This document shows, piece after piece, positions 1 through 64,000 of a stretch of DNA of 64,000 nucleotides. The stretch is taken from assembly GCA_963702845.1 (NCBI GenBank), contig OY969763.1, forward strand, positions 96,001-160,000. The letters run 5' to 3'. The notes under the pieces are model-generated. The model searched no databases. It saw only the letters and a list, made by a program, of their open reading frames with translations, and was not told where the DNA came from. Origin of the DNA: an uncultured Verrucomicrobiae bacterium (GTDB taxonomy: Bacteria > Verrucomicrobiota > Verrucomicrobiia > Limisphaerales > Palsa-1400). The translations under genes were made by a program, and so were the position numbers. Numbering within the stretch: the first letter of the stretch is position 1; each line of letters opens with the position of its first letter.

Positions 1-307
1 AAGTGTCAACAATTGTCACAATCCGATCGAGAAAAACTATCTCAACATTGGCTGGGAGCCGCAGTCAACAAATCTGAAGCGAGTCAACTTGGGCTTGTCG
101 ACCCTTGGGTCTCGTACGCAATGGCGGAGTACCGACGCAGATGCCTTTGTAAAGACCAGGCGGAGCCTAGATGTTTGGACTGAGATGGTTTTCGAAAATG
201 GTCCGGCGTGGCTAGAACTACCCGAATTGGCAGCGCTTCAATGGAAGCAGCGGAGAGCACAGATTCTATCTTCTATCGTGCAACGCGCTACGCCACCCAC
301 AGCGTAA
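1..307 (+). CDS. Hypothetical protein, 5'-truncated by window edge
   Basis: Frame of ORF 89..307 is open back to position 2; ends TAA at 305-307; no recognisable motif. Confidence 0.5.
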   Translation, partial: SVNNCHNPIEKNYLNIGWEPQSTNLKRVNLGLSTLGSRTQWRSTDADAFVKTRRSLDVWTEMVFENGPAWLELPELAALQWKQRRAQILSSIVQRATPPTA

Positions 308-387
308 GCAGCTGGAAGTTAGTTAAAGAAGTTGAGCACGTGTGCTGCCGGCGCTAGAAAGTATTACCTAGAGGTCGGACTGAATGG

Positions 388-648
388 TTGCGGTTCGGAT
401 CTTTTTCTTTCCAAGCATACTGCGTAATCGCCATCGCAATGTATGCAATGACCTTCCCGAACGTGCTCCCCCCAACATCGGTTTCATCGCCAATCTCCGC
501 GTCATTTTTTGTTTCGTTCGTTGCGCTGCTTATCACCGCCCTAAACCAATTTGAATCGCGAGATCGACGCGGTGCAATACAAAGCCTGCTGTTTGCAGTC
601 CTAGCTGTTGGTCTCGGGTGGCTGACATTTCCGATCTATGTCAAATAG
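388..648 (+). CDS. Small membrane protein, cassette-like
   Basis: Three hydrophobic segments; followed directly by an attC-right-arm-like sequence; start uncertain. Confidence 0.55.
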   Translation: MRFGSFSFQAYCVIAIAMYAMTFPNVLPPTSVSSPISASFFVSFVALLITALNQFESRDRRGAIQSLLFAVLAVGLGWLTFPIYVK

Positions 649-672
649 CGGCTCTGGCTGAGCTGAGGTGTT
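649..672 (+). repeat. attC right-arm remnant, interrupted by IS110 element
   Basis: CGGCTCTGGCTGAGCTGAGGTGTT closely matches CGGCTTTGGCTGAGCTGAAACGTT of the intact attC ending at 4540. Confidence 0.6.
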
Positions 673-748
673 GATATGGCTCTCTGATTGTCAAGTGGGC
701 AATGCGATTCGGCTTCCGTTTTTTTACGGTTTTTCTTTCTGACATTGA

Positions 749-973
749 GCAATGGACTGTTGAGTTGGCAGAAGCAGCAATCAACGACGGTTGATCCTGC
801 TGATATGCGTGAGTTCATCGGGTCCGAAGACCTGACTTATCGACCTGACCACGGTTCGAGTCGCGGCGCTTCCTCTCTCTAGGCACGAGGGTTCGTTCGC
901 AAGGAACTTCCTCTTAACACTCACGAGGGTTCGCCTAACCGAGCTGCTCTCTGCCAACTCATCAATCCACTGC
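749..973 (-). ncRNA. Candidate IS110 bridge/seek RNA region downstream of transposase
   Basis: ~30-nt imperfect inverted repeat 749-778 / 943-973 enclosing ~165 nt with an internal 12-nt direct repeat CACGAGGGTTCG (884-895, 922-933). Confidence 0.5.
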
Positions 974-1131
974 AAAGTTAAAGTTTTTTTATTTGTTCGG
1001 TTTTGCCCAGCGATTCGACCGGGTGAGCGCAGCGGCAGCGTAGCGAGAGCTGGCGCGATAGCGCTTCGGCTCACGTGCTCATCAGCAGTTGGTTTGCTGA
1101 TAATCGGTTCGTGCCACTTCATTCTTAAATG

Positions 1132-2313
1132 TTATTTTTTATAAGTTCGGGTTGGATTCAGTTTGTAAACGCGGCCGCGGCAGGTCCGGATAATTTCCGG
1201 CGCAGCTGGTTTTTGCGGCGCTTTGATCTGGCAGGCGATGGCCCAGACAAAGCCGGTCAGTTCACGCGCAATGGCAGTGACCACCACGACGCTCTTTTTA
1301 CGAACCGATAGGAAGCGGAACCGTTTATGCAGTCGCTGTTGAGCTTTCCATGCGATCAAGCGGACTTCTTTGCTTTGTTTTTCCTGTCATTTTTGCATGA
1401 CCTCGCTGACCTGCGGTTTGAGACGGTAATGCCAGGACGCTTCGGTCAGGACGCGCCGGCAGTGGGTGTTGCCGCATTTAGTAATCCCACCTTGGCTGCG
1501 TTTTCCGCCGCTGCTGTGCTCGCAGGAAGTCAGTCCAAAAAAACTCATCAGCTGCCGCGGCTCAGTAAAGCGGGTCATGTCCCCAGCCTCAGCCACCAAA
1601 GTCATCCCGTTGAGCACTTGCACCCCACGCAAGCTCATCAGCCCGCGCACCACCGGTTCCCATTTCCAGCCCGACAAAGAGTTTTCCACTGCTTGAGTCA
1701 GTCGTTCCAGTCGCTGGCTGGCGTCGTCGATCGTATGAATGCATTCCTGAAAGACGATTTGCTGCGCCGGTTGCGGCATGAGCAAGCCGGAGAGATAACG
1801 CTTGTGCGCATCGTTCCAACTGGTCTTGCCGCTGTAACGAAAACCCAGTCGCAACAAAAAGCCTTTCAAACGATTTCGGGCCTGGCGCTGGTCACACACC
1901 GCCGCAGTGCGGGCCCGGATCAAATCGCGGATAGCTTCATCCTCCTGATCAGGCACGTAGATGGCCCTCAGTTCTCCCGCCCGATAAAGACGGGCCAGTT
2001 GCTCGGCATCACGCCGATCAGTCTTCACCCGGTCGGAAGCCTTTTTGGGAATGAGCGAAGGCGACACCACATCGCATTGGATGCCTTTGCTTTTAAGATA
2101 GCGATGAATGACAAAGCCGCAGGGACCCGCTTCGTAAACAAAACGCAGTTCAATGTTTTGTGCAGATAGTTTTTTGACGAGCTTTTCGACGGCTTCAAGG
2201 GCTCCGCCGATGATGCCGTAGGAACGGACCTCGGTGGTATCCTGCGGCGCGATGGCCACGGCAATAGTTTCTTTGTGGACGTCCAGACCGAGGTAATGCA
2301 CGATTTTATTCAT
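1132..2313 (-). pseudogene. IS110-family transposase with one in-frame nonsense codon
   Basis: LGLDVHK, YEAGPCG, KTDRRDA, GLTSCEHSSG, ITKCGN motifs; TGA at 1387-1389 is followed in frame by QEKQSKEVRLIAWKAQQRL...TAIARELTGF, the usual C-terminus. Confidence 0.9.
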
Positions 2314-2484
2314 GGGTGTTTGGTTTCTTTCATTGATGCTGAATCAGCCCCGACCCGCCGTCGGGACTCTCATATTGCGGATAGGTCGGCACACGCCGAT
2401 AACCCGCGTAACACCGAGATCAAACACCCATCTGACTTTCTCGTTAAGCCATATGGTCTATTCCAAGTAGCGGCATCCACTCTT

Positions 2485-3102
2485 ATGCCAAACGAGTTTG
2501 GAGTCTTTGCACCAGTATTCGAGTCAGCACACGGCTACCTCGCTCTGTTGCATCTATCTGCTGAGGACAGCACCGATGCAGTTCGATTGGTGCGCCAGTG
2601 TGCAGTAGCCGACATTGATCGCTCAGCCACCCTTGGATTGCTCAGAGACCTGAACTGGCGTCCGACGTTGGTGGCTGCAGTAGCAGCCGCGTTTCTGCCT
2701 CCAGACTCTCGCATCGCCGATGCGCTCTGGCACCGATTTGACTCAGGTAGCTGGGTTGTTCCGCAGATTGCCATTGTTCTTTCTGCAATTGATCCCGACT
2801 TTCAGACTCAGGCTCGTCGCCGACTTGAGGCTCACTGTCCGCTCGATTCCACCGATCTTCGGGCACTTACGATGATTGAGCGGCACTCCGCAGCCGGTCC
2901 TGCAGGCGGCACTGAGCGTTCAGCTAAGGCCGCAAGTGCTTTGGAGAACATTGTAGCTGCCATTTTCCCGCAGCCAGTTTGGCTTGCCCCGATTGTCGCC
3001 ACCTCGGAACATCAGGCATTGGTCGCCTCAGATATTGACGCCGGAGGTGGCATTGCCCAGCGTTGGGGAGAGCGATTCACACAGATCAGACAACTGTTGT
3101 AG
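2485..3102 (+). CDS. Hypothetical cassette-like protein
   Basis: ATG at 2485 just outside the IS end; upstream extension of the tracked ORF lies in IS non-coding DNA. Confidence 0.7.
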   Translation: MPNEFGVFAPVFESAHGYLALLHLSAEDSTDAVRLVRQCAVADIDRSATLGLLRDLNWRPTLVAAVAAAFLPPDSRIADALWHRFDSGSWVVPQIAIVLSAIDPDFQTQARRRLEAHCPLDSTDLRALTMIERHSAAGPAGGTERSAKAASALENIVAAIFPQPVWLAPIVATSEHQALVASDIDAGGGIAQRWGERFTQIRQLL

Positions 3103-3126
3103 GTATGAGTTAAGCCCTATTACACC

Positions 3127-3423
3127 ATGAGTTCGCAACGACTTTCAGACCAAGAGCAACGGGGACTTTGCGAGGTGCTGTATTACGCGTTTCTTGATTT
3201 GCGCAACATGGGTTTACCTGATCGGGCTCTTCAGGCATCCAAACTCGCCTATGCTTTGCACAACTTGCCGCACCTAATATTTGCGGATGATTTTACGTGG
3301 GAAAAAGTCGAAGGACCGTTGCGTTATTATCAGAGCCAGTTTTATCAGACCGAGGCGACGCGTGGATACGATTACGTGAAGATGATTGCGCAGATTCGGA
3401 ACGGAGATTCGGTTTCACCATGA
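3127..3423 (+). CDS. Small hypothetical cassette protein
   Basis: Compact ORF followed by attC left end GCCTAAC at 3434-3440. Confidence 0.7.
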   Translation: MSSQRLSDQEQRGLCEVLYYAFLDLRNMGLPDRALQASKLAYALHNLPHLIFADDFTWEKVEGPLRYYQSQFYQTEATRGYDYVKMIAQIRNGDSVSP

Positions 3424-3433
3424 GAACCGTATG

Positions 3434-3490
3434 GCCTAACCAGAGTGCTCCGGCGGACGGCGGGATGATGCTGCGTTTGTTATGGGGCGT
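3434..3490 (+). repeat. Truncated attC (left arm only)
   Basis: GCCTAAC-CAGAGTGCTCCGGCGGACGGCGG starts like an attC but has no complementary right arm. Confidence 0.5.
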
Positions 3491-3496
3491 AACGCT

Positions 3497-4078
3497 ATGA
3501 AACATTGTTCCTATTGCGGAGCGGAATATCCAAACGACGTGACTGAGTGCCCGCTCGACCACCAACCTCTCGTCGAACAGCACGTTGCACCGTTTTCTGC
3601 GAAACCGCATCACGTCACGCGTATTGCGGATAGGCATAAGCTCTTGAGACGTTTCCTCGTAATTGTCGTCGCATTCGCGCTGGGTTGGCTGTTCTACATG
3701 GTGACAGTAGTTAGAAATGGGTCTGAACCGTTGGAGTTCCTGTTTGCGCCATTTATTGGACTGATGTGCAGCGCATTAACTCTGGGCCTTTCGCTACTGC
3801 TTGGATTGCTTTTCAAAATCCCTGTTTTGGGGCGATGGTGGAAGCGCATCCCGACCGCCGCTTTGATTTCGCTGCTGGCGATCTTGGCGATTGTGACCTG
3901 CTCCGCAACTCTTGAAACCCACACGGGAGGGACCGCATACCTCATCTTGGTTTTTACAGTCGCCAACTGGCCGCTTAAGGAACGACGCAAACCCGAAACC
4001 GTTACTCCACCGGATGGTGGCCCAGCGGCACCGCCCGTGATCTCGGAAGTCCCTGCGGGGCCGCCATCGGTGAGTTGA
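3497..4078 (+). CDS. Membrane protein with N-terminal zinc-ribbon-like motif
   Basis: MKHCSYCGAEYP...ECPLD then ~4 hydrophobic helices; C-terminus reads through an attC-like palindrome. Confidence 0.75.
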   Translation: MKHCSYCGAEYPNDVTECPLDHQPLVEQHVAPFSAKPHHVTRIADRHKLLRRFLVIVVAFALGWLFYMVTVVRNGSEPLEFLFAPFIGLMCSALTLGLSLLLGLLFKIPVLGRWWKRIPTAALISLLAILAIVTCSATLETHTGGTAYLILVFTVANWPLKERRKPETVTPPDGGPAAPPVISEVPAGPPSVS

Positions 4079-4087
4079 TCTTTAGCC
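3990..4087 (+). repeat. Degenerate attC-like site
   Basis: CCGGATGGTGGCCC pairs with GGGCCGCCATCGG; ends GTGAGTTGATCTTTAGCC (mutated R' box) just before next ATG. Confidence 0.55.
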
Positions 4088-4090
4088 AAT

Positions 4091-4420
4091 ATGGAACGGG
4101 TCGAATTACTTACAGTCGAGGATTGCTTCCAAATAGGTGGTCTCGTTGTACTGCGGCCCGACTTTTCTGTTCCAAACGGTCGCTGGACAGCTCGTGCTGA
4201 GACGGTGCTTATCGTGAGACCGAACGGCGAAAGGTTTGAGGCTGCAGCTCAGTTCAGCATGTCGCATTTCAACATTTCGGACCCGAGCGTTTCGATTGAC
4301 CTACGGTGGAGAGTTGTCATCTCACTTCCGAGCTGCACGAAGGATCAGGTTCCCATCGGCAGCAAAATTCTCGTTTCCCCACAGATGAGAGATGCGCTAC
4401 TCAACACCGCCCTCGGCTAA
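4091..4420 (+). CDS. Hypothetical cassette protein
   Basis: Stop codon TAA lies inside the attC R'' box GGCTAAC, typical of gene cassettes. Confidence 0.75.
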   Translation: MERVELLTVEDCFQIGGLVVLRPDFSVPNGRWTARAETVLIVRPNGERFEAAAQFSMSHFNISDPSVSIDLRWRVVISLPSCTKDQVPIGSKILVSPQMRDALLNTALG

Positions 4421-4540
4421 CCAGAACACTGCAGCCCAACAGCCGCCGCTCTTGGCATTTGCGAGCACTTGGGTATTCTGTTGTCACTGGCTTCGGCTAC
4501 GACCCGCTCCGGCGGCTTTGGCTGAGCTGAAACGTTAGGT
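4415..4540 (+). repeat. Canonical integron attC site
   Basis: R'' GGCTAAC (4415-4421), R' GTTAGGT (4534-4540); CT(G)CAGCC pairs with GGCTGAG and CAA(C)AGCCGCCG with CGGCGGCTTTG, giving two extrahelical bases. Confidence 0.85.
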
Positions 4541-4548
4541 CACTTCGC

Positions 4549-4788
4549 ATGGAGTTACACAAAATGGTTGAGCGAGTGAATTCCAAGGAAACATTCTTGG
4601 AGTTCGTTGCTGCACTTCGTGCGGATTGGGAATTGCGTGGCCGCGCTCCAGAGTGGGAGAATCCAGACTTAGGACGTTTTCTTGAGGCGATGCAGGCTTG
4701 GGCAGACGACATGGGAGAGAGAGTTCCGTCGTCGCCGAGTTGGCGCACATTTGCTGACATGCTGTACGCCGCCAAGATTTACGAATGA
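4549..4788 (+). CDS. Small conserved protein, immunity-like
   Basis: WENPDLGRFLEAMQAWADD...PSWRTFADMLYAAKIYE pattern; ATG 8 nt after attC R'. Confidence 0.75.
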   Translation: MELHKMVERVNSKETFLEFVAALRADWELRGRAPEWENPDLGRFLEAMQAWADDMGERVPSSPSWRTFADMLYAAKIYE

Positions 4789-4828
4789 AATTCGACGATA
4801 TGGTTTCGTTAGGCTTCTTCACACGCGC

Positions 4829-5086
4829 ATGAAAGTTTCGAATCTTACGTTAGAGCAGTGGTGGGTGCTTCGGAATTTGGTATTTGAGGCAGATTCGCCC
4901 GATGATCGCCCCGTTGTCCCAGAGGCTTTACGCGACCATCCTGCCGTTGTGCTTGTGCGTCGCTACTTGGCTGAGGGGCAGCGGTCGGATCTTGATGAGG
5001 CAGCACGACTCGTTGCAGTGGCCAAGCCCAACGTTGACCGAGCGTTTGCCGAGAGACATTGTTGGTTAGTCCTCGACAAGTCATGA
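4829..5086 (+). CDS. Hypothetical cassette protein
   Basis: Preceded by R'-like GTTAGGC (4808-4814), followed by R''-like GCCTAAC (5094-5100). Confidence 0.6.
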   Translation: MKVSNLTLEQWWVLRNLVFEADSPDDRPVVPEALRDHPAVVLVRRYLAEGQRSDLDEAARLVAVAKPNVDRAFAERHCWLVLDKS

Positions 5087-5121
5087 CGACCAAGCCTAAC
5101 GAATACCAACCGGCGCGTGCG

Positions 5122-5394
5122 ATGAAACAATTCGAGCAATACGCATCCGAGAACGGCTTTGGCCTTCGATTAGGCCGATGGGATTTCGTTTACACAGAGG
5201 CGCAGAGGCATCTCACGTTACCCGTTGAGATGCTGATGCAGGGCGAGTTCCTCTGGCAGCTTTCACGGAGCAGTATTAAAACGTGGGATTCGCCGCATGA
5301 GCGAGAGAACATTGATGCTGCGACCGCCACGAGGATACTGGAGAGGATTGCACGTTTCGTGGAGTTGACCGGCAAGCAAATTCAAATCTGTTGA
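5122..5394 (+). CDS. Imm74-like immunity protein
   Basis: SIKTWDSPHERENID...ILERIARF resembles the Imm74 family pattern as recalled; start uncertain. Confidence 0.55.
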   Translation: MKQFEQYASENGFGLRLGRWDFVYTEAQRHLTLPVEMLMQGEFLWQLSRSSIKTWDSPHERENIDAATATRILERIARFVELTGKQIQIC

Positions 5395-5466
5395 CTACTG
5401 CAATTTCACTGCAATTTGAAATGCTGCTCTGTGTTGCAGGAAGGCACTACTGCAATTTCACTGCAA
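5394..5466 (+). repeat. 21-nt direct repeat, candidate integrase arm sites of a neighbouring element
   Basis: ACTACTGCAATTTCACTGCAA at 5394-5414 and 5446-5466, each holding two ACTGCAA units, ~60 bp outside the att repeat. Confidence 0.7.
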
Positions 5467-5527
5467 CACGGTTTTTTGAGGGTAGTTTTTCGATCCCGAA
5501 AATCGTTGGAAGTTGTTGATTCCAAAG

Positions 5528-5548
5528 TGGAGCCAGTTGCCGGACTTG
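5528..5548 (-). repeat. att site: duplicate of tRNA-Thr 3' end
   Basis: TGGAGCCAGTTGCCGGACTTG identical to 54163-54183. Confidence 0.95.
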
Positions 5549-5704
5549 TCCTGTCAGGTCCCAATTGGCTCGCATTCGGTGGTGTCACCAAATGAGGAGG
5601 TTACGAATAATTTCGCACCTTCTTTACGAGGGAAACTGTGCCTTTTGTTGACTAAAAATTCAAGAGGATTTGCGACAATTTTTTGTAACACTTCAAAAGG
5701 TATT

Positions 5705-5844
5705 TGATGTCCAGTTTGGTGTCCGAAATGGTGTCCGTTTTTCCGGATCGGAATTGTCGGTTCGCAACAGTTGGCTAAACGCGACGACTTTTTCTAACCG
5801 TTCACTTGCCGTTGAAGCCCGTTTTGGTGTCCAAAATGGTGTCC
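5705..5844 (+). promoter_or_regulatory. Integrase arm-type repeats, left end
   Basis: TGATGTCC 5705, TGGTGTCC 5717, 5729, 5825, 5837; 12-bp period; same motif at 54095 and 54107. Confidence 0.75.
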
Positions 5845-6966
5845 GCTTTTCACGGTTTCGGATGATGAAATTTCGCTTTCTGTATTCGTTGACGGGATCG
5901 CGGGCAATGATACCGATGGCAGCGCTTGCGCAAGTGTTGCTTGGCTTTTCTGCCAGTGTGCTTCCCAGTCCTCGAGTGATGGCACGATGACTTCGGCGTT
6001 GCGCGAATAGGCGTGATGAACTGCTTTTGAATTATGACCGAGGGCTTCTTGGGCAAACCGCAACGGGTAGCCGCATTTCAAGGCGCGCTCGGCCCACGAG
6101 TAGCGATAGGAATGGAGACTCACGCCTTCAATGTTAAGACCCTCGCAGCGTTGCCAGAATTCGGTCGCGCGGTCATTTGTCCGAACTGTGCAGAGGTATG
6201 GGAATAGCGGACCAGCCTGGGGACGACGACGGAGTAGTTGCGCAACTTCATCACCGAAACGGATCAGCGCTGGACGAACGGTTTGTGGGTTGTGCTGGTT
6301 AAGTTTGCGGCGTGTGTAAGAGATCGTTCGCGCCGACCAGTTGATGTCCTCGGCACGTAGACAAGCAGCGTCGGTTTGCGAAGCGCCGGTGTGCCAAAGG
6401 AGTTCATAATAATCGCGACGCTCGGGATTGCCTTCTCGAGCAATGATAGCGTTGTGCTCGGCGGCGGAGATGGCGCGCTTCTTTCTGAATATCGGTTTTG
6501 GCCAGAGCAATTTTGGGAGAACCGATCTTAACAACCAATCCATGCCGAGGGCGTAATTGTGGATGCGACGCAGATAGACGTTTGTCGAAGGTTTGCGATC
6601 GGCGAGAACCTCCATGAAGTGTTCGGGACGAGTTTCGACGACGCGCAAGTTGCGAATGCAATCGAAGTTGCTGTCCTGAATGGCGGTCTTCCATCGACGT
6701 GCAGTTTCGCCACCGCGCTGTTCAACTATATGATTCATGACGTGCTGCCATGTGCGGGTGTTGAGATTCGGATCGACGCCGGCAAGGTAAACACGAGCCA
6801 AGGCCGCATTGAACAACGATTGGTTAACGGCGTCGTTATAGGCTTGGGTGAGGCGTTGGGCCTCGGCTTTGTCGCGAGTCTTGAGAGACTTGTGCCTCAT
6901 CGTTTTCTTGTCGACGAGGTAATAAATCCCGGTCTTGCGGCGAAAGAATCGAAATTGAATTTGCAT
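5794..6966 (-). CDS. Tyrosine recombinase/integrase, atypical
   Basis: LHSYRY, LGHNSK..Y motifs; homologous to 52972..54000; start set at MQIQF (6966) by comparison with the paralog. Confidence 0.85.
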   Translation of the reverse strand: MQIQFRFFRRKTGIYYLVDKKTMRHKSLKTRDKAEAQRLTQAYNDAVNQSLFNAALARVYLAGVDPNLNTRTWQHVMNHIVEQRGGETARRWKTAIQDSNFDCIRNLRVVETRPEHFMEVLADRKPSTNVYLRRIHNYALGMDWLLRSVLPKLLWPKPIFRKKRAISAAEHNAIIAREGNPERRDYYELLWHTGASQTDAACLRAEDINWSARTISYTRRKLNQHNPQTVRPALIRFGDEVAQLLRRRPQAGPLFPYLCTVRTNDRATEFWQRCEGLNIEGVSLHSYRYSWAERALKCGYPLRFAQEALGHNSKAVHHAYSRNAEVIVPSLEDWEAHWQKSQATLAQALPSVSLPAIPSTNTESEISSSETVKSGHHFGHQNGLQRQVNG

Positions 6967-7093
6967 CGGGCGCAAAAATGAAGATGGAATCGCGCTACTG
7001 CAAGAAAACGTAAGAGCTTGCGTGTTTGATGGGCCGAAACGTTGATGAACGTCGGCTTGCTTCATGACTATTGTTTAAGAAACACTCGATCCC

Positions 7094-7963
7094 ATGCATT
7101 TCGATCTGAACCTGCTATGTGCTGTGGTTCTTGTTTTTCTTCCAGGTGCGCTGGCGACGGCGATCATTTTCCGCAAGCGCAATGCCAAAAAGAAGTCGAG
7201 TCGCGCTCCGTTTGATGAACTACAGCGCCGTCCTGCGGGAGAGGCGATTCGGATTAAGCTGGAGGAGCTCGACGATCAAATTAACGATAAAATTTTGGGT
7301 CTGGCGATCACGCCGACATTTTTAGCTTTTGCGTTGCTAATTATGCCGCCCAAAGACTGGAAAATTCTGGTGTTCTTTTTTATTGTTTCGTGCGGCGTAT
7401 CTGCCTTCTTCGGCGGTAAACTTTATGAGCTGCTGACGTTGCGGGCGAATTACAGACTCGGTTTTGAAGGGGAGCGCTATGTCGGTGAGGAGTTGTCGCG
7501 TTTGAGAGTTCTGGGGTTCCATATCTACCACGATGTTCCCTTTAACGGTTTCAACATCGATCACGTTTTGGTGGGTTCGCGCGGTGTTTTTGTCGTCGAA
7601 ACAAAAACGCGTCGTAAACCGGTGGATGAAGCGGGCAGCAAGAAATATCGAGTTCATTACGATGGGAAGAATTTGCAATGGCCCTGGGGGACTGATGGCG
7701 ACGGGATTCAGCAGGCTAAAGATAATGCGAAAACACTGGCAACATGGTTGAGATCGGCCGCTGGCGAAAATGTTTGGGCTACCGCAATCTTGACCATGCC
7801 GGGATGGATGGTGGAACGACTGGCACCAAGCGGTGGTGTGCAAGTTCTGAATCCGAAAGAAATCTATGATGTGTGCGGATCGCAGCCCGAGACATTGAAC
7901 GAGCCACAAATCCGCCGCATTTGTTTTCAACTCGACCAAAAATGCCGGATTGCGGTGAGCTAA
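7094..7963 (+). CDS. Membrane-anchored NERD-domain nuclease
   Basis: Three TM segments, then GFEGERYV...YHDV...NIDHVLVGSRGVFVVETK (NERD signature). Confidence 0.85.
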   Translation: MHFDLNLLCAVVLVFLPGALATAIIFRKRNAKKKSSRAPFDELQRRPAGEAIRIKLEELDDQINDKILGLAITPTFLAFALLIMPPKDWKILVFFFIVSCGVSAFFGGKLYELLTLRANYRLGFEGERYVGEELSRLRVLGFHIYHDVPFNGFNIDHVLVGSRGVFVVETKTRRKPVDEAGSKKYRVHYDGKNLQWPWGTDGDGIQQAKDNAKTLATWLRSAAGENVWATAILTMPGWMVERLAPSGGVQVLNPKEIYDVCGSQPETLNEPQIRRICFQLDQKCRIAVS

Positions 7964-8045
7964 ATTGACACGCGCGTTGGATGGTTGGTTTTGTTCGCAG
8001 ATGCGCTGCTGGCGCTAGAGGCTAGACGCTGGTAAAGGTCAAGCC

Positions 8046-10724
8046 CTAGACGCTGTTTGTGTTGTCGTCCACTTGAGCTCGGTAGTCGTTCCAGCTGGAC
8101 TGGAGCATGCTTCGCGAAATAGTCACCTCCTGAAGCAGGTCTGGATCTGGCGCCTGTTGAGATTCGAGAGCCTGAATCACGAGATCGAGTTGCCCCAGTT
8201 GCAGTTTCATTAATTCGGATGCTTTTGGATCTAGTTCGTCGCGGCGGCCCACGGAGTCCCACCACGAAACAAGGCGGCTGACGCCGGTGCGAACGAGCAA
8301 AGGACGCCTTACAAAGCATTTAAAGGCGTCCAAGAAAGCGAGCCAAACGTAAATATGTTGGTCTGGGGAAGAGTTTTGGCGTTCGGCCAATCGCACGTAG
8401 TTAAACATCAATTGTGCTCGCAGAGCCCTAAGGTCTGCGAACCGCAAATGCCCCATTTGATTTTTGATTACTGAATCAACGTCATGTCCACCTTCTGCAT
8501 ATGTTTTGGCTGCTTTATCGAGCAGGCCTGAGGCTTCAGCTGCTTCACCAATTGAAAGGAATGCTTGAGCTCGAATTACGGCGTTGTCGTATGATGGTGA
8601 GGCATGGTCAGCGAGCCTTGTAATTTCTATTACGCCCCGCCAATCGTGACGTTGCGTTCTTGACTCTATCCATAGGCCAAAAAGTTCAGGCCGCTGACAG
8701 CCAAGTTTATGGGCTTGTCTGAATGCAATACCTGCTTTCGTCGGGTCTGGCGTCGCAACCTGAAGGTACGCTCGACCTAGTAAGCACAGAGCATCCGGAC
8801 TATTCGGGTTTTTTGCAGCAGTGTATTGCGCGACCGAAAGAGCTTCATCGAACTGGCTGTCCCTCCAGAGCGCAAGTACGCGATTAATCATCGAACCTAT
8901 ATTGAGGTTGACCTTCGATGCGTTGCTACGTGCGATGGCACATTCTTTCTCTATTCGACTGGGGTCGGGTATCCGCTGTCGGATCACTTCTTGCATGAGC
9001 CTAATTGCACTTGGGACTTCCAAATGCGCGCCACCTGCACGGACGGTTCCGGTCATAGCGTATAGGTGGTATTTGCGAAGCTCGTCGAGGTCGTCGCGGA
9101 GACGTCCGTCAGTGCTGTCGAGGACTTGGCCTAATTCAAGTTGGGATGTAGTTCCAAGTATACACATGGCGTACAGTGTGCGCGTTTGTGATGACGTTAG
9201 TCTATCGAGCTCGCGGGAGAATGCGAACTGGCGGACCTCGTCGCCCTCTGATCCTTTCCATCTTTCGATAGCGGAATTGAAATTTTCCCCAGTGAGCATC
9301 AGACGAAGGATTGACGAGGCGAATGCTGGGGAACCGCTGGATGCGGAATGAAATTTCGCGAGTTGCGCGTTCGACAGGTTGGTTGGAATGTCGAGGGCAT
9401 TGGAGATAATAGTTACATATTCGTAAAACTCGGTCTGGGGAAGACCATTCACCTTAATCAGTTGAGCCGGAGCTGCGCCCAGCTGTAGACGAGAAGTTAG
9501 CAGTGCTCTGGATGGCGAGTGCACATGTGGTTGCGACATCGTGCGGCTTATGATTTGAATCATTGTCTGAAACACGTCGTGCTGTTGCTCTAGATCGAGA
9601 GAGTCGACATCGTCCACCACAATGAGAGCTGGGTAAATGGAAAGAGCCTGAATCACCTCATCAACTAACGATTCCCTTGTTGCGTCCGGGTCAATTTGTT
9701 CTTCTGGCAAACCTAGCGCGTGTAACAGAGCTCGAAGCAGTGACGGGAGGTCGAAAAAGTCCACCCTCGCGGCGGGTTCGTATTTGTTATCAAAGGAGGC
9801 GAAGAACTGACGCTTTGCGCTCAACCAAACGACGAGTTCAAGCTTGAGTGGAGAGTTTTTGGTGACGATTTCGGCAAACTGTCGAGCGATCGTTGTTTTC
9901 CCCAAGCCTCCGAGGCCTGATAGGAGCTTTACTGGACTGTAGGGATCGCAGAGCCATTTCCAGAGGTTTTGCAGGTAGTCCTCACGGCCAACAAACCGGA
10001 CCAATGACGGGTCTTTAGGGCCCAAATTGCTGAGTAAAACGGGTGGAGGGGTGGAAATGGAGTTTACAACCTCCCGACGGGAGGCGATGCATAGAAATGC
10101 GTAGTCATCGGATGTCACGGCTGGCCGCGACTGGTCACCGTCCCGCAAGTAGATGTCTTGTTGCTTATACGCCTGCTTTCCCGTGGTCGAGGTGGGGGCG
10201 GGTCTTAAAAACTGAGCTGGGGACGTCCCGCTGCCGGAACGCTGGGGAATCTGTAGAATTCCAATTGGATAACTTTTCCCGTCGCAAATGATGTTCTGAA
10301 TCGAGTAATGGCAGTCAATTTCTATGTTTGTTGCACCTTTGACCTTCTTCGCTAGGTCTCCGCAATCGAATTGTCCGTTGAATCCCACAACACGCCTCGG
10401 ACTATCTGCGACTCCCGCTATCAAATAGCCCCCGTGGGAGTTATAGAAAGCAACGACGTCTTTGACTATTTCAGCCATTTTAGCGGCGTGGGTCGCAGCT
10501 TGTTCAGTTGTCGGCTTGGGAATCGCGATGGGTAAGCTTTCTTTGTAATCCCAAAGGGCTTTTTCATAGAGTAGCGGTTGGCCGTGCGGGAGCAGTTCTG
10601 CCAACACCTCGTCGCCCAGGCAGCCTTTCTTTATAAGCGAGAAAATGCGCAGTCTAGCCGCAAATATGCTCTCGTGGTCATTTGACGTTTGCGCGAGCGC
10701 TTTTGTAATTCCGTGCTTGCTCAT
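8046..10724 (-). CDS. Schlafen/AlbA_2 - NB-ARC (STAND) - TPR protein
   Basis: WDYKE...KDVVAFYNSHGGYLIAGVAD (AlbA_2); FVGRE, GLGGLGKT, IVVDDVD, LLTSR (NB-ARC); helical TPR-like C-terminus. Confidence 0.85.
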   Translation of the reverse strand: MSKHGITKALAQTSNDHESIFAARLRIFSLIKKGCLGDEVLAELLPHGQPLLYEKALWDYKESLPIAIPKPTTEQAATHAAKMAEIVKDVVAFYNSHGGYLIAGVADSPRRVVGFNGQFDCGDLAKKVKGATNIEIDCHYSIQNIICDGKSYPIGILQIPQRSGSGTSPAQFLRPAPTSTTGKQAYKQQDIYLRDGDQSRPAVTSDDYAFLCIASRREVVNSISTPPPVLLSNLGPKDPSLVRFVGREDYLQNLWKWLCDPYSPVKLLSGLGGLGKTTIARQFAEIVTKNSPLKLELVVWLSAKRQFFASFDNKYEPAARVDFFDLPSLLRALLHALGLPEEQIDPDATRESLVDEVIQALSIYPALIVVDDVDSLDLEQQHDVFQTMIQIISRTMSQPHVHSPSRALLTSRLQLGAAPAQLIKVNGLPQTEFYEYVTIISNALDIPTNLSNAQLAKFHSASSGSPAFASSILRLMLTGENFNSAIERWKGSEGDEVRQFAFSRELDRLTSSQTRTLYAMCILGTTSQLELGQVLDSTDGRLRDDLDELRKYHLYAMTGTVRAGGAHLEVPSAIRLMQEVIRQRIPDPSRIEKECAIARSNASKVNLNIGSMINRVLALWRDSQFDEALSVAQYTAAKNPNSPDALCLLGRAYLQVATPDPTKAGIAFRQAHKLGCQRPELFGLWIESRTQRHDWRGVIEITRLADHASPSYDNAVIRAQAFLSIGEAAEASGLLDKAAKTYAEGGHDVDSVIKNQMGHLRFADLRALRAQLMFNYVRLAERQNSSPDQHIYVWLAFLDAFKCFVRRPLLVRTGVSRLVSWWDSVGRRDELDPKASELMKLQLGQLDLVIQALESQQAPDPDLLQEVTISRSMLQSSWNDYRAQVDDNTNSV

Positions 10725-10828
10725 ATTTTTGTTCGTTCGATGTTAGATTGCGAGTCCAGCTTCTTGTGTGGGCTTTGCAGAGTGATCTTCATTAATTCAA
10801 ACGAGCGTATGGTTGCTAGGTGTGTTTC

Positions 10829-11581
10829 TTAATGAGGATGTCGGAAGAGTTTGATAGAGATGCAAGCGTGTCGTGCGCCACGCCTTTGGTTTGTTCTGTT
10901 TTGTGGATTCCGTGCTGTGTGAGCGCGATCGGCGAGGTCTTTAATCAGCGAGGCCATTGGTGGTCTGGCAAATTCGTGGCGCCAGCCGACGATTGACGGG
11001 TCGGTGAGCCACTGAGGTATGGCAGGATAGCGTTTCTGTTCCAATTCGTGTTGGAGGTTGTCGGAGAGAAGTCGGACAATCCATGCAGCTTCACGCGTCT
11101 GCTTATTGGCTTCGTTGTCGCGGTTTAGTTTGTTGTGAATCAAGACACCGCCGAAGGCAAGAATGGCACCCAGTGCGGTTGAGAGCAAAGATACCACCCA
11201 GGCTGAAATCGGGCTTTGAGCAGGCATCATGCTGATAGTTTTAAAAAGCGCACAGTTTTTGTTTGATGCGGTGAGCATTACAGCAAGCTCCTCGTTCTCC
11301 GACAGTGGGGCCAATTCCAGATTTGTCAGAAGTGTTGTGAGTTGCAAGCTGCCGCTGGAGTAGGGCTGTAGGTTGGGTAAACGCAGCAAAGCCCATGATG
11401 TTGCGCTGGGAGTCTTCGCTGGTAGCAGTAATGTGATGCTCGTGCCACCCGATGCAGACCTCGCCGCCCAGGATTCAACGGTGGGAGGATTTGGGGCGAA
11501 GACTGGACTGGCGGTCGTCCGGTTGGCCAGAATGCAAGCGGCACAGAGGAACGTTGGAAGTAGTGCCCTAGGCGATGCCAT
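10829..11581 (-). CDS. Hypothetical single-pass membrane protein with signal peptide
   Basis: Hydrophobic N-terminus, internal TM (AWVVSLLSTALGAILAFGGVLI); overlaps upstream NTPase stop; 3' end may be frameshifted. Confidence 0.6.
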   Translation of the reverse strand: MASPRALLPTFLCAACILANRTTASPVFAPNPPTVESWAARSASGGTSITLLLPAKTPSATSWALLRLPNLQPYSSGSLQLTTLLTNLELAPLSENEELAVMLTASNKNCALFKTISMMPAQSPISAWVVSLLSTALGAILAFGGVLIHNKLNRDNEANKQTREAAWIVRLLSDNLQHELEQKRYPAIPQWLTDPSIVGWRHEFARPPMASLIKDLADRAHTARNPQNRTNQRRGARHACISIKLFRHPH

Positions 11582-13724
11582 AGATTAGTTTTAGTTGCGT
11601 CATTATTGCTTCGGTTTTGGATTGTGCTTCACTTGAATACTTGTTTACGTCGAGAAAGTTGTCGCTTGACGCGTTGATACGCACGAGTTCGTCCAAAATG
11701 GACTGCCGGATTTGGGAGACGTTTGGAATCGTTTCGGGGGCCACTTCTTTGAGGCGGGCAAATGCTTTTGAGTAGATTTCTTGTTCGATGGCGAGCGAAT
11801 GGCGGAGAATCTCCAAGAAGACGAGGACCTGCCGGGCTTTGTGTCTAATCATTTCCTTCGTGTGATTGATGTGCTCTCGCCCGCTTTCCACGAGATAGCC
11901 ATAGTGTTTGATTGTCGAAAACGGTATGGCAAATATGTCGGCGACCTCTCTAGGAACATAAAGGTGAAAGTCGTCGACTATCAGTTGGAGGTAAACAAAG
12001 GTGTCGAACACGCTTTTACAACAGTGTTCGCCACGTGGAGACAAAGAAATGGCACTAATCCGCAATTTGTGTTTGTGGTGGGGATGCAGTGACCTAGTGA
12101 CGGAAAGGGTGTTTGAGCAGTCTGCGTTGGAAAGGCTTCCGAGGAGAAGGCGGCATAGCTTAGGGCTATAAAATCCGACATCGTTGTCTGCCAAAATACG
12201 GAGGATGTTTTCGGTTGCACATGTCCCTTCTTTTGCAAGAAGTTCGCAAATGAGGCGCTTTAACCAGTAGCTGTGGTTCATCTCAACGTCTTTGGGATCC
12301 TGCGTTGCGGTTGGCAGGTGGCGCGCAAGGTAAATATTCGGAAACTTTGACGTGAACTGCGAATACAGCGCAAGCTCGCCGAGAATGAACGAGATGAGTG
12401 CGACGGGTTGGCGGTGCGTGAATTGTTCGAGCATGGAACTTGGGTCATTGTCGGTTCCGTGCTTACTCCATCCGTAACGTGAGAAATAATCCATCAGTTG
12501 GCGGTAACCGTGATTACATAGCTTGTACAAGGAATCCACAACGGAGTTCTGTTCGTCCAAAAGTTCGGAACTAATTCTCCTAGTGACGGCTGCGAAGTGC
12601 TTACGCCTTCCTTCGATCGTTTGGAGGCCGGAAGCAAATTCGAGGAGTGGAATACGAGACCGAACTACTGTTCTCAACGCCGCGGCTTTGAGCACGTAGG
12701 CGTCTCGCTGAAGGGGCTGCGCGATGGACGGCTGTAACGAGGTGCCGTTGGCGAGATCGCAGAGTATGTCATACGTATCCGTGCGCGAGACGAAAAGGAT
12801 ATTAGCACCGATGCTGCCGAGTGCCATGTCGTGTGAGAACACCAGAAGGCAGCGAATCATTTCCTCGATATACGCTTCATCTCCCGTGGTATCGTCGGAA
12901 TCAAATAAGTTACTGTCGCGATGATGAATGTACTTGTCGACATTGTCGATTATGACGGTGAGTCTGCGGCCAGTGTGCTGGTAGATTGAGCGAATTAGAG
13001 CTGTGAGGGCTTCGGTTCCTTGGGTTTTGATGACGGGGCGTGCGAAGCCGCTGCGCTCAGAAGCTGCAGGTGGAAATGCGAGCGGCATGTGTTTGACGAA
13101 CTCGTCATACAGGGGCTTTACCTCTTTATGTTCGACAAGGAACGAGTGCTTTTTGAATACGTCTCGGGCGTGGTCGGCCAAACGGGATACAAAATCTTCA
13201 GCTGTGACGTCGACTACAGATCCTTGACTGTAGTCTTCTATATCGGCTCGCAAGAACCACATTAACGCTTTTTCGATATGAGGTTTGAAGGTGTTCGTGA
13301 TGAGGTAGTTTACAAATGCGGTTTTGCCGATACCGACGTCGCCGAGAAGGTACCTTACTCGGTTTCTATATTCAAAAGGGCCGTGAATGAAAGTGTCGTT
13401 GACGAAGTCGCTGAGTGTTACTTCTGAACCGACATGAGTTTGAGAGTGGAGAACCCGCGGCGGAACATAACATTTTTCGTAAAAGAAATGTGCCATCTTC
13501 TGGGTGTCCGTCCATTCGGACGTCGGCTTATCTGTGTATACCCCGACTTGGTGGCCGAATACTTTTCGAGTGAGGGCGAGGTATTCTTTAAACGCGGGGT
13601 TGCTGTCAAGAGAAACCAGAGGCGTGCGGTGGTAAATTGACGCTGTGCGCTCTTTGAACAGGTGATACTGAGTTCTTGGAGTTTCGGTTGCGTTTTGCAT
13701 TTGGGGAGTTAGTGGTCGATTCAT
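11568..13724 (-). CDS. Unclassified P-loop NTPase (STAND/AAA-like), 718 aa
   Basis: Walker A GDVGIGKT, Walker B TVIIDNVD, sensor-like ILFVSR. Confidence 0.8.
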   Translation of the reverse strand: MNRPLTPQMQNATETPRTQYHLFKERTASIYHRTPLVSLDSNPAFKEYLALTRKVFGHQVGVYTDKPTSEWTDTQKMAHFFYEKCYVPPRVLHSQTHVGSEVTLSDFVNDTFIHGPFEYRNRVRYLLGDVGIGKTAFVNYLITNTFKPHIEKALMWFLRADIEDYSQGSVVDVTAEDFVSRLADHARDVFKKHSFLVEHKEVKPLYDEFVKHMPLAFPPAASERSGFARPVIKTQGTEALTALIRSIYQHTGRRLTVIIDNVDKYIHHRDSNLFDSDDTTGDEAYIEEMIRCLLVFSHDMALGSIGANILFVSRTDTYDILCDLANGTSLQPSIAQPLQRDAYVLKAAALRTVVRSRIPLLEFASGLQTIEGRRKHFAAVTRRISSELLDEQNSVVDSLYKLCNHGYRQLMDYFSRYGWSKHGTDNDPSSMLEQFTHRQPVALISFILGELALYSQFTSKFPNIYLARHLPTATQDPKDVEMNHSYWLKRLICELLAKEGTCATENILRILADNDVGFYSPKLCRLLLGSLSNADCSNTLSVTRSLHPHHKHKLRISAISLSPRGEHCCKSVFDTFVYLQLIVDDFHLYVPREVADIFAIPFSTIKHYGYLVESGREHINHTKEMIRHKARQVLVFLEILRHSLAIEQEIYSKAFARLKEVAPETIPNVSQIRQSILDELVRINASSDNFLDVNKYSSEAQSKTEAIMTQLKLIYGIA

Positions 13725-13978
13725 GCGGCGATGCAGACAGCGCCTTGTTTGATGGAGGCTATGCGCAGGCGAAACAGCGTTCGGTTGCGAGTTGGTTTGG
13801 TGCTTCTTCTAAAACCGCAGGTCATTTGCATAGGAGCCGTTTCCATGGGGCTCGTGGAAGTCCACTTATTACGAGCCGACGTCACATTTAGGGACAGCGT
13901 GATTATGAGTTTGTTTATGCTTCTGTCAACTGAACTTGATGAAATCGTAAAAGTCTGATTGGCGGGACTGTTATGCAT
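13721..13978 (-). CDS. Possible small protein coupled to the NTPase
   Basis: ATGA overlap with NTPase start; no motif; may be spurious. Confidence 0.3.
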   Translation of the reverse strand: MHNSPANQTFTISSSSVDRSINKLIITLSLNVTSARNKWTSTSPMETAPMQMTCGFRRSTKPTRNRTLFRLRIASIKQGAVCIAA

Positions 13979-14200
13979 GGTAAGCCACGAAATTAGAACG
14001 AAGGCCGAAAAATCGATCGATGTGCGTGCATCCGTCACGCGTAATGCTTTTTGAGAGAGATGCAGCTGTACTGCCGGCGCTGGAGGCCACGTGCACGAAA
14101 AGGAAATAGCCGCCGCGCCGGTCGCACTTTGCAATGCAGAGAGCAACGGTGTTTCGAGAGTTGCAGGATGGCGGTGTTAGGCTCATCGTTTGTCGCGATT

Positions 14201-15517
14201 ATGGAAATCGTTTATTGCGTGATCTGCTTTGCGGCAGGAGCCGTGGTTGCGGGTTTTATGGTAGCGTCACGATACAGGGCGGAATTGCAGTTTATGCAGG
14301 AAAGGAAGACGACCTTGGAGGGCGAGCGGGATAAGGAAAAAGGCGACTTGGCGGCGGCTCAAAGTGAAGTCGTCAGACTGACGGGAGGATTAGCAGCAGC
14401 GAGTGCGAACCTGAGTAATGCGGAGAGCCGACTGAAGGATTACGGCAAGGAAGTGGAGCAGATGCAGGGAAGATTAAAGATCGAGTTTGAGAACCTAGCA
14501 AACCGAATTCTGGATGAGAAATCTTCAAAGTTCACAACACAAAACCAAACGAACCTAGACCTATTGCTGACGCCGCTCCGGCATCAGATAGCCGAGTTCA
14601 AATCCAAGGTGGAAACAGTCCATACTGAGGACCAGACCGATCGGGCGGTTTTACGGTCGCAAATCGAATTATTGAATACGGCAAGCGTTGAGATGACCGG
14701 CGAAGCGAAGAATTTGACATTGGCGCTGAAAGGGGATTCGAAGACTCAGGGAAACTGGGGCGAGCTGATCTTGGAGAAGGTGCTCGAGAGTTCCGGCCTG
14801 ACCAAGGGGGTGGAGTTCACTGTTCAGGGGTCCTTAAAGGACGAGGCTGGCGCGAATTTGCGTCCGGACATAGTTATCTGCTTGCCTGATGACAGACACT
14901 TTGTGGTGGATTCCAAGGTTTCACTGACGGCCTACGAGCGCTACTACAGCGAAGGTGACACTGAGCAGCGGCAGAGGATTCTCAAGGAACATGTGTTTTC
15001 AGTGCGGAAGCACGTTAAGGAACTGGCTGAAAAGAAATACCAGGACCTTTATCAAATCACGACGCCCGATTTCGTTTTCATGTTTGTTCCGATCGAGCCC
15101 GCGCTGAGTTGCGCCCTGCACGCGGACAGCGCCTTATTCAACGATACTTTTGAGCAGAAGGTGATCTTAGTGACGCCGTCGACCTTGCTGGCCACTCTCA
15201 GGACCGTGGCACATATTTGGAAACAGGAAAAACAGACACGTAATGCAAAGGAGATAGCCCGCAAAAGCGGTGCGTTGTATGACAAGTTCGTTGGTCTTTA
15301 TGATGATCTGTTGAAGATAGGTGCGCACCTCGAGGCAACAACCAAGGTTTACCACGATGCCCTCGGCAAGCTAAAGGATGGTCGCGGCAACCTGATTAAG
15401 AGTGCTGAAGACATCAGAATGCTCGGAGCAAAAGCGGACAAGAGGCTGCCGGACGCTTTGGTGCAGGAGGTAGGTGAAAGGGCCTTGGCCGCTGGAGATG
15501 ATCATGTCCGAGAATGA
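14201..15517 (+). CDS. rmuC: RmuC-family protein with N-terminal TM and coiled coil
   Basis: LKGDSKTQGNWGELILE, LRPDIVI.LP, VVDSKVSL, TPDFVFMFVPIE, VTPSTLLATLR, GRGNL. Confidence 0.92.
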   Translation: MEIVYCVICFAAGAVVAGFMVASRYRAELQFMQERKTTLEGERDKEKGDLAAAQSEVVRLTGGLAAASANLSNAESRLKDYGKEVEQMQGRLKIEFENLANRILDEKSSKFTTQNQTNLDLLLTPLRHQIAEFKSKVETVHTEDQTDRAVLRSQIELLNTASVEMTGEAKNLTLALKGDSKTQGNWGELILEKVLESSGLTKGVEFTVQGSLKDEAGANLRPDIVICLPDDRHFVVDSKVSLTAYERYYSEGDTEQRQRILKEHVFSVRKHVKELAEKKYQDLYQITTPDFVFMFVPIEPALSCALHADSALFNDTFEQKVILVTPSTLLATLRTVAHIWKQEKQTRNAKEIARKSGALYDKFVGLYDDLLKIGAHLEATTKVYHDALGKLKDGRGNLIKSAEDIRMLGAKADKRLPDALVQEVGERALAAGDDHVRE

Positions 15518-16039
15518 AAAAAGACAGGCACTCCTGTCTTTAGGGGAAAAGATCCGCTCACGTGAGAACTGGTGGCTTTATCCAGCCGAACCAGACGTCG
15601 AGGGTTTCTTGGGCACTGATCCAATTTTCATTGTAGGTGACCAACCATCTACCGCCGCGTGGGAGTATGAGCATCCGCATCGGCGTGCCTTTTATGATTG
15701 CTTGTCACATTGGGCGCTGGCGGTTCGCACTTAACAGACGTTTACAAACGCCGAGGGTTCTCGGGCGAACTGCGAAACGGGCTACCGGATGACTTTGATG
15801 AGCATCTGGAAATATTCCGTGAGGAAGTGAAACTCCTCAACCCAACAACAATCTTGGCATTGGGTCGGGACGCTTATGGACTTCTGCTGAAGCATACGCC
15901 TTACTTAACCAACCGGATCATGCGCGTATGGCATTTCGGAACTGTGCGGCACGGCAAGCTTGAGGAATTTCAGGCGAGACTGCGACACGGAATCGTTACC
16001 GCGCGGCGTAGAATGAAGCTTGGGAGAAACGGCGATTGA
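15504..16039 (+). pseudogene. Uracil-DNA glycosylase-like protein split by a 1-nt frameshift
   Basis: FIVGDQPS in first frame; HLTDVYK, EVKLLNPTTILALGRDA, VWH in second; shift near 15698. Confidence 0.65.
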
Positions 16040-16121
16040 GTTGATCCAAGGCATGGTGTCGGTTATCCGCTGCCGGCGCTAGAGGCTGGGTGCATGAAAA
16101 TGTAATACCCTCGCTGCGGCC

Positions 16122-16658
16122 CTAGTCCGTTTTGGGTTGCACGGGAATTGGGTTCAGACGAACCTTCTTATATATCTTATCCCACTCGATTGGTTTTATC
16201 GGTTGTAGAAAGTTTTTAAAACAAATCTCGAGCGCAGTTTTCATCTCTGGCTCACGTTGCAATATCGCGAGACTGAATTCCGCTCTGATAGCAGAGTTTT
16301 TCGTCATAGCCAACCTCTGCAGGGCTTCCGCTCGAACCTCGTTAAAAATCCGAACAGCATTTGCAGAAGGTAGTTTGTTTACCGCCGCGAACTCTGTAGC
16401 TGACATGCGAAAACGGAATTCATATTTGCCGATGCGCACCAAGGTGCTCCTAAGGTGTCGTTCGATGAAGTTTGCTGCCTCGATTTTTACCTGCGCCGCA
16501 TACTTTTTCCCCAAACTCCCATTGAATATGTCAAACGATCTGATCCTGAGTTCGTAGGAACCACCGTTGGGATGCGGTTCGGAAAACGATTCTCGGTAGT
16601 GGGCCTTTTGGGTTTTGTCCTGACGATTGTGATCTTCGCGCTGGAACTTCCAATCCAT
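16122..16658 (-). CDS. Hypothetical protein
   Basis: 178-aa ORF filling the gap; no motif. Confidence 0.5.
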   Translation of the reverse strand: MDWKFQREDHNRQDKTQKAHYRESFSEPHPNGGSYELRIRSFDIFNGSLGKKYAAQVKIEAANFIERHLRSTLVRIGKYEFRFRMSATEFAAVNKLPSANAVRIFNEVRAEALQRLAMTKNSAIRAEFSLAILQREPEMKTALEICFKNFLQPIKPIEWDKIYKKVRLNPIPVQPKTD

Positions 16659-16766
16659 GTTGGGAGGCTAGTTGACACGAGAACAAAGAGTCGAGAGTTG
16701 AATTAGGCGGCTGCGGGCTCACTGCAAACGCGTGTTGCCCGATGCCCCAACAAGGCCTAGCATTCG

Positions 16767-17678
16767 GTGCAGATAACTATGACTGCGGCAGAATTGTTGG
16801 AGAAATTGGGTAAGGTGACAGTCTGGAAACGCGGAGGTGAGCGTGCTCCGCACAAGCCGCTCTTGATCCTGTTGGCAGTCGGGCGGATTGCGCAAAACAA
16901 GCCCAGGTTGATGCGGTTCGCTGAGGTCGAGGAACCGCTCCGGCAGTTGTTGATAGAGTTTGGTCCCCGCAGAAAATCATATCACCCGGAATACCCGTTC
17001 TGGTATTTGCGCAATAATGGCATTTGGGAAATTCCTGATGCCGGAGATGTGGCCCTTAAAAAGAACCATCGAGACCCAAAGCTTGATGATATTCGAAGAT
17101 TCAGCGGCGGATTTTTACCCGAGGCCTACGAAGTTCTGCACAAACATCCAGGATTGCAAAGGGAGGCGGCCACGGAAATCTTGAAGGCGAATTTCCCAGA
17201 TTCTCTTCACGAGGAAATTCTCAGCGCCATCGGAATTAGTCGCGAAGATGCGGAAACGAAGCGCAAGAAGCGCAATCCAGAATTCCGCTTGCTGGTAATG
17301 CGTGCTTACCAGCACAAATGTGCGATATGCGGATTCGATATGCGATTAGGAGCGTCCGGTTTGGGTCTCGAAGCGGCCCACATTCAGTGGCATCAGGCAG
17401 GTGGCCCGGATAGCGTAGATAACGGCCTTTGTCTTTGGACCATGCATCATCATCTTTTTGACCGCGGGGCGTTCGGGCTCACGAATAGAGGACAAATTGT
17501 GGTCAGCGAAGAAGTCCATGGCTCCAGCGGGATTGATGAATGGTTGCTCCGCTTCGAAGGACAGCGACTAAAGAAGCCACAGCGGGAGAGCTATCTTCCT
17601 AAACAAGAGTTCATGGACTGGCACCGGACGGAAGTATTTAAATCACCAGCGCGCGAAACGCTTAAGGCCGGCGTTTAG
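16767..17678 (+). CDS. SBD-HNH endonuclease (phosphorothioate-DNA-binding restriction nuclease family)
   Basis: RAPHKPLLIL and YPFWYL sulfur-binding-domain motifs; FRLLVMRAYQHKCAICG, LEAAHI, NGLCLWTMHHHLFDRG HNH motifs. Confidence 0.85.
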   Translation: MQITMTAAELLEKLGKVTVWKRGGERAPHKPLLILLAVGRIAQNKPRLMRFAEVEEPLRQLLIEFGPRRKSYHPEYPFWYLRNNGIWEIPDAGDVALKKNHRDPKLDDIRRFSGGFLPEAYEVLHKHPGLQREAATEILKANFPDSLHEEILSAIGISREDAETKRKKRNPEFRLLVMRAYQHKCAICGFDMRLGASGLGLEAAHIQWHQAGGPDSVDNGLCLWTMHHHLFDRGAFGLTNRGQIVVSEEVHGSSGIDEWLLRFEGQRLKKPQRESYLPKQEFMDWHRTEVFKSPARETLKAGV

Positions 17679-17693
17679 GAAATTAAGAGAGTC

Positions 17694-18956
17694 ATGCAGG
17701 TTCATTTTCAACACTGGGATTACGAGATTCCGAGCGATTTACTCATGCGCTACGGCAGCCCGTTCTTTTCGAGGCCAGATGCGGGTGCGGCGTTAAGAGA
17801 GGCGCTAATACGCGGGGCTTCCCTCGTAGGGACTCACTCAATCCCAATTCGAGAGGCGCAGGTCATATGTTGCAACGAGGCTTTTCCGGAAGCCGCAGTG
17901 GCTGACCCTTTGGCTGATTTGCGCGTGTGGACTGAGTGGGAGAATGGGCATCGTGTGTTTCCATACCCCGGCCGTTTCAGCCGGCTCGGTCTAACCAAGC
18001 AGGAGGGAAAAACCTCCAGCCCATCGAGTGTCGGGGTCCTTGGCGAAATTCTTGCAGGTATATTCGCGCAATCGTTCATCGCGCCGCAGGTGTTGGTGCG
18101 TTGCATTCGTCATTGGCCGGACTTTATTTTTTATGCTGGCGGTGACATTTACTCATTCGTCGAATCGAAGGCGTTTACCGGTGCTTCTAAAGGGAACAAA
18201 TTGGTAGATCGCGTCCCTGATCCGCTGATTCGCGATGCGATGTGCGATGCAGTTCAGCAGTTAAATGCAGATCCACACCTGGAGATTTGGAGTTCTTTCA
18301 CTGGTGTCGTGGAAATTGACCCAGCTTTTTCGGTGACTGTAACAATGTTGCGGCTCTTTCCTTCGCAACAGCGCCGCAACGCAAACCCTCGGGCTATCTT
18401 ACCGCAACCGGTGGTGCGTGGAGTCGCTGAACGTGCGGTTGCGCTAGCGGCGCTCGGTCTTTCGGCAGAAGAGCTCCAGCTGCTCGGTAGCAAGGCTGGA
18501 AAGGGATTGTATTTCGTGCCGGGTACGAGAATTACGAAGGAAGATTTGCAGCGACTTGTACGCACGAATGCGTTAAAACAGGCCGAAATCGTGTTGGCAG
18601 AAATGGCTCAAGACGCAGCCGTCAGTGGATCGCGTCGGGACATCGAATCTGAGATCGAGCTTTTGATCCGAAACTATCGAGTGAATGAGTCATCTGTCGG
18701 AAAGCGATTTTTTGAGATTAAGCAAGGGGGCGAATTATCAGTCCTCCAGCGGGTGAGGAGAGCCGCTGATGAGTGGATATTCATGGCAAACTTAGCGGGA
18801 ACTGACCTCGCCCGCTTTGAAGCAAAGTGGCACGCGGATTGGAGTAAAGCGGGTGAGCCTGCGACGACCATTGATGGCCATGGCGCGTGGCGAGCTGGCG
18901 GCGCGGCGTACGTGTTAGGGCCAGCGAATATTGAAGGTTCCCCCGTTTTGCTTTGA
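17694..18956 (+). CDS. Putative PD-(D/E)xK nuclease, unclassified
   Basis: GVLGEILAG...WPDFIF...FVESKAF fits E...PD...ExK geometry. Confidence 0.65.
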   Translation: MQVHFQHWDYEIPSDLLMRYGSPFFSRPDAGAALREALIRGASLVGTHSIPIREAQVICCNEAFPEAAVADPLADLRVWTEWENGHRVFPYPGRFSRLGLTKQEGKTSSPSSVGVLGEILAGIFAQSFIAPQVLVRCIRHWPDFIFYAGGDIYSFVESKAFTGASKGNKLVDRVPDPLIRDAMCDAVQQLNADPHLEIWSSFTGVVEIDPAFSVTVTMLRLFPSQQRRNANPRAILPQPVVRGVAERAVALAALGLSAEELQLLGSKAGKGLYFVPGTRITKEDLQRLVRTNALKQAEIVLAEMAQDAAVSGSRRDIESEIELLIRNYRVNESSVGKRFFEIKQGGELSVLQRVRRAADEWIFMANLAGTDLARFEAKWHADWSKAGEPATTIDGHGAWRAGGAAYVLGPANIEGSPVLL

Positions 18957-18967
18957 TCATATCTAAG

Positions 18968-20098
18968 ATGATTTACCTCGATCACAATGCCACGACGCCT
19001 GTAGCACCGGAAGTTGTCGAAGCAATGATGCCGTATCTGACGGCTGAATGGGGCAATCCGTCGAGTAGCTACAAATTTGGAGCAAAGTTAAAATCAGTTG
19101 TCGAGGCAGCGCGGGGCCAGGTAGCTGAACTGCTGGGCGCGAACCCGGGCGAAGTGCTTTTCACGTCTTGCGCGACGGAAAGTAACAATGCTGCGATTCA
19201 CGCCGCGCTCAAGGCAAACCCTGGGAAGCGGCATATTATAACGTCGGCGGTCGAGCATTCATCCGTGCTTAATTACTGCATTGCGCTGGAAAAGGAGGGT
19301 GTCAAGGTCACCTACTTGCCTGTGGATCGCGAAGGTTTGCTCAAGATCGCAGACCTGGAAGCGGCGATCTCCGATGAAACGGCTGTGGTGTCGCTGATGT
19401 GGGCAAATAACGAAACTGGCGTCTTATTCCCATTACCGGCAATTGCTGATGTGTGTAAAGCGCGAGGCGTATCATTCCACTGCGATGCGGTTCAGGCTGC
19501 GGGCAAGGTGGAGATCAATTTGCAGAAGGTCCCAGTCGATTACCTATCGGTGACTGGACACAAATTCGGCGCGCCTAAAGGAATCGGGGCGCTATTTGTG
19601 CGTCGCAAAGTGCCATTCTCGCCGCTAATCCACGGCGGACATCAAGAGCGAGGACGTCGCGGAGGCACGGAAGCGATGCCGTTGCTGGTCGGCTTGGGCA
19701 AGGCGGCAGAACTGGCGCGCAAGAAACTGTCTGATTATAACGGGCTGGTCCGCCCGCTCCGAGACGCATTGGAGTGCGGGATTCTGTCTTCGGTTCCCTA
19801 CACAGAGTTAAATGGTCACAAGATCCATCGCCTTGCGAATACCACAAATATTACCTTCCAAGGCATAGAATCTGAGGCGTTATTAATGTTATTAGATCAG
19901 GAAGGAATTTGTGCTTCGTCGGGTTCAGCGTGCTTAGCTGATTCGAGCGAGGCGTCCCATGTTATCAAAGCCATGAAGCCCGACACACGCTCTTCACGTC
20001 AGATGGTTCGATTTTCTTTCGGGTGTCAGCATTCAGAATTGGACGTGGAACAAACCCTCGCTAAAATAAATACCGCCGTAAGCGCCTTGCGCCCATGA
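18968..20098 (+). CDS. dndA: Cysteine desulfurase (DndA/IscS-like)
   Basis: IYLDHNATT, GNPSS, HCDAVQ, GHKFGAPKG (PLP lysine), SSGSAC; symbol assigned from dnd context. Confidence 0.88.
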   Translation: MIYLDHNATTPVAPEVVEAMMPYLTAEWGNPSSSYKFGAKLKSVVEAARGQVAELLGANPGEVLFTSCATESNNAAIHAALKANPGKRHIITSAVEHSSVLNYCIALEKEGVKVTYLPVDREGLLKIADLEAAISDETAVVSLMWANNETGVLFPLPAIADVCKARGVSFHCDAVQAAGKVEINLQKVPVDYLSVTGHKFGAPKGIGALFVRRKVPFSPLIHGGHQERGRRGGTEAMPLLVGLGKAAELARKKLSDYNGLVRPLRDALECGILSSVPYTELNGHKIHRLANTTNITFQGIESEALLMLLDQEGICASSGSACLADSSEASHVIKAMKPDTRSSRQMVRFSFGCQHSELDVEQTLAKINTAVSALRP

Positions 20099-20117
20099 GC
20101 TTTGCTGGTGGAGTGCA

Positions 20118-21395
20118 TCATGTTATTAAGCCACCCATGCCAATCAATTTCTCTTTCAGTGTATTTTGCATCACGCCAAGCTTTTCGATCTCCTTGGGGG
20201 TGAACATCTCCGCTCTAAATTTCGCGTATAGGTCGTTTTGAATTCCGCCACCACCGGTTTTCGGCGGGTTTGCCACGTCGTCGGGCGGAGCCTTGCGCCA
20301 TCTTTCCACTACAAGCTTATAGCTGTCCATCAACTGTTCGGGTCCGCCTGCCAAGAGGATGTCGTCGTGCAAGATCCGCATGATTACGGCAACCCCATTA
20401 TTTTTCCACAGGAGGGATCTTGAATTTGCAAATTGATCAACCAATGCAGCCTGAATAGCGCGAATGTACAGAATAAGTAGCGACGCGCATCCTGCTGGAT
20501 CAGATTCTTTGAAAAAGCTGTAGAGTAGTGGCAAAACTTTTAAACGGCGTGTGAAGGTTTTGGGTTCAACTAGGGCTGCTAAGTATTCGACGACTGCTGC
20601 CTGCGAGATGAGGCCGACATCTCCGGGCCCTCGCATCTTGATCTTGGCCTGCCACGGGGACTCCTCGAAGCGATTGAGGATGCGCGCCACGTGACTGCAG
20701 AACCGTGAAACTGCCATTAGTCCTTCGTAAAGTTTTTCGTCTTTCGTCCCGCCGAGTGGAGCATACCCAAACAGGTCAAAGATAATCGATCTGTTAACCG
20801 GCTTCTGCCGGCCGTTGATAACGGCAAAGATCTCGGCCTGTTGGTAGAATGGTATTTCCACGAGGAATGTCACGACAACGCTCATTCGGCTGCGGATTTC
20901 ATTTTTCAGGTATCGAAATCCTTCAACCCGATGTTGTCCGTCTAGAATAACCGCTGATTTCTCCTCTCTCGGCAACACGATCGTTAGGTGGCCGTTGGCA
21001 CCGGATTTGATGATTTCGGGCTCATCAAAGCCAAGGTCAACGGCCAGAATTATCGAATTGGGGAGAAGGGCATCCGGTTGTTCAAGATACTCAGCAATCT
21101 TTTGCGCTCTCTTAGCATCGACGAAGCGCTGGTATTGTTGTCGGGGTTCTTCGCTCAAGAGTTCCTCGGCTCGGCGTTGAAATTTTGGCGAATCGAGCGC
21201 GCTAATCAGCTTATCTAGTTGGTCCTCTTTCAGTTCAACCGGTTGGAACGATTCACGCGCGAATACGCCCGTTTCGACTGGCTTATAGAGCGGGCGGCAA
21301 ATGCATAGCAGATCGTTTACGGGGACGGTTGCCACGTAGAATGTTGCCGCAGGCTGAGAAACGCGAAGAATAGGTGCTCGGAATGGTATTTTCAT
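20118..21395 (-). CDS. DGQHR-domain protein (DndB-related)
   Basis: YQR, LPNSIILA, ILDGQHR, FAVINGRQKPV. Confidence 0.9.
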   Translation of the reverse strand: MKIPFRAPILRVSQPAATFYVATVPVNDLLCICRPLYKPVETGVFARESFQPVELKEDQLDKLISALDSPKFQRRAEELLSEEPRQQYQRFVDAKRAQKIAEYLEQPDALLPNSIILAVDLGFDEPEIIKSGANGHLTIVLPREEKSAVILDGQHRVEGFRYLKNEIRSRMSVVVTFLVEIPFYQQAEIFAVINGRQKPVNRSIIFDLFGYAPLGGTKDEKLYEGLMAVSRFCSHVARILNRFEESPWQAKIKMRGPGDVGLISQAAVVEYLAALVEPKTFTRRLKVLPLLYSFFKESDPAGCASLLILYIRAIQAALVDQFANSRSLLWKNNGVAVIMRILHDDILLAGGPEQLMDSYKLVVERWRKAPPDDVANPPKTGGGGIQNDLYAKFRAEMFTPKEIEKLGVMQNTLKEKLIGMGGLIT

Positions 21396-22225
21396 AACGT
21401 GCCAGCCCTTTTTTCTCCGTTTCCGAGCTTTCCTTTCAGCCTTTCCTTTACTTCGTCCGTATCTTCTCTCGAAAGAGCGTCACCCAGTGGTGCTGGGCCG
21501 CTTGCTTCAGTAGTAATAGCCACTTCTGGACCAGGCGGAGCCGTTTCTTCACCAAGTTTTGTCCGTAACTTCGCCTGAAGCTGGTCAATGTCAGTTAGCG
21601 CTTTCTCGAGAACAGCTCGGGTGCTGTCAATTTCTGATTCATGCTGGCCCGCTCGCCGCGCACTTTTTTCCGCGTCGTCAGCTTGCTCTTTAGCTTGCGT
21701 CCGAATCTTCTCGAGCTCCTTAACGGCTTTATCTCGGAAGTCTTCCCATTCCGCACGCCATTGCGCGTCGGCCCTAGCAATACGTTTGCGATACTCATCA
21801 TTGAAGTCGCGGAGACTTTTGAATGCAAACCAACCGACGACGCCTGCTCCCAGACTCACGATGCTTGCCAGAATTCCGATCCACCAGCCAAAGCCTTGAA
21901 AGACGCTCGCTACTTTATCGACGGTCTTATTATTCGCTTCGACCGCATCCTTAAATAAAAGGTGCGTGTCTTCTTTTTTTGGAGCCAACTCGCTGGCAAT
22001 CGTTGCGGTAGTTTGTGTGGTCTGTTTTTCCAGCATAGCCAACCGGGCTAGCAGTTGCTTCCAATCTGCTTCAGTAGAGGGACTGCTGGCCTTCGTCGGT
22101 GGTAATGCAGCAGGCGATATTTGTGGCTTCAGTGGTGGCGCGGCCGCAGGGTTCGTCGGTTGAGCAACAAGGAAATGACAATTCAATCCTATGGCTACAA
22201 CCGCTAAAGATTTTAACAATTTCAT
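21392..22225 (-). CDS. Signal-peptide, single-TM, coiled-coil membrane protein
   Basis: Signal-like N-terminus, TM GWWIGILASIVSLGAGVVGWF, charged coiled coil; ATGA-coupled to DGQHR gene. Confidence 0.8.
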   Translation of the reverse strand: MKLLKSLAVVAIGLNCHFLVAQPTNPAAAPPLKPQISPAALPPTKASSPSTEADWKQLLARLAMLEKQTTQTTATIASELAPKKEDTHLLFKDAVEANNKTVDKVASVFQGFGWWIGILASIVSLGAGVVGWFAFKSLRDFNDEYRKRIARADAQWRAEWEDFRDKAVKELEKIRTQAKEQADDAEKSARRAGQHESEIDSTRAVLEKALTDIDQLQAKLRTKLGEETAPPGPEVAITTEASGPAPLGDALSREDTDEVKERLKGKLGNGEKRAGTL

Positions 22226-22271
22226 TGTTTCCCAAATTTGTTTTTCGTTTACGAATTCTGAAGCCGTCAGC

Positions 22272-23831
22272 TCATTTTCCTATGCTGTCGGGCTTCCAAC
22301 ACTTTATTCGCATAGCCTGCCTGCCAGGCAATTTGGCGAAAGCAACGCCGGTTTCCAAATATGCGTCACCGAACTCTTCTGCCTGCAATTTCCTTCCATA
22401 CACACCCTGTAGTGAACGCAAGCCACGTTGGGTTTGGTTACAATAAAATGAAATGACCGCGCCAAGTTGGGTGGTGAAGTCGTAACTCTGGCCTTCAAAA
22501 TCGCTTGGGTCTTGAGACAGCAGCATCACAGATAAACCCTTGGCGGCGCTTCGTGTAACTAACTGGACAATCGATTCCGATTTTTTTTCCTGCAATATTT
22601 TGCGGGCTTCATCAATAACCACAACTTGTCGCATTTGTCGAAAACCACCGCGTAATGGCGCTTCAGACAAGGCGAGAAAGTGCATCGCCGTGGCATCCAG
22701 CAATAACAACATGACCAAGCGCTTCAATTCTTCAGATTTTATATGCTGTAGGCTGACAACCCACGAGCGGGAGAAGAAGTCTGCAGCCGTCATGGTTGGT
22801 GCGAAACAGCGAAGACGTGTAAGCTCGTCCAACCGCGCGGCAATGCTGTCAATCACTTCACCGTCAATTTGTAAGCGCTGTTCGTATGTTTCCTTAATTG
22901 AGGAGAGGCTGCGATCATCACCCGTGGTAATCACTTGTTCGATAGACTGCAGGAGTCGAGACTGCATTAAATTGCCAGGAGATTTACAGCAAAGGCAAAT
23001 GCTGTCGCGCAGAGTCATTGATGCATTTTGAACGGCTACATGGCCAACGTGAGGACTGGGCAAGAAGTCTAAAGGGATTGGGTGCAGCCCAACCTCTATT
23101 GGCTGTATCTCGACTGGCCAGGCGGGAAATTTATCATTTAATTTTCCGTCAGTGATAAAGGTGCCTTGGGGATCAATCAGCAACATCGGCGCGCGTGATT
23201 GCTCAACAATGCTTTGCGCCATCTGGATGCCGGTTGTGGTTTTACCGCTTCGGGTTCTTCCCATTAGTGCCAGGTGGGGAGAATTGCCCGGGCCGTTTAA
23301 ACAAAAGTCAACGGGCTCCTTGCTGTCGAATGTTTGACTGACAGGGCCGATTTTCACCCTTATTTCGCCGGGGTGCGCACTGCCAGTAACGTGAGGCGCA
23401 GTTCCTCCTCCGCTAACTTCAGGAAGGAATTCAGCCAATTTAGTAATGAGCCGTGCTTCGTCGCCGCCACAATCGTCCCAATCCTGCTTTATCAGTTTTG
23501 CGCCCCGGGCCCAGTGCGCTTCAATGTGCGGACGCAAATGTTCAACGGCCGCGCCTTCGCTGATATTCGCATCAAGAATTAGAGCGCACAACCAGAGGTC
23601 AAGATCGTCGCCAAAAAGGAGCTCACCAGGCAACGGTTTGGCATATTGGGTTTCCGACGACAATGCTGGCGGCGGGGTTGGGTCGGCAAGCGATCGGCCG
23701 ATTAGTAAACGAGCGGCATCATAACGATGGGAAAGGCCAAATTTTGTGCGAAGCTTTTCCTCAACCTCGAACGCCTCCTGGCTCGGTTTGAACAACCCTT
23801 TCCAAACTGCTTCTTTGAATTCAATATTCAT
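22272..23831 (-). CDS. DndE-like domain fused to HerA/FtsK-type ATPase
   Basis: N-term ARLLIGRSLADPTPP...LFG...EAHWARG (DndE-like); C-term PHLALMGRTRSGKT, LLIDPQG, VVIDEA, LLSQDPSDF. Confidence 0.75.
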   Translation of the reverse strand: MNIEFKEAVWKGLFKPSQEAFEVEEKLRTKFGLSHRYDAARLLIGRSLADPTPPPALSSETQYAKPLPGELLFGDDLDLWLCALILDANISEGAAVEHLRPHIEAHWARGAKLIKQDWDDCGGDEARLITKLAEFLPEVSGGGTAPHVTGSAHPGEIRVKIGPVSQTFDSKEPVDFCLNGPGNSPHLALMGRTRSGKTTTGIQMAQSIVEQSRAPMLLIDPQGTFITDGKLNDKFPAWPVEIQPIEVGLHPIPLDFLPSPHVGHVAVQNASMTLRDSICLCCKSPGNLMQSRLLQSIEQVITTGDDRSLSSIKETYEQRLQIDGEVIDSIAARLDELTRLRCFAPTMTAADFFSRSWVVSLQHIKSEELKRLVMLLLLDATAMHFLALSEAPLRGGFRQMRQVVVIDEARKILQEKKSESIVQLVTRSAAKGLSVMLLSQDPSDFEGQSYDFTTQLGAVISFYCNQTQRGLRSLQGVYGRKLQAEEFGDAYLETGVAFAKLPGRQAMRIKCWKPDSIGK

Positions 23832-23837
23832 GGCTTC

Positions 23838-25907
23838 TCAAAAAAAGAAACGATTCGGGTGAACAATGGACCGCTTGTCGGATTCAACGAATTCAACAAG
23901 GAACTTCTGGCAAACGTGTTCTTCAATGTGTTCGAGCAGGTCATGGGTTACTTCGCGATCGTGAGTCAGAACGATAACCTGATCGCAGTCGAAACGGCGC
24001 AGGGCATCAAGTGTGCGCGGACGGTATTTGGAATCTGCGTTGCCCAAGGGAGTATCAATCACCAACGGCACGCGTCGGCGAGTGATTTCCGCCAGCGCTA
24101 ATGAAAACGCAATTCCAAATGATCGCCGTTCGAATCCGCTCATGGAACTTAGCAATGCTTTAGGGCTGCGGCCGTCAAAATGCAGATGCGGCTCACCGTC
24201 GTGGGTAAATGCGACGCGTCCGCCTTTGAATCGCTGGTCAGCGATAGCGAGGAAATGTTTTGTCACATGCTCTTCTAGTCGCTGTGTTGTCACTGGCTTG
24301 AGTTGTTCGGTAAGCGCTTCGACAGCGCGCGCTACACGGTCAGCCACAGCAATTCGCCGCTGTTCGGGCTCAAGTCGTGCCAGTTCTTCGCGCAACCGAC
24401 CAATCTCAGCAGATAAATCCTGATAATCGGCTTTCCATTTCTTGATTTCATTTTCCGCGGTAGAAATGCGGCGGATGGCTTCGTCCATCTGCTCGTCGAG
24501 GCGTTTGATACGCTCTGTTAAAGTCTTAGTTTCTTCAGATTGATTACCAAGCCGAACATGCCGCGCCTTGGCATCTTCAAAGCTTTCACGAGCGTCGCGT
24601 AACGTTTTTGCCACAGCGCGAACGTGATCAAAGGCGAAACTTTTGGTTTCATTAAGGCGGTTGAGCAATCGCGCACGTTGTTGACCGCGAATATGACCAA
24701 GCACAAAATGCTCTGCGGTATCAGGATCTGGTGGTTCGTAAATAGCCTGTAATGCAGTCAAAATCCTTTGCTTAACTTTTTCGCGCGTGTCTGCGGAGAT
24801 GTTGCCAAGCAACGGATCTCGATCTGGTGGCTCAGGCATGGCCTCCGCCAAAACCCTCTCCCGCTTGTCGAGCGTTCCCTGCCGCAGGTTTTCGTATTCT
24901 TCGCGCAGTTGTTCTTTGCGCAAACGCCGCCTAATTGAAGGATCCAGTCGGCTCACTGCGAGCACCAACCCGATTTGATTTGCAAGCTCGGTAACTGCTG
25001 CTTCGGCAGAGATTTTTTTGGCTTCGGCATCCTTGAACGCTTTATTGACGCGTTCAGTATCAGCAGCCCCGCCACCACCGGCGCGAACTAAATCATCACG
25101 ACGTTGGTTGCGTTCTCGATCCAACTCGTCTCGTTGCTGGTTTAATTCTTCCAGCTCACCTTCACGCCGGCCAATAAGTTTGTTGAGTTCGGTTTGACGG
25201 CTGATTTTTTGATTTAGAATTTCCTGTTTCTCGGAAGTTTTTTGCTTTCCGCCCAATGCCCCGTGAGATCGGGTGAGGTAGGTTCGAACTTGACTCTGTA
25301 ATTCCGATAATATGCTTGCGCCGAACATGGTGTTGACTGCCTTGCGGATACCCTCTTCCCCAGCGCCTTCAATCAGCGCTTGTGCTTGTTCGCCATCAAA
25401 GAAGAATGCCGGGCACACATGGGCAGGAAATAGTTCTTTCTCGATACGCTCGTTAGCAAGAATTGCTTCCATACGCCGAACGATTCGATCGCCAACATGG
25501 ATTTCCAATTCTTCAAATCCATCACCTATGCGGGGGGTATTTGCGCTTGTAAAATACCACCGGCGGATAATTCGCACCTCCTGCTCATCCCGATCATTCA
25601 AGGTTGGCGTAAAAGTGATATCAATCACGGTCGGCTCATCAGGGTCGGCGGTAGAGCGCCGGAATTTGGCGATAGCCTTACGGTAGGAGTTGATGTCGTT
25701 TTCGGCGATGGTACGAAAGCCTTCACAATGCCGTAGTCCGAAAGAGCCAAACAGGCCGAGATACAGTGAGATTAGGAAGCTGGTTTTGCCATGGCCATTC
25801 ATCGCCCCGATCAAAACAACGGGGCGTCTTTCCGTCGGACGTTTGAAGTCAAAATTCGCGTCTGAGTAACTACGCCAGTTGGTCAAATGAAGTTTCGATA
25901 AATACAT
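23838..25907 (-). CDS. dndD: DndD, SMC-like ABC ATPase
   Basis: GAMNGHGKTS, FFFDGE, long coiled coil, MSGFER, VIDTPLG, LTHDRE. Confidence 0.88.
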   Translation of the reverse strand: MYLSKLHLTNWRSYSDANFDFKRPTERRPVVLIGAMNGHGKTSFLISLYLGLFGSFGLRHCEGFRTIAENDINSYRKAIAKFRRSTADPDEPTVIDITFTPTLNDRDEQEVRIIRRWYFTSANTPRIGDGFEELEIHVGDRIVRRMEAILANERIEKELFPAHVCPAFFFDGEQAQALIEGAGEEGIRKAVNTMFGASILSELQSQVRTYLTRSHGALGGKQKTSEKQEILNQKISRQTELNKLIGRREGELEELNQQRDELDRERNQRRDDLVRAGGGGAADTERVNKAFKDAEAKKISAEAAVTELANQIGLVLAVSRLDPSIRRRLRKEQLREEYENLRQGTLDKRERVLAEAMPEPPDRDPLLGNISADTREKVKQRILTALQAIYEPPDPDTAEHFVLGHIRGQQRARLLNRLNETKSFAFDHVRAVAKTLRDARESFEDAKARHVRLGNQSEETKTLTERIKRLDEQMDEAIRRISTAENEIKKWKADYQDLSAEIGRLREELARLEPEQRRIAVADRVARAVEALTEQLKPVTTQRLEEHVTKHFLAIADQRFKGGRVAFTHDGEPHLHFDGRSPKALLSSMSGFERRSFGIAFSLALAEITRRRVPLVIDTPLGNADSKYRPRTLDALRRFDCDQVIVLTHDREVTHDLLEHIEEHVCQKFLVEFVESDKRSIVHPNRFFF

Positions 25908-25910
25908 AGA

Positions 25911-26114
25911 TCACAGGTTTGGTCTGCGTTCCAGGAAACGGTCAATACAACCAGCAATATCGGCATCCACACCGTCTTTGCGTCCGGCGCCTGAATGCGC
26001 TTGCATGACTTCGCAGAGGTCTTTTAAGAGAGCCATATCTATTTGCGTCTCACGGCAAAGATTCTGGATAAGCTTTTTTGTTTCCTGATCTTCAAAGGCT
26101 GGTAATGGTCTCAT
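25911..26114 (-). CDS. Small Dnd-associated protein, resembles detached DndC C-terminal helices
   Basis: LIQNLC...LLKDL...HSGAGRKDG...I between dndC and dndD. Confidence 0.65.
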   Translation of the reverse strand: MRPLPAFEDQETKKLIQNLCRETQIDMALLKDLCEVMQAHSGAGRKDGVDADIAGCIDRFLERRPNL

Positions 26115-26134
26115 TCGATTTATCACTTCTTTTT

Positions 26135-27247
26135 TTAAGCGTTCATTTCACGCAGAATGTCCTGTGTCTGGTCCTTCTCCCACTGTTCCCGGATTAGACG
26201 CACTTCATGCTCAGTAATTAACGGTTCGTTGGTTTGTTCGCGAAGAGCGATTAGCTCACCAAGGAGCATCTGGCGAACTTCTATCGTTAATGGGCCAAGG
26301 CCAGGCTGCCCATTGCGCCGGATTTTGCTGCGACAATCAGGCGTTTCCGAAAGTTTCTTTAATCGGTCTCGAAATTTGGCAAGAGGCTCAAGATATTCGT
26401 GCCCATTGTCTATGAGAGCATCGAGCGAACGGTCTTTTTCGATCACAGTGCATGTCCAACAACCAAACCGAGCCGAGGAAGTTCCGCAGGACGGTGCATC
26501 GCCGGTTGTCATGACAAACGGACATTCGCCGCCACTGGCATCTTTGTAGAGTGATATCAGTTCCTGATATGTCCCCCCCCAAGGCGGACGATTTTGTTTG
26601 AGCGTAATCCAAACGTCATCATTCGTGAGTTCTTTAAGTGGCGAAAACACCCAAACACCCTTGTGATCGGGGTGCGGGGCTAAGCGGTCTCCGGAACCAC
26701 CTTCATTTCTGGATATGCTGCCTGCACGGGCTGCCGACTCAGACCGCCTTACTCCGAGCAGCAAAACAGCTTCGTCATTTTCGCTTACGATCTCACGGAT
26801 GAATCGCGAAGTAGGACGAATCTTCATCCGGTCGGTGCACCATCGAAAGGTCCGATTCGGTGCTGGGTACCCCTTGCCCAGCAAATTCACCCAAAAGCTT
26901 TCCTCTGGAAGTGGATTTGTCCGAATAATTTTGACCGGCACGTTTAACGGTTCGAGGTTGTCTTCCAGTTGAGAAAGCAGCCGATCAACGAAATTTTGAA
27001 ATACAGGCGACTCAACAAGGGTGTTATTGCTTACAACATAGACGGCGCGCTTGCGGTCATCCGGAGCAACCTGCCTGATGGCCTCCATCACAAGATGCAA
27101 TAGGAGTGTTGAATCTTTCCCCCCGGAAAACCCAATAATCCACGGCTTACCGTGCGGCTGGAGATACTCGTCTCTTAGCTCACGGCGGATGGCTTTAAGC
27201 TTTTCAGCGTATACTGTGCTCGGTGATTCTAGCAGTTCTGTTTGCAT
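26135..27247 (-). CDS. dndC: DndC, PAPS-reductase-family sulfurtransferase
   Basis: PWIIGFSGGKDS, NTLVE, FWVNLLGKGYPAP, RWCTDRMKI, GVRRSES, RFGCWTCT. Confidence 0.95.
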   Translation of the reverse strand: MQTELLESPSTVYAEKLKAIRRELRDEYLQPHGKPWIIGFSGGKDSTLLLHLVMEAIRQVAPDDRKRAVYVVSNNTLVESPVFQNFVDRLLSQLEDNLEPLNVPVKIIRTNPLPEESFWVNLLGKGYPAPNRTFRWCTDRMKIRPTSRFIREIVSENDEAVLLLGVRRSESAARAGSISRNEGGSGDRLAPHPDHKGVWVFSPLKELTNDDVWITLKQNRPPWGGTYQELISLYKDASGGECPFVMTTGDAPSCGTSSARFGCWTCTVIEKDRSLDALIDNGHEYLEPLAKFRDRLKKLSETPDCRSKIRRNGQPGLGPLTIEVRQMLLGELIALREQTNEPLITEHEVRLIREQWEKDQTQDILREMNA

Positions 27248-27544
27248 TGTTCAGACTACTGCCGAGTAGGAAAACAGACTATCGAGCATGCCATTGTTTG
27301 CCGAGGCTCAGTTAAGGTGCAAATCATAGGGTGAGGCTACCGAGAAAAGGGTGGGATGGGCAAGAGGCATGGTTGATAAATGCAAATCGTAGTCGCATCT
27401 TCCTCCTTGTCTTTTTTTGCCCTCGTGTTGCCGAGATCCAGTTGCGATGACTTTTTTCAAAAGTGAGATGCTTAAGATTGGCGGTGCCGGCGCTAATGGC
27501 AAGCGTTTGCTATTCCGACGTGTTCGCACAGCGCGATACGAGTA

Positions 27545-28621
27545 CTAATATGCGACCTCATAGCGTCGAGCGAGGCTAGTGGCCGTTTTCTGAACGTTGG
27601 CGGCCAATTCTGCGGGCCGCACAACATAGGCGTGGGTGCCCCAGCTTAGGATCCAGCGTTCGATTTCTTCGAGGCCGCTGAGGCGCATGCGCATTTGGGA
27701 ACCGCCGCATGGCAGCTCGGTCACGACCTGGGTTGGATGCCATTTTCGGCCGCGGAGTTGGTCGGTTGCAAAGGCGTCGAATTCGATCACGACTTCGTAA
27801 TCACCGGTGCCCTTCATAACACCGAAACTGCCGTCGAGATATTTGTCTGGATCGAAGTCCTTTGGTTTGGTGAACGGGTCACCGAGGCGCGGATTGGTTA
27901 TTCTGCCCAAGACGAAGGTGCGGACGTCGGACCGATCGATGTCGTATGCGATCAGATACCAACGGTTGTCGATGCAGGGCAAGTGATACGGATGGACGTG
28001 ACGCGACTCGGCGGTTTTTTGTCCAGGTTTGCGGTATTCGAATTTGAGCGCGCGATGATCCTGCAGCGCGCGCGTCACGATCTGGAAGATTTCGATGTCT
28101 GTGTCTTCTGGTGCGAACGGACGGAACGAAAGCGCCTCCTGCATGTTTTCCGCCGTGTATCGTTCCTTTCGATCCAATTGGCCGGTTAGCTTTGCGAACG
28201 CCATCAGCAGCGGTTGGTAAAATGGCGTGCCTTTGTATTGTTCGATTGCCTTGTGCGCGACGAGGAGCGCGAAGAGTTCGGATTCAGTGACCTTTACAGA
28301 GCCGGGGAATTTGTCGACGGGTTTGGAATAATAAAAGCCGTGGCGGTTGCGGTCGTATTCAATGGGCAAGTCAAAGTGGTCGCGCATGAATTGGAGGTCG
28401 CGTGCAACGGTCTTGTTTGAAACTCCCAGGTCAAACGCGATGCTTTGCGCGTTCGGAAGTTTGCCTGCTGCGATCAGTTCGTGAATGCGGAGAATTCGCT
28501 CCATGGGTTCTCTTCGGAGTTTTACAGGGCGCATGCTGCGATGGCCCGCGCGTGTGAGGGAGTGTTCACGAATTTCGGAGACTGCGGGTTTGTTATTTTC
28601 GTATTCTTTTTGAATTTTCAT
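27545..28621 (-). CDS. HTH-WYL-WCX transcriptional regulator
   Basis: VSNKTVARDLQFMRD HTH; RHVHPYHL...RWYLIAYD...RTFVLGRI WYL; WILSWG. Confidence 0.92.
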   Translation of the reverse strand: MKIQKEYENNKPAVSEIREHSLTRAGHRSMRPVKLRREPMERILRIHELIAAGKLPNAQSIAFDLGVSNKTVARDLQFMRDHFDLPIEYDRNRHGFYYSKPVDKFPGSVKVTESELFALLVAHKAIEQYKGTPFYQPLLMAFAKLTGQLDRKERYTAENMQEALSFRPFAPEDTDIEIFQIVTRALQDHRALKFEYRKPGQKTAESRHVHPYHLPCIDNRWYLIAYDIDRSDVRTFVLGRITNPRLGDPFTKPKDFDPDKYLDGSFGVMKGTGDYEVVIEFDAFATDQLRGRKWHPTQVVTELPCGGSQMRMRLSGLEEIERWILSWGTHAYVVRPAELAANVQKTATSLARRYEVAY

Positions 28622-28640
28622 ACCGCAAGCGTAGCAAAGT

Positions 28641-28665
28641 CACTTGGACAAAGGCTGTCCAAGTG
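28641..28665. promoter_or_regulatory. Perfect inverted repeat, candidate WYL operator
   Basis: CACTTGGACA-N5-TGTCCAAGTG, 20 bp upstream of the WYL ORF in the divergent intergenic region. Confidence 0.75.
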
Positions 28666-28794
28666 AAACTTATCCAAAAAAGGGGTGGTTAAGGCCTAAG
28701 GGCACTGAGCGAAAAGGAGTTACACATGATGTTGAATATTGTAACTGTCAAATATTCTGTGCAAAATGACAGACGAAGTAAGTGATTCCAAATT

Positions 28795-29604
28795 TTGAAA
28801 ACGAAATCTGCAAAAGCCGAATTGGAGCGACTCATTTGCGAAAATGCGGAACTAAAAGATAAAGTGGGTCGGTTGGAGTCTGCACTGTCAGGTACTGGAG
28901 GTAACCCCGCAAGGTACGATTTTGAACAGGCCCTGGCTCACAGGCTTCGCACACGAATGTTGGCGCTGGAATGCTTAATCTATGCAATCGGCATTCCAGA
29001 AGATGAACGAAGCACCGTTTTTGATACTGTACACGATTTAAGGCGCATTACAGACAACTTCATGAATCTTACCTTGGCAAACGAGATGAGATTTGAGGAA
29101 ACGACACTGATTGGTATTTTGCGGCGTGCGCTAAAACCACTCACAAGGCCGGACGCTCGGATTACTGTTAACGGCTTCTCTTTGGAGACTTATCCTGAGA
29201 AAAAGGATCAATACGAATTAGTGGCGGACAAGGCAAAACTCGCCGATGTGTTTTTTGAACTGGGCACCAACTCACTGAAATGGGCGCGAAAGTCTCCACA
29301 TGAAATCAAAATATCAGTTGACCAGGTCACAAACGGGTCTGCGGCTGACCGTCCGAAACGAGATGCTTCGCGGAGGTTTAGGATAGTTTTCGAAGACTCT
29401 GGTCGTGGTGTAACTGCTTCAATTAAACCAAAGCTGTTTCAGCCATTCGTCTCTGGTGCACAAGGCGGAACAGGGCTCGGACTCGCGATCGTAAATGAAA
29501 TTATTCGGTCTCACCATGGGGCGATTAAGGAGACTGGAGCCCCAGATCAGGGCGCGCGTTTCGAGATAATTCTCCCGATCGACCCCAGAAAACCTTCGAT
29601 GTAA
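28795..29604 (+). CDS. Soluble histidine kinase with no sensor domain
   Basis: H-box-like LAHRLRT, N-box ELGTNSLK, DSGRG, LFQPF, GTGLGLAI; start uncertain. Confidence 0.82.
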   Translation: MKTKSAKAELERLICENAELKDKVGRLESALSGTGGNPARYDFEQALAHRLRTRMLALECLIYAIGIPEDERSTVFDTVHDLRRITDNFMNLTLANEMRFEETTLIGILRRALKPLTRPDARITVNGFSLETYPEKKDQYELVADKAKLADVFFELGTNSLKWARKSPHEIKISVDQVTNGSAADRPKRDASRRFRIVFEDSGRGVTASIKPKLFQPFVSGAQGGTGLGLAIVNEIIRSHHGAIKETGAPDQGARFEIILPIDPRKPSM

Positions 29605-29606
29605 CT

Positions 29607-30740
29607 ATGGCTGACCGACATCTTATCTTGGTAGTAGATGATCATCGTCCAACCGCGATTGCGCTCAAGAAGGTGCTTAACAACCGCAAGCCTAGCTGGG
29701 AGATTCTATTGGCTCACAGTGTCGAAGATGCGAAGCAGACAATCGAAACTCACCATTTAGATGCAGTCGTCACCGACTGGAGGTTAAATGAGCAGGACCA
29801 AGGTCAAACTGGCTTTCAAGTTGTTGAAGCTATGCATAGGAGGGATCCATGGTGTGTCAGTATCCTGATAACTGGGTATCCAGAAGCTTTGACCGGGTAC
29901 GAAAAAGCATTCCCGATGTCCGTTTATGATTGCATATCAAAGAACGCAAGAGGCGTAGTAGTTGTTGACGAACTTTGCATAAAATTGGACGCCGCTCTTA
30001 AGAGAAGAAGAGCACACCAAGATGCCAATTTTTACGCCAGGCACATCGATCACAGGCTTCGTCTGTCCTTTGGAACCACGTTGGACAAATCGCGGATAAC
30101 GTCGCGATGGCTGACTATCATGTTTACCGATATCAGGGGATTCTCCGCGGTTGCCAATCAATTGCGGACCGAAAAGGAGATGATTGCCGATTTCCTCCAG
30201 CAACTCTACGCCGCCACTGTGGATTGTGCGCACAAGCACGACGGCATAGTTGATAAGTTTATGGGCGATGGGGCCATGCTGTTATTTGGTGTTGATGATG
30301 ATGATAATAGTTCCAAAAATCGACGTCATACGAAGAATGCAGTGCGAGCAGCGCTTGATTTGAGGAAACGTTGTGGGCCGATTATTGAAAGTTTTAGAGA
30401 GCAGGCCGCTGGAATGCATGCTGCACAAATCGCAGGCTTAGATTTGGGAATTGGAATCAATACTGCGGAGGTGTTAGTCGGTATAATAAAGACCGAACTT
30501 CGGGATCAGTTTACGGCTTTAGGACATGGCGTGAATCTCGCGCAACGTTTTGAAAGCATCGCTGGAAAGTCCAGCAGTCCAAACGCAAAACACCGTTATG
30601 GCAATATTCTAATCACGTCAATGGTAGAGAGCCGTATCCGTGGCGATTTTGTAATTAAGGTAGAACCTTCGCTTGCAAATCTGCGCAATATAAATGAGCC
30701 CCATGATGTTTGGAGTGTGGTGCGCGAAGTCGAACGGTAA
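29607..30740 (+). CDS. Receiver domain fused to class III nucleotide (adenylate) cyclase
   Basis: REC: VVDD, VTDWRL, ITGY, ISK; cyclase: FTDIRGFS, DKFMGDG, GIGINT, FTALGHGVNLAQR. Confidence 0.9.
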   Translation: MADRHLILVVDDHRPTAIALKKVLNNRKPSWEILLAHSVEDAKQTIETHHLDAVVTDWRLNEQDQGQTGFQVVEAMHRRDPWCVSILITGYPEALTGYEKAFPMSVYDCISKNARGVVVVDELCIKLDAALKRRRAHQDANFYARHIDHRLRLSFGTTLDKSRITSRWLTIMFTDIRGFSAVANQLRTEKEMIADFLQQLYAATVDCAHKHDGIVDKFMGDGAMLLFGVDDDDNSSKNRRHTKNAVRAALDLRKRCGPIIESFREQAAGMHAAQIAGLDLGIGINTAEVLVGIIKTELRDQFTALGHGVNLAQRFESIAGKSSSPNAKHRYGNILITSMVESRIRGDFVIKVEPSLANLRNINEPHDVWSVVREVER

Positions 30741-30876
30741 ACGATTGAGATTCTGGCTCTTCTGATGGCTTAACTTCGAGGCGTGTCCGCCTTGGCCCAA
30801 TTTGTGAATAAGTTTTTTGAAAAATCTTTGGGTATACCCCCGTAACTGTCCTAGTGCCTCATTTATTATATGCGGC

Positions 30877-31209
30877 ATGAAAGCAAATAACACTGAGAAA
30901 AATGGTTCTAAGCCCGCCGTCGCTGAGGCTATGGCGCGGCCATCCGGCTCGAAGCCGGATTGGTGGGTGGCAGTGCCTGAATCAGAAAAAATAGTTTTGC
31001 GGAATGCGATCGGTGCAATTCGGCTGCAGAAGAAAAGCCGGTCTCCTCAGATTGCCAGTGCGGCGCAGAAATGGGATGCGACCATTTCGTGTTTTATTCG
31101 AGCGCGGCTGATGAATCGCAAAGTGCGACTCTCAACTGGCAACGTGCGGTCTATTTCCCGCGCAACAAACGGGCGTAACCAACAAGGTGGCGCTGGAGCT
31201 CGGGGTTAA
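30877..31209 (+). CDS. Possible hypothetical protein
   Basis: ORF overlaps the 3' end of the repressor; weak. Confidence 0.3.
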   Translation: MKANNTEKNGSKPAVAEAMARPSGSKPDWWVAVPESEKIVLRNAIGAIRLQKKSRSPQIASAAQKWDATISCFIRARLMNRKVRLSTGNVRSISRATNGRNQQGGAGARG

Positions 31210-31603
31210 CCGGACACTGACTGCGTAACCATTCAATCGCGTCCTCAACTTCTTTTGTAAGATGAAATTTTTCGCTCCTGTTCGTCAGATCGATTTCGCC
31301 CTTCTCGGCCTTTCCGGTGGGTTTGATTGTGATTTCAATCAAAGCGGCGCCGGCGATGTCGGCGGCTTCTGCTGGATGCCGGGCATCGGTGCAACGTGCT
31401 GCGATGATTGCAGCCTGGGACTTGGGATCGGCTGCGAAGACTTTGAGTATCGCGACGAAATGTTGGTCACTGAAGTCGCGGGATTCGCCGGCGCACACAC
31501 GGCTGATGAAGCTACGGGACACGCCGGATTGGCGGGAAATTTCGGAATGGGTGATCCCACGTTCGTCGCAGATACGTTGCAGCGCGGTGCCGAGAAAGCT
31601 CAT
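31151..31603 (-). CDS. XRE-family HTH repressor
   Basis: ERGITHSEISRQSGVSRSFISR; divergent from early phage genes. Confidence 0.82.
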   Translation of the reverse strand: MSFLGTALQRICDERGITHSEISRQSGVSRSFISRVCAGESRDFSDQHFVAILKVFAADPKSQAAIIAARCTDARHPAEAADIAGAALIEITIKPTGKAEKGEIDLTNRSEKFHLTKEVEDAIEWLRSQCPVNPELQRHLVGYARLLRGK

Positions 31604-31906
31604 AAAATTTTTTACCTTTGCGTGCGCAGTTTATGCGCCTGCTACGCGATTGCAACCCGAGGTTATGCAACGGTTTGCGCGAAACGACCGCTGTTCCAGC
31701 GAAAAAAGCCGAAAAACAGCGTCAACAATTTTCTCACAAAAATTTGCTGCGCGAAAACAGCGCTAGTTGTCGCTTCATTACGGGAGGTGTCGCAAGTAGA
31801 CACCACACGGGTTCACACAAAAGAGGTCACGCAAAAAACCAGAGGTATAAACGTTTGCACGCGGCCACGGTGCTGCGCGTAACGCTTCGCAATAGAAAAC
31901 AAAGTT

Positions 31907-32167
31907 ATGGAAACAGTACAACAAACCATCGTCACCCTGAAAGAGGGTTACATCACCAAAGATGAAGTCGCGCGGCGTATGAAGAAATCCGAGCGCACTG
32001 TCGAGAGATGGCAGAAGCGCGGGATCATTCCGTTCGTGAAATGCGGCCATGCCGTGCTTTTCGACTGGGTGGATGTGCAACGACATCTGGAAGCGAATTT
32101 CCGCGTTTGCGCGACCGCACAGCTACCCGCTTCAGCCGTCGCACATCTCTCCGCTTCCAAGAACTGA
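31907..32167 (+). CDS. Excisionase/Cro-like HTH protein
   Basis: YITKDEVARRMKKSERTVERWQKRGIIPFVKCG. Confidence 0.85.
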   Translation: METVQQTIVTLKEGYITKDEVARRMKKSERTVERWQKRGIIPFVKCGHAVLFDWVDVQRHLEANFRVCATAQLPASAVAHLSASKN

Positions 32168-32315
32168 GCGTTAGCACGCGGCCACCTCAAATGAATTCCC
32201 GAAGAAAAGGAAAAGTCGGCGAGCGCGAGTTGGGCTTCCCAAGCCTGCCTCAAGTTAGGTGCCCCGAAAGAGACGGTCGCTTCGCGACACGAGATGCCTC
32301 GTTGGAGGCGAATCA

Positions 32316-32762
32316 ATGAATAGTCGAACAAAAGGCAAACGTGGTGAACGGGAATTCGCCTCTCTCCTGCGCGAGCATGGTTTTGACGCGCGACGCGGAC
32401 AGCAGTTCTGCGGCGGCGAAGATAGCCCCGACGTGGTCAGTGAAGCGCTCGCCTGGCTGCACTTCGAAATCAAGCGCGTGCAGAACCTGAATCTTACCGA
32501 TGCGTGCGTGCAAGCGATTGGCGATTGCGGGCAGACGGTGTCTGCACTCAAGGGTGGCGTTCCTAAGCCGTGGGTGGTGGCGCATCGGAGAAATCATGCG
32601 CCGTGGCTGATCACGATGAGCGCTGAAACTTTTTTCAAATTTCTGAGGGGCGCGTTGCCTCCAGATGTAACCGAACAAAACAACAATACTCCGATGCCAA
32701 TTGGCACAGAGCAAAACATAGAAAGCAAAACGTATGAGTCTAGTCCTACAATCAACAGTTAG
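32316..32762 (+). CDS. Holliday-junction-resolvase-like PD-(D/E)xK nuclease
   Basis: MNSRTKGKRGERE...SPDVV...FEIKR. Confidence 0.75.
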   Translation: MNSRTKGKRGEREFASLLREHGFDARRGQQFCGGEDSPDVVSEALAWLHFEIKRVQNLNLTDACVQAIGDCGQTVSALKGGVPKPWVVAHRRNHAPWLITMSAETFFKFLRGALPPDVTEQNNNTPMPIGTEQNIESKTYESSPTINS

Positions 32763-33378
32763 TTCCGATTTCAAACCGCATCCGGAAGGGATTCATCCCG
32801 CCGTTTGTGTCGATGTGATCGATCTCGGCATGGTCGAGTCCGAATACAAGGGTCAGGTGTCACTCAAGCGCAAGCTGCGCGTGGTGTTTGAATCCGAACA
32901 GGCGACTGCCGGTGGGGTTCGTTGCACGATCGGCAAGCGGTTCACTGCAAGTTTGCATCCGAAATCGCGCCTTGCGGAATTCCTCGGCAAGTGGCGCGGC
33001 CGTCCGGTTGTTCCTAGCGAAACGATTGACCTTGCAAAGTTGATCGGTGCGTCGTGCACGCTCGTTATCAGTCATCAAACGGATTTGAGTGGTCAGTTGT
33101 ACGCTGCTATCGATGCGGTTTCGAAGCCGACGAAGAAGGTCGCTCCTTCCGGCCAATACGATCCCGCTGCGGCGCGTCAGCGCATCGCGCAAGCGAAGCA
33201 GGCGAAGCAAGCGGGGCTTGCATCCACCTCGGCTTCGCCGGTTCGCGGAGTGACACCGGCAGCGGCGGCTCCGGCTCGTGCTATGACTCCGGTGCCGTCC
33301 GCGGCTGAGCCGTCCAAAAGCGCCGCGCCGACGTCGGCTCCGGCAGTTCCTGAGTACGATCCTGAAGTCGGATTCTGA
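32734..33378 (+). CDS. Phage SSB-like/replication protein
   Basis: PEGIHPAVCVDVIDLG...ASLHPKSRL...LIGASC; flexible linker and acidic-aromatic tail EYDPEVGF. Confidence 0.7.
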   Translation: MSLVLQSTVSSDFKPHPEGIHPAVCVDVIDLGMVESEYKGQVSLKRKLRVVFESEQATAGGVRCTIGKRFTASLHPKSRLAEFLGKWRGRPVVPSETIDLAKLIGASCTLVISHQTDLSGQLYAAIDAVSKPTKKVAPSGQYDPAAARQRIAQAKQAKQAGLASTSASPVRGVTPAAAAPARAMTPVPSAAEPSKSAAPTSAPAVPEYDPEVGF

Positions 33379-33418
33379 GTTGCGCGAAATAATCCCGTGA
33401 ACACATGACGCCAAGGTC

Positions 33419-33453
33419 ACGCGGGGCAGTGCAACAACTGCCCCGCGTTTTTT
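33419..33453 (+). terminator. Intrinsic terminator
   Basis: ACGCGGGGCAGT-loop-ACTGCCCCGCGT followed by a T run. Confidence 0.75.
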
Positions 33454-33466
33454 GAAAGGAAATTTT

Positions 33467-34300
33467 ATGACACTGATTGATAGACAACCGGCAAGCCATT
33501 GGTATTTGCGAGATGGCCGGCCATTTCATCAAATTGCAAAGAAGGACGGCAGCCTCAAGGCTGTCACGCTTGCAGACGCGCGCAAAGTTCTCGCACTGCC
33601 GAGCGTCACTAACATTTTAGGCGTGCTGGCTAAGCCTGGGCTCGATGCGTGGAAGATCGAGCAAGCAATTTTCGCGGCACTAACGTTGCCGCGCGAGGCG
33701 GATGAACCGCTGGATGCATTCGCGCGTCGTGTCGTTAAAGACATGAGCGAGCAAGTGAAGAAGGCTGCGGATTTCGGCACGGCAATTCACGCCGCATGCG
33801 AGGCCTACGCCATCAATAAGGAACTGCCGGGCACCCAAATGATTTTGGATTTCGTTCGCGAGTGGGTCCTTTGGTTCGACGAAAACGTGGAGCGCATCGA
33901 CGGCATCGAGCAAGTCGTTGTGCATCCTACGGCGCTCTATGCCGGCCGGGTCGATATGGTCGCGAAGTTGAAAGACATCGGTTGGTGCGTGGTGGATTTC
34001 AAAACGCAAAAGGTTAAGCGCAATGCCAAGGGTGAGCCGAAGGCTGCGTTTTATGAAACATGGCCGTTGCAGCTTGCCGCGTATCGGGAAGCGATTAACG
34101 CGTCGACGGGCAAAAACGTCGTCGGCCTAGTTTCGGTGGTGGTCGATAGCGTCGAGCCCGGGCCGGTGCATGTGAAGGTTTGGCCGCAGAATGTTAATTA
34201 CGCGGAGGTCTTCGCTGGGACGTATCTGGCTTGGAAATACATGAAGTGCTACTCGCCAGGTGAAGCGGCCCTGAACTCGCCGAATCCTGAACTGAATTAG
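33467..34300 (+). CDS. Phage PD-(D/E)xK exonuclease
   Basis: PSVTNIL, GTAIH, YAGRVD, VDFKT, QLAAY. Confidence 0.85.
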   Translation: MTLIDRQPASHWYLRDGRPFHQIAKKDGSLKAVTLADARKVLALPSVTNILGVLAKPGLDAWKIEQAIFAALTLPREADEPLDAFARRVVKDMSEQVKKAADFGTAIHAACEAYAINKELPGTQMILDFVREWVLWFDENVERIDGIEQVVVHPTALYAGRVDMVAKLKDIGWCVVDFKTQKVKRNAKGEPKAAFYETWPLQLAAYREAINASTGKNVVGLVSVVVDSVEPGPVHVKVWPQNVNYAEVFAGTYLAWKYMKCYSPGEAALNSPNPELN

Positions 34301-34310
34301 GGGGAGCACA

Positions 34311-34565
34311 ATGGAAGCGTTAGCACGCCGCCACCTTAGCACACTGCTACCTCTCCGCCCACCCGCGCACGACGTGGAACGGGTGCGGCGGCTCATCGGC
34401 AGCAATCCGGAAAGCAACGCCATGGTGTTGCGATTCGTCGCGCATCAATACGGCGTTAAGACTCTGGATGATTTGCCGACGAAGGTGGTTCGGGCAATCT
34501 GCAAGCGGCCCGCAGCTTTCGCCCGCGCTGTTAAGCAGCATTGTGAGACTCACCTTCTCGGTTGA
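34311..34565 (+). CDS. Hypothetical phage protein
   Basis: GGGGAG RBS, co-oriented with early operon. Confidence 0.55.
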   Translation: MEALARRHLSTLLPLRPPAHDVERVRRLIGSNPESNAMVLRFVAHQYGVKTLDDLPTKVVRAICKRPAAFARAVKQHCETHLLG

Positions 34566-34601
34566 CCACGGATGACACAGATGATCAACAGACAGACATT
34601 T

Positions 34602-35075
34602 TTACTGCGCACTCGATTCGATGACGGATGCAACCCGTTTATTAATTTCGGGTTGATTATTCGACACGAAAAGGTCGTACAAGGATTTCTTTTCGGAATC
34701 ACTCAGCGTAGACACCCATCTTTCAAATGCATCCGAACGCGTATCGATAATGGCGCCGGGCTTGCCGTGACTGTAGCGAAGCGGCTTACCGAAAATGTTG
34801 TATGTGGTGCCTCCGTATCGTGTCCAGCGGTGGTGAAATTCGTTGGGAAATTTCTGGGCGATGAATTTCTCAATCAACGAGGAGCTCTCCCAGTTTCCTG
34901 TCTGCAACCCAAAAAAATATGTTCGATGGCCTCTCGTCGAACCGGTGTTTTCGCAAATGATGCCGACCTCCTCGTAGACGGGAAAAATCGGCAATATAAG
35001 GATTGCGGCCATTGCAACAATCGCACAGGCGGCTATGACTTTCCATCGGCGTCGCACGCAGGCAGTAAAACCCAT
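34602..35075 (-). CDS. Antisense cargo gene, N-terminally anchored membrane protein
   Basis: RRRWK then TM helix; occupies gap between phage genes; start uncertain. Confidence 0.6.
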   Translation of the reverse strand: MGFTACVRRRWKVIAACAIVAMAAILILPIFPVYEEVGIICENTGSTRGHRTYFFGLQTGNWESSSLIEKFIAQKFPNEFHHRWTRYGGTTYNIFGKPLRYSHGKPGAIIDTRSDAFERWVSTLSDSEKKSLYDLFVSNNQPEINKRVASVIESSAQ

Positions 35076-35112
35076 CGGTGTGTGGCTCGCGAGTTTTCTT
35101 TGGAGGTGCGGT

Positions 35113-36099
35113 GTGATTGATCCGCGACAAGTCGCTGCGCAGGTGCTTGGGCCGATTGATTGGCAATCGGAGGTCAGCGGCTTTTGTCGTTGTCCTGGGG
35201 AAGCGCTGCACACGAGCGGGAACGGGGAAAAGGATTGTCGCGTCAACGTCGACGGTGCGCCGACAATCTTTTGTTTTCACGCGTCCTGTGCACCTGCGGT
35301 CGCCGCTGCAAATCACAAGCTGCGGTCGGGTCTTGGAAGTTCGCCTTGGGAAATCACCTTACCGGGCGGCACGGTGCTTAGAAGTGGCGATGTGTTGCAA
35401 GGCGACGGGACGGTTCTACAAGCATCTGCCTCCGCTGGAGGGCTCGCGCGACAAGCCGCCGATGGTGAACGCCAGGTGTTAGAAAACGTGCGGGCGTTGG
35501 CGGAGCGGTTCAAACCGGAATTGTTCGGCGCGTTTCATTGGCCGATGGAACGGATTCTTGCGGACTCGCCTTTGCAGGTCAGCGAGCGTGAACCGGAAGA
35601 GCAGTTCCGCGCCTGGCTAAAGTTGTGGCCGGCGCATTCGACGGTTTGGGTCGGCGATGTTTTCAGTTCGGGCAAGCCGGAACACAAAACGCATTTCAGG
35701 CCGGTGGCGGAGTGGTATCAGATCGGGCCGGTGCTCGGCAATTTCACGTGCGGCTCGGCGTTCAAGCCCGGCAGTTTTCAGCGCTCGAATGAAACAATCG
35801 ACGGGCATCGGTTTCTTGTTTTGGAGTCGGACACGCTGAGCCGCGACGAAGTCGGCGCGGTGTTTGCGTATGTGCGGCGGCGACTGCGTTACAAGCTGCA
35901 TTGCATCATTGATACCGCGGGCAAGTCTTTGCACGCGTGGTTTGATGCGCCGCGCACTCGTTTGCACGAGGGGCGATTGAAAGCAGGGCTGGAGGTGTTT
36001 GGGTGTGATCCGAAAGTTTTTACGTATTCGCAACCGGTCCGTGTGCCTGGGGCTTTCAGGGATGGACGGCTGCAGAAACTAGTTTGGTTGAGGTCTTAG
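35113..36099 (+). CDS. Primase (zinc finger plus AEP-like catalytic domain)
   Basis: GGAGGTG RBS and GTG start; CPG..H...CFHASC; VLESD, TAGKSLHAW, SQPVRVPG. Confidence 0.75.
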   Translation: MIDPRQVAAQVLGPIDWQSEVSGFCRCPGEALHTSGNGEKDCRVNVDGAPTIFCFHASCAPAVAAANHKLRSGLGSSPWEITLPGGTVLRSGDVLQGDGTVLQASASAGGLARQAADGERQVLENVRALAERFKPELFGAFHWPMERILADSPLQVSEREPEEQFRAWLKLWPAHSTVWVGDVFSSGKPEHKTHFRPVAEWYQIGPVLGNFTCGSAFKPGSFQRSNETIDGHRFLVLESDTLSRDEVGAVFAYVRRRLRYKLHCIIDTAGKSLHAWFDAPRTRLHEGRLKAGLEVFGCDPKVFTYSQPVRVPGAFRDGRLQKLVWLRS

Positions 36100-36160
36100 C
36101 AGACGGCCACCGATGATCACCCACTTAAATATCTCAATCGAAACACGACCTCGGGAAGGC

Positions 36161-36838
36161 TCACAGCGCACTCAGCGCGTTCGTCGCGATCACACGCACA
36201 CGCTCGTCGGAGTCCTTCAGGTGTTTGCGTATTTCCTGCCTAATGAATTCGTGTTCAGCAGGAATCGTCAGGGCTGCCAGAGTTTCTGCGGGGTTTGGAT
36301 TGTTTGGATCGTGCAGCAGCGAGACGATGGTTTGAATCCCCTCGTTTCCCATGTCTACTATCGCGGAAGCCGCGTTTGCGGCGGCAATAGGGTGCTTTGC
36401 GTCCATAACGGATTTCGAGAGTTGCGGAATCGCGGGCGCGGCGTTTGTTCCAACAATTCTGAAAACGGTCAAGGCAATCAGTACGCGGCGTTCGCCCCGG
36501 GTTATAAGCCTGTAATATCCCTGGAAAATACCAACCTTTCCTGCGGCCGGCATCATCAATTGCTGAACACGCGCGAGGCGAGGCGATTTCTCATAGCTAA
36601 CCCATCGGATAAGTGTTGGAAGAATTTGCGGGGTCATTTTACCCAATGCCTGGGCGGCTGCGCCCTGTTTAGCATCTTCAAAGGTTTGCTGATCCTGTTC
36701 GTAAGCAGATATCCACTGCGAAAGGGTGCGGCCTTTGTATACCGGTTCGGAATCTCCCGTTGTCAGCGCAATGGCGGCAACGATTGCCATAATCGTGCCC
36801 GCTACAAGGGTAATTTTCCACCGTCGCTTCACACTCAC
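36161..36838 (-). CDS. Antisense cargo gene, TM-anchored HEAT-repeat protein
   Basis: KRRWK then TM, EPVYKGRTLSQW, HEAT-like LKDSDERVRVIATNAL. Confidence 0.75.
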   Translation of the reverse strand: MSVKRRWKITLVAGTIMAIVAAIALTTGDSEPVYKGRTLSQWISAYEQDQQTFEDAKQGAAAQALGKMTPQILPTLIRWVSYEKSPRLARVQQLMMPAAGKVGIFQGYYRLITRGERRVLIALTVFRIVGTNAAPAIPQLSKSVMDAKHPIAAANAASAIVDMGNEGIQTIVSLLHDPNNPNPAETLAALTIPAEHEFIRQEIRKHLKDSDERVRVIATNALSAL

Positions 36839-36858
36839 AGAGTAGGCGGGTGCATTGA

Positions 36859-37884
36859 ATGAGCGAGCAAATTGACATCGCGGTTGATCTGGGCGCCGTG
36901 CCGCCTCCTTTGCCGGAGATTGTCTCGTTGCGCAGTTTCATCGTCAACCCACCGACGCCTCCGCCGCAGGTCATCGAAGGCATCCTCCATCAGGGGTGCA
37001 AAATGATTTTGGGCGGGACGTCCAAGAGCAATAAGTCGTGGTGTTTGCTCGATCTGGCTTTCAGCGTTGCGAGCGGCCAAAAGTGGTGGGGCAAGCAGTG
37101 CGTCAAAGTGCCGGTGGTTTATATCAATTTCGAACTGCATGCCTGGGCGATGGCGCAACGCGTGGATGCGCTTTGCGCGGCGCGTCCGGAGTGCAAAGGC
37201 ATCGGGGATACGTTTCATCTTTGGAATCTGCGCGGGCACAATGCTGATCTGACGTTGTTGCGGCCGAAGTTGCTCGAGCAACTGTCGCGGCATGAATTCG
37301 GGCTCATCATTGTGGATCCCGCTTTCAAGGTGCTCGGCGATCGGGACGAGAATTCGAACGGTGAGATTGCCGCGTTGATGAATGAGTTTGAGGCAATCGC
37401 GCAGGGTTCGGGTGCTGCGGTGGTCATTGCGCATCATTTCGCCAAAGGCGACAGCACCGCGAAAGAGGCCGGCGATCGCATGAGCGGAGCCGGTGCGTGG
37501 GTGCGTGACCCGGACAGCATCATGGTGATGACACCGCACGAGGAGCCGGATTGTTACACGGTCAGCAGTATTCTCCGCAATTTGCCCAGGCAGGATGAGT
37601 TCGTTGTCGAATGGGAGTTTCCGCGGATGAAGGTTGCGAGCGAGCTAGATCCTCATGCGCTGCGTCGGCCCCAATCCAAGAACAAGGTTTGTCGCGACAG
37701 CGAATTCATTGAGCAAGTGCTTGGCAATGGTTCAAAAGCGTTCACGCGCATTGTCGTGGACGCTGAGTCGGCGTTGCAGATGAGCCGACGAACGACGGCG
37801 AATTATCTCAAGCGCTTGTGTGAGGCTGGTTTAGTCAAACAAGGAGGCGGGCTTTATTGGAAAGCTGCGCCTGCTCAACCGTAA
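36859..37884 (+). CDS. RepA/AAA_25-type replicative helicase
   Basis: GGTSKSNKS, YINFE, IIVDP, DENS, AHHFAK, SGAGA; C-terminal wHTH-like region. Confidence 0.85.
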   Translation: MSEQIDIAVDLGAVPPPLPEIVSLRSFIVNPPTPPPQVIEGILHQGCKMILGGTSKSNKSWCLLDLAFSVASGQKWWGKQCVKVPVVYINFELHAWAMAQRVDALCAARPECKGIGDTFHLWNLRGHNADLTLLRPKLLEQLSRHEFGLIIVDPAFKVLGDRDENSNGEIAALMNEFEAIAQGSGAAVVIAHHFAKGDSTAKEAGDRMSGAGAWVRDPDSIMVMTPHEEPDCYTVSSILRNLPRQDEFVVEWEFPRMKVASELDPHALRRPQSKNKVCRDSEFIEQVLGNGSKAFTRIVVDAESALQMSRRTTANYLKRLCEAGLVKQGGGLYWKAAPAQP

Positions 37885-38024
37885 AAAACCCAAAGGAAGT
37901 GCAAGGTGCAACATCCCTATAATAAGAATGCAGCATTAAGCAGGAAAGAAGGGACAACCCTCCTAGGAGTCGGGTTGCCCTTCTTCTGCCTGCAATGGGT
38001 TTGCACCTGTTTGAAAGTGATTTT

Positions 38025-38606
38025 ATGAGCAGACCATTCGAACAACTACCGAAAGAAAGCGCGAAAGCCTTCGCGGCGTTCAACTTGTATCTGAATCTCG
38101 GCGCGGAGCGTTCATTGCGGGAGGTAGGGGAAAAGTTAGGTAAGAGTGAGGGATTAATTGAACGCTGGTGTTCCAAATATGATTGGAAGACGCGCGTGCA
38201 GGCGTTCTCGGCGCACCTTGCACTGGTGGAGCGCGAAGCGATTGAGGCTTTGGCGCGAGAGCGTGCGATTGACTGGCATAAGTTGCACGAAGAGCAACGG
38301 ATCACTGAGTGGAAGATACGGTGTGAAGCCTTGGAGCTGGCGAAGGAGGTCATCGCTCGATGGCGAGAGAACACGAATAAAGCGGGGACGCTTGAAGGGA
38401 TCGCACGGCTTTTGGAGTTGGTCCACAAGTTCGGGCGGTCGGCAACGGGGATGCCTACGGAGATCAAGGAGGTTCGTGGGGAAGTGAATGCGACGCTGGA
38501 GGTGGAGTGGGAGATCGCGTTGAAAAAGGCGTTTCCAAAGGTGGCAGCGCCACCGGCCACTATTGTGGAGGCAGAAGTGATTGAACCGAAGGAGCTGAAG
38601 CCATGA
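38025..38606 (+). CDS. Terminase small subunit-like protein
   Basis: ESAKAFAAF..Y...RSL..V...IERW...DW..RV; ATGA-coupled to terL. Confidence 0.65.
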   Translation: MSRPFEQLPKESAKAFAAFNLYLNLGAERSLREVGEKLGKSEGLIERWCSKYDWKTRVQAFSAHLALVEREAIEALARERAIDWHKLHEEQRITEWKIRCEALELAKEVIARWRENTNKAGTLEGIARLLELVHKFGRSATGMPTEIKEVRGEVNATLEVEWEIALKKAFPKVAAPPATIVEAEVIEPKELKP

Positions 38607-40018
38607 TTGAGCAGCAAATGTTTGTAGATGAAGCGGTGCGCGCTGGTTGCGGCGAGGATCAGATTCGGAACTTTATCCGCGCGCGCGTGTTCTTGCAGCA
38701 GCGGCAACTGGTGGCGAGCGCGGCGGCGCGGCTCTGCGATAGCCCGGATGGGCCGACGTCGATCGGCTACGGCGGCGCGCGCGGTGGCGGCAAGTCGCAT
38801 TGGCTTTTGGCGCAGATGGGCGCGGACGATTGTCAGCGTGTGCCTGGGCTGAAATGTCTTTTGCTCCGCAAAGTTGGGAAGTCGAACACGGAACATTTCG
38901 AGGATCTGCGCCGAAAGCTGTTCATGTGTTTGCCTCATGAGTTTTCGGCCTATCGTGGGTTGTTGACGTTCACGAACGGGTCGCGGATTCATGCCGGGCA
39001 TTTCCAATGTGAGAAGGACATCGATAATTATCTAGGCATTGAATACGACGTGATCGGGATCGAGGAGGCAACGACGTTGTCGAAGCGGAAGCATGACGAT
39101 ATTTCGACGTGCTGCCGGTCATCGAAGATTTTGCCGGACGGCACGACGTGGCGTCCGCGGATTTATTCGACGACGAATCCGGGCGGGGTAGGGCACGCTT
39201 GGTATCGAGCGATGTTTATTGTGCCGTTCCAGGATGAGAAGGAGAGCGATACGCGATTTATTCCGGCGCGCGTTGAAGATAACAAGTTCAACAATCCGGA
39301 TTATCGCAAGAGGCTGGAGGGTTTGGCCGACGGTTGGCAAAAGCGCGCCTGGCTGCACGGTGATTGGGACATTGCGGCAGGGCAATTCTTCACGACGTTT
39401 CGACGCGATGTGCACGTCATCGAGGATTTTGATGACACGCGCGCAATGGAGTGGTTCGCCGCGCTCGACTACGGGTTCAATCATTACACGGTGGTGTTGC
39501 TCGGGTGCCGCGATGGCGATGGCAACGTTTTTATCGTGGATGAACATGCGGAGCGGATGTGGGTTCCGCAGCGGCACGCGCAGGCGATCCGCACGATGTT
39601 GGCGCGGCACAAAACAAATCAGGGTTGCACGTTGCACTTGCTGGATTTGAAACAGGTTGTTGCCGGCGCGGATGTGTTCAGTCGACAGAGCGACGGCACT
39701 ACGATCGCGGCGCAATATGAGCGGCTGGGGGTGAAGCTTTCGCAAGCGAACATGGACCGGGTAAATGGATGGGCGGAGGTGCTGCACCTGTTAGGTGACA
39801 CGGCGAATAATATTAAGCCGAAGTTGTTTATTCATCGGCGGTGTGCGCGGTTGGTCGAGTGTTTGCCGGCGTTGCAGCACGATCCGAAGCGTCCTGAGGA
39901 TGTTTACAAAGTTGACGCCGAGGATGGAATCGGCGGCGACGATGCGGCGGATGCTCTTCGGTATATGGTCGCGACGAAGTCGCGCGAGTGTTTTGTGCGG
40001 AAGTTGAGGGGACTCTAA
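38603..40018 (+). CDS. terL: Terminase large subunit
   Basis: YGGARGGGKS, GIEEAT, TTNPGG.GH, HGDWD, ALDYGF, DDAADALRY. Confidence 0.93.
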   Translation: MIEQQMFVDEAVRAGCGEDQIRNFIRARVFLQQRQLVASAAARLCDSPDGPTSIGYGGARGGGKSHWLLAQMGADDCQRVPGLKCLLLRKVGKSNTEHFEDLRRKLFMCLPHEFSAYRGLLTFTNGSRIHAGHFQCEKDIDNYLGIEYDVIGIEEATTLSKRKHDDISTCCRSSKILPDGTTWRPRIYSTTNPGGVGHAWYRAMFIVPFQDEKESDTRFIPARVEDNKFNNPDYRKRLEGLADGWQKRAWLHGDWDIAAGQFFTTFRRDVHVIEDFDDTRAMEWFAALDYGFNHYTVVLLGCRDGDGNVFIVDEHAERMWVPQRHAQAIRTMLARHKTNQGCTLHLLDLKQVVAGADVFSRQSDGTTIAAQYERLGVKLSQANMDRVNGWAEVLHLLGDTANNIKPKLFIHRRCARLVECLPALQHDPKRPEDVYKVDAEDGIGGDDAADALRYMVATKSRECFVRKLRGL

Positions 40019-40068
40019 GAAAGGCTGAAGGATGAAGGGCTTTGCCCCGCTTTTGGTCGAGCCCATTG

Positions 40069-40371
40069 TTAGGCACTACTGCCTCGGACTTTGAAGAAGC
40101 CCCACTTCATACCAAGGCCGATAGCAGCGACGAAGGAAAGTGCCGCGCAGGGAAAAATATTTTGGATCAACTGGAACGTGCGAAGTTCCTTGAGCGACGC
40201 ATACCGAACGGAGCCATGGCTTACTACCACTTTCTCGGTCAGGCCCAAAGTCTCGTCTGGAGCCTTCGGGAGATGAACGAAGTAATATTGGTCTATAAAC
40301 ACAGCTGCTCCCACGAAGATGAAAAAAAATCCAAGGAGAACCCCAAGCAATGTTTTGCGAAACCTATTCAT
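40069..40371 (-). CDS. Two-TM cargo protein ending in an attC-like R'' box
   Basis: Stop TAA lies inside GCCTAAC, followed by AATGGGCTCGACC on - strand. Confidence 0.7.
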   Translation of the reverse strand: MNRFRKTLLGVLLGFFFIFVGAAVFIDQYYFVHLPKAPDETLGLTEKVVVSHGSVRYASLKELRTFQLIQNIFPCAALSFVAAIGLGMKWGFFKVRGSSA

Positions 40372-40565
40372 GATTCATCACCACCTAGACAATTTATATC
40401 CGACAACTGTTCGCAGATTTTGAATCAGCCAACAAGGGTTTTATGGCGGCTTCTTTAAGAGAGGCCGGAGTCCAGAGGTTGCAAATCTCTGGCGCGGAGG
40501 TTTGGAGGCGGCGTGAGTCTCCAAAGCGAATGGCTCGCGCCTGGGCGGACGCGAGGCAAAACGGG

Positions 40566-40943
40566 TTATCGGGGACTGGCCGCGCAGGTTTGCGGCTTCG
40601 CGTCGCGATCGGCGGTGTAGATGAGAGGCTGGCCGCAGGCGTGGCAGGTTTTCCAATAGGTGCCGGCGTCGCGGTCTTTCTGACTTCGGCAATACCAGCG
40701 GATGCCGCATTGGGCGTGTTCGTCGGGCGTGCGGTATTTGTTCGCACAGGCGCGCTGAAAGCGGCGGTGATTCTTCGCGATTTCCTCCTCGGCGTTGCGC
40801 TTCTCGCGCTGGATTTTGGCGAGGATCTTCGCGGCTTGTTTGACTTCCCGTTCGTGTTGTTCGGCGGCGCGTTGGGCTTCGCACTTCGCGGTGTCGGCCG
40901 CAACGGCGGCGGCTTCGAACGGCATGAGAGATTGTTGGTTCAT
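40566..40943 (-). CDS. Hypothetical protein (coiled coil plus Cys motifs)
   Basis: ATGA-coupled to upstream ORF; CHACG motif. Confidence 0.6.
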   Translation of the reverse strand: MNQQSLMPFEAAAVAADTAKCEAQRAAEQHEREVKQAAKILAKIQREKRNAEEEIAKNHRRFQRACANKYRTPDEHAQCGIRWYCRSQKDRDAGTYWKTCHACGQPLIYTADRDAKPQTCAASPR

Positions 40944-41287
40944 GAATGGAGTTCGGTGTGGATGAGGTCTGCGAGGTAATGCGCTTGTTTGGGCAAGCCA
41001 CGAATGTTCCAACGTTTCAGAACGGCTGCGCGTTGCTCCGGCCTGAGCAAGAGGAGCTGGCGGCGCGCTCTGCGCCACGTCTGCGCGGTTTGGTTTCTCC
41101 AGCGTTGCACCATTTCGACGGTTTCTTGGTCAAGGCGATCAATGCGTTGGTGTGCCGTCTCGGTCGGTGCGAGTTCTGGAAAAAGACAGACGGCATCGGT
41201 CTGGCGCTGGAGGGCGCGACTTGCGGCGGCGATGCGTCGTCCCGAAACAGGGCGGCGCGCTGCTTTCATGTGCTTGTCGAATCTCAT
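40940..41287 (-). CDS. Hypothetical basic protein
   Basis: GAGGA RBS; part of three-gene reverse operon. Confidence 0.6.
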   Translation of the reverse strand: MRFDKHMKAARRPVSGRRIAAASRALQRQTDAVCLFPELAPTETAHQRIDRLDQETVEMVQRWRNQTAQTWRRARRQLLLLRPEQRAAVLKRWNIRGLPKQAHYLADLIHTELHS

Positions 41288-41346
41288 GGCTCGATCCTCG
41301 TCGGGTGGATGGCTCCCGCCCTGGGCGGACGGGAACCAAGTGGGAA

Positions 41347-41658
41347 CTAGGCTGTGGCTGCCTCTACTTCGATGGGCGGGTGTGCCTCGTGGATGAGCTC
41401 CAGCTTGCGGTCCGTGGCCATCACTTTCGCGAGGCCCGAAGCGCGGCGGAAGTCGTAGACACCGTAAACTGTGTTGATTGGCTGGCCGTGCTCGTCACCG
41501 AGATAAACTGACCAGCGCTGAACGTCTGCGCCGGTCTTGTCTTTGCTCTGTTCCGGTCCCCGGAAGAAGACGGCTCTCCATGCCTGACTGGTTGACTGTG
41601 CGATCCGGTTCATGAGCCCTGGCGTTTCAGTGTTTTGTTTTTTGGTATTTGTTTTCAT
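41347..41658 (-). CDS. Hypothetical protein
   Basis: First gene of reverse operon; A-rich leader. Confidence 0.6.
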   Translation of the reverse strand: MKTNTKKQNTETPGLMNRIAQSTSQAWRAVFFRGPEQSKDKTGADVQRWSVYLGDEHGQPINTVYGVYDFRRASGLAKVMATDRKLELIHEAHPPIEVEAATA

Positions 41659-42746
41659 GTTCTTTTTTTTGACTGCTCTGCTGTGCGCTCTCGGACTGTC
41701 GCCCTTCATCCGAAAAAGCGCGTGCAGGCAGCGGCGGACGGCGGGAGTAGTCTTCAGAGGGCACCGCGAGATCCCCCTGCTGAAGCGCGCCGGTGAGGGC
41801 GATTGGTCGAGTGGCCAGCAGAGGGTGAAAAGGAACCAGAATTCTTTTTAGGGCTCAGGGGAATGGCGAGCGCCGACTGAGCGCGTTAGTCAAATGCGAC
41901 TCCGCCTAACTTCTTTCAAGCTGCGGAGTGGAGGCGTGGCGTGAAGAATGCAAAACGGATTGGCGCGCGCACTGCAGGCCGATGGTGGGGAAGATCGGCC
42001 GACCGCATGTGAGCGTGCCGAGCCGTTTTCCCTGCGTGGCATAAGGCAATATTGTGCGACAAATCCGGTTCGCATCAGTGGGTCTCGCGGGTCCCGCTGT
42101 TGCGATGCGTTATTTCGCAACGGATTTTCTGCACAATGTTTCTTATGTCTTAGCAGTGGTTCGCAAGGCAGACGCCCAGACGCGCAGTTTCGAGCATCGT
42201 AGCGTCTGCCGATTTCTTCATGACATGCCTGAACGGAGCTTAGCAGTTTCTCGCGGGGTCGCATCAACACGGGCTCGCGGCGGCCGCGATCTCTGACGTG
42301 TGCGCGGAAGCTGAGGATGTCGCCGGCGTTCGTATGGGGACGGGGCGAACGGGAAGGCGATACCGCAGGCTTTTGCGCAGAGGTCAGACTGAAGTTGGGG
42401 GCGACAGTGAGTGCGGCAAATTCAGTGGAGGCCCAGACACGCAGCTCGCGAGTATCGTAGCCGGAACTGAATTGGCCGCTCTCACCGAGCTGGGGCTGTT
42501 TTGCCAGTCTCCACAGATTTGAAACGTCGGAACGGAGGCGTTAGCACGCGGCCACGAAATGGAGGCGTGATGGAAGCGGAGTTGTTCGCTGACACGCGCC
42601 GCAATGTAGCGGAGTGGAGCGTTTTTAATTTGTGGAGTCTGGCTCTTCGGGGCTGCGCAAGGGTGAGGACAACGACGGTGCTTGCACGATGGAGCGACAT
42701 CGGCAGCGACAGTCGAGTCGATGGCGTCACTCTTGTGCGGCAGGGG

Positions 42747-43304
42747 CTACTTGTGAAAGGCAGGGTTTTTTAGTTTGATTCGTCCGAGAACATTGGACCG
42801 GGCCATATTGTTCTCATTGTAAAATGACAGTTCCAATGTCTCTTCGTTCGTAGGGCATTCTGGCCAGGTGATGGCAACGATGCCCGGATGGTTCAGCCAT
42901 CGCCAAGCATGCAATTTCCAAGCGGCCATTATTGTGTAGGGCTCCCCGGGATCCTGGACGGCACACCATGTCCGGCGAGAGCGATCGGGCTCGTATGGAT
43001 TTTCGCTGAACCAAAACACTGCCTCACCCGGGCCCGTATGGAATGGAATCGTATTCGTTTGCATGAAGAGTCGTGGGAAAACTTTCGAGCTCAAGAGGCT
43101 CAGCTTTTGCAAGGCGCGCTTTGCTGGGTTTTGGTTCAGCCACATTTGACTGCGGACGTCGTATGTCGCCTCTATTAGTTTGAGCGTCGGTCCGTTAGGG
43201 ATCGTGATCGTTACCTGGTTAAGTTGAGTTAACCACAACAGAGCAGCGATTCCCACGGCGAGGGCGCAAATAGCCACCAGAGTAAATTGGGTTTTGCGCC
43301 GCAT
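42747..43304 (-). CDS. N-terminally anchored membrane cargo protein
   Basis: MRRKTQF then TM helix. Confidence 0.65.
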   Translation of the reverse strand: MRRKTQFTLVAICALAVGIAALLWLTQLNQVTITIPNGPTLKLIEATYDVRSQMWLNQNPAKRALQKLSLLSSKVFPRLFMQTNTIPFHTGPGEAVFWFSENPYEPDRSRRTWCAVQDPGEPYTIMAAWKLHAWRWLNHPGIVAITWPECPTNEETLELSFYNENNMARSNVLGRIKLKNPAFHK

Positions 43305-43555
43305 GAAAGGAGGTTGGCAGAACAGGGAAAGAGTTCAAGCCGGTGACTAGGTTTAGTCGGAGAACTGGAATTTGAAACGGCTAAGCGGTGGCTTGTCACC
43401 GCGTGCCAGAGCGAGACTGCGTTGGGTTGGTGGGCGTCTTTGGGTTGTATTTGTTTTTGGGGCGAGCTGGGAAGCGAGGGGGTTCTTTTGGGCTCGCGTG
43501 GCGCGCGTTCAGTATGCCGGGGAGGGGGCGAACCTGTGGCTAGTCGCGAGGAGCG

Positions 43556-43628
43556 GTGCCCCCTCCCCCGCTGCTAGACGTCGCCCGCTTTTAGCGGAAC
43601 TGCGACGTTACCAGCGGGGGAGGGGGCG
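43556..43628. repeat. GC-rich REP-like palindrome
   Basis: GCCCCCTCCCCCGCTG...ACGTCGC pairs with GCGACGT...CAGCGGGGGAGGGGGC. Confidence 0.7.
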
Positions 43629-43799
43629 CGGGTTGGTGGGGGGCCCCGCGACGAGGCGGGCAATGCGCGGGCGGCGCGAGGGGGAAATGGGCGGGTGCCG
43701 CCGGCGTGCGGCGGGGAAATCAGTAGGACGTAGCGAGAAGGGAAACAGGGCGAGCGGAGTTCCGTTCAACCCTCTGAGCCTGGCGAACAAATGTTGTCT

Positions 43800-44258
43800 T
43801 TAATGCTGCGGAGGACCAACTGGCGTTGCTTGCTCTGTTTGAACCGTCTGACGCTGGCGCTTCGCATTCTTCAGTGCATACATGATCGCATAGACTAGCC
43901 ATGGCCACGTCAACAGCGCCTCCCATCCAGGAAAGGGATTGCGGATGGTGAACAACCCCATTACCCAAGTGCGAATGATGATCGTAAACGCAGCCGCGAT
44001 GGTGAATGCACCGGTCTGGTAGTTGCCTTTCGTTCCTCGTTTTAGCAGGACGCGTCCTAGTAAACAAAGTGCTCCTACGATTACGTCCCAGAAGGTTCCC
44101 CAGAGGAGGGCTCTTACGTTTCGAGCGTCGCCACGTCGTTGAAATTCCGAAATGAGTAACAGATTGAGCAGTGCGGCTGCCCAATAAACGACTGTGAGGA
44201 TTGCCAGGGAAATTGACACTGGCTTCCACCGCAGAAAGGATCTCACCTCAGTATTCAT
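43800..44258 (-). CDS. Four-TM cargo protein
   Basis: Four hydrophobic segments. Confidence 0.65.
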   Translation of the reverse strand: MNTEVRSFLRWKPVSISLAILTVVYWAAALLNLLLISEFQRRGDARNVRALLWGTFWDVIVGALCLLGRVLLKRGTKGNYQTGAFTIAAAFTIIIRTWVMGLFTIRNPFPGWEALLTWPWLVYAIMYALKNAKRQRQTVQTEQATPVGPPQH

Positions 44259-45225
44259 AAGTACAACTTGGCGCGGCTGAAGGTAGCCAGCTGAGAAAGC
44301 GATGACAACGCCAACCTGCTAGCTTATGTGAATTGGCCAACTGAAATCGTGCGGAGCACTGCTGCCGAGTCTGCGAGGCGGCAAAGAGGGTGGTTGGAAT
44401 ACGGTCGCGCTGGGCGACTAACGCCGCCGCGAACGATACCGCCACGGCTGACGCGAACGGGGAAAATACCGGGACCAACCCATAACCACGATGAACACCC
44501 ACAGAGTACTGCGCCCACCACGGTAACCGCGGCACGCACCACTGAGGCGACCCGCACGACATCCAGAACTGAACTGGCTTATGAACACCATCATTATAAA
44601 ACCGCAACACCGAACCACGAAACCCGACTAGCGCCTGTTTTATTTTTTGTATTTTTTTCATCACATTGACTTTGAAAAAAATCAAAAAATAAAACTGGTG
44701 CGGTAGATCGCGGGAACCAACGTCGACAACCCTGCGCTCCAGTCGCGAGCATCAAAACAATTATATGGATCTCTGACTTCCAGACGGCGAAGGCTAAGCG
44801 GTGTGCAGACGGATCAGCAGCAGGTGTGACAGGGCACTGACTGACTAAATCAAAAATCAATTATCTCAGTGCCCTGGCGCATCTGCTGCCCGGCTGCACA
44901 GCGCGTGCCGGATGGGCGTTGGACGAGTTGAGGTGTTGAGAAGCGCAATTGATATTGTGCGTGCGAAGCGTGGGACGTTGGACAATCCGCGACGTTGGGT
45001 TGGTTTGGTGGCTAACTGATGCCGAAGGTTCGTAACAAATGAGCGACTGGCGGCTGCGCTGCTCTGAACGGTTCGTGTTATAGCAACGCAGCGCGGGTGC
45101 CAGGCGCGCAACTGACTTCTTTTATGTAATCGGCATCAGAATTATCGCACGCGTCGAGCAAGCGCGAAGCGGCTGCCGTTGGGAATTGTGCTGCAATCGG
45201 GGCACCTCCGTCGTCGTCGCCGTGG

Positions 45226-45714
45226 TCACGAGACGTCACCGCTTTTTCCACAAAACGGCAAATGCGTGAACTCGAGCACTTCCTGAGCGAACCTCTGCGC
45301 CAGCACCGCGTGCTCGGCGCCGTGGTTGTTCGTGGTAAAGGCGGCGAGTTGGACGAACTTGCCCGACCGGAGCAGCAAGCCGACGATACTATCGTGACCG
45401 TCGGATCCCATATACTGACAACGTATCGAAACGCCCTCGATGTCATTGGTCGCAATTTCCCTCCGTCTGAGAGTGACCAAGTCCCACGTTCGTGTGACAA
45501 CCAGTAGATTTCCCGCAGGCGTCAGGCCAATTTGCCGGAAGTTGCCGGCTAGAACGAAGGTAATCGCGCCGACGACGAAAGCAACTGCATCGGCGACAAG
45601 GCTGACGTGGCCGACGACAAAGACGCAAAAAAGGATGGCACTGCAGATAAAAACGCGCGGCACCCACCGGTCCCGCCGCACTTCCGATTTCAAAAACACG
45701 TCGTTCGTCGGCAT
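45226..45714 (-). CDS. Two-TM cargo protein with soluble C-terminal domain
   Basis: Two TMs then beta-rich region; preceded on - strand by an attC-like segment at 45756-45857. Confidence 0.55.
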   Translation of the reverse strand: MPTNDVFLKSEVRRDRWVPRVFICSAILFCVFVVGHVSLVADAVAFVVGAITFVLAGNFRQIGLTPAGNLLVVTRTWDLVTLRRREIATNDIEGVSIRCQYMGSDGHDSIVGLLLRSGKFVQLAAFTTNNHGAEHAVLAQRFAQEVLEFTHLPFCGKSGDVS

Positions 45715-45955
45715 GCCGCAGTCTAAAAGCAACAATAGAACAGCGCGTTTTATATCACCAACGGGCGCTGGTCGCAATCACCGAGAGCGGACGGCTGCGG
45801 CGTAGGAGCGTTGCGATAGCATCGCGACGGAGCCGCTGCCGGACGCGTGCGTTGGAACCACGCAGCACGGAAAATTGCGCAAAGGTCGCGTAGTTTCGCT
45901 TAGTGTCGCGTTGCTTCGGTAGACCGGAGATGCAGATGTTTGCGAAGATGTGTGC

Positions 45956-47557
45956 GTGCCAGTTAACACGACACATCCAGAATATGACGCCAGCTTAGCT
46001 TTATGGCTTCGCGCTCGCGATGTGCTGGCTGGCGAAGATTCTGTTAAAGCTGCGGGTGAACGTTATCTGCCGAAGCTGGAGTTGCAGACTGACGACGAGT
46101 TCAAAGCGTATCGCGCTCGTGCTTCGTTCTTCAATGCGACTGGCCGCACGCTGGATGGATACAGTGGGTTGATTTTTCGACGCGCGCCTTTTGTCAAAAT
46201 TCCTGAAGGTCCTTCCGGACGGGCAACATCCGGTCGGGCACCGTCCGCGCTCGCTTCTGCGCTCGGGCAGTTTGTCAACGATTGCGACATGCTCGGCACG
46301 TCATTAACCGGCTATGCAAAGGATTTGGTGACGGAGATCATCGGCGTTGGTCGTGCCGGCACGTTGGTTGATTGGGAAGGTGAATTTGAAAATCGCGCCT
46401 ACGTATCGCTGTATGAGGCGGAACAAATCATCAACTGGCGAGTGGAGCGCGTGAACGGGCGCAATGTGCCGACCTTGATCGTGCTGAAGGAAAGTTCGAG
46501 CACGAGTTCAACGGATGGTTTCACCAACGATGTGCTTCCGCAGATTCGGGTTTTGAAGTTGGTCCGCGGTGCGAGCAGCCCCGGCCAAGTGGGCGCAACG
46601 AAATTTTCGTTGGTATACCAAGTCGAAATCTGGCGGCAAGAATCTGCGAGCAAAAAAGGCGACAAAGCTGAATGGGTGTTGACGGAAACGCGCACGCCGT
46701 TGCGTTTCGGCAAGCCGTTGCCACTGATTCCGTTTGTGTTTCATGGGTCGCGGAATTCCCTGCCGTCCATCGATAAGTTGCCGCTGACGGATTTGATTGC
46801 GGTGAATCTGAATCACTATCGCCTCGATGCTGATTACAAGCACGGCATGCATTTCACTGCGCTTCCAACGGCGTGGCTGAGTGGCTTTAAGAAGGACGAG
46901 AAGTTTCAGATTGGCGCTCGTGCTGCGTGGGTTTCTGAAGCAGTTGGGGCGTCGGCTGGTTTTCTGGAATTTACCGGACAAGGGCTCACCACTTTTGAGC
47001 GCGCGATGGATCGTGACGAAAAGCAGATGGCTGTGCTTGGCTCGCGATTGTTGGAGTCGCAGAAGCGCGTGGGGGAAACGGCGCAAGCGATTGAGCTGCG
47101 GCAGAGCGGTGAAAATAGTGTGCTGGCGAATGTGGCCACGAGTTTGAGCGAGTCGCTGACGCAGGTTTTGCGCTGGGTTTATTGGTGGAATTCGACGGAG
47201 GAAACGCCTGAAGCGCTCACTGACAATGTTGTTGTCATTTCGCTTAACACGGATTTCACAACGGCTGGGATGGATAGCAATGAGCTGCGCGAGATCGTTG
47301 CTGCATGGCAAGCGGGTGCAATCAGCCAGGACACGATGCTGGAACTATTCCGGCGTGGAGAAATTTTGCCGGATGGGCGCTCGAATGAGGATGAGGTGGC
47401 TCTCATTAAGGCGGCGGAGTTTCGCGCGAAGGGTGGCAGCGCCACTGGCCACTCCAGTCCCAGCGACCCGTCGAAGAGTCCGGCAGATCAAACACAAACA
47501 TCGGTGCCAGCGCCTGCCGCTGCTGCTGCACCGACGAACCAACCGATGGCGGCATAA
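45956..47557 (+). CDS. Portal protein (DUF4055-like)
   Basis: THPEY...RDVLAG...YLPKL, RASFFNAT.RT, IINWR, IPFVF, KLPL.DL...NL.HY. Confidence 0.88.
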   Translation: MPVNTTHPEYDASLALWLRARDVLAGEDSVKAAGERYLPKLELQTDDEFKAYRARASFFNATGRTLDGYSGLIFRRAPFVKIPEGPSGRATSGRAPSALASALGQFVNDCDMLGTSLTGYAKDLVTEIIGVGRAGTLVDWEGEFENRAYVSLYEAEQIINWRVERVNGRNVPTLIVLKESSSTSSTDGFTNDVLPQIRVLKLVRGASSPGQVGATKFSLVYQVEIWRQESASKKGDKAEWVLTETRTPLRFGKPLPLIPFVFHGSRNSLPSIDKLPLTDLIAVNLNHYRLDADYKHGMHFTALPTAWLSGFKKDEKFQIGARAAWVSEAVGASAGFLEFTGQGLTTFERAMDRDEKQMAVLGSRLLESQKRVGETAQAIELRQSGENSVLANVATSLSESLTQVLRWVYWWNSTEETPEALTDNVVVISLNTDFTTAGMDSNELREIVAAWQAGAISQDTMLELFRRGEILPDGRSNEDEVALIKAAEFRAKGGSATGHSSPSDPSKSPADQTQTSVPAPAAAAAPTNQPMAA

Positions 47558-47569
47558 CTACGAACGATT

Positions 47570-48367
47570 ATGGCACTGAAGTTTAAGTTTAATTCCAAAA
47601 CCGAAATTCCGGCTGAGTTGGCTGCACATTATGTCGAGCGCGATGGCGCTTGGGTTTTGGACGCTGACGGCGATGCCGACAAGGTGTTAGCACACGGCCA
47701 CGATGCCCTCAAAGCCCGGCTGGATGAGTTTCGCAGCACAAACGTCACGCTGCTCAAACAGTTGGATGATCAGAAGAAACGTTTCGAGGGAATTGATCCC
47801 GACGAATTTCGCAAGCTCGCGGATGAAAAACGTCAGCTCGAAGAATCGCAACAACTGAAGGCGGGCGAGTTGGAGAAGGTGGTTGAGAATCGTGTGAAGG
47901 GTTTAAAGGCGGATTGGGACAAGCAACTTACCACGCTGACGTCGGAGCGCGATTCGCTGAACGGCCGGCTCACCGCGATTCAGATCGATCAAGGTGTGGT
48001 CGGTGCTGCGACGAAGCGGGGGCTTCGTGCGACTGCACTTACGGATATTACCTCGCGTGCGCGAAATGTTTTCAAGTTGGTCAATGGCGCGCCGCGCGCG
48101 TTTGAAGCCGATGGCGAGACGGTGCGTTACGGCAAGGATGGCGTGACGCCAATGACTTTGGAGGAGTGGGTGGATACGCAAGTGTCCGAAGCTCCTCACT
48201 TGTTTGAATCTAACGCTGGTGGCGGTGCTGCCGGCAACGGCTCCGGTGGAGCTGGTAATCGGTCCGTGAAAAACCCGTACCGCAAGGAGACGTGGAATCT
48301 CACGGAGCAAATGCACTTACAAAAAACTGATCCGAATCTCGCAGCGCGCCTCAAAGCCGCTGCGTGA
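47570..48367 (+). CDS. Capsid scaffolding protein
   Basis: Coiled coil, PHLF..NAGGG, KNPY...WNLTEQ tail; between portal and capsid. Confidence 0.78.
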   Translation: MALKFKFNSKTEIPAELAAHYVERDGAWVLDADGDADKVLAHGHDALKARLDEFRSTNVTLLKQLDDQKKRFEGIDPDEFRKLADEKRQLEESQQLKAGELEKVVENRVKGLKADWDKQLTTLTSERDSLNGRLTAIQIDQGVVGAATKRGLRATALTDITSRARNVFKLVNGAPRAFEADGETVRYGKDGVTPMTLEEWVDTQVSEAPHLFESNAGGGAAGNGSGGAGNRSVKNPYRKETWNLTEQMHLQKTDPNLAARLKAAA

Positions 48368-48424
48368 AACAGGTCAATCCTCCTTCGCTAAAGCTATGGA
48401 GGATAAACCGGAGAAATAACGTTT

Positions 48425-49435
48425 ATGGCAAAGACAGCAGTGGCGGACATTATCATCCCCACAGAGTTTGAAAAATATGCGATCGAGCGCACCGCTGAAT
48501 TAGCGGCGTTCGGTGAGTGCGGCATTGTCGAGGCATCGCCTGAGTTCGATGCCATCGCTGCCGAAGGTGGACGCGAAGTTAAAATGCCGTTTTGGAAGGA
48601 CCTTTCCGCGACGCGTCAGCTTCTGAGCGATTCGGCAACGCTCGCCGTCAATAAAATCGGCACTGATCAGGATGTCGCGCGTATTCACAATGACGCGCAG
48701 GTCTGGTCTGTGAATCACCTGGCGAAAGTGATTTCAGGCGATGATCCGATGCAGGCGATTGTGGATCTGGTCGCGCAGTATTGGGCGCGCACGGATGAAG
48801 GTCTGGTCGTGTCGTGCCTCAAGGGTATGTTCGCGGCGGGTTCGATGGCGGGTAATCTTCTCGCGATTCATTCGGAGTCGGCGGCTGGCGCTGCTTCGTC
48901 GACGAAATTGACTGGTGCGACGTTCGTGGATGCTTGCGCGAAGTTGGGCGATCGTGCTGACCGGCTCACTGCCGTTGCGATGCACTCGGCGACTGAAGCC
49001 GCGTTGCGAAAGCTCGACCTGATCGACTTCATTCCTGACAGCCAGGGCAAGCCGCTCTTGCGCGTGTTCCAAGGTCGGCGCGTGGTTGTCGATGACAACT
49101 TGCCGACTCGGGCTGGCACGACTGATGGCACGGTCTACACGACGTATCTGTTCGGACAGGGTGCGTTTGCGAAAGGTTCGTCGAAACTCGATTCCACTCC
49201 GCTGCAAGGCGGTATGGGGACTGAAGGTGTCGAGATCGCACGCGTGCCCTTGGATAGCGATACGATTCTGATCAATCGTCGCCGCTATTTGCTGCATCCG
49301 CGGGGCGTGAAGTTTACCAGCGCTTCTGTTGCTGGCGATTCGCCCACGAATGCGGAATTGGAAACCGGCGCGAACTGGACCCGCGTTTGGGAAAACAAAA
49401 ACGTTCGCATCGTTGCGGTGACTCACAACAATTAA
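48425..49435 (+). CDS. Major capsid protein, SPP1-like HK97 fold
   Basis: T.VADIIIP..F..Y, MPFWKDL, SGDDPMQAI, AMHS, GRRVVVDD, LHPRG, PTNAEL..G.NW.RV.E.KN. Confidence 0.9.
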   Translation: MAKTAVADIIIPTEFEKYAIERTAELAAFGECGIVEASPEFDAIAAEGGREVKMPFWKDLSATRQLLSDSATLAVNKIGTDQDVARIHNDAQVWSVNHLAKVISGDDPMQAIVDLVAQYWARTDEGLVVSCLKGMFAAGSMAGNLLAIHSESAAGAASSTKLTGATFVDACAKLGDRADRLTAVAMHSATEAALRKLDLIDFIPDSQGKPLLRVFQGRRVVVDDNLPTRAGTTDGTVYTTYLFGQGAFAKGSSKLDSTPLQGGMGTEGVEIARVPLDSDTILINRRRYLLHPRGVKFTSASVAGDSPTNAELETGANWTRVWENKNVRIVAVTHNN

Positions 49436-49441
49436 CAAACC

Positions 49442-49492
49442 GGGCGCCGACCCCGCACACCGAACGGTGTCGGGGTGGCGCTCCCCCTCTTA
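49442..49492 (+). terminator. Stem-loop after capsid gene
   Basis: GGCGCCGACCCCG...CACCG-AA-CGGTG...CGGGGTGGCGC; weak T tail. Confidence 0.55.
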
Positions 49493-49506
49493 AGAAAGGA
49501 AATTTT

Positions 49507-49734
49507 ATGGGCAAGCTGATTCCCTGGGGTTCTGAAAAAATTCGGTCGGGTGAGGTCATTCAGATCCCGACGTTCACAAATGTTGCTGCTGCGAACGCTG
49601 CTGGCATTACTGCGGCAAAGTTTCCGCGACGCATTATTTATTTGAGCGCTGGCGGAACTGGTTCTGTGGCGTGCCTCGCAATTTCCGACGGCACGAATTG
49701 GAAACAAGTCGCCATTGGAGCGAACGCCATATGA
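49507..49734 (+). CDS. Small virion protein, head-decoration-like
   Basis: AAAGGA RBS; LAISDGTNWKQV motif; follows capsid gene. Confidence 0.65.
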   Translation: MGKLIPWGSEKIRSGEVIQIPTFTNVAAANAAGITAAKFPRRIIYLSAGGTGSVACLAISDGTNWKQVAIGANAI

Positions 49735-49916
49735 ACCCGGCTCGTGACCAATTGTATCCGATCATCCGGCGCGTGCGACGGCCGCTGATTCCCACTGATG
49801 CCGGCACGGCTGCTCCTGCGGTCGTGCCGGCGAAAACGCCTGAGCCTGTCTCGCCTACGCAACCGTCAAAACCTGAAACAACAACAGATGCCCCGCCGAC
49901 GACCTCAGATGACTGA
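49731..49916 (+). CDS. Small Pro/Thr-rich protein
   Basis: ATGA-coupled to previous gene. Confidence 0.55.
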   Translation: MNPARDQLYPIIRRVRRPLIPTDAGTAAPAVVPAKTPEPVSPTQPSKPETTTDAPPTTSDD

Positions 49917-50664
49917 TGCGCTTCCAGTTTCGGCAAATGCCGCCGCGTGGTTTGCGATGCAGCAGCAGCGCCGTCGACGTCGCAATTCTTTGGCAGCTGG
50001 CGGACCAGCGCTGGCGAATGTGCCGGGTGATTGCGTGTTGCGTTTGAAAGCGAGCACACTGGATTTGGGTGATGATGATTCGATTGCGTTCTGGCCTGAT
50101 CTGAGCGGCAACGCAAATGACGTTTCGCAAATCACGGTTTCGCAACAGCCGACATTTCAGACAGTGACGTTCGCCGGGAAGACGTTTGCTGTTGCGCGTT
50201 TCGATACTGTCGATGATGGGATGGAGACGCCGGTCGTGATTTCTGGTGCGTTTTCGATTTTCACGTTGTGGAGGTTGGCCGATGCCGATGTGTTTAGCGG
50301 CGCGATTCTGTCGTCCGCTTCAGCCGACTGGACCGTGGGCAATATCAATGGGCAGATGCTTTGTTACTTCGAAGGATGGAGCGCAGCCGCATCTGTCAAT
50401 GATTCGGATTTTTATCTGGTGGAGGCACGCGTGGTTCCTGGGAGCAGCCCGCTCAATATTTATTTGAACGGCGTGCAGGTTGGGATGAGTGGCGGCGGCT
50501 CGGCGGTGCCGTATCAGGTGATGTTGGGAGCTTCGGGCAGTAACGGTTATCCGGGCAATTGCGATTGTGCGGAGATTCTTATTTACGATCGTTTTCTCTC
50601 GGACGATGAGGCGGCCGGCGTGCGCGCCTATTTCCAGGAGGAATACAACTACTTGAAGTTATGA
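49909..50664 (+). CDS. LamG/ConA-like domain virion protein
   Basis: W.DLSGNAND..Q.....PT, FDTVDD, IYLNGVQ, AEILIYDR.LSD.E. Confidence 0.7.
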   Translation: MTDALPVSANAAAWFAMQQQRRRRRNSLAAGGPALANVPGDCVLRLKASTLDLGDDDSIAFWPDLSGNANDVSQITVSQQPTFQTVTFAGKTFAVARFDTVDDGMETPVVISGAFSIFTLWRLADADVFSGAILSSASADWTVGNINGQMLCYFEGWSAAASVNDSDFYLVEARVVPGSSPLNIYLNGVQVGMSGGGSAVPYQVMLGASGSNGYPGNCDCAEILIYDRFLSDDEAAGVRAYFQEEYNYLKL

Positions 50665-50978
50665 GCGTGCGCTATCTCGTCATTATTCCCGCTGCGGATC
50701 AGTCGCAAGCAAATGCTCTGTCGAAATCAGAATTTGATTCTGATGGCGGTGAGAAAACTTTTTCGATTGGGTTGTCAGAAACGGGCAAACCTCCGGCTAC
50801 GCATTATTGGTGCTCGGCTTTGTTCTTTCGCACCGGTCCTGAACGTTTGCTTGCAGCTAAAGCGATTTTTCCTGACGCCGTCGTTGTGGACTACGACGGC
50901 GCAACGGATCCCGGGTTTCCGCAACGCACGATTGCGGAGCTCGGACTGAAACAAGTTGTGACTCTGCCGGATAGATAA
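50661..50978 (+). CDS. Hypothetical phage protein
   Basis: ATGA-coupled; TFSIGLS.TG..PATHYWC. Confidence 0.7.
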   Translation: MSVRYLVIIPAADQSQANALSKSEFDSDGGEKTFSIGLSETGKPPATHYWCSALFFRTGPERLLAAKAIFPDAVVVDYDGATDPGFPQRTIAELGLKQVVTLPDR

Positions 50979-50979
50979 T

Positions 50980-51564
50980 ATGGCGCTCGTTCTCGTCAAA
51001 GAAGATGGCACTGGATTGGCGAATGCGAATTCTTACGCGAGCGCTGCTGATGGTGACGCGTACCACGATGCGCATTTGTATGCAACGTCTTGGACGAGTG
51101 CGACGACGGCCAATAAGGAGAAGGCGCTGGTGTTCGCGACGCGGGTCATTGATTCGCAGTATCGGTTCCATGGAGTTCGCGCGGTCGCCGTGCAAGCGTT
51201 GCAGTGGCCGCGGTCCGATTGTCCCGATCCGGACGCTGCGCCGGATTCCAGTGGAATCGCGGTGTTTGCGAGCAATCAGGTTCCAACCGCTTTGATTAAC
51301 GCGACGTGCGAAATGGCGCGCGCCTTGTTGGCAGCAGATCGAACGGGTGCACCAGCTGGCGAGGGAATTGATACGACCCAGACGTCGGCCTCGAGCGCGA
51401 GTAAGGACGGAACTACGTCGAGCAGCGTCAGCAATAGTTCAATGATGCGATACAGCAAGGTGGATACGCGCCCGACCGTTTCGCAGGCGGCACAAGCGTT
51501 TCTGGCCAAGCTGGGCGATCTACCGGGTCGAGCGAGTGGCGCTGTTCAGCTGGTAAGAGTGTGA
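50980..51564 (+). CDS. Head-tail adaptor-like protein (DnaT_2-like family)
   Basis: VKEDGTG.ANANSY....D.Y, ALVFAT..ID, QALQWPR. Confidence 0.75.
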   Translation: MALVLVKEDGTGLANANSYASAADGDAYHDAHLYATSWTSATTANKEKALVFATRVIDSQYRFHGVRAVAVQALQWPRSDCPDPDAAPDSSGIAVFASNQVPTALINATCEMARALLAADRTGAPAGEGIDTTQTSASSASKDGTTSSSVSNSSMMRYSKVDTRPTVSQAAQAFLAKLGDLPGRASGAVQLVRV

Positions 51565-51574
51565 AAGGAGTTTT

Positions 51575-51895
51575 GTGACGAACATGAACACAACTGAGTT
51601 TTTGAAAGCGGTTGATCACGCGGCGGCGATGAATGACCGCTGGTTATTTTTGGCGGCGTTTTGCCTGCTGCTGTTGCTGTGCGGTGTGGTGATTTATTGG
51701 CTCGTGCGACAGTTGCAATCCCTGATCGCGGACCACAAGGAACTGCGCCACGAGCATCACGCGGCGCTGCAGGAAATCATCAACACACAAAATGAAACTT
51801 CGCTGAAGCTCGCGGTTTGTCTCGATCGGAACACGGCTGCGTTACAGGAGTGCAGTTTCGAACTTCGCAGATTTCAGGAGCAACGAGTTTTATGA
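51575..51895 (+). CDS. Single-TM coiled-coil protein, holin-like
   Basis: One TM then coiled coil, at end of structural operon. Confidence 0.55.
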   Translation: MTNMNTTEFLKAVDHAAAMNDRWLFLAAFCLLLLLCGVVIYWLVRQLQSLIADHKELRHEHHAALQEIINTQNETSLKLAVCLDRNTAALQECSFELRRFQEQRVL

Positions 51896-52608
51896 AAAAG
51901 ACCATTATCTTATTTGCCGCGCTTGCAATTGTGGGTTGCAGCACAATTAAACCACTTAAGCCGGGCGTCGCGCGCATTCAATCGAATGTCGGGACGAACG
52001 GCATTCGCGAATTCGTCGCCGATTTGAAGCAGCCCGAGAATCCCGCGCAAAGCGCGACTCAGAATTTTGAACGCACGACAGAAACGGAGTTGCCGATCCC
52101 GGCGCAGAGCAGGGTGCAGGAAGTATTCATCACGCCGGCAGCGCAGCCTGGTGAGCAACCGGTGAAGCAGGAAAAGACGATCGTGCTGTCTGCGCCGACC
52201 GTACAAAAAACGCGAATCGTTGAGAAAGCTGGCACGATGATTGGCGCTGCGCAAAAAGACACGGCGCGAGAATTCGGCGCGAAGCTTGCCAGTTTGAAAG
52301 GTGTCGTTTGGGTTGGGCTTGGTTTGTTTCTGTTCGGACTGGCATCTCTATTCTATCCACCTCTGCGCGCAATTATTGGCAGCGTGACAACTAGCTTGGC
52401 GATGCTTGCCGGCGGCGTGTCGCTAATGGTGTTGCCGTCGCTGATCGTCGGGAATGAATTGCTGATTTTAGCTGTCGTGGCGCTCGGTGTCGGTGCTTGG
52501 TTTTTTGCGCATCGCCACGGGCAATTGCGTGGAACAGTGGACGCCCAAAATAAAACGAGTATGGCCGGTGCGGCGGAAGAGACCGTTTCGCGGCTGATGG
52601 CTAAATGA
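51892..52608 (+). CDS. Lipoprotein with C-terminal TM helices
   Basis: MKKTIILFAALAIVGC lipobox; three C-terminal hydrophobic segments. Confidence 0.7.
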   Translation: MKKTIILFAALAIVGCSTIKPLKPGVARIQSNVGTNGIREFVADLKQPENPAQSATQNFERTTETELPIPAQSRVQEVFITPAAQPGEQPVKQEKTIVLSAPTVQKTRIVEKAGTMIGAAQKDTAREFGAKLASLKGVVWVGLGLFLFGLASLFYPPLRAIIGSVTTSLAMLAGGVSLMVLPSLIVGNELLILAVVALGVGAWFFAHRHGQLRGTVDAQNKTSMAGAAEETVSRLMAK

Positions 52609-52617
52609 AAGGTTTTT

Positions 52618-52965
52618 ATGCGAGATGAACAACATCGTTTCCTAATGTTAATGAGGCGACTTCCTGCGCGCCTCGACGTTGAGCAGGCCGGTTGGGTCCT
52701 TGGCTGTCAGAAGCATGACGTTCCGGCTCTCGTGGCCGCGCGTCTGTTGAAACCGCTGGGCAACCCTCCACCCAATGGGATCAAGTTCTTTGCGACCATG
52801 GATATTCTGGAGTTGATGGAAGATAAGGCCTGGCTCGCGAAGATGACGAACACGATCACGCAACATTGGTTTAGAAAAAATGCGCAGAGAAAAACCGGTG
52901 TCGTGAGCGCGCGTCGAAACGGCGCTGCTGGTTTGGACAGCATGGCGCCGGTTTCGAATAACTGA
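52618..52965 (+). CDS. Putative DNA-binding/excisionase-like protein
   Basis: LPARLDVEQAGWVLG...LVAARLLKP, HTH-like; converges on integrase. Confidence 0.55.
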   Translation: MRDEQHRFLMLMRRLPARLDVEQAGWVLGCQKHDVPALVAARLLKPLGNPPPNGIKFFATMDILELMEDKAWLAKMTNTITQHWFRKNAQRKTGVVSARRNGAAGLDSMAPVSNN

Positions 52966-52971
52966 CCGCGT

Positions 52972-54000
52972 TTACTGGTTTACCGCCATTGGGAGTGGAA
53001 CGATTTTCGACTCGTATTCTTCCAGGGATGGAACGATGACCTTTGCCTTCTTAGAGTAAGCGCGCGCAAACGCCTTTGAATTATGTCCGAGGGCCTGCTG
53101 TGCGTAGCGCTCGGGCATTCCGACAACCTTGGCACGTTCCGCCCATGCATAGCGGTAGCTGTGCAACGAAATGCCGCTGCCTTTTAGGGCGACCGTTTTG
53201 AGCCGCTTGATAAACATTTTCGCACGATGGTTCTCTTTGATGCGCGCGAGTCCCGGGAATAAATTGCCGACCTGCGGAAGCGAACGCAGAATGGCCGCTG
53301 CCTCTGGCCCGAAGGTGATTACGACAGGAACTCCCGTTTTGTTGCGTGAAAAAGAGATGGTGCGGTCCTGCCAATCAATGTCCTCGGCTTTCAGTTCGGC
53401 GATATCGGTTTGTGCGCCGCCCAAGTGCCACAACATTTGGTAATAGGCTTTGATCTCGGGGTTGAACTCGCGATTCAAAATTTGTGTGTGTTCGGCGAAC
53501 GTGATGGCACGACGTTCTTTGTGTTTAACGGCCGGCCATTGCAGCTTCGGAAGCACGGGCCAAGGTAGCCAGTGCATGCCGACGGCGAAATTGTGGAGCC
53601 GGCGGAGAAACATATTTGTCGAGGTACCGCCATTGCGGAGCACTTCAAAAAAATGTTCGCCGGTAGTTTCCATCAACTTGCGACTGCGAATCGTGTCGAA
53701 GGCTTTGTCGAGAATCGCGTGCTTCCATCGCTCCTGGGTTGGGCCGGTCTTGAGCGGCGTCATTTGATCCATCACGTGCTGCCATGTGCGCGCCGAGAGT
53801 GCGGAGTCGCTGTGCTTCAAATAAACCTGCGCGATCTGCAGGTTCATCGAGGCGTTGCGGACGGCCTCGTTTTTGATGTCGGTCAGCCGTTGGGCTTCGT
53901 CTGCGTTGTTGGTTTTGAGGCTCTCGCGTTTCTTGGTTTGAGTGTCGAAGCAATAGTAAGCGTCCCGCTTTCCCCGGTAGATTAATCGATAGCGCTTCAT
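52972..54000 (-). CDS. Tyrosine recombinase/integrase, atypical
   Basis: LHSYRY, LGHNSK...Y; adjacent to tRNA att site. Confidence 0.9.
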   Translation of the reverse strand: MKRYRLIYRGKRDAYYCFDTQTKKRESLKTNNADEAQRLTDIKNEAVRNASMNLQIAQVYLKHSDSALSARTWQHVMDQMTPLKTGPTQERWKHAILDKAFDTIRSRKLMETTGEHFFEVLRNGGTSTNMFLRRLHNFAVGMHWLPWPVLPKLQWPAVKHKERRAITFAEHTQILNREFNPEIKAYYQMLWHLGGAQTDIAELKAEDIDWQDRTISFSRNKTGVPVVITFGPEAAAILRSLPQVGNLFPGLARIKENHRAKMFIKRLKTVALKGSGISLHSYRYAWAERAKVVGMPERYAQQALGHNSKAFARAYSKKAKVIVPSLEEYESKIVPLPMAVNQ

Positions 54001-54094
54001 ACGTTTGAATCGTAATGAAGTGCGAACTACTCGCGTCAGAGTGTAGTCGCGGAGCTCCCGTGAATTTCCACGCTTAGTAATTATCTAAGCAGCG

Positions 54095-54114
54095 TGGTGT
54101 CCATTTTGGTGTCC
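54095..54114 (+). promoter_or_regulatory. Integrase arm-type repeats, right end
   Basis: TGGTGTCC at 54095 and 54107, same motif and 12-bp spacing as left end. Confidence 0.75.
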
Positions 54115-54162
54115 GCTCCGGCTCTCTTCTCCTCAAGTCCTTGTGTTCCAACACTCGGAGAA

Positions 54163-54238
54163 TGGAGCCAGTTGCCGGACTTGAACCGGCGACCCACGCT
54201 TTACGAAAGCGTTGCTCTACCAACTGAGCTAAACTGGC
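54163..54238 (-). tRNA. tRNA-Thr(CGT)
   Basis: GCCAGTTTAGCTCAGTTGGTAGAGCAACGCTTTCGTAAAGCGTGGGTCGCCGGTTCAAGTCCGGCAACTGGCTCCA; 76 nt cloverleaf, CCA end. Confidence 0.97.
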
Positions 54239-54571
54239 GTCCCGAAAGGCACGACAAGGTAAAACCGCTCTCAGACCGTCGCAAGACAAAAGTCAGGACC
54301 CAGCCTTTGGACGTACGTTTCGTCCTTGCGCTCACACCGAAGTGAGCGGTGATTGATGTTGGGTCGTAGTTTTACTGAGCACTGCCCGAGGCCGGTTATT
54401 AAAGCCGCCGCCTGGTATGGCCAGTGCCCGTTGCAGAAATGAAAGCGTTCGAATCGTGCAAGCGAGTCCAGAGCAGTTGTTTCAGGCAAATCCCGAAACA
54501 TCCGTAGGGACTTACTCGCCTTGTCGGTATCGCAACAAAAAGCCACTATCGATGAAACCAAGATTTGTGGG

Positions 54572-55612
54572 ATGAAACAGTTAATCAAAACTAAGGGAAT
54601 ACAGACGAAGCCAACCGACAACCGCGGGAGAAGCCCAAGTGCGCAGCCTCTGCGTATCGCAACTCCGGAAAGAACGGTGGCGAAAGAACATAAGGATGAG
54701 TTTGAGGGTGGTCGGCTGAAACCTGAGGTGCCGCGCGATCGGAATGCTGCAACGGACGTGCCCCTTCCCGCTCCAGAACGAGGTTCTTACGATGGCGACA
54801 CGGCCATTAAACTGTACCTGCGTGAAATCGGGCAGGTAAAACTCCTCACGCCCCAGGAAGAAATTGAATTAGCGGCCCGCATCAAGAAGGGCGACAAAAG
54901 AGCGCGCGAGCAGATGATCAAGGCGAACCTGCGCCTCGTCGTAAAGATCGCGCACGATTACGAAAATTTCGGATTGCCGCTGTTGGACCTGATCAACGAG
55001 GGGAACATCGGCTTGATGAAGGCGGTGGAGCGGTTCGACCCTTCCAAAGGCGGCAAGCTTTCGACTTACGGTTCGTGGTGGATCAAGCAATCGATCAAGC
55101 GCGCGTTGGCCAATCAGTCGAAGACCATTCGCTTGCCCGTGCACCTGGTCGACAAGATTTCGAAGATGCGCCGCACCGCGATGAAGTTGCAGGAAGTTTT
55201 TGGGCGCGAGCCAACTGATGAAGAGTTGGCGGAAGAGCTGGGAATGTCCGCCCAGCGCGTCACGCAAATGCGCACGGCGGCAATCCGGCCAGCCTCTTTG
55301 GATGCGCCGATTGGCGATGATGAATCGAACAATTTCGCCGAAGTCGTCGAAGATGAGAACGCCGACACACCTTACGAAACTCTCGAGGACAAAACCGTCA
55401 CGAGAATGTTGCAGGAGATGGTCAAGACGCTCGACGACCGCGAGGCGACAATTTTGAAGTATCGTTTTGGGCTCGATGGCGGTTCTGAAAAAACGCTTGA
55501 AGAGGTCGGTGAAAAATTCGGCGTCACCCGCGAGCGCGTCCGGCAAATCCAAAACATCGCGCTGAACAAGCTTCGCAAAATGATCGAGAAGCTCGAAGCT
55601 GTGAAGAGGTAA
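54572..55612 (+). CDS. RpoD/SigA-family sigma-70 factor
   Basis: YLREIG, ANLRLVV, DLINEGNIGLMKAVERFD, TIRLPVH, TRERVRQI; start uncertain. Confidence 0.93.
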   Translation: MKQLIKTKGIQTKPTDNRGRSPSAQPLRIATPERTVAKEHKDEFEGGRLKPEVPRDRNAATDVPLPAPERGSYDGDTAIKLYLREIGQVKLLTPQEEIELAARIKKGDKRAREQMIKANLRLVVKIAHDYENFGLPLLDLINEGNIGLMKAVERFDPSKGGKLSTYGSWWIKQSIKRALANQSKTIRLPVHLVDKISKMRRTAMKLQEVFGREPTDEELAEELGMSAQRVTQMRTAAIRPASLDAPIGDDESNNFAEVVEDENADTPYETLEDKTVTRMLQEMVKTLDDREATILKYRFGLDGGSEKTLEEVGEKFGVTRERVRQIQNIALNKLRKMIEKLEAVKR

Positions 55613-55659
55613 GCGAATCAGATCGCGGATATATCCTGCTCAATTACGTTGCAGGACGT

Positions 55660-57465
55660 TCATTTGGATCCGCTGTAAAAGCCCGCGTAAATACCGCCTT
55701 GCGCGAGCAATTCTTTTTCTGTGCCGATCTCGGCTATTTGGCCAGCCTTTAACACGACAATCCGATCGGCCCAACGAACCGTCGATAACCGGTGGGCGAT
55801 GATGAAAGTTGTTCGGTCCTTCATCAAAGCACGCAACGCATGCAGCAACGCATCCTCGGTCTCAGCATCCAACGCGCTGGTCGGCTCGTCCAAAATCAGA
55901 ATCGGCGCATCTTTCAATAACGCTCTCGCTATGGCGAGCCGTTGGCGTTCGCCGCCGGACAACGTCGCGCCACGTTCACCAATGACAGTGTCGTAGGTTT
56001 GAGGCAGCTGCTGAATAAACGCATCAGCATTGGCTGCTTTGGCAGCAGCTTCGATTTGCGCACGCGTTGCGTGGGGAGAGCCGTAGGCGATGTTCGCGGC
56101 GATGGACAGCGGAAACAAAAAGGGCTCTTGAGAGACAATCGCAACCTGCGACCGCAAACTGCTCAGTTTCACTTCCCGCAGGTCTTTGCCATCGATCAAC
56201 ACGCGTCCTTGCCACGGATCCAAAAAACGCGGAACAAGACTGACCAGAGTGCTCTTACCGGCGCCGGTCGTGCCCACCAACGCAATCGTTTCTCCCGCGC
56301 GCACGTCGAGCGCAATGTCGCGCAGGGCAGGGCGGTCGGATTCATAGCCAACAGTGACGTTTTCAAATTGCACGCGGCCGCTCAGACGCGGCAGAGAGAT
56401 TGCGCCGGGGCGGTCAGCGATTTCCTGCTCCGCGTGTAAAATCTCCAGCACACGGCGCGAGCTGCCGGCCGCGCTTTGCACGATTGCAGACGTGTACATG
56501 ATTGAATTCAGCGGCGTGTAGAGCGAGCCGAGGTAGGAAAGGAAAAGCAAAATCGTGCCGACGCTCATATTTCCAGCCAGCCCATGCCGTGCTCCAATCC
56601 AAAGCACTCCGGATGTGCCAACAGCGGTCGCCAATCCCATCAATATTTTGAACTGCAATTGCACGTTCGTTAACGAAAGCGTCGCCACGAGACTTTCGTT
56701 GAGGTTCGCTTGTAAACGACGTTCGCTTTCCCGTTCGCGACCGAACGCCTGCACGATCGGGATAGCGGCGAACGTTTGCTCGATGATATCAAAACCGCGC
56801 CCCTCAATTTCCTGCTGCTGCCAACCACGCTCCATCATCGGTTTTGCGTAAATGAAAAAGATCAACGCCATGTAAGGAACGATGGCGATCGACAAAAGAG
56901 TCAGCGTCGGGTCGATGCGCCACAAAATGACAAACATCATCACTAATGTGACCACTGCCGATACGAGCGGCAGCATGGCATCTTTGACGATGACCGACAC
57001 ACAATTGCAGTCCGAAGTGACGCGCCGAATGTTATCTCCAACGGATTTGTTCGCGTGAAAGCGCAAGGAAAGATGCTGAAGTTTGGCGAACAAATCGGCC
57101 GCCAAATCATAAACGATACGTTGGCCGAAACTAATGTTGGCATACGCGTCTGCGACTTGAGCAACCCAGCCGAGGAGAAAAATGACAATTGTCGCCCCGA
57201 CGCTCCACAGAATCAGATTGCTGGTCGTCGGCGCGGCGGGAAGCCAATCAACAAGTGTTTTGACCACAGGCGTCGCTGCCTTTCCCTGCAGGACATAATC
57301 GACCAGGAAAACCATCGGCCATGGTTTCAACAAATCGATTCCCGTTTTCAGGAGCATCGTGCCCAGGACAGTCCCGAGCGCGAGCCATCGCCGAAACGCG
57401 TAGGTCGTTGCCCAGATGCACAGGCCGAGCATCGTCGTTTTGACTGTTGGCTTCTCTTTGCTCAT
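55660..57465 (-). CDS. ABC exporter, fused permease/ATPase
   Basis: TM domain, GTTGAGKS, LSGGERQR, ILDEPT. Confidence 0.93.
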   Translation of the reverse strand: MSKEKPTVKTTMLGLCIWATTYAFRRWLALGTVLGTMLLKTGIDLLKPWPMVFLVDYVLQGKAATPVVKTLVDWLPAAPTTSNLILWSVGATIVIFLLGWVAQVADAYANISFGQRIVYDLAADLFAKLQHLSLRFHANKSVGDNIRRVTSDCNCVSVIVKDAMLPLVSAVVTLVMMFVILWRIDPTLTLLSIAIVPYMALIFFIYAKPMMERGWQQQEIEGRGFDIIEQTFAAIPIVQAFGRERESERRLQANLNESLVATLSLTNVQLQFKILMGLATAVGTSGVLWIGARHGLAGNMSVGTILLFLSYLGSLYTPLNSIMYTSAIVQSAAGSSRRVLEILHAEQEIADRPGAISLPRLSGRVQFENVTVGYESDRPALRDIALDVRAGETIALVGTTGAGKSTLVSLVPRFLDPWQGRVLIDGKDLREVKLSSLRSQVAIVSQEPFLFPLSIAANIAYGSPHATRAQIEAAAKAANADAFIQQLPQTYDTVIGERGATLSGGERQRLAIARALLKDAPILILDEPTSALDAETEDALLHALRALMKDRTTFIIAHRLSTVRWADRIVVLKAGQIAEIGTEKELLAQGGIYAGFYSGSK

Positions 57466-59270
57466 GTGCCAGTAGTCGCAATCGTCGCATCGGACGCCGA
57501 CCGAAATTGCAATTTGTGCAAGTGCGCATAGACACCGTCTTGCGCCAATAATTGCTGGTGTGTTCCGGCCTCGCAGATTCGTCCGGCCTTCAACACCACG
57601 ATCTGATTAGCCCTGCGGATGGTGCTCAAGCGGTGAGCGATAATTAAGGTCGTGCGACCGGCCATTAACCGTTCCAACGCTTCGAGCAACAAATTTTCCG
57701 TTTCCGAATCCAAAGCGCTGGTTGGTTCATCGAGAATCAGGACGGGCGCGTTTTTAAGCAGCGCTCGCGCAATCGCGATCCGCTGACGTTCACCTCCGGA
57801 TAACGTGGCGCCGCGCTCTCCCATTATCGTGTCGTAGCCCTCAGGCATGCGCGTGATGAAATCGTGCGCATTGGCCGTGCGCGCGGCCTCCTCGATTTCC
57901 TTCCGCGAGGCGCCTTCTCGTCCCCACCCAATATTTTCCGCTATCGAAAACGGAAACAAAAACGGTTCCTGGAGGACGATCGAAATTTGTGAACGCAATC
58001 CAGCCAATTGCAAATCGCGCACGTCGTGGCCATCGAGCAAGACCCGGCCTTTCAACGGATCCAGAAAGCGAGGAATCATGCTGACCAACGTGCTCTTCCC
58101 CGCGCCCGTGGGTCCAACGATCGCCAGCGCTTCGCCCGGGAGGACTTCCAACGACACATCCAACAACACAGGCCGTTCGGGATCATAACCGGTCGTAACG
58201 TTCTCGAATCTTATGTGCCCTCGCGCGGTATCGAGTGGAAGCGCGTTTGGTTTGTCGACAATTTCCGGCTGCGCATCCAGCACTTCATTAACGCGATCGA
58301 CGCTCGCGCCGATGTTTAGCGCGGTGGGATACACGCCCGCGAGAACCTTGGTCTGTGCCTGCAACGAATTCAGATAAACCAAAAACACGAGCAAACCGCC
58401 GACCGTCAATTTTCCCTCACCGACATAATGAGCTCCTGCCCAGATAATCACGCCGGTGCCAATCGTCGTAATCAGTCCGGAACTGAGACCACCCAGGCTC
58501 CCCAGAAATGTGCTCCGTTGCTGCGCTTCGATGGCCTGGGCGGCAAATTGCCGGAATCGCTCGTTCTCGCGTTCTTCCTGCACGAAAGCTTGCACGACCG
58601 GCATCCCGCTGAGCGTTTGCTGAATGTGCGACTGAATGCGCGTTTCAATTTCGCGCTTGTCTTTCGCCGCCGCTCGCAATCGTTTCCCCAATAACAACGA
58701 CGCTCCGACCATCAACGGCACTACCGCCAATGAAATCAACATCAACATCGGCTGGAGCAATCCCATCAGCACAATCATGGCGATCGTCGTGAGCATGGCC
58801 TGAAACGCCGCGAAACAAACAGTGTGCAACAGTTGATAAACACACCAACTATCGACCATTACCCGGCTGATCGAGTCACCCACTTCACTGCGGCTATGGA
58901 ACGAAAGCGAACGCTGTTGCAATCGCGCGAACATATCGTGGGCTAAATCATTGACTGTGCGGCGTCCGGTCGAAGTCCACCCCCAGGCCAGTGCCGCGTC
59001 TAAAGCACCGTTCAATAAATAAATGACGAGCCCGGCGAGCACGATCACCGGGAGCAGTTTTGCAGGCTCTGTGCTGATCGAGAGGGATTGAAGAACGGAC
59101 TGCAATGCGGATGGCAGAGCCGTGTTACTTAGTAAATGGTCCACGACCAACTTCATTGGCCACGGCTGGAGGGCGGTCACGGCTGAGGCCAGCACCGTCA
59201 TCACCAGGAGCAGAAGAAAACGGCCGCGATAGGGCGAAGCATATCGAAGCAGTTTCAGATAACGGCGCAT
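57462..59270 (-). CDS. ABC exporter, fused permease/ATPase (likely heterodimer partner)
   Basis: TM domain, GPTGAGKS, LSGGERQR, ILDEPT; ATGA-coupled to next gene. Confidence 0.93.
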   Translation of the reverse strand: MRRYLKLLRYASPYRGRFLLLLVMTVLASAVTALQPWPMKLVVDHLLSNTALPSALQSVLQSLSISTEPAKLLPVIVLAGLVIYLLNGALDAALAWGWTSTGRRTVNDLAHDMFARLQQRSLSFHSRSEVGDSISRVMVDSWCVYQLLHTVCFAAFQAMLTTIAMIVLMGLLQPMLMLISLAVVPLMVGASLLLGKRLRAAAKDKREIETRIQSHIQQTLSGMPVVQAFVQEERENERFRQFAAQAIEAQQRSTFLGSLGGLSSGLITTIGTGVIIWAGAHYVGEGKLTVGGLLVFLVYLNSLQAQTKVLAGVYPTALNIGASVDRVNEVLDAQPEIVDKPNALPLDTARGHIRFENVTTGYDPERPVLLDVSLEVLPGEALAIVGPTGAGKSTLVSMIPRFLDPLKGRVLLDGHDVRDLQLAGLRSQISIVLQEPFLFPFSIAENIGWGREGASRKEIEEAARTANAHDFITRMPEGYDTIMGERGATLSGGERQRIAIARALLKNAPVLILDEPTSALDSETENLLLEALERLMAGRTTLIIAHRLSTIRRANQIVVLKAGRICEAGTHQQLLAQDGVYAHLHKLQFRSASDATIATTGT

Positions 59271-59408
59271 TCTCGTGGGAGACAATTTTATTGCTGCATC
59301 GCGCCATAAAGCGATTCCAAACCCATGCATAGGTAAGTTACAGGTTGATCGGAAACTCAACCGTGGGTGTGGCTGGCGGAAAAAATGTTCAGCGCGAAGC
59401 GGACCGAC

Positions 59409-60494
59409 TTAGCAGATGCGCGGCAATTGCTCGCCGGCGAGCATTTCGACAACCCGTTCGCCACCGACTTTCGTTTTCATCGTGACGAATCCGGGCATGT
59501 CGGTGACGACTTCACCGATGATGACGGCGTCGCGACCTAACGGATGAAGGCGCATGGCGGCCAAAACGGCCTCGGCGCATTCCGGAGGAACAAACGCGAG
59601 CAGTTTGCCTTCATTAGCGACGTAAAGTGGATCGAGACCGAGAAGTTCGCACGCGGCTTTGACCTGCTCACTAATCGGGATGCTCGATTCATTGAGATGA
59701 ATTCCAACACAAGCTGATTGGGCGATTTCATTCAATGCACTGGTTACTCCACCGCGGGTTGGGTCGCGCAGCACGTGGATATCTTTGCTGGCAGCGAACA
59801 TGTTTTCGACAAGTCCATTCAGTGGCGCGGTATCGCTGACAATCTGCGTTTCGAATTCAAGTCCATCGCGCACGGACATAATGGCCATGCCATGTTGAGC
59901 CACCTGGCCGTTGATTATGATTTTGTCGCCGGGTCGGGCGTTACGCGGATGGATGTTAATTCCGTCGTGGATTAATCCGATGCCGGACGTGTTGATAAAA
60001 ATTTGGTCGCCTTTGCCGCGATCAACGACTTTTGTATCGCCAGTCACGATGCTCACACCGGCAGCTTTCGCAGCGGCTTGCATCGATTGGACGATGCGCC
60101 ACAGATGTTCGAGCGGCAGTCCTTCTTCGATGATAAACGCCGCCGTCATGTAGAGCGGTCGCGCGCCGCACATGGCGAGGTCATTGACCGTTCCGTGCAC
60201 GGCCAGAGTGCCGATATCGCCGCCGGGGAAGAAGATGGGGCTGACCACAAATGAGTCAGTGCTCATCGCGAAACGGACGTTGCCGTTGCCACTGGTGTTA
60301 TCGATGGAAAACATCGCGCCATCGTGGAGCGGTTCGAGCAGTTCGTTTTTGAAATGGGGCAGAATTATTTTCTGAATCAGTTGCTGGCTCAATTTTCCGC
60401 CACTGCCATGGCCAAGGACGATTTCTTTGTGCGTCGTGATCGGCAGCGGACACGAAAACGAGGCCGGATCGGCGGATGGTATTTCAGACGACAT
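59409..60494 (-). CDS. hypE: Hydrogenase maturation protein HypE
   Basis: HGSGGK, TDSFVV, GTVNDLAM, RDPTRGG, ANEGK, LPRIC C-terminus. Confidence 0.96.
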   Translation of the reverse strand: MSSEIPSADPASFSCPLPITTHKEIVLGHGSGGKLSQQLIQKIILPHFKNELLEPLHDGAMFSIDNTSGNGNVRFAMSTDSFVVSPIFFPGGDIGTLAVHGTVNDLAMCGARPLYMTAAFIIEEGLPLEHLWRIVQSMQAAAKAAGVSIVTGDTKVVDRGKGDQIFINTSGIGLIHDGINIHPRNARPGDKIIINGQVAQHGMAIMSVRDGLEFETQIVSDTAPLNGLVENMFAASKDIHVLRDPTRGGVTSALNEIAQSACVGIHLNESSIPISEQVKAACELLGLDPLYVANEGKLLAFVPPECAEAVLAAMRLHPLGRDAVIIGEVVTDMPGFVTMKTKVGGERVVEMLAGEQLPRIC

Positions 60495-61086
60495 CTTCGG
60501 CTCCTAACGCGACGTGAATCAGGTCCCACGCAATGTGAACGAGAGTGGCGTGGACTTCCTGGATTCGGTGAATGCTGTAGGAAGGGACAATGAAGCAGTA
60601 ATCGGCCAACTCGGGAAATCGCCCGCCGTCTTTGCCGGCCCACGCGATGGTGAGCATCTGGCGCTGGCGCGCCTCTTCCAACGCGTAAATCAAGTTGGGC
60701 GATTTGCCACTGGTGCTGACCACCAAAGCCATATCACCGGATTGCGCTTGCACGCGCAATTGGTTGACGTAAATACGCGAGAAATCAACGTCGTTGCCGA
60801 TGGCAGTCATAGTCGCAATGTCAGTCATCAATGGAATGACCGGAAACGCTGGTCGCTTTTCAATAATTGGATGGGTGAATTCGACGCTGAAATGAAGCGC
60901 GTCACAAAGGCTGCCGCCGTTGCCCATGACGAACAACCGTTTGCCTTGCGAAAAGCGCGTGGCCATGTCCCTGGCCATGTGCTCGATCTGCCCGGCGTAT
61001 TGGCAAAAGAACTTCTGCTTCATCTCAACGCTTTCGTTGCATTTGCGCAGGATTTTATCGGAAAAAGTTTCAGTGCTTGTTTGCAT
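60484..61086 (-). CDS. SIS-domain protein, GmhA-like
   Basis: MGNGGS..DA.H, AIGND, STSGKS.N, RIQEVH; start MQTST at 61086. Confidence 0.88.
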
Positions 61087-62191
61087 ACTCGGGCACTTTG
61101 CTTTGCAAATGACGACCGTAAGCGTAGTAGGCGGCGCATGCTCCTTCGGCGGAAACCATGGTTGCGCCGAAAGGAGTTTCGGGGGTGCACTGTTTGCCGA
61201 ACGCGGGACAGTCATGCGGCTTTTTGATTCCCCTGAGCACGAGACCGCTGATGCATTGAGCAGGTTCGTGCGTGTCAATTTCTTTGACTTCGAAGATGCG
61301 TTCAGCGTCGTAGTCGCGAAATTCGAAACGGAGTTTGTAGCCGCTCTTTGGAATGCTGCCGACGCCGCGCCATTTCCGGTCGCAAACTTCGAAAACTTTG
61401 TTGATGACGTCGCGAGCGGCGGTATTGCCGTCGCGTTTGACGACGCGCGCGTATTGATTTTCAACTTCGGCGCGGCCTTCCTCGAGCTGGCGAAGGGCGC
61501 ACAACGTGCCTTGCAGCAGATCAATCGGCTCGAAACCCGTGATGACAATTGGCACTTTGAAACGGGCCGTGATCGGCTCGTATTCGCGATAGCCCATGAC
61601 AGTGCAAACGTGGCCGGGACCCAAAAAGCCCTGCACGCGGTTGTGCGGTGATTGCAAAATGGATGCGATGGATGGCGGCACAAGGACGTGCGAAACGAGA
61701 ATTGAAAAATTGGATATACCCTGCCGCTGCGCTTGCCAGACAGCCATTGCGTTTGCGGGAGCGGTCGTTTCAAACCCGATGGCGAAGAATACGACTTTTT
61801 TGTCAGGGTTAGCCCGCGCGATTTTAAGGCAGTCGATTGGTGAATAAACGACGCGAATGTCCGCGCCGCGTGACTTGAGAACCAGCAGGTCGTGCTTCGA
61901 ACCCGGTACGCGCAACATGTCGCCGAACGAACAGAAGATAACATCGGGCCGCGACGCGATCGCATGCGCTTTATCGATCATTTCCAGTGACGTGACACAC
62001 ACCGGGCAACCGGGGCCATGGACGAGTTCAACTTCCTGGGGCAATAGACGATCAAGACCGTATTTGACGATGCTGTGAGTCTGACCACCGCACACTTCCA
62101 TCAACACCCATGGCCGCGTTACGGTGCGATGGATCTCGTCGACAAGTTTTTCGGCGAGGGCTTGATCACGATATTCGTCGAGGAACTTCAT
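61070..62191 (-). CDS. hypD: Hydrogenase maturation protein HypD
   Basis: [37 protein letters not shown]. Confidence 0.96.
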
Positions 62192-62514
62192 AAGACTTGC
62201 GGATTGGGAATTGCCGATCGGGAGTCGAACAAACTGTTATCGGCATTGGTCCCGACGTCGTTTGGTTCCGGCGTGTCCAACTCGCCTAGCTGTTGAAGGT
62301 CGGCGAGCGCTTGATACGTCCTGGCCGCTTCTGCTTCATCGACTTTTTGCAGAGCGAAACCGACATGGACCAGGACGTAGTCGCCAAGCTGAGCGTCGGG
62401 AATGTATTCGAGACAGACTTGTTTGACGATGCCGGCAAAATTGGCTTTGCCCATGCGCACCCCAGTTGCATCGGGAGCGACTTCGATCAGTTTACCGGGA
62501 ATAGCGAGGCACAT
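62188..62514 (-). CDS. hypC: Hydrogenase chaperone HypC
   Basis: [18 protein letters not shown]. Confidence 0.96.
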
Positions 62515-62529
62515 ATTGAGATTATAGGT

Positions 62530-64000
62530 TTATGACTTTGGATGACACTTCGCGGCGGCCGTGATTTGGCCTAACGCGATGCCGCCGTCATTGGTTGGAA
62601 CGTGTTGATGCCAATATGGACGGAACCCACTTTGTTTAAGTCGGGTGACGGTGCCGGTGAGCAGCAATTTGTTTTGGAAGCATCCGCCAGTGAGGATAAT
62701 CTTTTCTTCGCCGATGCGTTCAGCGATTTGGATGACCACTGCGGCAAGTGTGTTGTGGAACCTGGTAGCGATCGTTTCGGTAGCGACACCTGCGGCCACA
62801 TCATCGAGTAGCAAAACAATCATTGGTTCCCAATCCACAATCAGTGGTTTGCCCTCACGGATCAGCATTGGATATGCGTCTGACGTTTGCGCACCGGCCG
62901 CAAATTCCAGATCCATGGCGGCTTGTCCTTCGAAGCTGGATTTGTGACGCAGACCTATGATCGAAGCAACTGCGTCGAACAGTCTACCCATGCTCGAAGT
63001 GAGCGGCGCATTCGTGTCGCGTTCGAGCATCTGGCGGACTACGGCCAGCTCTTGCTGCGAACAATTCGCAAAAGGCCGAATTTCGCGATGGAGAAGCATT
63101 TCTTTGCCAAAAATTTCGTAAAGCAATCCAATGGCGGAGCGGCACGGTTGTTTCGCGGCCGCGTCGGCGCCCGGTAGGCGAAAGGTTCTGAGGTGTGCGA
63201 CGCGTTCGAAACTTCCGTCGTTCACAGACAGGAATTCGCCGCCCCAAATGGTGCCGTCTGCCCCTAAACCGGTTCCGTCCCACGCCACGCCGAGTGCTGC
63301 GGGTTTCAATTCATTATCCGCGAGGCAAGACAACACGTGCGCATAATGGTGTTGAACTGCCATGACCGGAATGCCGAGTTCGCGCGCATAACTCGTGGAC
63401 GAATAATCGGGATGCAGATCGCAGGCGACGAGATCTGGCTTTGTTTCGTAAAAGGTTTGTAGGTCGGCGGCGATTTTTTTAAATGCGCAATGTGCTTCTT
63501 TGGTTTCAAGATCACCAATGTGCTGGCTGATCACAATGGTGTCGCGGTGTCTCAGCGCCACGGTGTTTTTTAAATGCGCGCCCACAGCCAAGATCGTGTC
63601 GGCGTGAATTGGCGTCGGTATACAAATTGGCGCGTAACCGCGTCCGCCACGCACGAGCATTTCCCGGTCGAGAACACACCGCACAATTGAGTCGTCCGCA
63701 TGTCGAACAATCGGCCGATTGTGCACCAGAAAAAAATCAGCGATGCCGCGCAGGCGCTCGCGAGCTTCCATTTCTTCGGTGCAAATAGGTTCGTCGCTCA
63801 AGTTTCCACTGGTCGCGACAATAGGCCCGTTGAACTCAAGCATCAGCACGTGATGCAGCGGTGAGTAGGGCAGCATGATGCCGAGATTTGGATTATTTGG
63901 CGCGACAGAAGGAGCAATCGACTTTTGTCCGGGCCGGCGCTGCAACAGTACAATCGGCGCTTGAGGCGAGCAAAGTAGCTGTTCTTCGACCTCGGAAACC
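62530..64000 (-). CDS. hypF: Carbamoyltransferase HypF, 5'-truncated by window edge
   Basis: MLPYSPLH, TSGN, DLHPDY, QHHYAH, DGTG, SSMGRLFD, NDGGIALGQ. Confidence 0.95.
   Translation of the reverse strand, partial: VSEVEEQLLCSPQAPIVLLQRRPGQKSIAPSVAPNNPNLGIMLPYSPLHHVLMLEFNGPIVATSGNLSDEPICTEEMEARERLRGIADFFLVHNRPIVRHADDSIVRCVLDREMLVRGGRGYAPICIPTPIHADTILAVGAHLKNTVALRHRDTIVISQHIGDLETKEAHCAFKKIAADLQTFYETKPDLVACDLHPDYSSTSYARELGIPVMAVQHHYAHVLSCLADNELKPAALGVAWDGTGLGADGTIWGGEFLSVNDGSFERVAHLRTFRLPGADAAAKQPCRSAIGLLYEIFGKEMLLHREIRPFANCSQQELAVVRQMLERDTNAPLTSSMGRLFDAVASIIGLRHKSSFEGQAAMDLEFAAGAQTSDAYPMLIREGKPLIVDWEPMIVLLLDDVAAGVATETIATRFHNTLAAVVIQIAERIGEEKIILTGGCFQNKLLLTGTVTRLKQSGFRPYWHQHVPTNDGGIALGQITAAAKCHPKS

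Follow-up and report, generated by a model that had tools for sequence, protein, structure and literature searches.

Gene content of the locus

The window, a 64,000-nt stretch from an uncultured Verrucomicrobiae bacterium (GCA_963702845.1, OY969763.1), contains a gene cluster at positions 16767-28621. Ten ORFs in this interval were compared with Pfam, PADLOC and NCBIfam profiles, and all ten match the families, and stand in the order, given in an initial annotation of this DNA. The minus strand carries, in order, genes for a WYL regulator, DndC, a 71-aa protein, a DndD-like protein, a DndE-ATPase fusion, a 277-aa membrane protein and a DGQHR-domain protein. Convergent to this writer strand, the plus strand carries genes for an SBD-HNH endonuclease, a 420-aa PD-(D/E)xK protein and a cysteine desulfurase. 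The core genes dndA, dndC, dndD and dndE were matched by family profiles including those of PADLOC, in agreement with the original reading of a Dnd locus.

The expected partners of a Dnd writer are DndFGH or PbeABCD. As the initial annotation had stated, DndFGH is not recognisable: a DndH model search of the 6.03-Mb genome found no DndH, and its sole match was the ATPase domain of the DndE fusion. In profile searches none of the ten proteins of the locus matched an HKD-helicase (PbeA). A PADLOC 'PbeC' model does score the DndD-like protein (1.3e-81), in whose translation no CxC motif was seen.

The G+C content is 0.49-0.53 in the first 32 kb of the window and 0.54-0.58 beyond. The same 32 kb also holds genes for an IS110 transposase, an integrase, a NERD nuclease, an SLFN/AlbA-STAND-TPR protein and RmuC.

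The phosphorothioate writer

DndC (370 aa; 26135-27247, minus strand), a PP-loop sulfurtransferase encoded by the single dndC of the whole genome, scored 341.5 bits against TIGR03183 (cut-off 290.4) over model positions 9-361 of 447 and matched PADLOC DndC (1.3e-113) over positions 6-376 of 481; at its C-terminus it stops ~100 residues short of the family model. The conserved 71-aa ORF between dndC and dndD (25911-26126, minus strand) matched PADLOC DndC models at positions 405-455 of 481 (E 4e-4 and 1e-3) and NF005316 at 406-456 of 505 (E 0.0084), as well as PF20306 Sp-DndD below the family cut-off (E 0.0017). These matches suggest that the ORF is probably a split-off C-terminal piece of DndC, and of the 19 related loci with dndC as well as dndD, 17 also have the small ORF.

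The DndD-like ABC/SMC-type ATPase (689 aa; 23838-25907, minus strand) scored 224.9 bits against TIGR03185, just below the cut-off of 245.85, and 5.7e-71 against PADLOC DndD. It is followed by a fusion of DndE to a HerA/FtsK-type P-loop ATPase, the DndEi type (519 aa; 22272-23831, minus strand), in which PF08870 covers residues 16-117 with 23.8 bits, below the cut-off of 25, and PF01935 (HerA) scores 25.9 bits; many of its 312 relatives at E <= 0.001 combine PF08870 with PF01935 or PF12846. The NifS-like cysteine desulfurase DndA (18953-20098, plus strand) matched PF00266 (269 bits) and PADLOC DndA (2.1e-142), as well as TIGR03402 NifS (514 bits) and TIGR03235 DndA (370 bits), the last two below their cut-offs; its true start is likely the ATG at 18968. 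The translations show the PP-loop and Cys cluster of DndC, the Walker A motifs of DndD and the fusion, and, in DndA, GHK with the PLP lysine and SGSAC with the catalytic Cys, all intact.

We compared the writer with 40 loci fetched around relatives of the DndE fusion protein. The order dndC, small ORF, dndD, dndE-ATPase recurs in this set, with dndC and dndD both present in 19 loci; the fusion gene comes after dndD and is kept with dndC/dndD in nearly all of the related loci, and dndA is convergent or nearby in 17 of the 40. The DndEi systems of Riemerella anatipestifer, Flavobacterium and Kordia resemble the window in architecture, with an N-terminal DndE joined to a P-loop ATPase after a dndD-like gene and accompanied by dndC and a cysteine desulfurase. 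The window differs from them in its split DndC, in a 3' DndB-family gene with a membrane partner and in two nuclease genes on the dndA strand. By homology and gene order, the phosphorothioation (PT) writer is of the already described DndE-HerA/FtsK-fusion (DndEi) type, with a split DndC. According to a review (PMC6435447), DndEi is required for PT writing in Riemerella and its extra domain supplies a helicase/ATPase activity required for PT; a survey of such systems (PMC10853773) places fused DndE ATPase domains in the HerA/FtsK clade. Because of this requirement, and because the fusion is conserved with dndC/dndD, we assign the fused ATPase to the writer and not, as first annotated, to a restriction or surveillance arm. 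Since the writer is of a known type, the fused ATPase and the DGQHR protein both belong to or beside it and are not obviously a restriction arm.

The two nuclease genes

The SBD-HNH protein (303 aa; 16767-17678, plus strand) scored 341.2 bits against NF045808 (cut-off 180) and 44.5 bits against HNH_2 (PF13391), and its N-terminal part matched the ScoMcrA sulfur-binding domain (5zmo, E 9.3e-10). It retains the H-K and Y-P sulfur-contact positions and the HNH motif, features of the type IV enzymes ScoMcrA, SprMcrA and EcoWI, and on these sequence features it is a genuine phosphorothioate-dependent restriction endonuclease by family. Unlike ScoMcrA it has no SRA domain, and its gene sits within a Dnd locus whose writer looks intact. 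An ortholog with 72% identity occupies the same position in locus L002, the only one of the 40 loci to have it, and the writer beside it looks intact there too; a count of 1 in 40 does not support the inclusion of SBD-HNH in the system as initially annotated. Lutz et al. (PMC7461809) report that SBD-HNH enzymes cut PT-DNA and adjoin dnd genes in < 3.6% of cases, and inactivity is one explanation they offer for this rarity.

An SBD-HNH enzyme beside an apparently intact writer is thus a paradox, and one way out would be that the two are not both active: either the writer or SBD-HNH would be silent or dead, their pairing left over from a conflict in which a PT-dependent restriction enzyme opposed a PT system. 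Besides the explanation of Lutz et al., such conflict could be read in three related loci (L005, L007 and L009), where an SBD-HNH-like gene (NF045808 73-113 bits, below cut-off) occupies the place of the small ORF and the DndD N-terminus and DndD is shortened to 527 or 439 aa or replaced altogether; judging from their gene content, the two are not compatible in these loci. In the window, however, the motifs of DndC, DndD, the fusion, DndA and HNH and the sulfur-contact residues are all intact, and dN relative to L002 is alike for SBD-HNH (0.21) and dndC (0.19), which argues that SBD-HNH is not decaying. We therefore regard a silent or dead partner as improbable, and resolve the paradox by the assumption that SBD-HNH binds PT-DNA and that its probable cleavage targets are DNAs whose PT stands in a different sequence context from that of the host.

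The neighbouring 420-aa protein (17694-18956, plus strand) belongs to an unnamed PD-(D/E)xK nuclease-like family and had no match in Pfam, PADLOC or NCBIfam searches. E118, P142-D143, E157 and K159 are invariant in all 25 aligned sequences. The full model has a pLDDT of 84.5 and the core (residues 104-236) one of 88.9. The core resembled Hjc (1gef; Z 6.8, rmsd 3.2, 94 aligned), LHK-Exo (Z 7.2, rmsd 5.8, 112 aligned) and R.SwaI (Z 5.4), although all nuclease fold matches have Z < 8, a range in which, as the tool warns, only a common arrangement may be reflected. The 50 structures listed for the core are mostly nucleases by title; the top one (2qx2, Z 8.2) is not. Foldseek returned nothing for the protein at E <= 0.001, and the nearest named clusters in a language-model atlas, a lead only, were type II restriction enzymes (scores 0.77-0.79). 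The invariant motif and the nuclease-like matches of the core support the original PD-(D/E)xK assignment.

This family is rare: 2 of 401 genomes of the phylum have it, and a search of 1.84 billion representatives yielded 191 at E <= 0.001. Among 47 related loci, 24 were informative (>= 600 nt downstream), and in these the next gene was dndA in 11 and dndC in two, so that 13 of 24 adjoin a Dnd gene and the recurrence of this accessory with Dnd, as initially claimed, was confirmed. Where dndA follows, its start abuts or overlaps the preceding stop; in the window dndA, with its likely start at 18968, comes immediately after the 420-aa gene, which has its stop at 18956. The linkage spans two Dnd types, whose DndC proteins are just 38-63% identical, and includes clusters whose DndC is only 38-41% identical to that of the window. 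Eleven of the 24 informative loci have no adjoining dndA or dndC, and nine of those eleven have no Dnd gene at all; one relative lies within a BREX locus devoid of Dnd genes (L066) and another near type I R-M genes read from translations (L077). The family is therefore not PT-specific.

These loci, together with the G+C and gene content of the first 32 kb and the rarity of SBD-HNH beside dnd (PMC7461809), would suit a reading in which the accessory genes are independent and share a defence island by chance. SBD-HNH would then be a type IV enzyme that acts alone, as would the PD-(D/E)xK protein as a nuclease, and neither would work with the writer. We hold this to be unlikely, given that 11 of the 13 relatives that are at least 43% identical and have enough downstream sequence are followed on the same strand by dndA as the next gene, across two Dnd types, and that SBD-HNH is kept with the cluster in L002 in both position and sequence.

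The tight, often overlapping coupling to dndA in 11 loci could also mean that the 420-aa protein is a part of the writer, such as a nickase or site-selection subunit acting with DndA, instead of a nuclease that restricts DNA or serves as effector. The Ssp system offers an analogy, in that a dedicated nickase, SspB, is said to be required for writing. The 40 loci fetched around the DndE fusion, most of them apparently complete, contain no member of the family, and from this absence it follows that the writer does not need the protein; a member also occurs in the BREX locus without Dnd genes. A writer role thus has a low probability, and motif, fold and linkage make the 420-aa protein the best candidate for the nuclease arm of the system.

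Rakesh, Aravind and Krishnan (NAR 2024, PMC10853773) described Dnd writers that are uncoupled from DndFGH and associate with HNH, REase and further nucleases, with SBD (PT-binding wHTH) HNH and stand-alone REase-fold proteins at cluster borders, sometimes on the opposite strand, as here. Their commonest HNH form also carries a SAD/SRA domain, whereas that of the window is SBD plus HNH only; the relevant sections name NERD and HARE-HTH REases and not the 420-aa family, and mention no membrane partner of DndB, though the supplementary dataset may list both. Since the general idea was published there, the effector set, initially described as unrecognised, is new only in its particular members.

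The membrane protein-DGQHR pair and the proposed working of the locus

The DGQHR-domain protein (425 aa; 20118-21395, minus strand), of the DndB/ParB superfamily, scored 120.5 bits against TIGR03187 (cut-off 58.85), 44 bits against PF14072 DndB (cut-off 29.1) and, as a partial match, 127.6 bits against TIGR04172 (cut-off 450). In 12 of the 40 related loci the DndE fusion has a DndB-family gene downstream of it. The documented role of DndB is regulation, and membership in this family (PF14072) tells against the earlier placement of the DGQHR protein in a restriction or surveillance arm. DndB has also been discussed as a possible effector (PMC10853773), DndI and SspE are PT-sensing defence proteins, and the DGQHR domain shares its ParB/DndB-like superfamily with the GmrS (DUF262) domain (PMC4619093). 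In SspE, GmrSD and DndI, however, ParB-like (DGQQR/DGQHR-related) NTPase sensors are joined to a nuclease, whereas profile searches detected no fused nuclease domain in the DGQHR protein, whose partner is a separate membrane protein; a sequence search against solved structures gave only chance matches at E <= 1.

The partner (277 aa; 21392-22225, minus strand) is hydrophobic at its N-terminus, has one TM segment and ends in a long, charged, coiled-coil-like helical tail, the hydropathy segments (3-21 and about 105-136) coming from a custom hydropathy script, not a dedicated predictor. The end of its gene and the start of the DGQHR gene share 4 bases, and it matched the tails of PADLOC LeoBC/ZorA weakly (E 2e-5 to 7e-3). 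Its only homolog in the 40-locus set is that of L002 (28% identity), and it evolves very fast (dN 0.88 against L002). A membrane-protein gene lies directly upstream of DGQHR in the window and in L002, L003, L004, L005, L007, L012, L026 and L034, and in five of five loci picked independently via TIGR04172, in total 14 loci including the window; in some other loci the partner is a soluble protein. A membrane protein is thus a recurring accessory, as proposed at the outset, and the co-occurrence of accessory genes with Dnd elsewhere holds for this pair and the PD-(D/E)xK gene but not for WYL, and for SBD-HNH only in L002. The unnamed nuclease family and the membrane protein-DGQHR pair may be the missing defence arm of the cluster.

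We consider it reasonably probable, from gene content and conservation, that the locus is a DndE-HerA/FtsK-fusion PT module, lacking DndFGH, with three accessory modules: the 420-aa protein, SBD-HNH and the membrane protein-DGQHR pair. Writer membership comes from homology and writer roles from the Dnd literature, and we infer the accessory functions. DndA would supply sulfur, DndC, with its C-terminal piece on the separate ORF, would be the sulfurtransferase, and the DndD-like ATPase and the DndE fusion would find and open target sites. The targets of the 420-aa protein might be DNA without the PT mark of the host or, if it serves as a back-up effector, any DNA, and the fast-evolving membrane protein-DGQHR/DndB pair, last in the writer operon, would most likely regulate or police PT levels.

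An HTH-WYL-WCX transcription regulator (358 aa; 27545-28621, minus strand; PF13280 73.1 bits, PF25583 WCX 51 bits, HTH_11 weak) heads the writer strand and would act there through a candidate operator. It does not travel with the cluster as the initial annotation implied, since no WYL gene occurs in the 40 DndEi-centred loci; one with 34% identity lies near the PD-(D/E)xK gene of L047. The candidate operator, to which the regulator may bind, is a perfect 11-nt inverted repeat with a 5-nt spacer (28640-28666) that lies 19 bases ahead of the start of the WYL gene. The window holds no second such repeat, and 0 of 100 shuffles gave a match.

A predicted DndEi-type writer module

The locus is, from its sequence, a predicted DndEi-type DNA phosphorothioation (PT) module without a recognisable DndFGH, accompanied by two accessory sets that recur with Dnd clusters elsewhere. 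The interpretation given in the initial annotation, a PT system with an unrecognised effector set, was partly right, and its gene order proved exact when checked against an ORF list and three profile libraries; its placement of the fused ATPase in the restriction arm was not upheld. Plus-strand genes for an SBD-HNH endonuclease (SBD, sulfur-binding domain), a 420-aa protein and a cysteine desulfurase converge on a minus-strand set. The window corresponds to positions 96001-160000 of one 6.03-Mb contig, and all functions beyond family membership are those that we infer from sequence.

DndC (26135-27247, minus strand) passed TIGR03183 with 341.5 bits (cut-off 290.4), its translation contains the SGGKDS PP-loop, and the 6.03-Mb genome carries one dndC. 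The DndD-like ATPase (23838-25907, minus strand) is clearly related to DndD as judged by profile matches, though below the equivalog line: it scored 224.9 bits on TIGR03185, under the cut-off of 245.85, and matched the PADLOC DndD model across its full length (5.7e-71). In the window, dndD is followed by a gene (22272-23831, minus strand) that joins DndE (residues 16-117) and a HerA/FtsK-type ATPase (HerA/AAA, residues 174-455) in one polypeptide, an arrangement that recurs in related loci. The DndE domain scored 23.8 bits on PF08870 against a gathering score of 25, and precomputed annotation places PF08870 in many full-length relatives of the fusion. The NifS-like cysteine desulfurase (18953-20098, plus strand) was recognised as a cysteine desulfurase (DndA or an IscS/NifS substitute) by PF00266 (269 bits) and the PADLOC DndA model (2.1e-142); on the equivalog TIGR03235 it scored 370 bits, under the cut-off of 480.

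Among the candidates scored, 312 relatives of the fusion were found at E <= 0.001. Forty genomic loci around such relatives, mostly from Verrucomicrobiota and Planctomycetota MAGs, were fetched and compared by tblastn of the window proteins and phmmer on crude gene calls. The core order of dndC, a small ORF, dndD and the dndE-ATPase fusion recurs among them. Both dndC and dndD were present in 19 loci, 17 of which also have the small ORF, and the two without it are loci with an insertion. dndA was found in 17 of the 40, mostly in convergent orientation. In the window the small ORF (71 aa; 25911-26126, minus strand) lies between dndC and dndD. It aligns at about positions 405-455 of full-length DndC models, with weak E values (4e-4 to 8e-3) and agreeing positions, and the window DndC ends at about model position 376; the small ORF therefore probably encodes the C-terminal end of DndC as a stably separated piece.

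The order of this conserved core, together with two published observations, assigns the fused ATPase to the predicted writer rather than to a restriction arm. DndEi, a DndE with an added ATPase/helicase domain, is reported to be required for PT in Riemerella (PMC6435447), and Rakesh et al. place fused ATPase domains of this kind in the HerA/FtsK clade (PMC10853773). The writer is thus of the known DndEi-type subtype by analogy, and PT marking itself is predicted.

The locus differs from two known kinds of PT-linked restriction. DndH of the DndFGH set was not found in the window genome, since the PADLOC DndH model, run over the whole 6.03 Mb, gave a single match (E 1.1e-8) that is the ATPase domain of the fusion. 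The CxC zinc-hook ATPase and HKD-helicase partner of PbeABCD were likewise not found among the ten locus proteins: no CxC was seen in the DndD-like translation and no HKD/SF2 helicase was found. PADLOC 'PbeC' models do score the DndD-like protein; this identity was rejected because the CxC motif is absent and PbeA is absent among the ten locus proteins.

A second, distant Dnd variant was observed in three of the related loci (L043:12205-17641, L078:1652-7177 and L023:11638-13239), where a GHKL ATPase (HATPase_c_3) follows the DndE-ATPase fusion. In L043 this variant also includes a Methyltransf_35 protein and an Mrr_cat nuclease, and look-alike proteins were recognised by eye in L078. A protein of about 525 aa with a C-terminal SAM-methyltransferase domain adjoins the Dnd cluster at L002:15858-17438 (L002 is the closest syntenic relative of the window) and at L078:3139-4707, the L078 copy having a hydrophobic N-terminus.

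Two predicted plus-strand nucleases

The SBD-HNH endonuclease (16767-17678, plus strand) scored 341.2 bits on NF045808, for which the curated cut-off is 180, over residues 9-292 of 303, and 44.5 bits on HNH_2. In alignment with ScoMcrA (5zmo), APHKP pairs with ALHRP and EYPFW with RYPFW, so that the H-K and Y-P positions are kept; H-R/K and Y-P are described as the sulfur-contact residues of the SBD (PMC6224610, PMC7461809). Cleavage dependent on PT is predicted from family membership.

According to Lutz et al., SBD-HNH enzymes are expected not to occur beside a dnd cluster of the same specificity, and they were found beside dnd in fewer than 3.6% of cases (PMC7461809). In L002, an ortholog (72% identical, 358 bits) directly follows dndA, with no 420-aa gene between them. 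Synonymous divergence between the window and L002 is saturated for six of seven genes, leaving dN values alone as usable, and the dN of SBD-HNH (0.21) resembles that of dndC (0.19), for which reason the nuclease looks maintained alongside an intact writer. A different situation was seen in three other fusion-centred loci, where a more distant SBD-HNH-like gene lies between dndC and dndD (L005:7330-8229, L007:7800-8735 and L009:7833-8756; NF045808 73-113 bits, under the cut-off). In these the small ORF is absent, and DndD has either lost N-terminal sequence (leaving 527 and 439 aa) or had its place taken by a CoiA_N-like zinc-ribbon protein. Their writers look broken by, or after, the arrival of a PT-reader nuclease, and coexistence in the window therefore probably requires different sequence specificities or tight control.

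The 420-aa protein (17694-18956, plus strand), encoded between the SBD-HNH gene and dndA, had no family match in the three profile libraries. At 30-59% identity it has at least 125 relatives, none of them named and none with a Pfam domain. A HMMER scan of 1.84 billion representatives gave 191 matches to the family at E <= 0.001, and the family was present in two of 401 genomes of the phylum, one of them the window's own. E118, P142-D143, E157 and K159 were invariant in 25/25 aligned members. An AlphaFold model of the whole protein was confident (pLDDT 84.5, pTM 0.85), and a core model of residues 104-236 had a pLDDT of 88.9. In the core model the invariant residues fall on a helix (8-25) and two strands (41-46 and 49-59), which are helix 1 and strands 2 and 3 of the model, as in the PD-(D/E)xK superfamily. 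Alignment and predicted structure together place the catalytic E ... (P)D ... (D/E)xK pattern on an alpha-beta-beta-beta core, making the protein a putative member of that superfamily.

Structural neighbours were distant. Foldseek against the PDB, with either the full or the core model, returned nothing at E <= 0.001, and VIA matches of the whole model were weak, the best, PspGI (Z 7.4), falling on a helical part. Matches of the core model were by title mostly nucleases, including Hjc (Z 6.8, rmsd 3.2, 94 aligned), LHK-Exo (Z 7.2, rmsd 5.8, 112 aligned), a phage exonuclease, R.SwaI, EcoRV, HsdR, a Cas4-family protein, VRR-NUC and cap-snatching endonucleases; all of these had Z < 8, and the sole match with Z >= 8, 2qx2 (8.2), is not a nuclease by title. 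The matched nucleases (Hjc, LHK-Exo, R.SwaI, EcoRV and others) presumably share the PD-(D/E)xK fold. The family profile gave a chance match only (E 0.73) against PDB sequences. In a language-model atlas the closest clusters were unnamed and the closest named ones were type II restriction enzymes (0.77-0.79), which is a lead only.

The genomic company of the family was examined in 47 loci (46 metagenomic and one genome region); in 24 of them the sequence continues for 600 nt or more past the gene. The loci do not count independently, because L045/L046 and L067-L069 are near-duplicates. The next co-directional gene was dndA in 11 of the 24 and dndC in two, and starts touch or overlap the stop of the gene before (e.g., in the family loci L051, L056 and L089). 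Dnd clusters linked to the family are of two types, one window-like (DndC 62-64% identical) and the other far more distant (DndC 38-41%, DndD 22-23%). In the other 11 of the 24, neither dndA nor dndC is the neighbour, and nine of these 11 showed no Dnd gene at all, which speaks against a strict link to PT. One relative (38% identity) sits amid BREX genes in a BREX-like locus (L066:44-9730), flanked by a PglX-like (Eco57I/MmeI-type) methylase and a 716-aa protein on one side and by PglZ and BrxL on the other. Another is near type I R-M-like genes, as read from translations (L077), and for a third the next gene is transposase-like (L055). From this company the 420-aa protein is read as a candidate accessory nuclease riding with epigenetic marking systems, and one subfamily is read as locked to dndA. 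The family was absent from all 40 fusion-centred loci, and therefore the writer does not need it. A complex prediction for DndA and the 420-aa protein scored 0.00, which is evidence neither for nor against.

The DGQHR protein and its membrane partner

The protein encoded at 20118-21395 (minus strand), of the DndB/DGQHR group in the ParB superfamily, contains the DGQHR pentapeptide and passed TIGR03187 (120.5 bits; cut-off 58.85) and PF14072 (44 bits; cut-off 29.1). Canonical DndB (TIGR03233) was not among its matches, and on DGQHR_dnd_1 (TIGR04172) it reached 127.6 bits, over model positions 42-216 only, against an equivalog cut-off of 450. Against PDB sequences there were chance matches only. 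Proteins at the equivalent position downstream of the fusion gene were PF14072 DndB members in all ten cases scanned, and a DndB-family gene was found in 12 of the 40 fusion loci, tblastn matches included.

The gene immediately upstream of the DGQHR gene varied among loci. In the window it encodes a 277-aa membrane protein (21392-22225, minus strand) which, like its L002 counterpart, has a hydrophobic N-terminus, one TM segment and a coiled-coil tail. A 139-179-aa protein with several TM segments, predicted as throughout by our own hydropathy script, holds the position in L004, L005, L007, L012, L026 and L034, and a larger ORF with several TM segments in L003. The neighbour is soluble in L001, L009, L014 and L036, with a GIY-YIG-like motif seen by eye that no family match supports, and is a soluble 137-aa ORF in L051; the 136-aa ORF at this position in L053 is a crude gene call and may be in the wrong frame. 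The kind of partner varies with the DGQHR subtype: a membrane partner accompanied all seven proteins whose best NCBIfam model is TIGR04172 (window, L002, L004, L005, L007, L012 and L034) and none of the five with a higher score on DndB TIGR03233 (L001, L009, L014, L036 and L051). As an independent sample, TIGR04172 was searched in 401 genomes, ten of which had a match. The five best full-length loci were fetched, and in each of them the gene immediately upstream encodes a 166-199-aa protein for which two to four TM segments are predicted. One of the five (L105; G190:C106:23287-40139) carries a 4-TM protein and DGQHR pair at about 7953-10413 with no Dnd gene detected nearby; the pair adjoins a 264-aa protein whose DPPY motif suggests, by eye, a DNA methylase.

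Relative to L002 the pair evolves fast, with dN of 0.33 for the DGQHR protein and 0.88 for the membrane protein against 0.10-0.20 for the writer genes. DGQHR domains are described as akin to the GmrS/DUF262 domain of type IV enzymes (PMC4619093). The membrane protein was also considered as a LeoBC/ZorA homolog, a candidate rejected because the PADLOC matches are weak and lie in coiled-coil/TM regions.

Proposed roles and genomic setting

More than half of known PT writers are without a classical DndFGH partner. For such writers the locus offers concrete, testable candidates for the restriction of foreign DNA. The fullest reading of it, a self-contained three-armed PT immune system made up of a PT-blocked 420-aa restriction enzyme, SBD-HNH and a membrane/DGQHR sensor-effector pair, we regard as improbable when taken as a whole. 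Under that reading, the dndA-coupled 420-aa protein would be a compact restriction enzyme blocked by the host PT mark and replacing the three-protein DndFGH, and SBD-HNH would police DNA with PT in foreign sequence contexts. The membrane and DGQHR proteins would act as sensor and effector, forming a membrane-anchored version, split over two proteins, of the PT-sensing SspE/GmrSD type, and the pair may be a mobile two-gene module found with Dnd clusters or, as in L105, beside a putative methylase gene.

Decoupling of Dnd writers from DndFGH is common according to Rakesh, Aravind and Krishnan, whose decoupled neighbourhoods include an HKD-helicase, wHTH(SBD)+SAD+HNH (698 taxa), REase families and URI, HEPN and PIN nucleases; in their proposal, stand-alone REases encoded at cluster borders may serve as suicide back-ups, and DndB is put forward as a possible effector (PMC10853773). 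Neither the 420-aa family nor a membrane partner of DndB is named in the consulted sections of that paper, whose supplementary dataset may list both, and a literature search, mostly at listing level, found no description of either; 'Sp-DndD' returned 0 papers. A PT-sensing partner, DndI, was described in 2024 (PMC11662687), and no DndI-titled entry was among the PDB fold or sequence matches to the 420-aa protein. The concept of a decoupled writer is thus already published, and no earlier description seems to exist of the 420-aa nuclease family or of the membrane/DGQHR pairing. Because the general principle is in print, the gain is limited to new parts and does not extend to a new kind of system. 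A restriction arm of a single gene is one possible role for the nuclease-like family, whose gene directly precedes dndA in two divergent Dnd types, and the membrane-protein/DGQHR pair would extend the role of the DndB family past transcriptional control. The locus is also a natural test case in which a predicted PT writer and a predicted PT-dependent endonuclease occur together in one operon-sized region.

The minus-strand set begins with an HTH-WYL-WCX regulator (27545-28621) with the domain order HTH_11 (residues 44-95, weak), WYL (177-245) and WCX (274-350), which is the order of BrxR/CapW/PafBC-type regulators. This gene is not conserved with the Dnd cluster, being found in 0 of the 40 fusion-centred loci; a relative (34% identity) lies near a 420-aa-family gene in L047. 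A perfect 11-nt inverted repeat, unique within the window, lies 19 bases upstream of its start, and no second copy was found upstream of dndC. A promoter and terminator scan of 16000-29000 gave fewer sites than shuffled sequences and was uninformative.

G+C content is lower across the first 32 kb of the window, and this stretch contains genes for an IS110 transposase (1387-2313), a tyrosine integrase (5794-7065), a NERD nuclease-related protein (7094-7963), an 892-aa SLFN/AlbA_2, STAND NTPase and TPR protein (8046-10724) and RmuC (14051-15517; PADLOC 'RTasRmuC' 1.1e-145). On these grounds the Dnd locus sits within a defence-island-like region, of which the part upstream of the locus spans 1387-15517 and also includes a 718-aa P-loop protein (11568-13724). 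No tRNA was found near the island, and a search of 1-36000 for att-like direct repeats flanking it returned a local tandem pair only (5394/5446): a 21-nt sequence in two exact copies 52 nt apart (5394-5466), upstream of the integrase gene. Divergent from the WYL gene, at 28795-30740, are a 269-aa histidine kinase fragment and a 377-aa response regulator-adenylate/guanylate cyclase fusion; a kinase-like gene follows dndA in L018, one of the related loci. Just beyond the G+C shift at about 32 kb, a 282-aa PDDEXK_1 (PF12705) protein is encoded at 33452-34300.

Follow-up and report, generated by a model that had tools for sequence, protein, structure and literature searches.

Two-domain enzymes in which a sulfur-binding domain (SBD) is joined to an HNH nuclease act on phosphorothioated (PT) DNA, and an SBD-HNH homologue from Morganella morganii is among the PT-dependent enzymes of this kind that have been described (Liu et al. 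2018, PMC6224610). Locus L065 of our collection, from a genome of Morganella morganii, encodes a protein that is 40% identical to the one described here and that may or may not be the protein of Liu et al. Views differ on how PT-reading nucleases live alongside PT writers in the same cell. Mutual exclusion was the expectation of Lutz et al. (2020), who describe fewer than 3.6% of some 3,000 homologues as lying near dnd genes and suggest that the dnd-linked cases might be explained by inactive HNH domains, mutated dnd genes or a different sequence specificity; the host of ScoMcrA is described there as having no dnd genes (PMC7461809). Krishnan et al. (2024) report that Dnd loci in 698 taxa contain wHTH(SBD)+SAD+HNH genes, with DndFGH also present in only 197 of these taxa, and propose that these nucleases are the true restriction component or suicide effectors (PMC10853773). 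The linkage of SBD-HNH genes to dnd genes is, then, already on record in published surveys (PMC10853773, PMC7461809), and Table S4 of PMC7461809, which concerns the dnd-linked cases, together with the supplements of PMC10853773 may already list the clade to which our gene belongs.

An SBD-HNH gene in a Dnd operon

The DNA that we analysed is a stretch of 64,000 nucleotides, referred to as the window, and its relevant features are collected in Table 1. The sequence-only reading of this DNA had seen in it a PT-reading nuclease beside a PT writer, and that description is borne out: the protein matches the NF045808 profile ('phosphorothioated DNA-binding restriction endonuclease') from end to end, with 341.2 bits against a cut-off of 180 and residues 9-292 lying on profile positions 2-284 of 284, and dnd genes are adjacent to its gene. 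The C-terminal half carries a Pfam HNH_2 match (E 1.4e-11), while the N-terminal half matches the ScoMcrA SBD structure 5zmo (E 9.3e-10) and aligns also with the SprMcrA SBD, 7cc9. The SBD motifs had been called intact, and we agree: H25-K26 lie opposite H116-R117 of ScoMcrA and Y72-P73 opposite Y164-P165, so that the sulfur-pocket residues are preserved. In 150 representatives of the family (50% identity clusters of 5,721 proteins) the four pocket columns hold H in 133 cases, K in 144, Y in 87 and P in 147. The ATG at 16779 is the likely translation start, and NCBI and ENA list exactly the 299-aa protein that begins there (P0122). The genome has a single SBD-HNH copy; among its 40 nearest relatives no close orthologue of the gene was found, the best match having 30% identity.

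Table 1. Positions in the window of the SBD-HNH gene, its domains and W220 codon, and the neighbouring dnd genes
Feature	Position	Strand	Basis
SBD-HNH gene	16779..17678	+	299 aa from ATG at 16779; ORF opens at GTG 16767
Sulfur-binding domain (winged helix), residues ~1-150, with H25-K26 and Y72-P73	16779..17228	+	Alignment to ScoMcrA SBD 5zmo and SprMcrA SBD 7cc9
HNH (HNH_2) nuclease domain	17307..17498	+	Pfam HNH_2, column conservation, TagI alignment
TTT run with one extra base in an independent Logan assembly	17434..17436	+	Placement inferred from two protein sequences
TGG codon for W220, third zinc ligand position (Cys in relatives)	17436..17438	+	Alignments, TagI comparison
X420, 420 aa, unnamed family, with E118, P142-D143 and E157-x-K159	17694..18956	+	Lies between HNH gene and dndA
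dndA-type cysteine desulfurase	18968..20098	+	PADLOC DndA 2.1e-142; TIGR03235 370 bits; PLP-Lys and SSGSAC motifs
DGQHR protein (DndB/DpdB-like, ParB superfamily)	20118..21395	-	TIGR03187 1e-34; DGQHR motif at residue 152
277-aa predicted membrane and coiled-coil protein, no assigned family	21392..22225	-	Weak hits; hydrophobic segments in translation
DndE-like N-terminal domain fused to HerA/FtsK-type ATPase	22272..23831	-	Pfam DndE 5.6e-5, DUF87 1.3e-5
DndD-type ABC/SMC-like ATPase	23838..25907	-	TIGR03185 1.9e-66; PADLOC PbeC and DndD
Short-form DndC sulfurtransferase, 370 aa	26135..27247	-	TIGR03183 341.5 bits against cut-off 290.4
HTH-WYL-WCX regulator adjoining dnd operon	27545..28621	-	Pfam WYL 1.8e-20, WCX 1.9e-13

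The HNH gene, X420 and dndA form a compact trio, with 15 nt from the HNH gene to X420 and a further 11 nt to the cysteine desulfurase gene, and the minus-strand genes from DGQHR to WYL converge on it. The dndA ORF opens at TTG 18953; the ATG at 18968 agrees with the start used in relatives. The DndE domain of the fused ATPase is a weak match (23.8 bits in Pfam against a cut-off of 25); the protein also matches PADLOC mad8 and the C-terminus of DndH and has a Walker A motif at residue 191. DndD scores 224.9 bits with TIGR03185, under the cut-off of 245.85, and has PADLOC DndD and PbeC matches of 1e-71 to 1e-81. DndC, the only one in the genome, has the SGGKDS PP-loop and its Cys cluster. DndA, DndC, the ATPase and the DGQHR protein each retain their catalytic motifs, and the motifs of the writer are thus intact. 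A scan of the locus for promoters and terminators gave nothing over shuffled controls.

The locus lies among other defence-type genes and looks like an acquired island. At 8046-10724, on the minus strand, is a gene for an 892-aa protein with Schlafen/AlbA_2, STAND ATPase and TPR parts, and the adjoining interval 10829-13724, on the same strand, encodes a P-loop ATPase of 718 aa together with an ORF of 250 aa; the genes at 8046-13724, upstream of RmuC (14051-15517), look like further members of a defence island. The DndE-HerA/FtsK fusion, of about 515 aa, is found also at L164 12352-13902, L028 16096-17583, L057 4875-6425 and L070 14125-15666. Its gene comes after dndD in a Dnd variant that recurs across phyla and whose DndC is short, at about 370 aa; a phrase search of the main text of PMC10853773 returned no mention of such a fusion. 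By position, unnamed ORFs of 150-177 aa in L057 and L070 occupy the place of the window's 277-aa protein. Domains resembling mad2 of the MADS system occur at L161 3892-5176 and L028 14543-16120, between dndA and the SBD-HNH gene or within the dnd cluster.

X420 has no Pfam, NCBIfam or PADLOC hit, and its homologues, about 125 in number, are all unnamed. Residues E118, P142-D143 and E157-x-K159 are invariant in 44 X420 sequences and make up a PD-(D/E)xK pattern; the AF2 model has a pLDDT of 86 and a helix-strand order that fits the PD-(D/E)xK core. Structural matches are weak: PD-(D/E)xK folds align over residues 106-230 with Z scores of 4.8-5.7 (LHK-Exo 5.7, Hjc 5.3), residues 235-330 match helical parts of restriction enzymes, all VIA-align matches have Z scores of 7.5 or less, and Foldseek gave no match in the PDB at E<=0.001. 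In a protein atlas X420 falls in unnamed clusters whose nearest named neighbours are type II restriction enzymes (score 0.79, a lead only).

X420 is missing between the HNH gene and dndA in the related loci L082, L083 and L028, and is thus an insertion relative to them. Base composition gives it no foreign signature, the GC content being 0.48-0.55 throughout. It occurs in two of 401 genomes of the window's phylum, the window's own included, and was not found in five genomes with SBD-HNH loci, in 401 genomes of the phylum of G440 or in a plasmid collection. In G200, a genome of the window's phylum, an X420 homologue with 58% identity lies directly upstream of dndA (65%), and the pair faces genes for the DndE-ATPase (49%), dndD (52%) and dndC (64%); this locus contains neither an SBD-HNH nor a DGQHR gene. 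At locus L164, from the one other genome of the phylum that has X420, the homologue at 9857-11188 is directly upstream of dndA. Taken with the window's relatives, the arrangement in G200 indicates that the position just before dndA can be filled by either of two nuclease-type genes. The window has both in that position, and the older occupant is probably damaged. From its sequence motifs, the X420 family is a candidate new Dnd-associated nuclease, and two loci carry its link to dnd genes.

Tryptophan at the third zinc-ligand position

The HNH domain contains C181 and C184 (CxxC), H201, N215, H224 and D228, and where CxxH would stand it has W220-x-x-H223. W220 sits in the motif NGLCLW, which replaces the usual NGLxLC; the TGG that had been noticed at 17436-17438, one base from TGT or TGC, is indeed what the sequence reads. 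At the same site L082, L083 and L028 have TGT TCC against TGG ACC in the window. The structural zinc site, CxxC plus CxxH, is in consequence incomplete, with C181, C184 and H223 kept and Trp standing where the third ligand should be. The catalytic residues H201, N215, H224 and D228 are all kept, and their columns are invariant or nearly so.

CxxC plus CxxH is described as the putative zinc finger of EcoWI-type SBD-HNH enzymes (Lutz et al. 2020, PMC7461809). The zinc ligands of the window protein can be assigned because its HNH domain is alignable to that of TagI (6ghs, E 2.6e-5), and W220 falls on TagI Cys250. In the crystal structure of TagI a structural Zn2+ is held by C210, C213, C250 and D253, and either of the mutations C210A and C213A leaves the enzyme almost inactive (PMC6212794). 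A second cysteine of TagI, C248, stands two residues upstream of C250 and aligns with C218 of the window protein; since C248 is not a Zn ligand in TagI (PMC6212794), C218 is no obvious substitute. Trp in place of a real zinc ligand makes it plausible that the nuclease is impaired while the SBD is intact, and by analogy with the TagI mutants, which concern other ligands of the site, the HNH domain of the SBD-HNH protein has probably lost much or all of its activity. Some residual activity would be possible, because three ligands remain and some HNH_2 proteins have no zinc site: the HNH_2 structure 6yex aligns with Ala at the position of W220. The AF2 model of the protein has a mean pLDDT of 78.9, with about 90 over the SBD and about 50 over residues 190-230, and the geometry of the zinc site is therefore unsupported by it.

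If Trp were common in homologues the change would mean little, and we found it in none of the proteins and loci compared here. All 119 full-length proteins among the best 120 homologues have Cys at this column (116 by pattern and P0018, P0032 and P0040 by eye), the remaining one, P0004, being truncated. The 150 representatives have Cys in 147 cases and Ser, Thr and Asn in one each; the other ligands are conserved to a similar extent, C181 in 149 of the 150, C184 in 147 and H223 in all. Cys is present, too, in 160 of 160 related loci, of which the 80 from genomes were gathered by a pattern that contains the Cys and are biased towards it, and the 80 from metagenomes by two SBD patterns that are blind to the zinc-ligand site.

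In comparison with seven members of its clade, the window protein has seven private substitutions, just two of them radical (C220W and R238G), and counts for the other members run from 0 to 12. Its HNH domain is 77.9% identical to those of the clade members, which share 82.9% with one another, so that the shortfall amounts to about three residues. Neither the identities per domain nor the counts of private substitutions revealed a clear acceleration such as relaxed selection would give, and beyond the Trp codon the gene looks well preserved, with no clear sign of decay and with five of the seven private substitutions conservative. In the closest homologue from the genome collection (L028 10001-10901, 74% identity, a long-read MAG) a frameshift around 10434-10561, either real or an assembly error, divides the SBD-HNH gene into two ORFs that overlap.

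Reader, writer and the nature of the Trp change

The sequence-only reading had held that a nuclease that cuts PT-modified DNA should conflict with dnd genes, and that this one was disarmed to avoid self-restriction, or else recognises a PT motif other than that written by the local Dnd. The relatives speak against the conflict and against a need for disarming. In L082 and L083 (75% identity), L028 (74%), L085 (66%) and the more distant L086 (53%), dndA starts less than about 90 nt after the stop codon of the HNH gene, and all five keep the Cys; L084 (72%) has no dndA in its 492 downstream bases. Counting a locus as linked when tblastn matched the window's own Dnd proteins at E<1e-30, we found linkage in 10 of the 80 genome loci (9 of the 52 with both flanks at least 5 kb long) and in 12 of the 80 metagenome loci (9 of the 26 whose flanks add up to 5 kb or more). 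Thirteen of these 22 loci carry dndC (L161: dndD and dndE) and the other nine only a cysteine desulfurase. In seven of the nine it is less than 800 nt away from the HNH gene; in L053 and L080 it is farther off and could be a housekeeping gene. PADLOC recognised complete classical dndB/C/D/E plus dndA clusters adjoining a Cys-bearing HNH gene in L143, L096 and L161, and the HerA-fusion Dnd variant in L028, L057 and L070. Relatives that keep the Cys are thus found either immediately before dndA or next to a full dnd cluster, and the comparison of linked with unlinked homologues that had been proposed gave Cys in all 160 loci, the 22 linked ones included. It follows that carrying a writer does not require a disarmed reader. 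Because the dnd-linked relatives keep the Cys, the Trp, as far as these alignments reach, is a private change of the window lineage and no rule for dnd-linked copies.

The reading that we prefer, and to which we give an even chance of being right, is that the window contains a regular Dnd-partner SBD-HNH protein with a private loss-of-function lesion in its structural zinc site and its sulfur reader left intact. In its own clade the SBD-HNH gene is a regular operon partner of dndA, beside a writer made up of dndC, dndD, dndE (as the HerA/FtsK fusion) and the DGQHR gene. Trp would have arisen at the third ligand of CxxC...CxxH through one base substitution in a TGT or TGC codon. With the SBD and the catalytic His, Asn and His untouched, binding to PT DNA would most likely be retained, while the HNH domain would probably be misfolded or strongly weakened. 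Since close relatives in the same operon position keep the Cys, the lesion would be private and recent, perhaps a first step in gene decay or in the turnover of effectors, and the presence of X420 may be what allows it to be tolerated. A frameshifted variant in an independent assembly, described next, would fit decay that is still in progress.

A first alternative is that the codon is mis-assembled or polymorphic in a mixed population, in which case the frameshifted form would mostly be the true one and an intact Cys codon would be the less likely truth. The 90% cluster of the window protein includes two Logan products (P0004 and P0123) from one contig of 4,920 bases. One has 227 aa and is identical to the window protein up to NGLCL, after which come eight out-of-frame residues and a stop; the other has 78 aa and starts at a Met just after W220. 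This is the pattern to be expected if, as we infer from the two products, there is one extra base between CT and TTGG. A single base in the TTT run at this very codon thus separates the two assemblies, neither of which has a Cys codon there, and the mismatch makes an error or a polymorphism more likely. The window base, moreover, rests on its assembly: in the rhizosphere metagenome run X1 (Logan contigs, word share 0.07) nine short pieces fall on 15500-20500, of which only two or three are near-identical to the window, and all of them lie off position 17436. Against this alternative, the window has the same number of codons between NGLCL and MHHH as all homologues and its codon is for that reason no obvious indel error; the neighbouring genes are full length against profiles, and a true Cys would need both assemblies to be wrong. 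We consider an artefact or mixture of this kind unlikely.

Adaptive disarming, in which selection against the cutting of self-PT DNA inactivated the nuclease and kept it as a nuclease-dead PT reader, would account for an open ORF with an intact SBD and mostly conservative private changes, and for a lesion that hits a residue needed for the nuclease fold and spares the SBD; an inactive HNH is among the causes that Lutz et al. (2020) name for dnd-linked cases (PMC7461809). However, the Cys is present in all of the dnd-linked relatives, that is, in the 13 bona fide dnd loci as in the nine with an adjacent cysteine desulfurase only, and is kept even by the closest clade in the same operon position. 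Linkage is, besides, common and proposed to be functional (PMC10853773), and the frameshifted Logan variant fits decay better than it does a maintained reader. For these reasons disarming under selection appears distinctly improbable.

Quite improbable, too, is that the Trp is tolerated, the protein folding with three ligands or with no zinc and remaining an active PT-dependent or PT-sensing nuclease. The three ligands and all catalytic residues that it keeps, the absence of clear decay elsewhere in the gene, the Ser, Thr or Asn of three of the 150 representatives and the lack of this Cys in 6yex are all compatible with such a protein. The column is nevertheless near-invariant for Cys, with no Trp in the 150 representatives or the 160 loci, C210A and C213A nearly abolish the activity of TagI (PMC6212794), and a bulky indole in a tetrahedral Cys3His site would hardly be neutral. 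That the Trp variant has been re-purposed as a nuclease-dead PT reader for which X420 supplies the cutting, as a two-part PT-sensing effector caught in mid-replacement, we regard as very improbable indeed.

Comparison with known systems

Our findings supply a natural pair for the question of coexistence: close relatives with an intact enzyme in a dndA operon on one side and the zinc-ligand mutant of the window, together with the frameshifted assembly, on the other. The Cys and Trp forms, combined with their cognate writer, would bear on whether a linked nuclease cuts, spares or depends on the PT of its host. Taken alone, the Trp is a lesion of a single lineage and of uncertain sequence quality, useful and not surprising.

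SspE and DndI consist of a DUF262 NTPase plus a DUF1524 HNH domain, folds that are unrelated to SBD-HNH. They are likewise described as nucleases that stand beside a PT writer and read host PT without being blocked by it (PMC9646914, PMC11662687), but the window protein has no NTPase domain. The wHTH(SBD)+SAD+HNH proteins of Krishnan et al. (2024) are, like it, SBD/wHTH HNH nucleases beside Dnd genes (PMC10853773). As described there they have three domains, with a SAD/SRA, whereas the window protein has two, lies upstream of dndA, has a mutated zinc site and has a nuclease-like gene inserted beside it. TagI, an SRA-HNH enzyme (6ghs), has the layout CxxC ... C-L-C-x-x-(D/H) in common with the window protein; it differs in reading modified cytosine through its SRA, in having Asp as the fourth ligand and in having no dnd linkage. 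ScoMcrA (SBD-SRA-HNH; 5zmm, 5zmo) has a homologous SBD (E 9e-10) and shares the H-R/K and Y-P residues of the pocket, but the window protein is without the SRA and the N-terminal head domains, and its HNH, of the HNH_2/TagI type, is only a weak match to that of ScoMcrA. With the SprMcrA/EcoWI-type SBD-HNH proteins (NF045808) it shares a length of about 300 aa, an N-terminal SBD, a C-terminal HNH_2 domain and the motifs KPxxLL, YPFW and CxxC, and it differs from them by WxxH for CxxH and by its operon with dndA. The system thus belongs to an established type, in which Dnd loci include the gene for an SBD-HNH nuclease, and what it adds is a lineage-specific mutation of a zinc ligand.

Follow-up and report, generated by a model that had tools for sequence, protein, structure and literature searches.

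A virus-sized, tail-less mobile island with phage head genes in Verrucomicrobiota

The mobile island described here is intact and belongs to a family that is widespread in Verrucomicrobiota; it is virus-sized, carries phage head genes and is tail-less. It lies in the window, by which we mean the whole 64-kb stretch of DNA that was analysed, and it likely borrows a neck and tail from other phages, or possibly infects without a tail. The account is built on what is seen directly, namely gene content, boundaries, conservation, selection and kinship with tailed phages. If the family depends on helpers, an SPP1-type phage has given rise to tail piracy once more, this time in an island as large as a phage and going beyond the cf-PICI satellites in that closure is dropped. 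In that case the islands would be frequent vehicles of defence genes among Verrucomicrobiota (48/401 genomes); satellite finders would overlook them, and prophage tools would label them incomplete proviruses. If it is tail-independent, the family runs counter to the rule that a bacterial virus of HK97 fold requires a tail. Since a graded series is kept in the family (full neck; adaptor, closure and fibre; adaptor only), the minimal needs of a head can be tested directly by electron microscopy.

Results

Boundaries, layout and cargo

Two att copies, at 5528 and at 54163 (tRNA-Thr), enclose a 48.6-kb unit that carries the head module (Table 1). The 18-nt att core has exactly these two matches in the window, where 0.03 would be expected, and arm-type repeats lie directly inside both unit ends. 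The unit is therefore larger than the span of 31151..54000 proposed in a preliminary description of this DNA, whose genes are there but whose full extent does not hold. The core alone measures 23 kb, and att-bounded relatives measure 39-49 kb. Complete members use different tRNAs (Thr, Leu, Pro) while keeping att sites, integrase, repressor and replication genes. The small protein encoded just before the right-hand integrase is possibly a recombination directionality factor. An Rfam scan of 28000-56000 returned the tRNA, one chance match and nothing else; promoter and terminator scans stayed at chance level, and no origin-like repeats stood out in the search.

The repressor, replication, terS/terL, portal, scaffold, capsid, adaptor and integrase genes of the preliminary description are all open frames with family matches, the primase-like ORF excepted, whose position suggests a primase-like function. 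The tight coupling described for these genes exists after the adaptor and fails from terL to portal, where small cargo genes and a structured element fill an interval of 5.9 kb. The structured element is more stable than shuffled sequence (z -6.9; 0/100 shuffles equally stable) and shows two-sided changes in 25 of 135 predicted pairs among the five copies compared, the pattern of a structured non-coding element. In the left cargo, GC is mostly 0.50-0.52 (range 0.48-0.54) and an HNH gene sits at 16767, outside the packaging module; the att copies and a matching layout in relatives suggest that this Dnd-type defence cargo travels with the head module.

Table 1. Features of the island, with positions in the window
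Feature	Position	Strand	Evidence or remark
att copy, left boundary, equal to the tRNA-Thr 3' end	5528..5548	-	21-nt exact copy
Second tyrosine integrase	5794..7065	-	phrog_1, E 2e-25; 50% identical to the 52972 integrase
Cargo: RmuC-like, HNH, DndA, DndD/PbeC, DndC, WYL regulator, histidine-kinase-type ATPase, response-regulator cyclase, unknowns	7094..30740	.	PADLOC, Pfam
Repressor	31151..31603	-	HTH_31/HTH_3, phrog_6223
Excisionase/Cro-like HTH	31907..32167	+	HTH_17, phrog_66
Holliday-junction resolvase (RusA/Hjc), phrog_862 protein, PD-(D/E)XK exonuclease, small ORF	32316..34565	+	phrog_244, phrog_862, phrog_298
Primase-like protein (function suggested by position)	35035-36099	+	no family match; 68% identical full-length to relative's
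AAA_25 helicase	36859-37884	+	PF13481, phrog_2597
Terminase small and large subunits	37995..40018	+	terS phrog_6299, terL phrog_979
Variable cargo gap, small mostly minus-strand ORFs	40019..45949	.	two weak family matches only among scanned ORFs
Predicted structured non-coding element	41896..42300	+	shared by the genome's five head modules
Portal	45950..47557	+	phrog_145, E 8e-121; DUF4055
Scaffold	47570..48367	+	phrog_206
Major capsid protein, SPP1 gp13-like	48425..49435	+	phrog_247; PDB 4an5 and 6r3a, E about 1e-97
75-aa conserved protein	49507..49734	+	in 35/94 clustered loci; model pLDDT 75, small beta domain
61-aa ORF, conserved basic N-terminal motif, low-complexity tail	49731..49916	+	absent from the preliminary description
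Variable-slot protein, Trp/Arg-rich N-terminal segment and LamG-like domain	49909..50664	+	PF13385 weak; phrog_10356 virion structural, E 5e-8
105-aa unknown protein, companion of the present LamG type	50661..50978	+	dN/dS 0.02-0.04; 3/94 loci
Head-tail adaptor Ad1, extended Ser/Thr-rich beta-hairpin	50980..51564	+	phrog_477, E 2e-33
One-TM coiled-coil protein, two invariant Cys	51575..51895	+	weak matches only
Lipoprotein, C-terminal membrane segments	51892..52608	+	invariant Gly-Cys lipobox
Small conserved protein before integrase	52618..52965	+	position kept in 22/94 loci; no family match
Tyrosine integrase	52972..54000	-	PF00589, phrog_1
tRNA-Thr(CGT), right att site	54163..54238	-	

The head module and the membrane pair

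SPP1 gp13 is the nearest solved structure to the capsid, and no ORF of the packaging module matched a prohead protease or HNH nuclease, a scaffold being present instead. With this match to the SPP1 coat (Table 1) and relatives that are tail-less, the earlier proposal of an independent, SPP1-type, capsid-forming element without a tail stands. Small ORFs lie between capsid and adaptor; at the corresponding place the tailed sister L015 has similar small genes, besides its full tail operon. The first of them, called a decoration gene in the preliminary description, is conserved, and its position is what makes a head decoration or spike base likely; it had no family match, no Foldseek match at E 0.001 and no significant hit in a PDB alignment search. 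The motif of the 61-aa ORF recurs in 48 of 130 loci scanned, and L015 has a similar one. The variable-slot protein is likely a virion adhesin: it matches LamG weakly (PF13385, E 0.0017), and relatives retain the N-terminal segment and exchange LamG, fn3 or other domains. An Atlas search with its 105-aa companion gave matches all under 0.9, and we rejected this protein as a general portal plug because it is found in so few loci. The adaptor model (pLDDT 85) places strands at 130-140 and 149-158; its fold, too, found no Foldseek match at E 0.001 and nothing significant by PDB alignment.

The matches of the two membrane proteins are weak and of BhlA-type or Rz-like kind. Homologues of the first match phrog_1625 in 5 and the Rz-like phrog_2466 in 4 of 19 members, both weakly, which may point to a holin-like or i-spanin-like protein. 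In unrelated phage contigs of Verrucomicrobia type, the capsid gene is followed by homologues of the lipoprotein, and an Atlas search with the latter gave unnamed viral clusters only; it is likely a lysis or release accessory.

Absence of tail and head-closure genes

Between adaptor and integrase lie just the genes of the two membrane proteins and one small ORF. The adaptor stops at 51564 and the next gene starts at 51575, the membrane genes overlap by 4 nt, and the stop at 52608 is followed by a start at 52618, a packing so tight that it leaves neither space nor scar for a tail operon, just as the preliminary description had seen no obvious deletion scar. No frame scanned across the att-bounded unit matched a tail family or an endolysin; the element has no recognisable protein for tape measure, ejection or wall degradation, and the temperate-siphophage set of neck, terminator, tube, tape measure and tail tip was not found there either. 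The scanned frames thus agree with the claimed lack of tail tube, tape measure, baseplate and endolysin. At E 1e-5 there was no tail or lysis PHROG among the 107 ORFs of four bounded relatives and the window, and profiles for Ne1, Tc1, tube and chaperone, which recover 5-10 of 50 viral loci, matched 0 of 80 related genome loci. The Hc1 (head-closure) profile matched 13 of those 80 loci and nothing in the genome; that the head-closure gene is also missing from the window's element is a point absent from the preliminary description. Profile searches of the genome found no resident helper tail (searches with phrog_161 and phrog_179 matched no control and are left out of the evidence). Among 56 loci with an adaptor, 40 extend at least 3 kb past it and 18 reach an integrase within 1.4-4.4 kb, and no relative in the clade has a tail operon at this position. 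Judged from these loci, tail absence is conserved across relatives and is not a local deletion.

Copies, relatives and remodelling of the neck

The source genome holds five head modules. Between paralogues, head-module genes have dN/dS of 0.02-0.31 at dS 0.16-1.8, values that indicate purifying selection on the compared modules. Four copies, of which two stop with the lipoprotein gene and two with the adaptor, lack an adjacent integrase of this family; the two truncated copies tested (B, C) have low dN/dS. Further terminase pairs without a portal occur elsewhere in the genome. Across the order, the 48 genomes with the capsid gene carry up to five copies each, the sister-type tail tube occurs in only 2/401 genomes, and PF10145, the tape measure of long-tailed prophages, occurs in 46/401 (25 over cut-off), being barely enriched in carriers (8/48 versus 38/353).

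The capsid is 50-67% identical to those of the tailed contigs L014, L015, L024 and L026. Most members are without a head-closure protein, and the adaptor hairpin has been remodelled alongside: it has 30 residues in the window's adaptor versus 14-15 in closure-bearing members. After dropping seven rows with less than 700 nt past the adaptor, a hairpin with at least three V/I/L/M/F residues was counted in 9/9 tailed, 12/13 closure-bearing and 2/43 closure-less adaptors, the window's adaptor being one of these two. In a quick adaptor tree (support 92, unstarred; nine rows left out) the tailed phages lie outside, closure-bearing members come next and closure-less ones form one derived group, and because the association between hairpin and closure thus amounts to about one event, the Fisher and Mann-Whitney P values are left out of the evidence. 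On a capsid tree, also a quick one with long-branch warnings and used only for kinship, closure presence changes five times, which may reflect module swapping.

Closure-bearing members have gained a C-terminal tail on the closure protein, a predicted dock for an Mtd-type fibre. An Mtd_N protein follows each of the 11 closure proteins that have two acidic-Gly-Asp/Val-Leu repeats; none follows the 2 repeat-less closure proteins or the 4 from tailed phages. For relative L078, the predicted complex of closure tail and Mtd trimer scored 0.78 versus 0.00 for the best control, with at least 96% of contacts shared between runs and partner pLDDT of at least 76; among solved pairs 116 of 157 reach the mark used, and among mismatched ones 2 of 215, figures that are only roughly valid here. 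No relevant literature was found on an Mtd-docking motif.

Discussion

The best reading of these results, which we hold at slightly less than even confidence, is that closure and tail are borrowed from a helper phage. A 48.6-kb element descended from an SPP1-type siphophage would have retained its replication, packaging, head and adaptor genes. Release from the repressor would be followed by excision at tRNA-Thr and the element's own replication; headful packaging would then fill an SPP1-like head of full size, as units of 39-49 kb suggest no size reduction. An adaptor ring would sit on the portal, with the element's own adhesins (LamG/fn3/Mtd) on the particle. The least certain steps are that closure and tail would come from a non-resident long-tailed infecting phage, and that release would use the helper's endolysin, with the membrane pair of the element assisting. 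Defence cargo would occupy the room vacated by the tail operon and may pay for the element's upkeep in the host.

One source, in its available text, regards the tail as essential if prokaryotic Duplodnaviria are to deliver their DNA (PMC13669383), and the available text of another has the SPP1 closure protein gp16 as needed to retain DNA (PMC9701221), so a closure-less head would require an outside or a new plug. Borrowing is also favoured by the long-tailed prophages of the order and by the cf-PICI precedent. Against it, no resident tail was found, tape-measure enrichment is slight, the sister-type tube is rare, capsid size is not reduced, the predicted fibre dock of closure-bearing members is what an autonomous particle would need, and the remodelled part is the hairpin by which the SPP1 adaptor touches its closure protein. 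Since the hairpin change is about one event and the SPP1 contacts are polar, as described in the same part of PMC9701221, a loss of closure binding does not follow from it. The cf-PICI-like borrowing first proposed is therefore upheld as to a head-only, tail-less element and is not established as to the borrowing itself, given the absent closure gene, the phage size and the lack of a resident helper tail.

It is possible, though we incline against it, that the particle is tail-independent: a siphophage-descended lineage whose full-size heads are sealed at the portal by the remodelled adaptor barrel, or in the older lineage by a fibre-bearing closure ring, with swappable LamG, fn3 or Mtd adhesins binding the host and DNA entering by an unspecified route. 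These would be the first tail-independent, portal-packaging bacterial Duplodnaviria, in about 1 in 8 genomes of the host order. Such a particle would fit the stepwise reduction of the neck from tailed through closure-bearing to closure-less members, the Mtd_N neighbour that tracks the closure repeats, the predicted L078 complex, phage-size units, the membrane pair and the scarcity of resident helpers. However, no candidate for crossing a diderm envelope was recognised and there is no endolysin; the complex comes from a relative and may pass through its likeness to solved fibre docks, collar fibres would fit a borrowed tail too, and the four IMG/VR records checked are proviruses, with no virion-derived complete genome among them. 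As for the idea that a tail-less particle attaches by its LamG protein, models from relatives lend support to attachment proteins as such, LamG being one of several exchangeable domains.

We consider it unlikely that the heads serve no infectious route and are retained for the benefit of host or island, which itself would move otherwise. On that reading they would act as decoys for invading tails, as DNA containers set free by vesicles or by lysis, or as a packaging unit that is half domesticated. The four copies that end at the lipoprotein or adaptor, the low dN/dS of the two tested, the heavy defence cargo and the portal-less terminase pairs would suit this, but low dN/dS may predate truncation, complete members at different tRNAs retain their mobility and replication genes, and adhesin slots are swapped as host-binding parts would be.

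A podovirus-like phage, with an unrecognised short tail among the small ORFs of 49507-52608, is very improbable. The adaptor does have weak fold neighbours, among them T7 gp11, KP32 tubular protein A and sipho/myo neck proteins (non-significant, E >=2.9), and the 75-aa model is weakly like fibre modules (E >=0.019), but the adaptor is of Ad1 type, which in the nearest phages is followed by a long-tail operon, and the element contains no nozzle-sized conserved ORF and no nozzle or ejection protein at profile level. The putative nozzle of a podo-like contig matched nothing in the genome, in a search without a positive control, and the small ORFs fill a variable slot upstream of the adaptor that has similar genes in tailed L015, so the tail-less claim survives this comparison. 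Least credible of all is a decayed prophage whose tail was lost by simple deletion, since descent from tailed siphophages and the truncated copies would agree with it but the identical tail-less junction recurs in divergent genomes with frames intact, dN/dS is low and the neck shows gains besides losses.

Comparison with known systems

As the available text of two sources describes them (PMC10085698; bioRxiv 10.1101/2025.02.11.637232), cf-PICIs (EcCIEDL933, KpCIDSM30104, EcCIGN02175) are chromosomal and have an integrase, their own primase/replication genes, terS, terL, portal, capsid, adaptor and defence cargo and no tail genes, tail specificity being set by the adaptor and a head-closure/connector gene. 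The window's element shares the integrase, a regulator and the primase/replication module, its own terS, terL, portal, capsid and adaptor (phrog_477), the absence of tail genes and the defence cargo. It differs in that the connector/closure is missing here and in most relatives, and in that cf-PICI packaging modules have a prohead protease and HNH where this one has neither. Their heads are HK97-like with T=4, whereas this one is scaffold-type and SPP1 gp13-like by sequence; they measure about 10-18 kb (median 14), more than threefold below the present unit; and their model forbids holins, whereas a holin/spanin-like pair (weak matches) occurs here with no endolysin match. Their hosts differ too, this element being of Verrucomicrobiota, and its use of foreign tails is putative. 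By gene content and size it is not a cf-PICI member, and it has a separate origin.

With SPP1-type siphophages (nearest are the four tailed contigs named above) the element shares capsid, scaffold, Ad1 and similar small genes in the head slot. Those contigs retain Hc1 and Ne1, and the three that are long enough also Tc1, tube and chaperone, whereas the element's family has lost neck and tail, remodelled the adaptor hairpin and filled the space with cargo. Gene transfer agents such as RcGTA, which possess tails, likewise have chromosomal HK97-fold head genes under purifying selection; they would be expected at a fixed locus with no integrase, att or replication module, whereas the window's element has all three and its family uses several tRNAs. 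In its available part, PMC13669383 has gene transfer agents packaging host DNA fragments. The elements of PMC9618062 encode no capsid in the text available and are not the window's family, and those of a haloarchaeal satellite preprint, as far as its available text goes, are others again. Portal-less, non-tailed HK97-fold mini-genomes, given in the same part of PMC13669383 as smaller than 12 kb and without portal and terminase, share a tail-gene-free HK97-fold capsid and an obscure delivery route with the window's element, which unlike them has a full packaging motor and an adaptor.

Absence of tail genes

The preliminary description had named a tail operon in relatives at this position as the sign of a simple deletion; tail absence is instead conserved, both in the source genome's five head modules and in the best 80 of 143 related genome loci. 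The source genome, a single contig of 6.03 Mb that is 89.8% complete, has three head modules extending to the lipoprotein gene and two ending at the adaptor, and no tail genes lie downstream of any of them. A search of the whole genome for tube (phrog_290), tape measure (PF10145), baseplate J, sheath and tail tip found none, with positive controls. We collected 143 relatives from genome contigs by capsid alignment, most with titles naming Verrucomicrobiota, and kept the best 80. Profiles derived from the nearest tailed phages for neck (Ne1), tail terminator (Tc1), tube and chaperone had 8, 7, 10 and 5 matches, respectively, among 50 viral loci, and none among those 80 or in the source genome. 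Within the best 80 of 143, 56 loci have an adaptor, 40 continue at least 3 kb past it, and in 18 an integrase lies 1.4-4.4 kb past it. At E 1e-5, none of the 107 ORFs scanned, taken from the window's cargo and the four bounded relatives, matched a tail or lysis PHROG; the scan took in 90 of the 117 ORFs listed for the relatives and left out most core genes. Among 401 genomes of the order, mostly drafts in which absence means "not found", the capsid protein was matched in 48 (one a distant, tailed prophage), a sister-type tube in two, and a tape-measure family in 46, eight of which carry the capsid protein.

The nearest tailed contigs, with capsids 50-67% identical, have the adaptor (Ad1), head-closure protein (Hc1), Ne1, Tc1, tube and chaperone, and in a quick capsid tree the tail-less loci nest within their diversity. 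In a further locus, L153, this tail-less chassis carries another head module, unrelated to the first, and the 36.6-kb record has no tail tube.

Element boundaries and gene content

Every gene named in the preliminary description is present as an open reading frame (gene scan, family searches), and its label "SPP1-type" is correct, since the capsid profile matches the coat protein of SPP1 (E about 1e-97). The extent proposed there, 31151..54000, covers the head genes and misses the boundaries: the tRNA-Thr att core delimits a larger, 48.6-kb unit, with arm-type repeats just within both ends, another integrase at its left boundary, and cargo including DndA, DndC, DndD, HNH, RmuC-like and WYL genes, which probably moves together with the head module. 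Four relatives could be bounded, three by tRNA-anchored repeats (39.0, 39.1 and 49.3 kb) and one by 25-nt repeats without a tRNA (48.9 kb); two more contigs were too short for this. All the bounded relatives share one gene order: integrase, defence-type cargo, replication genes, then packaging and head genes. A third att copy points to a separate island stacked at the same tRNA site.

Each of the genome's five head modules contains the structured non-coding element, a candidate for a packaging or replication role; its long-range stems are invariant, and two-sided changes affect 25 of its 135 pairs.

Features of the element and related loci
Location	Feature	Remarks
window:5528 and 54163	tRNA-Thr att core	no other sites in the window
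window:16767-27247	Dnd phosphorothioation-like cluster (DndA, DndC, DndD/PbeC), HNH and DpdB-like gene	WYL regulator adjoins
window:28795-30740	histidine-kinase-type ATPase, then response-regulator-fused cyclase with PycC similarity (E 2e-23)	directly left of repressor
window:40384-40445	50-120 nt sequence recurring at about 20 other genome sites	possibly a cassette-associated repeat
window:41896-42300 (+)	highly structured non-coding element between terL and portal	z -6.9; minus strand -3.9
G000:C1:91605-101548 (source genome's contig)	third att copy, about 10 kb further left	left of and overlapping window start
G000:C1 near 2.815 Mb and 6.003 Mb (L011, L012)	terS-terL pairs	portal and capsid absent nearby
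L126:11510-13654; L132:5932-7899	LamG fused to calcineurin-like phosphoesterase	in adhesin slot
L130, L139, L141	pair of head-only elements in head-to-head arrangement	shared integrase genes between them
L153:1466-10108	same backbone (membrane pair, small ORF, integrase)	integrases at both ends; HK97-type portal, S78 protease and capsid, all after a DUF4055 portal

The adaptor gene is followed, with gaps of at most 10 nt up to the integrase, by genes for a one-TM protein and for a lipoprotein that has membrane segments, then by a small ORF and the convergent integrase. Two cysteines are invariant in the one-TM protein, which gives weak holin-like and Rz-like matches. Lipoprotein homologues sit after the capsid gene in podo-like contigs that are otherwise unrelated, so the membrane pair belongs to these phages as a general module and likely serves lysis; one sub-clade lacks it. 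In these large contigs (L155-L163) the lipoprotein gene directly follows the capsid gene, in several a small membrane gene precedes it, and no endolysin was found among the nearby ORFs listed.

Adaptor, closure protein and fibre

The closure gene is kept in 13 of the best 80 of 143 genome loci, and a profile search found none in the source genome. An adaptor hairpin with at least three V/I/L/M/F residues occurs in 9/9 tailed, 12/13 closure-bearing and 2/43 closure-less members, the window's adaptor being, by this count, one of those two. Its hairpin, modelled as two strands of 10-11 residues, is 30 residues long and rich in Ser/Thr, and ten hairpins in all are extended in this way; closure-bearing members have 14-15 residues. 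Because the closure-less members form approximately one derived group in an adaptor tree built without the hairpin, hairpin change and closure loss are to be read as one coupled event and not as a statistic. In SPP1, according to PMC9701221, the adaptor hairpins make a 24-strand barrel whose rim binds gp16 through polar contacts, and gp16 is required for DNA retention. The comparison is an analogy by role; neither sequence search nor fold search linked the adaptor to solved structures.

The tailed phages lack a C-terminal repeat tail that the closure protein has acquired in 11 of the 13 closure-bearing loci, and exactly the same 11 have an Mtd_N protein next to the closure gene. For one such relative, L078 (not the window's copy), successive repeats are predicted to lie on three Mtd protomers (0.78 vs 0.00 for the best control; contacts agreeing to at least 96%, partner pLDDT at least 76). 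Of the solved pairs, 116 of 157 reached the mark used, as did 2 of 215 mismatched ones; these counts apply roughly here, and likeness to solved complexes may explain the pass.

Discussion

Since nothing recognisable is encoded for envelope crossing or wall lysis, our best, tentative reading is a helper-dependent element, which would build and fill its own head and obtain its closure protein and tail from an infecting long-tailed phage. A particle that works independently of a tail is less probable; neck remodelling, the predicted fibre dock, full size and the scarcity of resident helpers agree with it. Unlikelier still are non-infectious or domesticated heads. A cryptic podovirus seems very improbable: the small genes between capsid and adaptor (a 75-aa protein, a 61-aa basic-motif ORF and the LamG protein) have similar counterparts in this slot of a tailed sister phage, and we infer that they are head-attached parts, not a short tail. 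In relatives, the LamG slot keeps a constant Trp/Arg-rich N-terminal segment and exchanges its C-terminal domain (LamG, fn3, LamG with phosphoesterase, others). Simple decay is hardly credible, dN/dS between paralogues lying within 0.02-0.31 for all head-module genes that allowed the calculation. The four IMG/VR records that we checked are all proviruses.

We found no published description of this head-only family in full-text searches covering few subscription journals. The preliminary description had proposed, as one option, a strategy like that of the cf-PICI satellites. As PMC10085698 and bioRxiv 10.1101/2025.02.11.637232 define that group, the likeness extends to making a head without a tail, whereas the element falls outside it on connector, protease/HNH and size.
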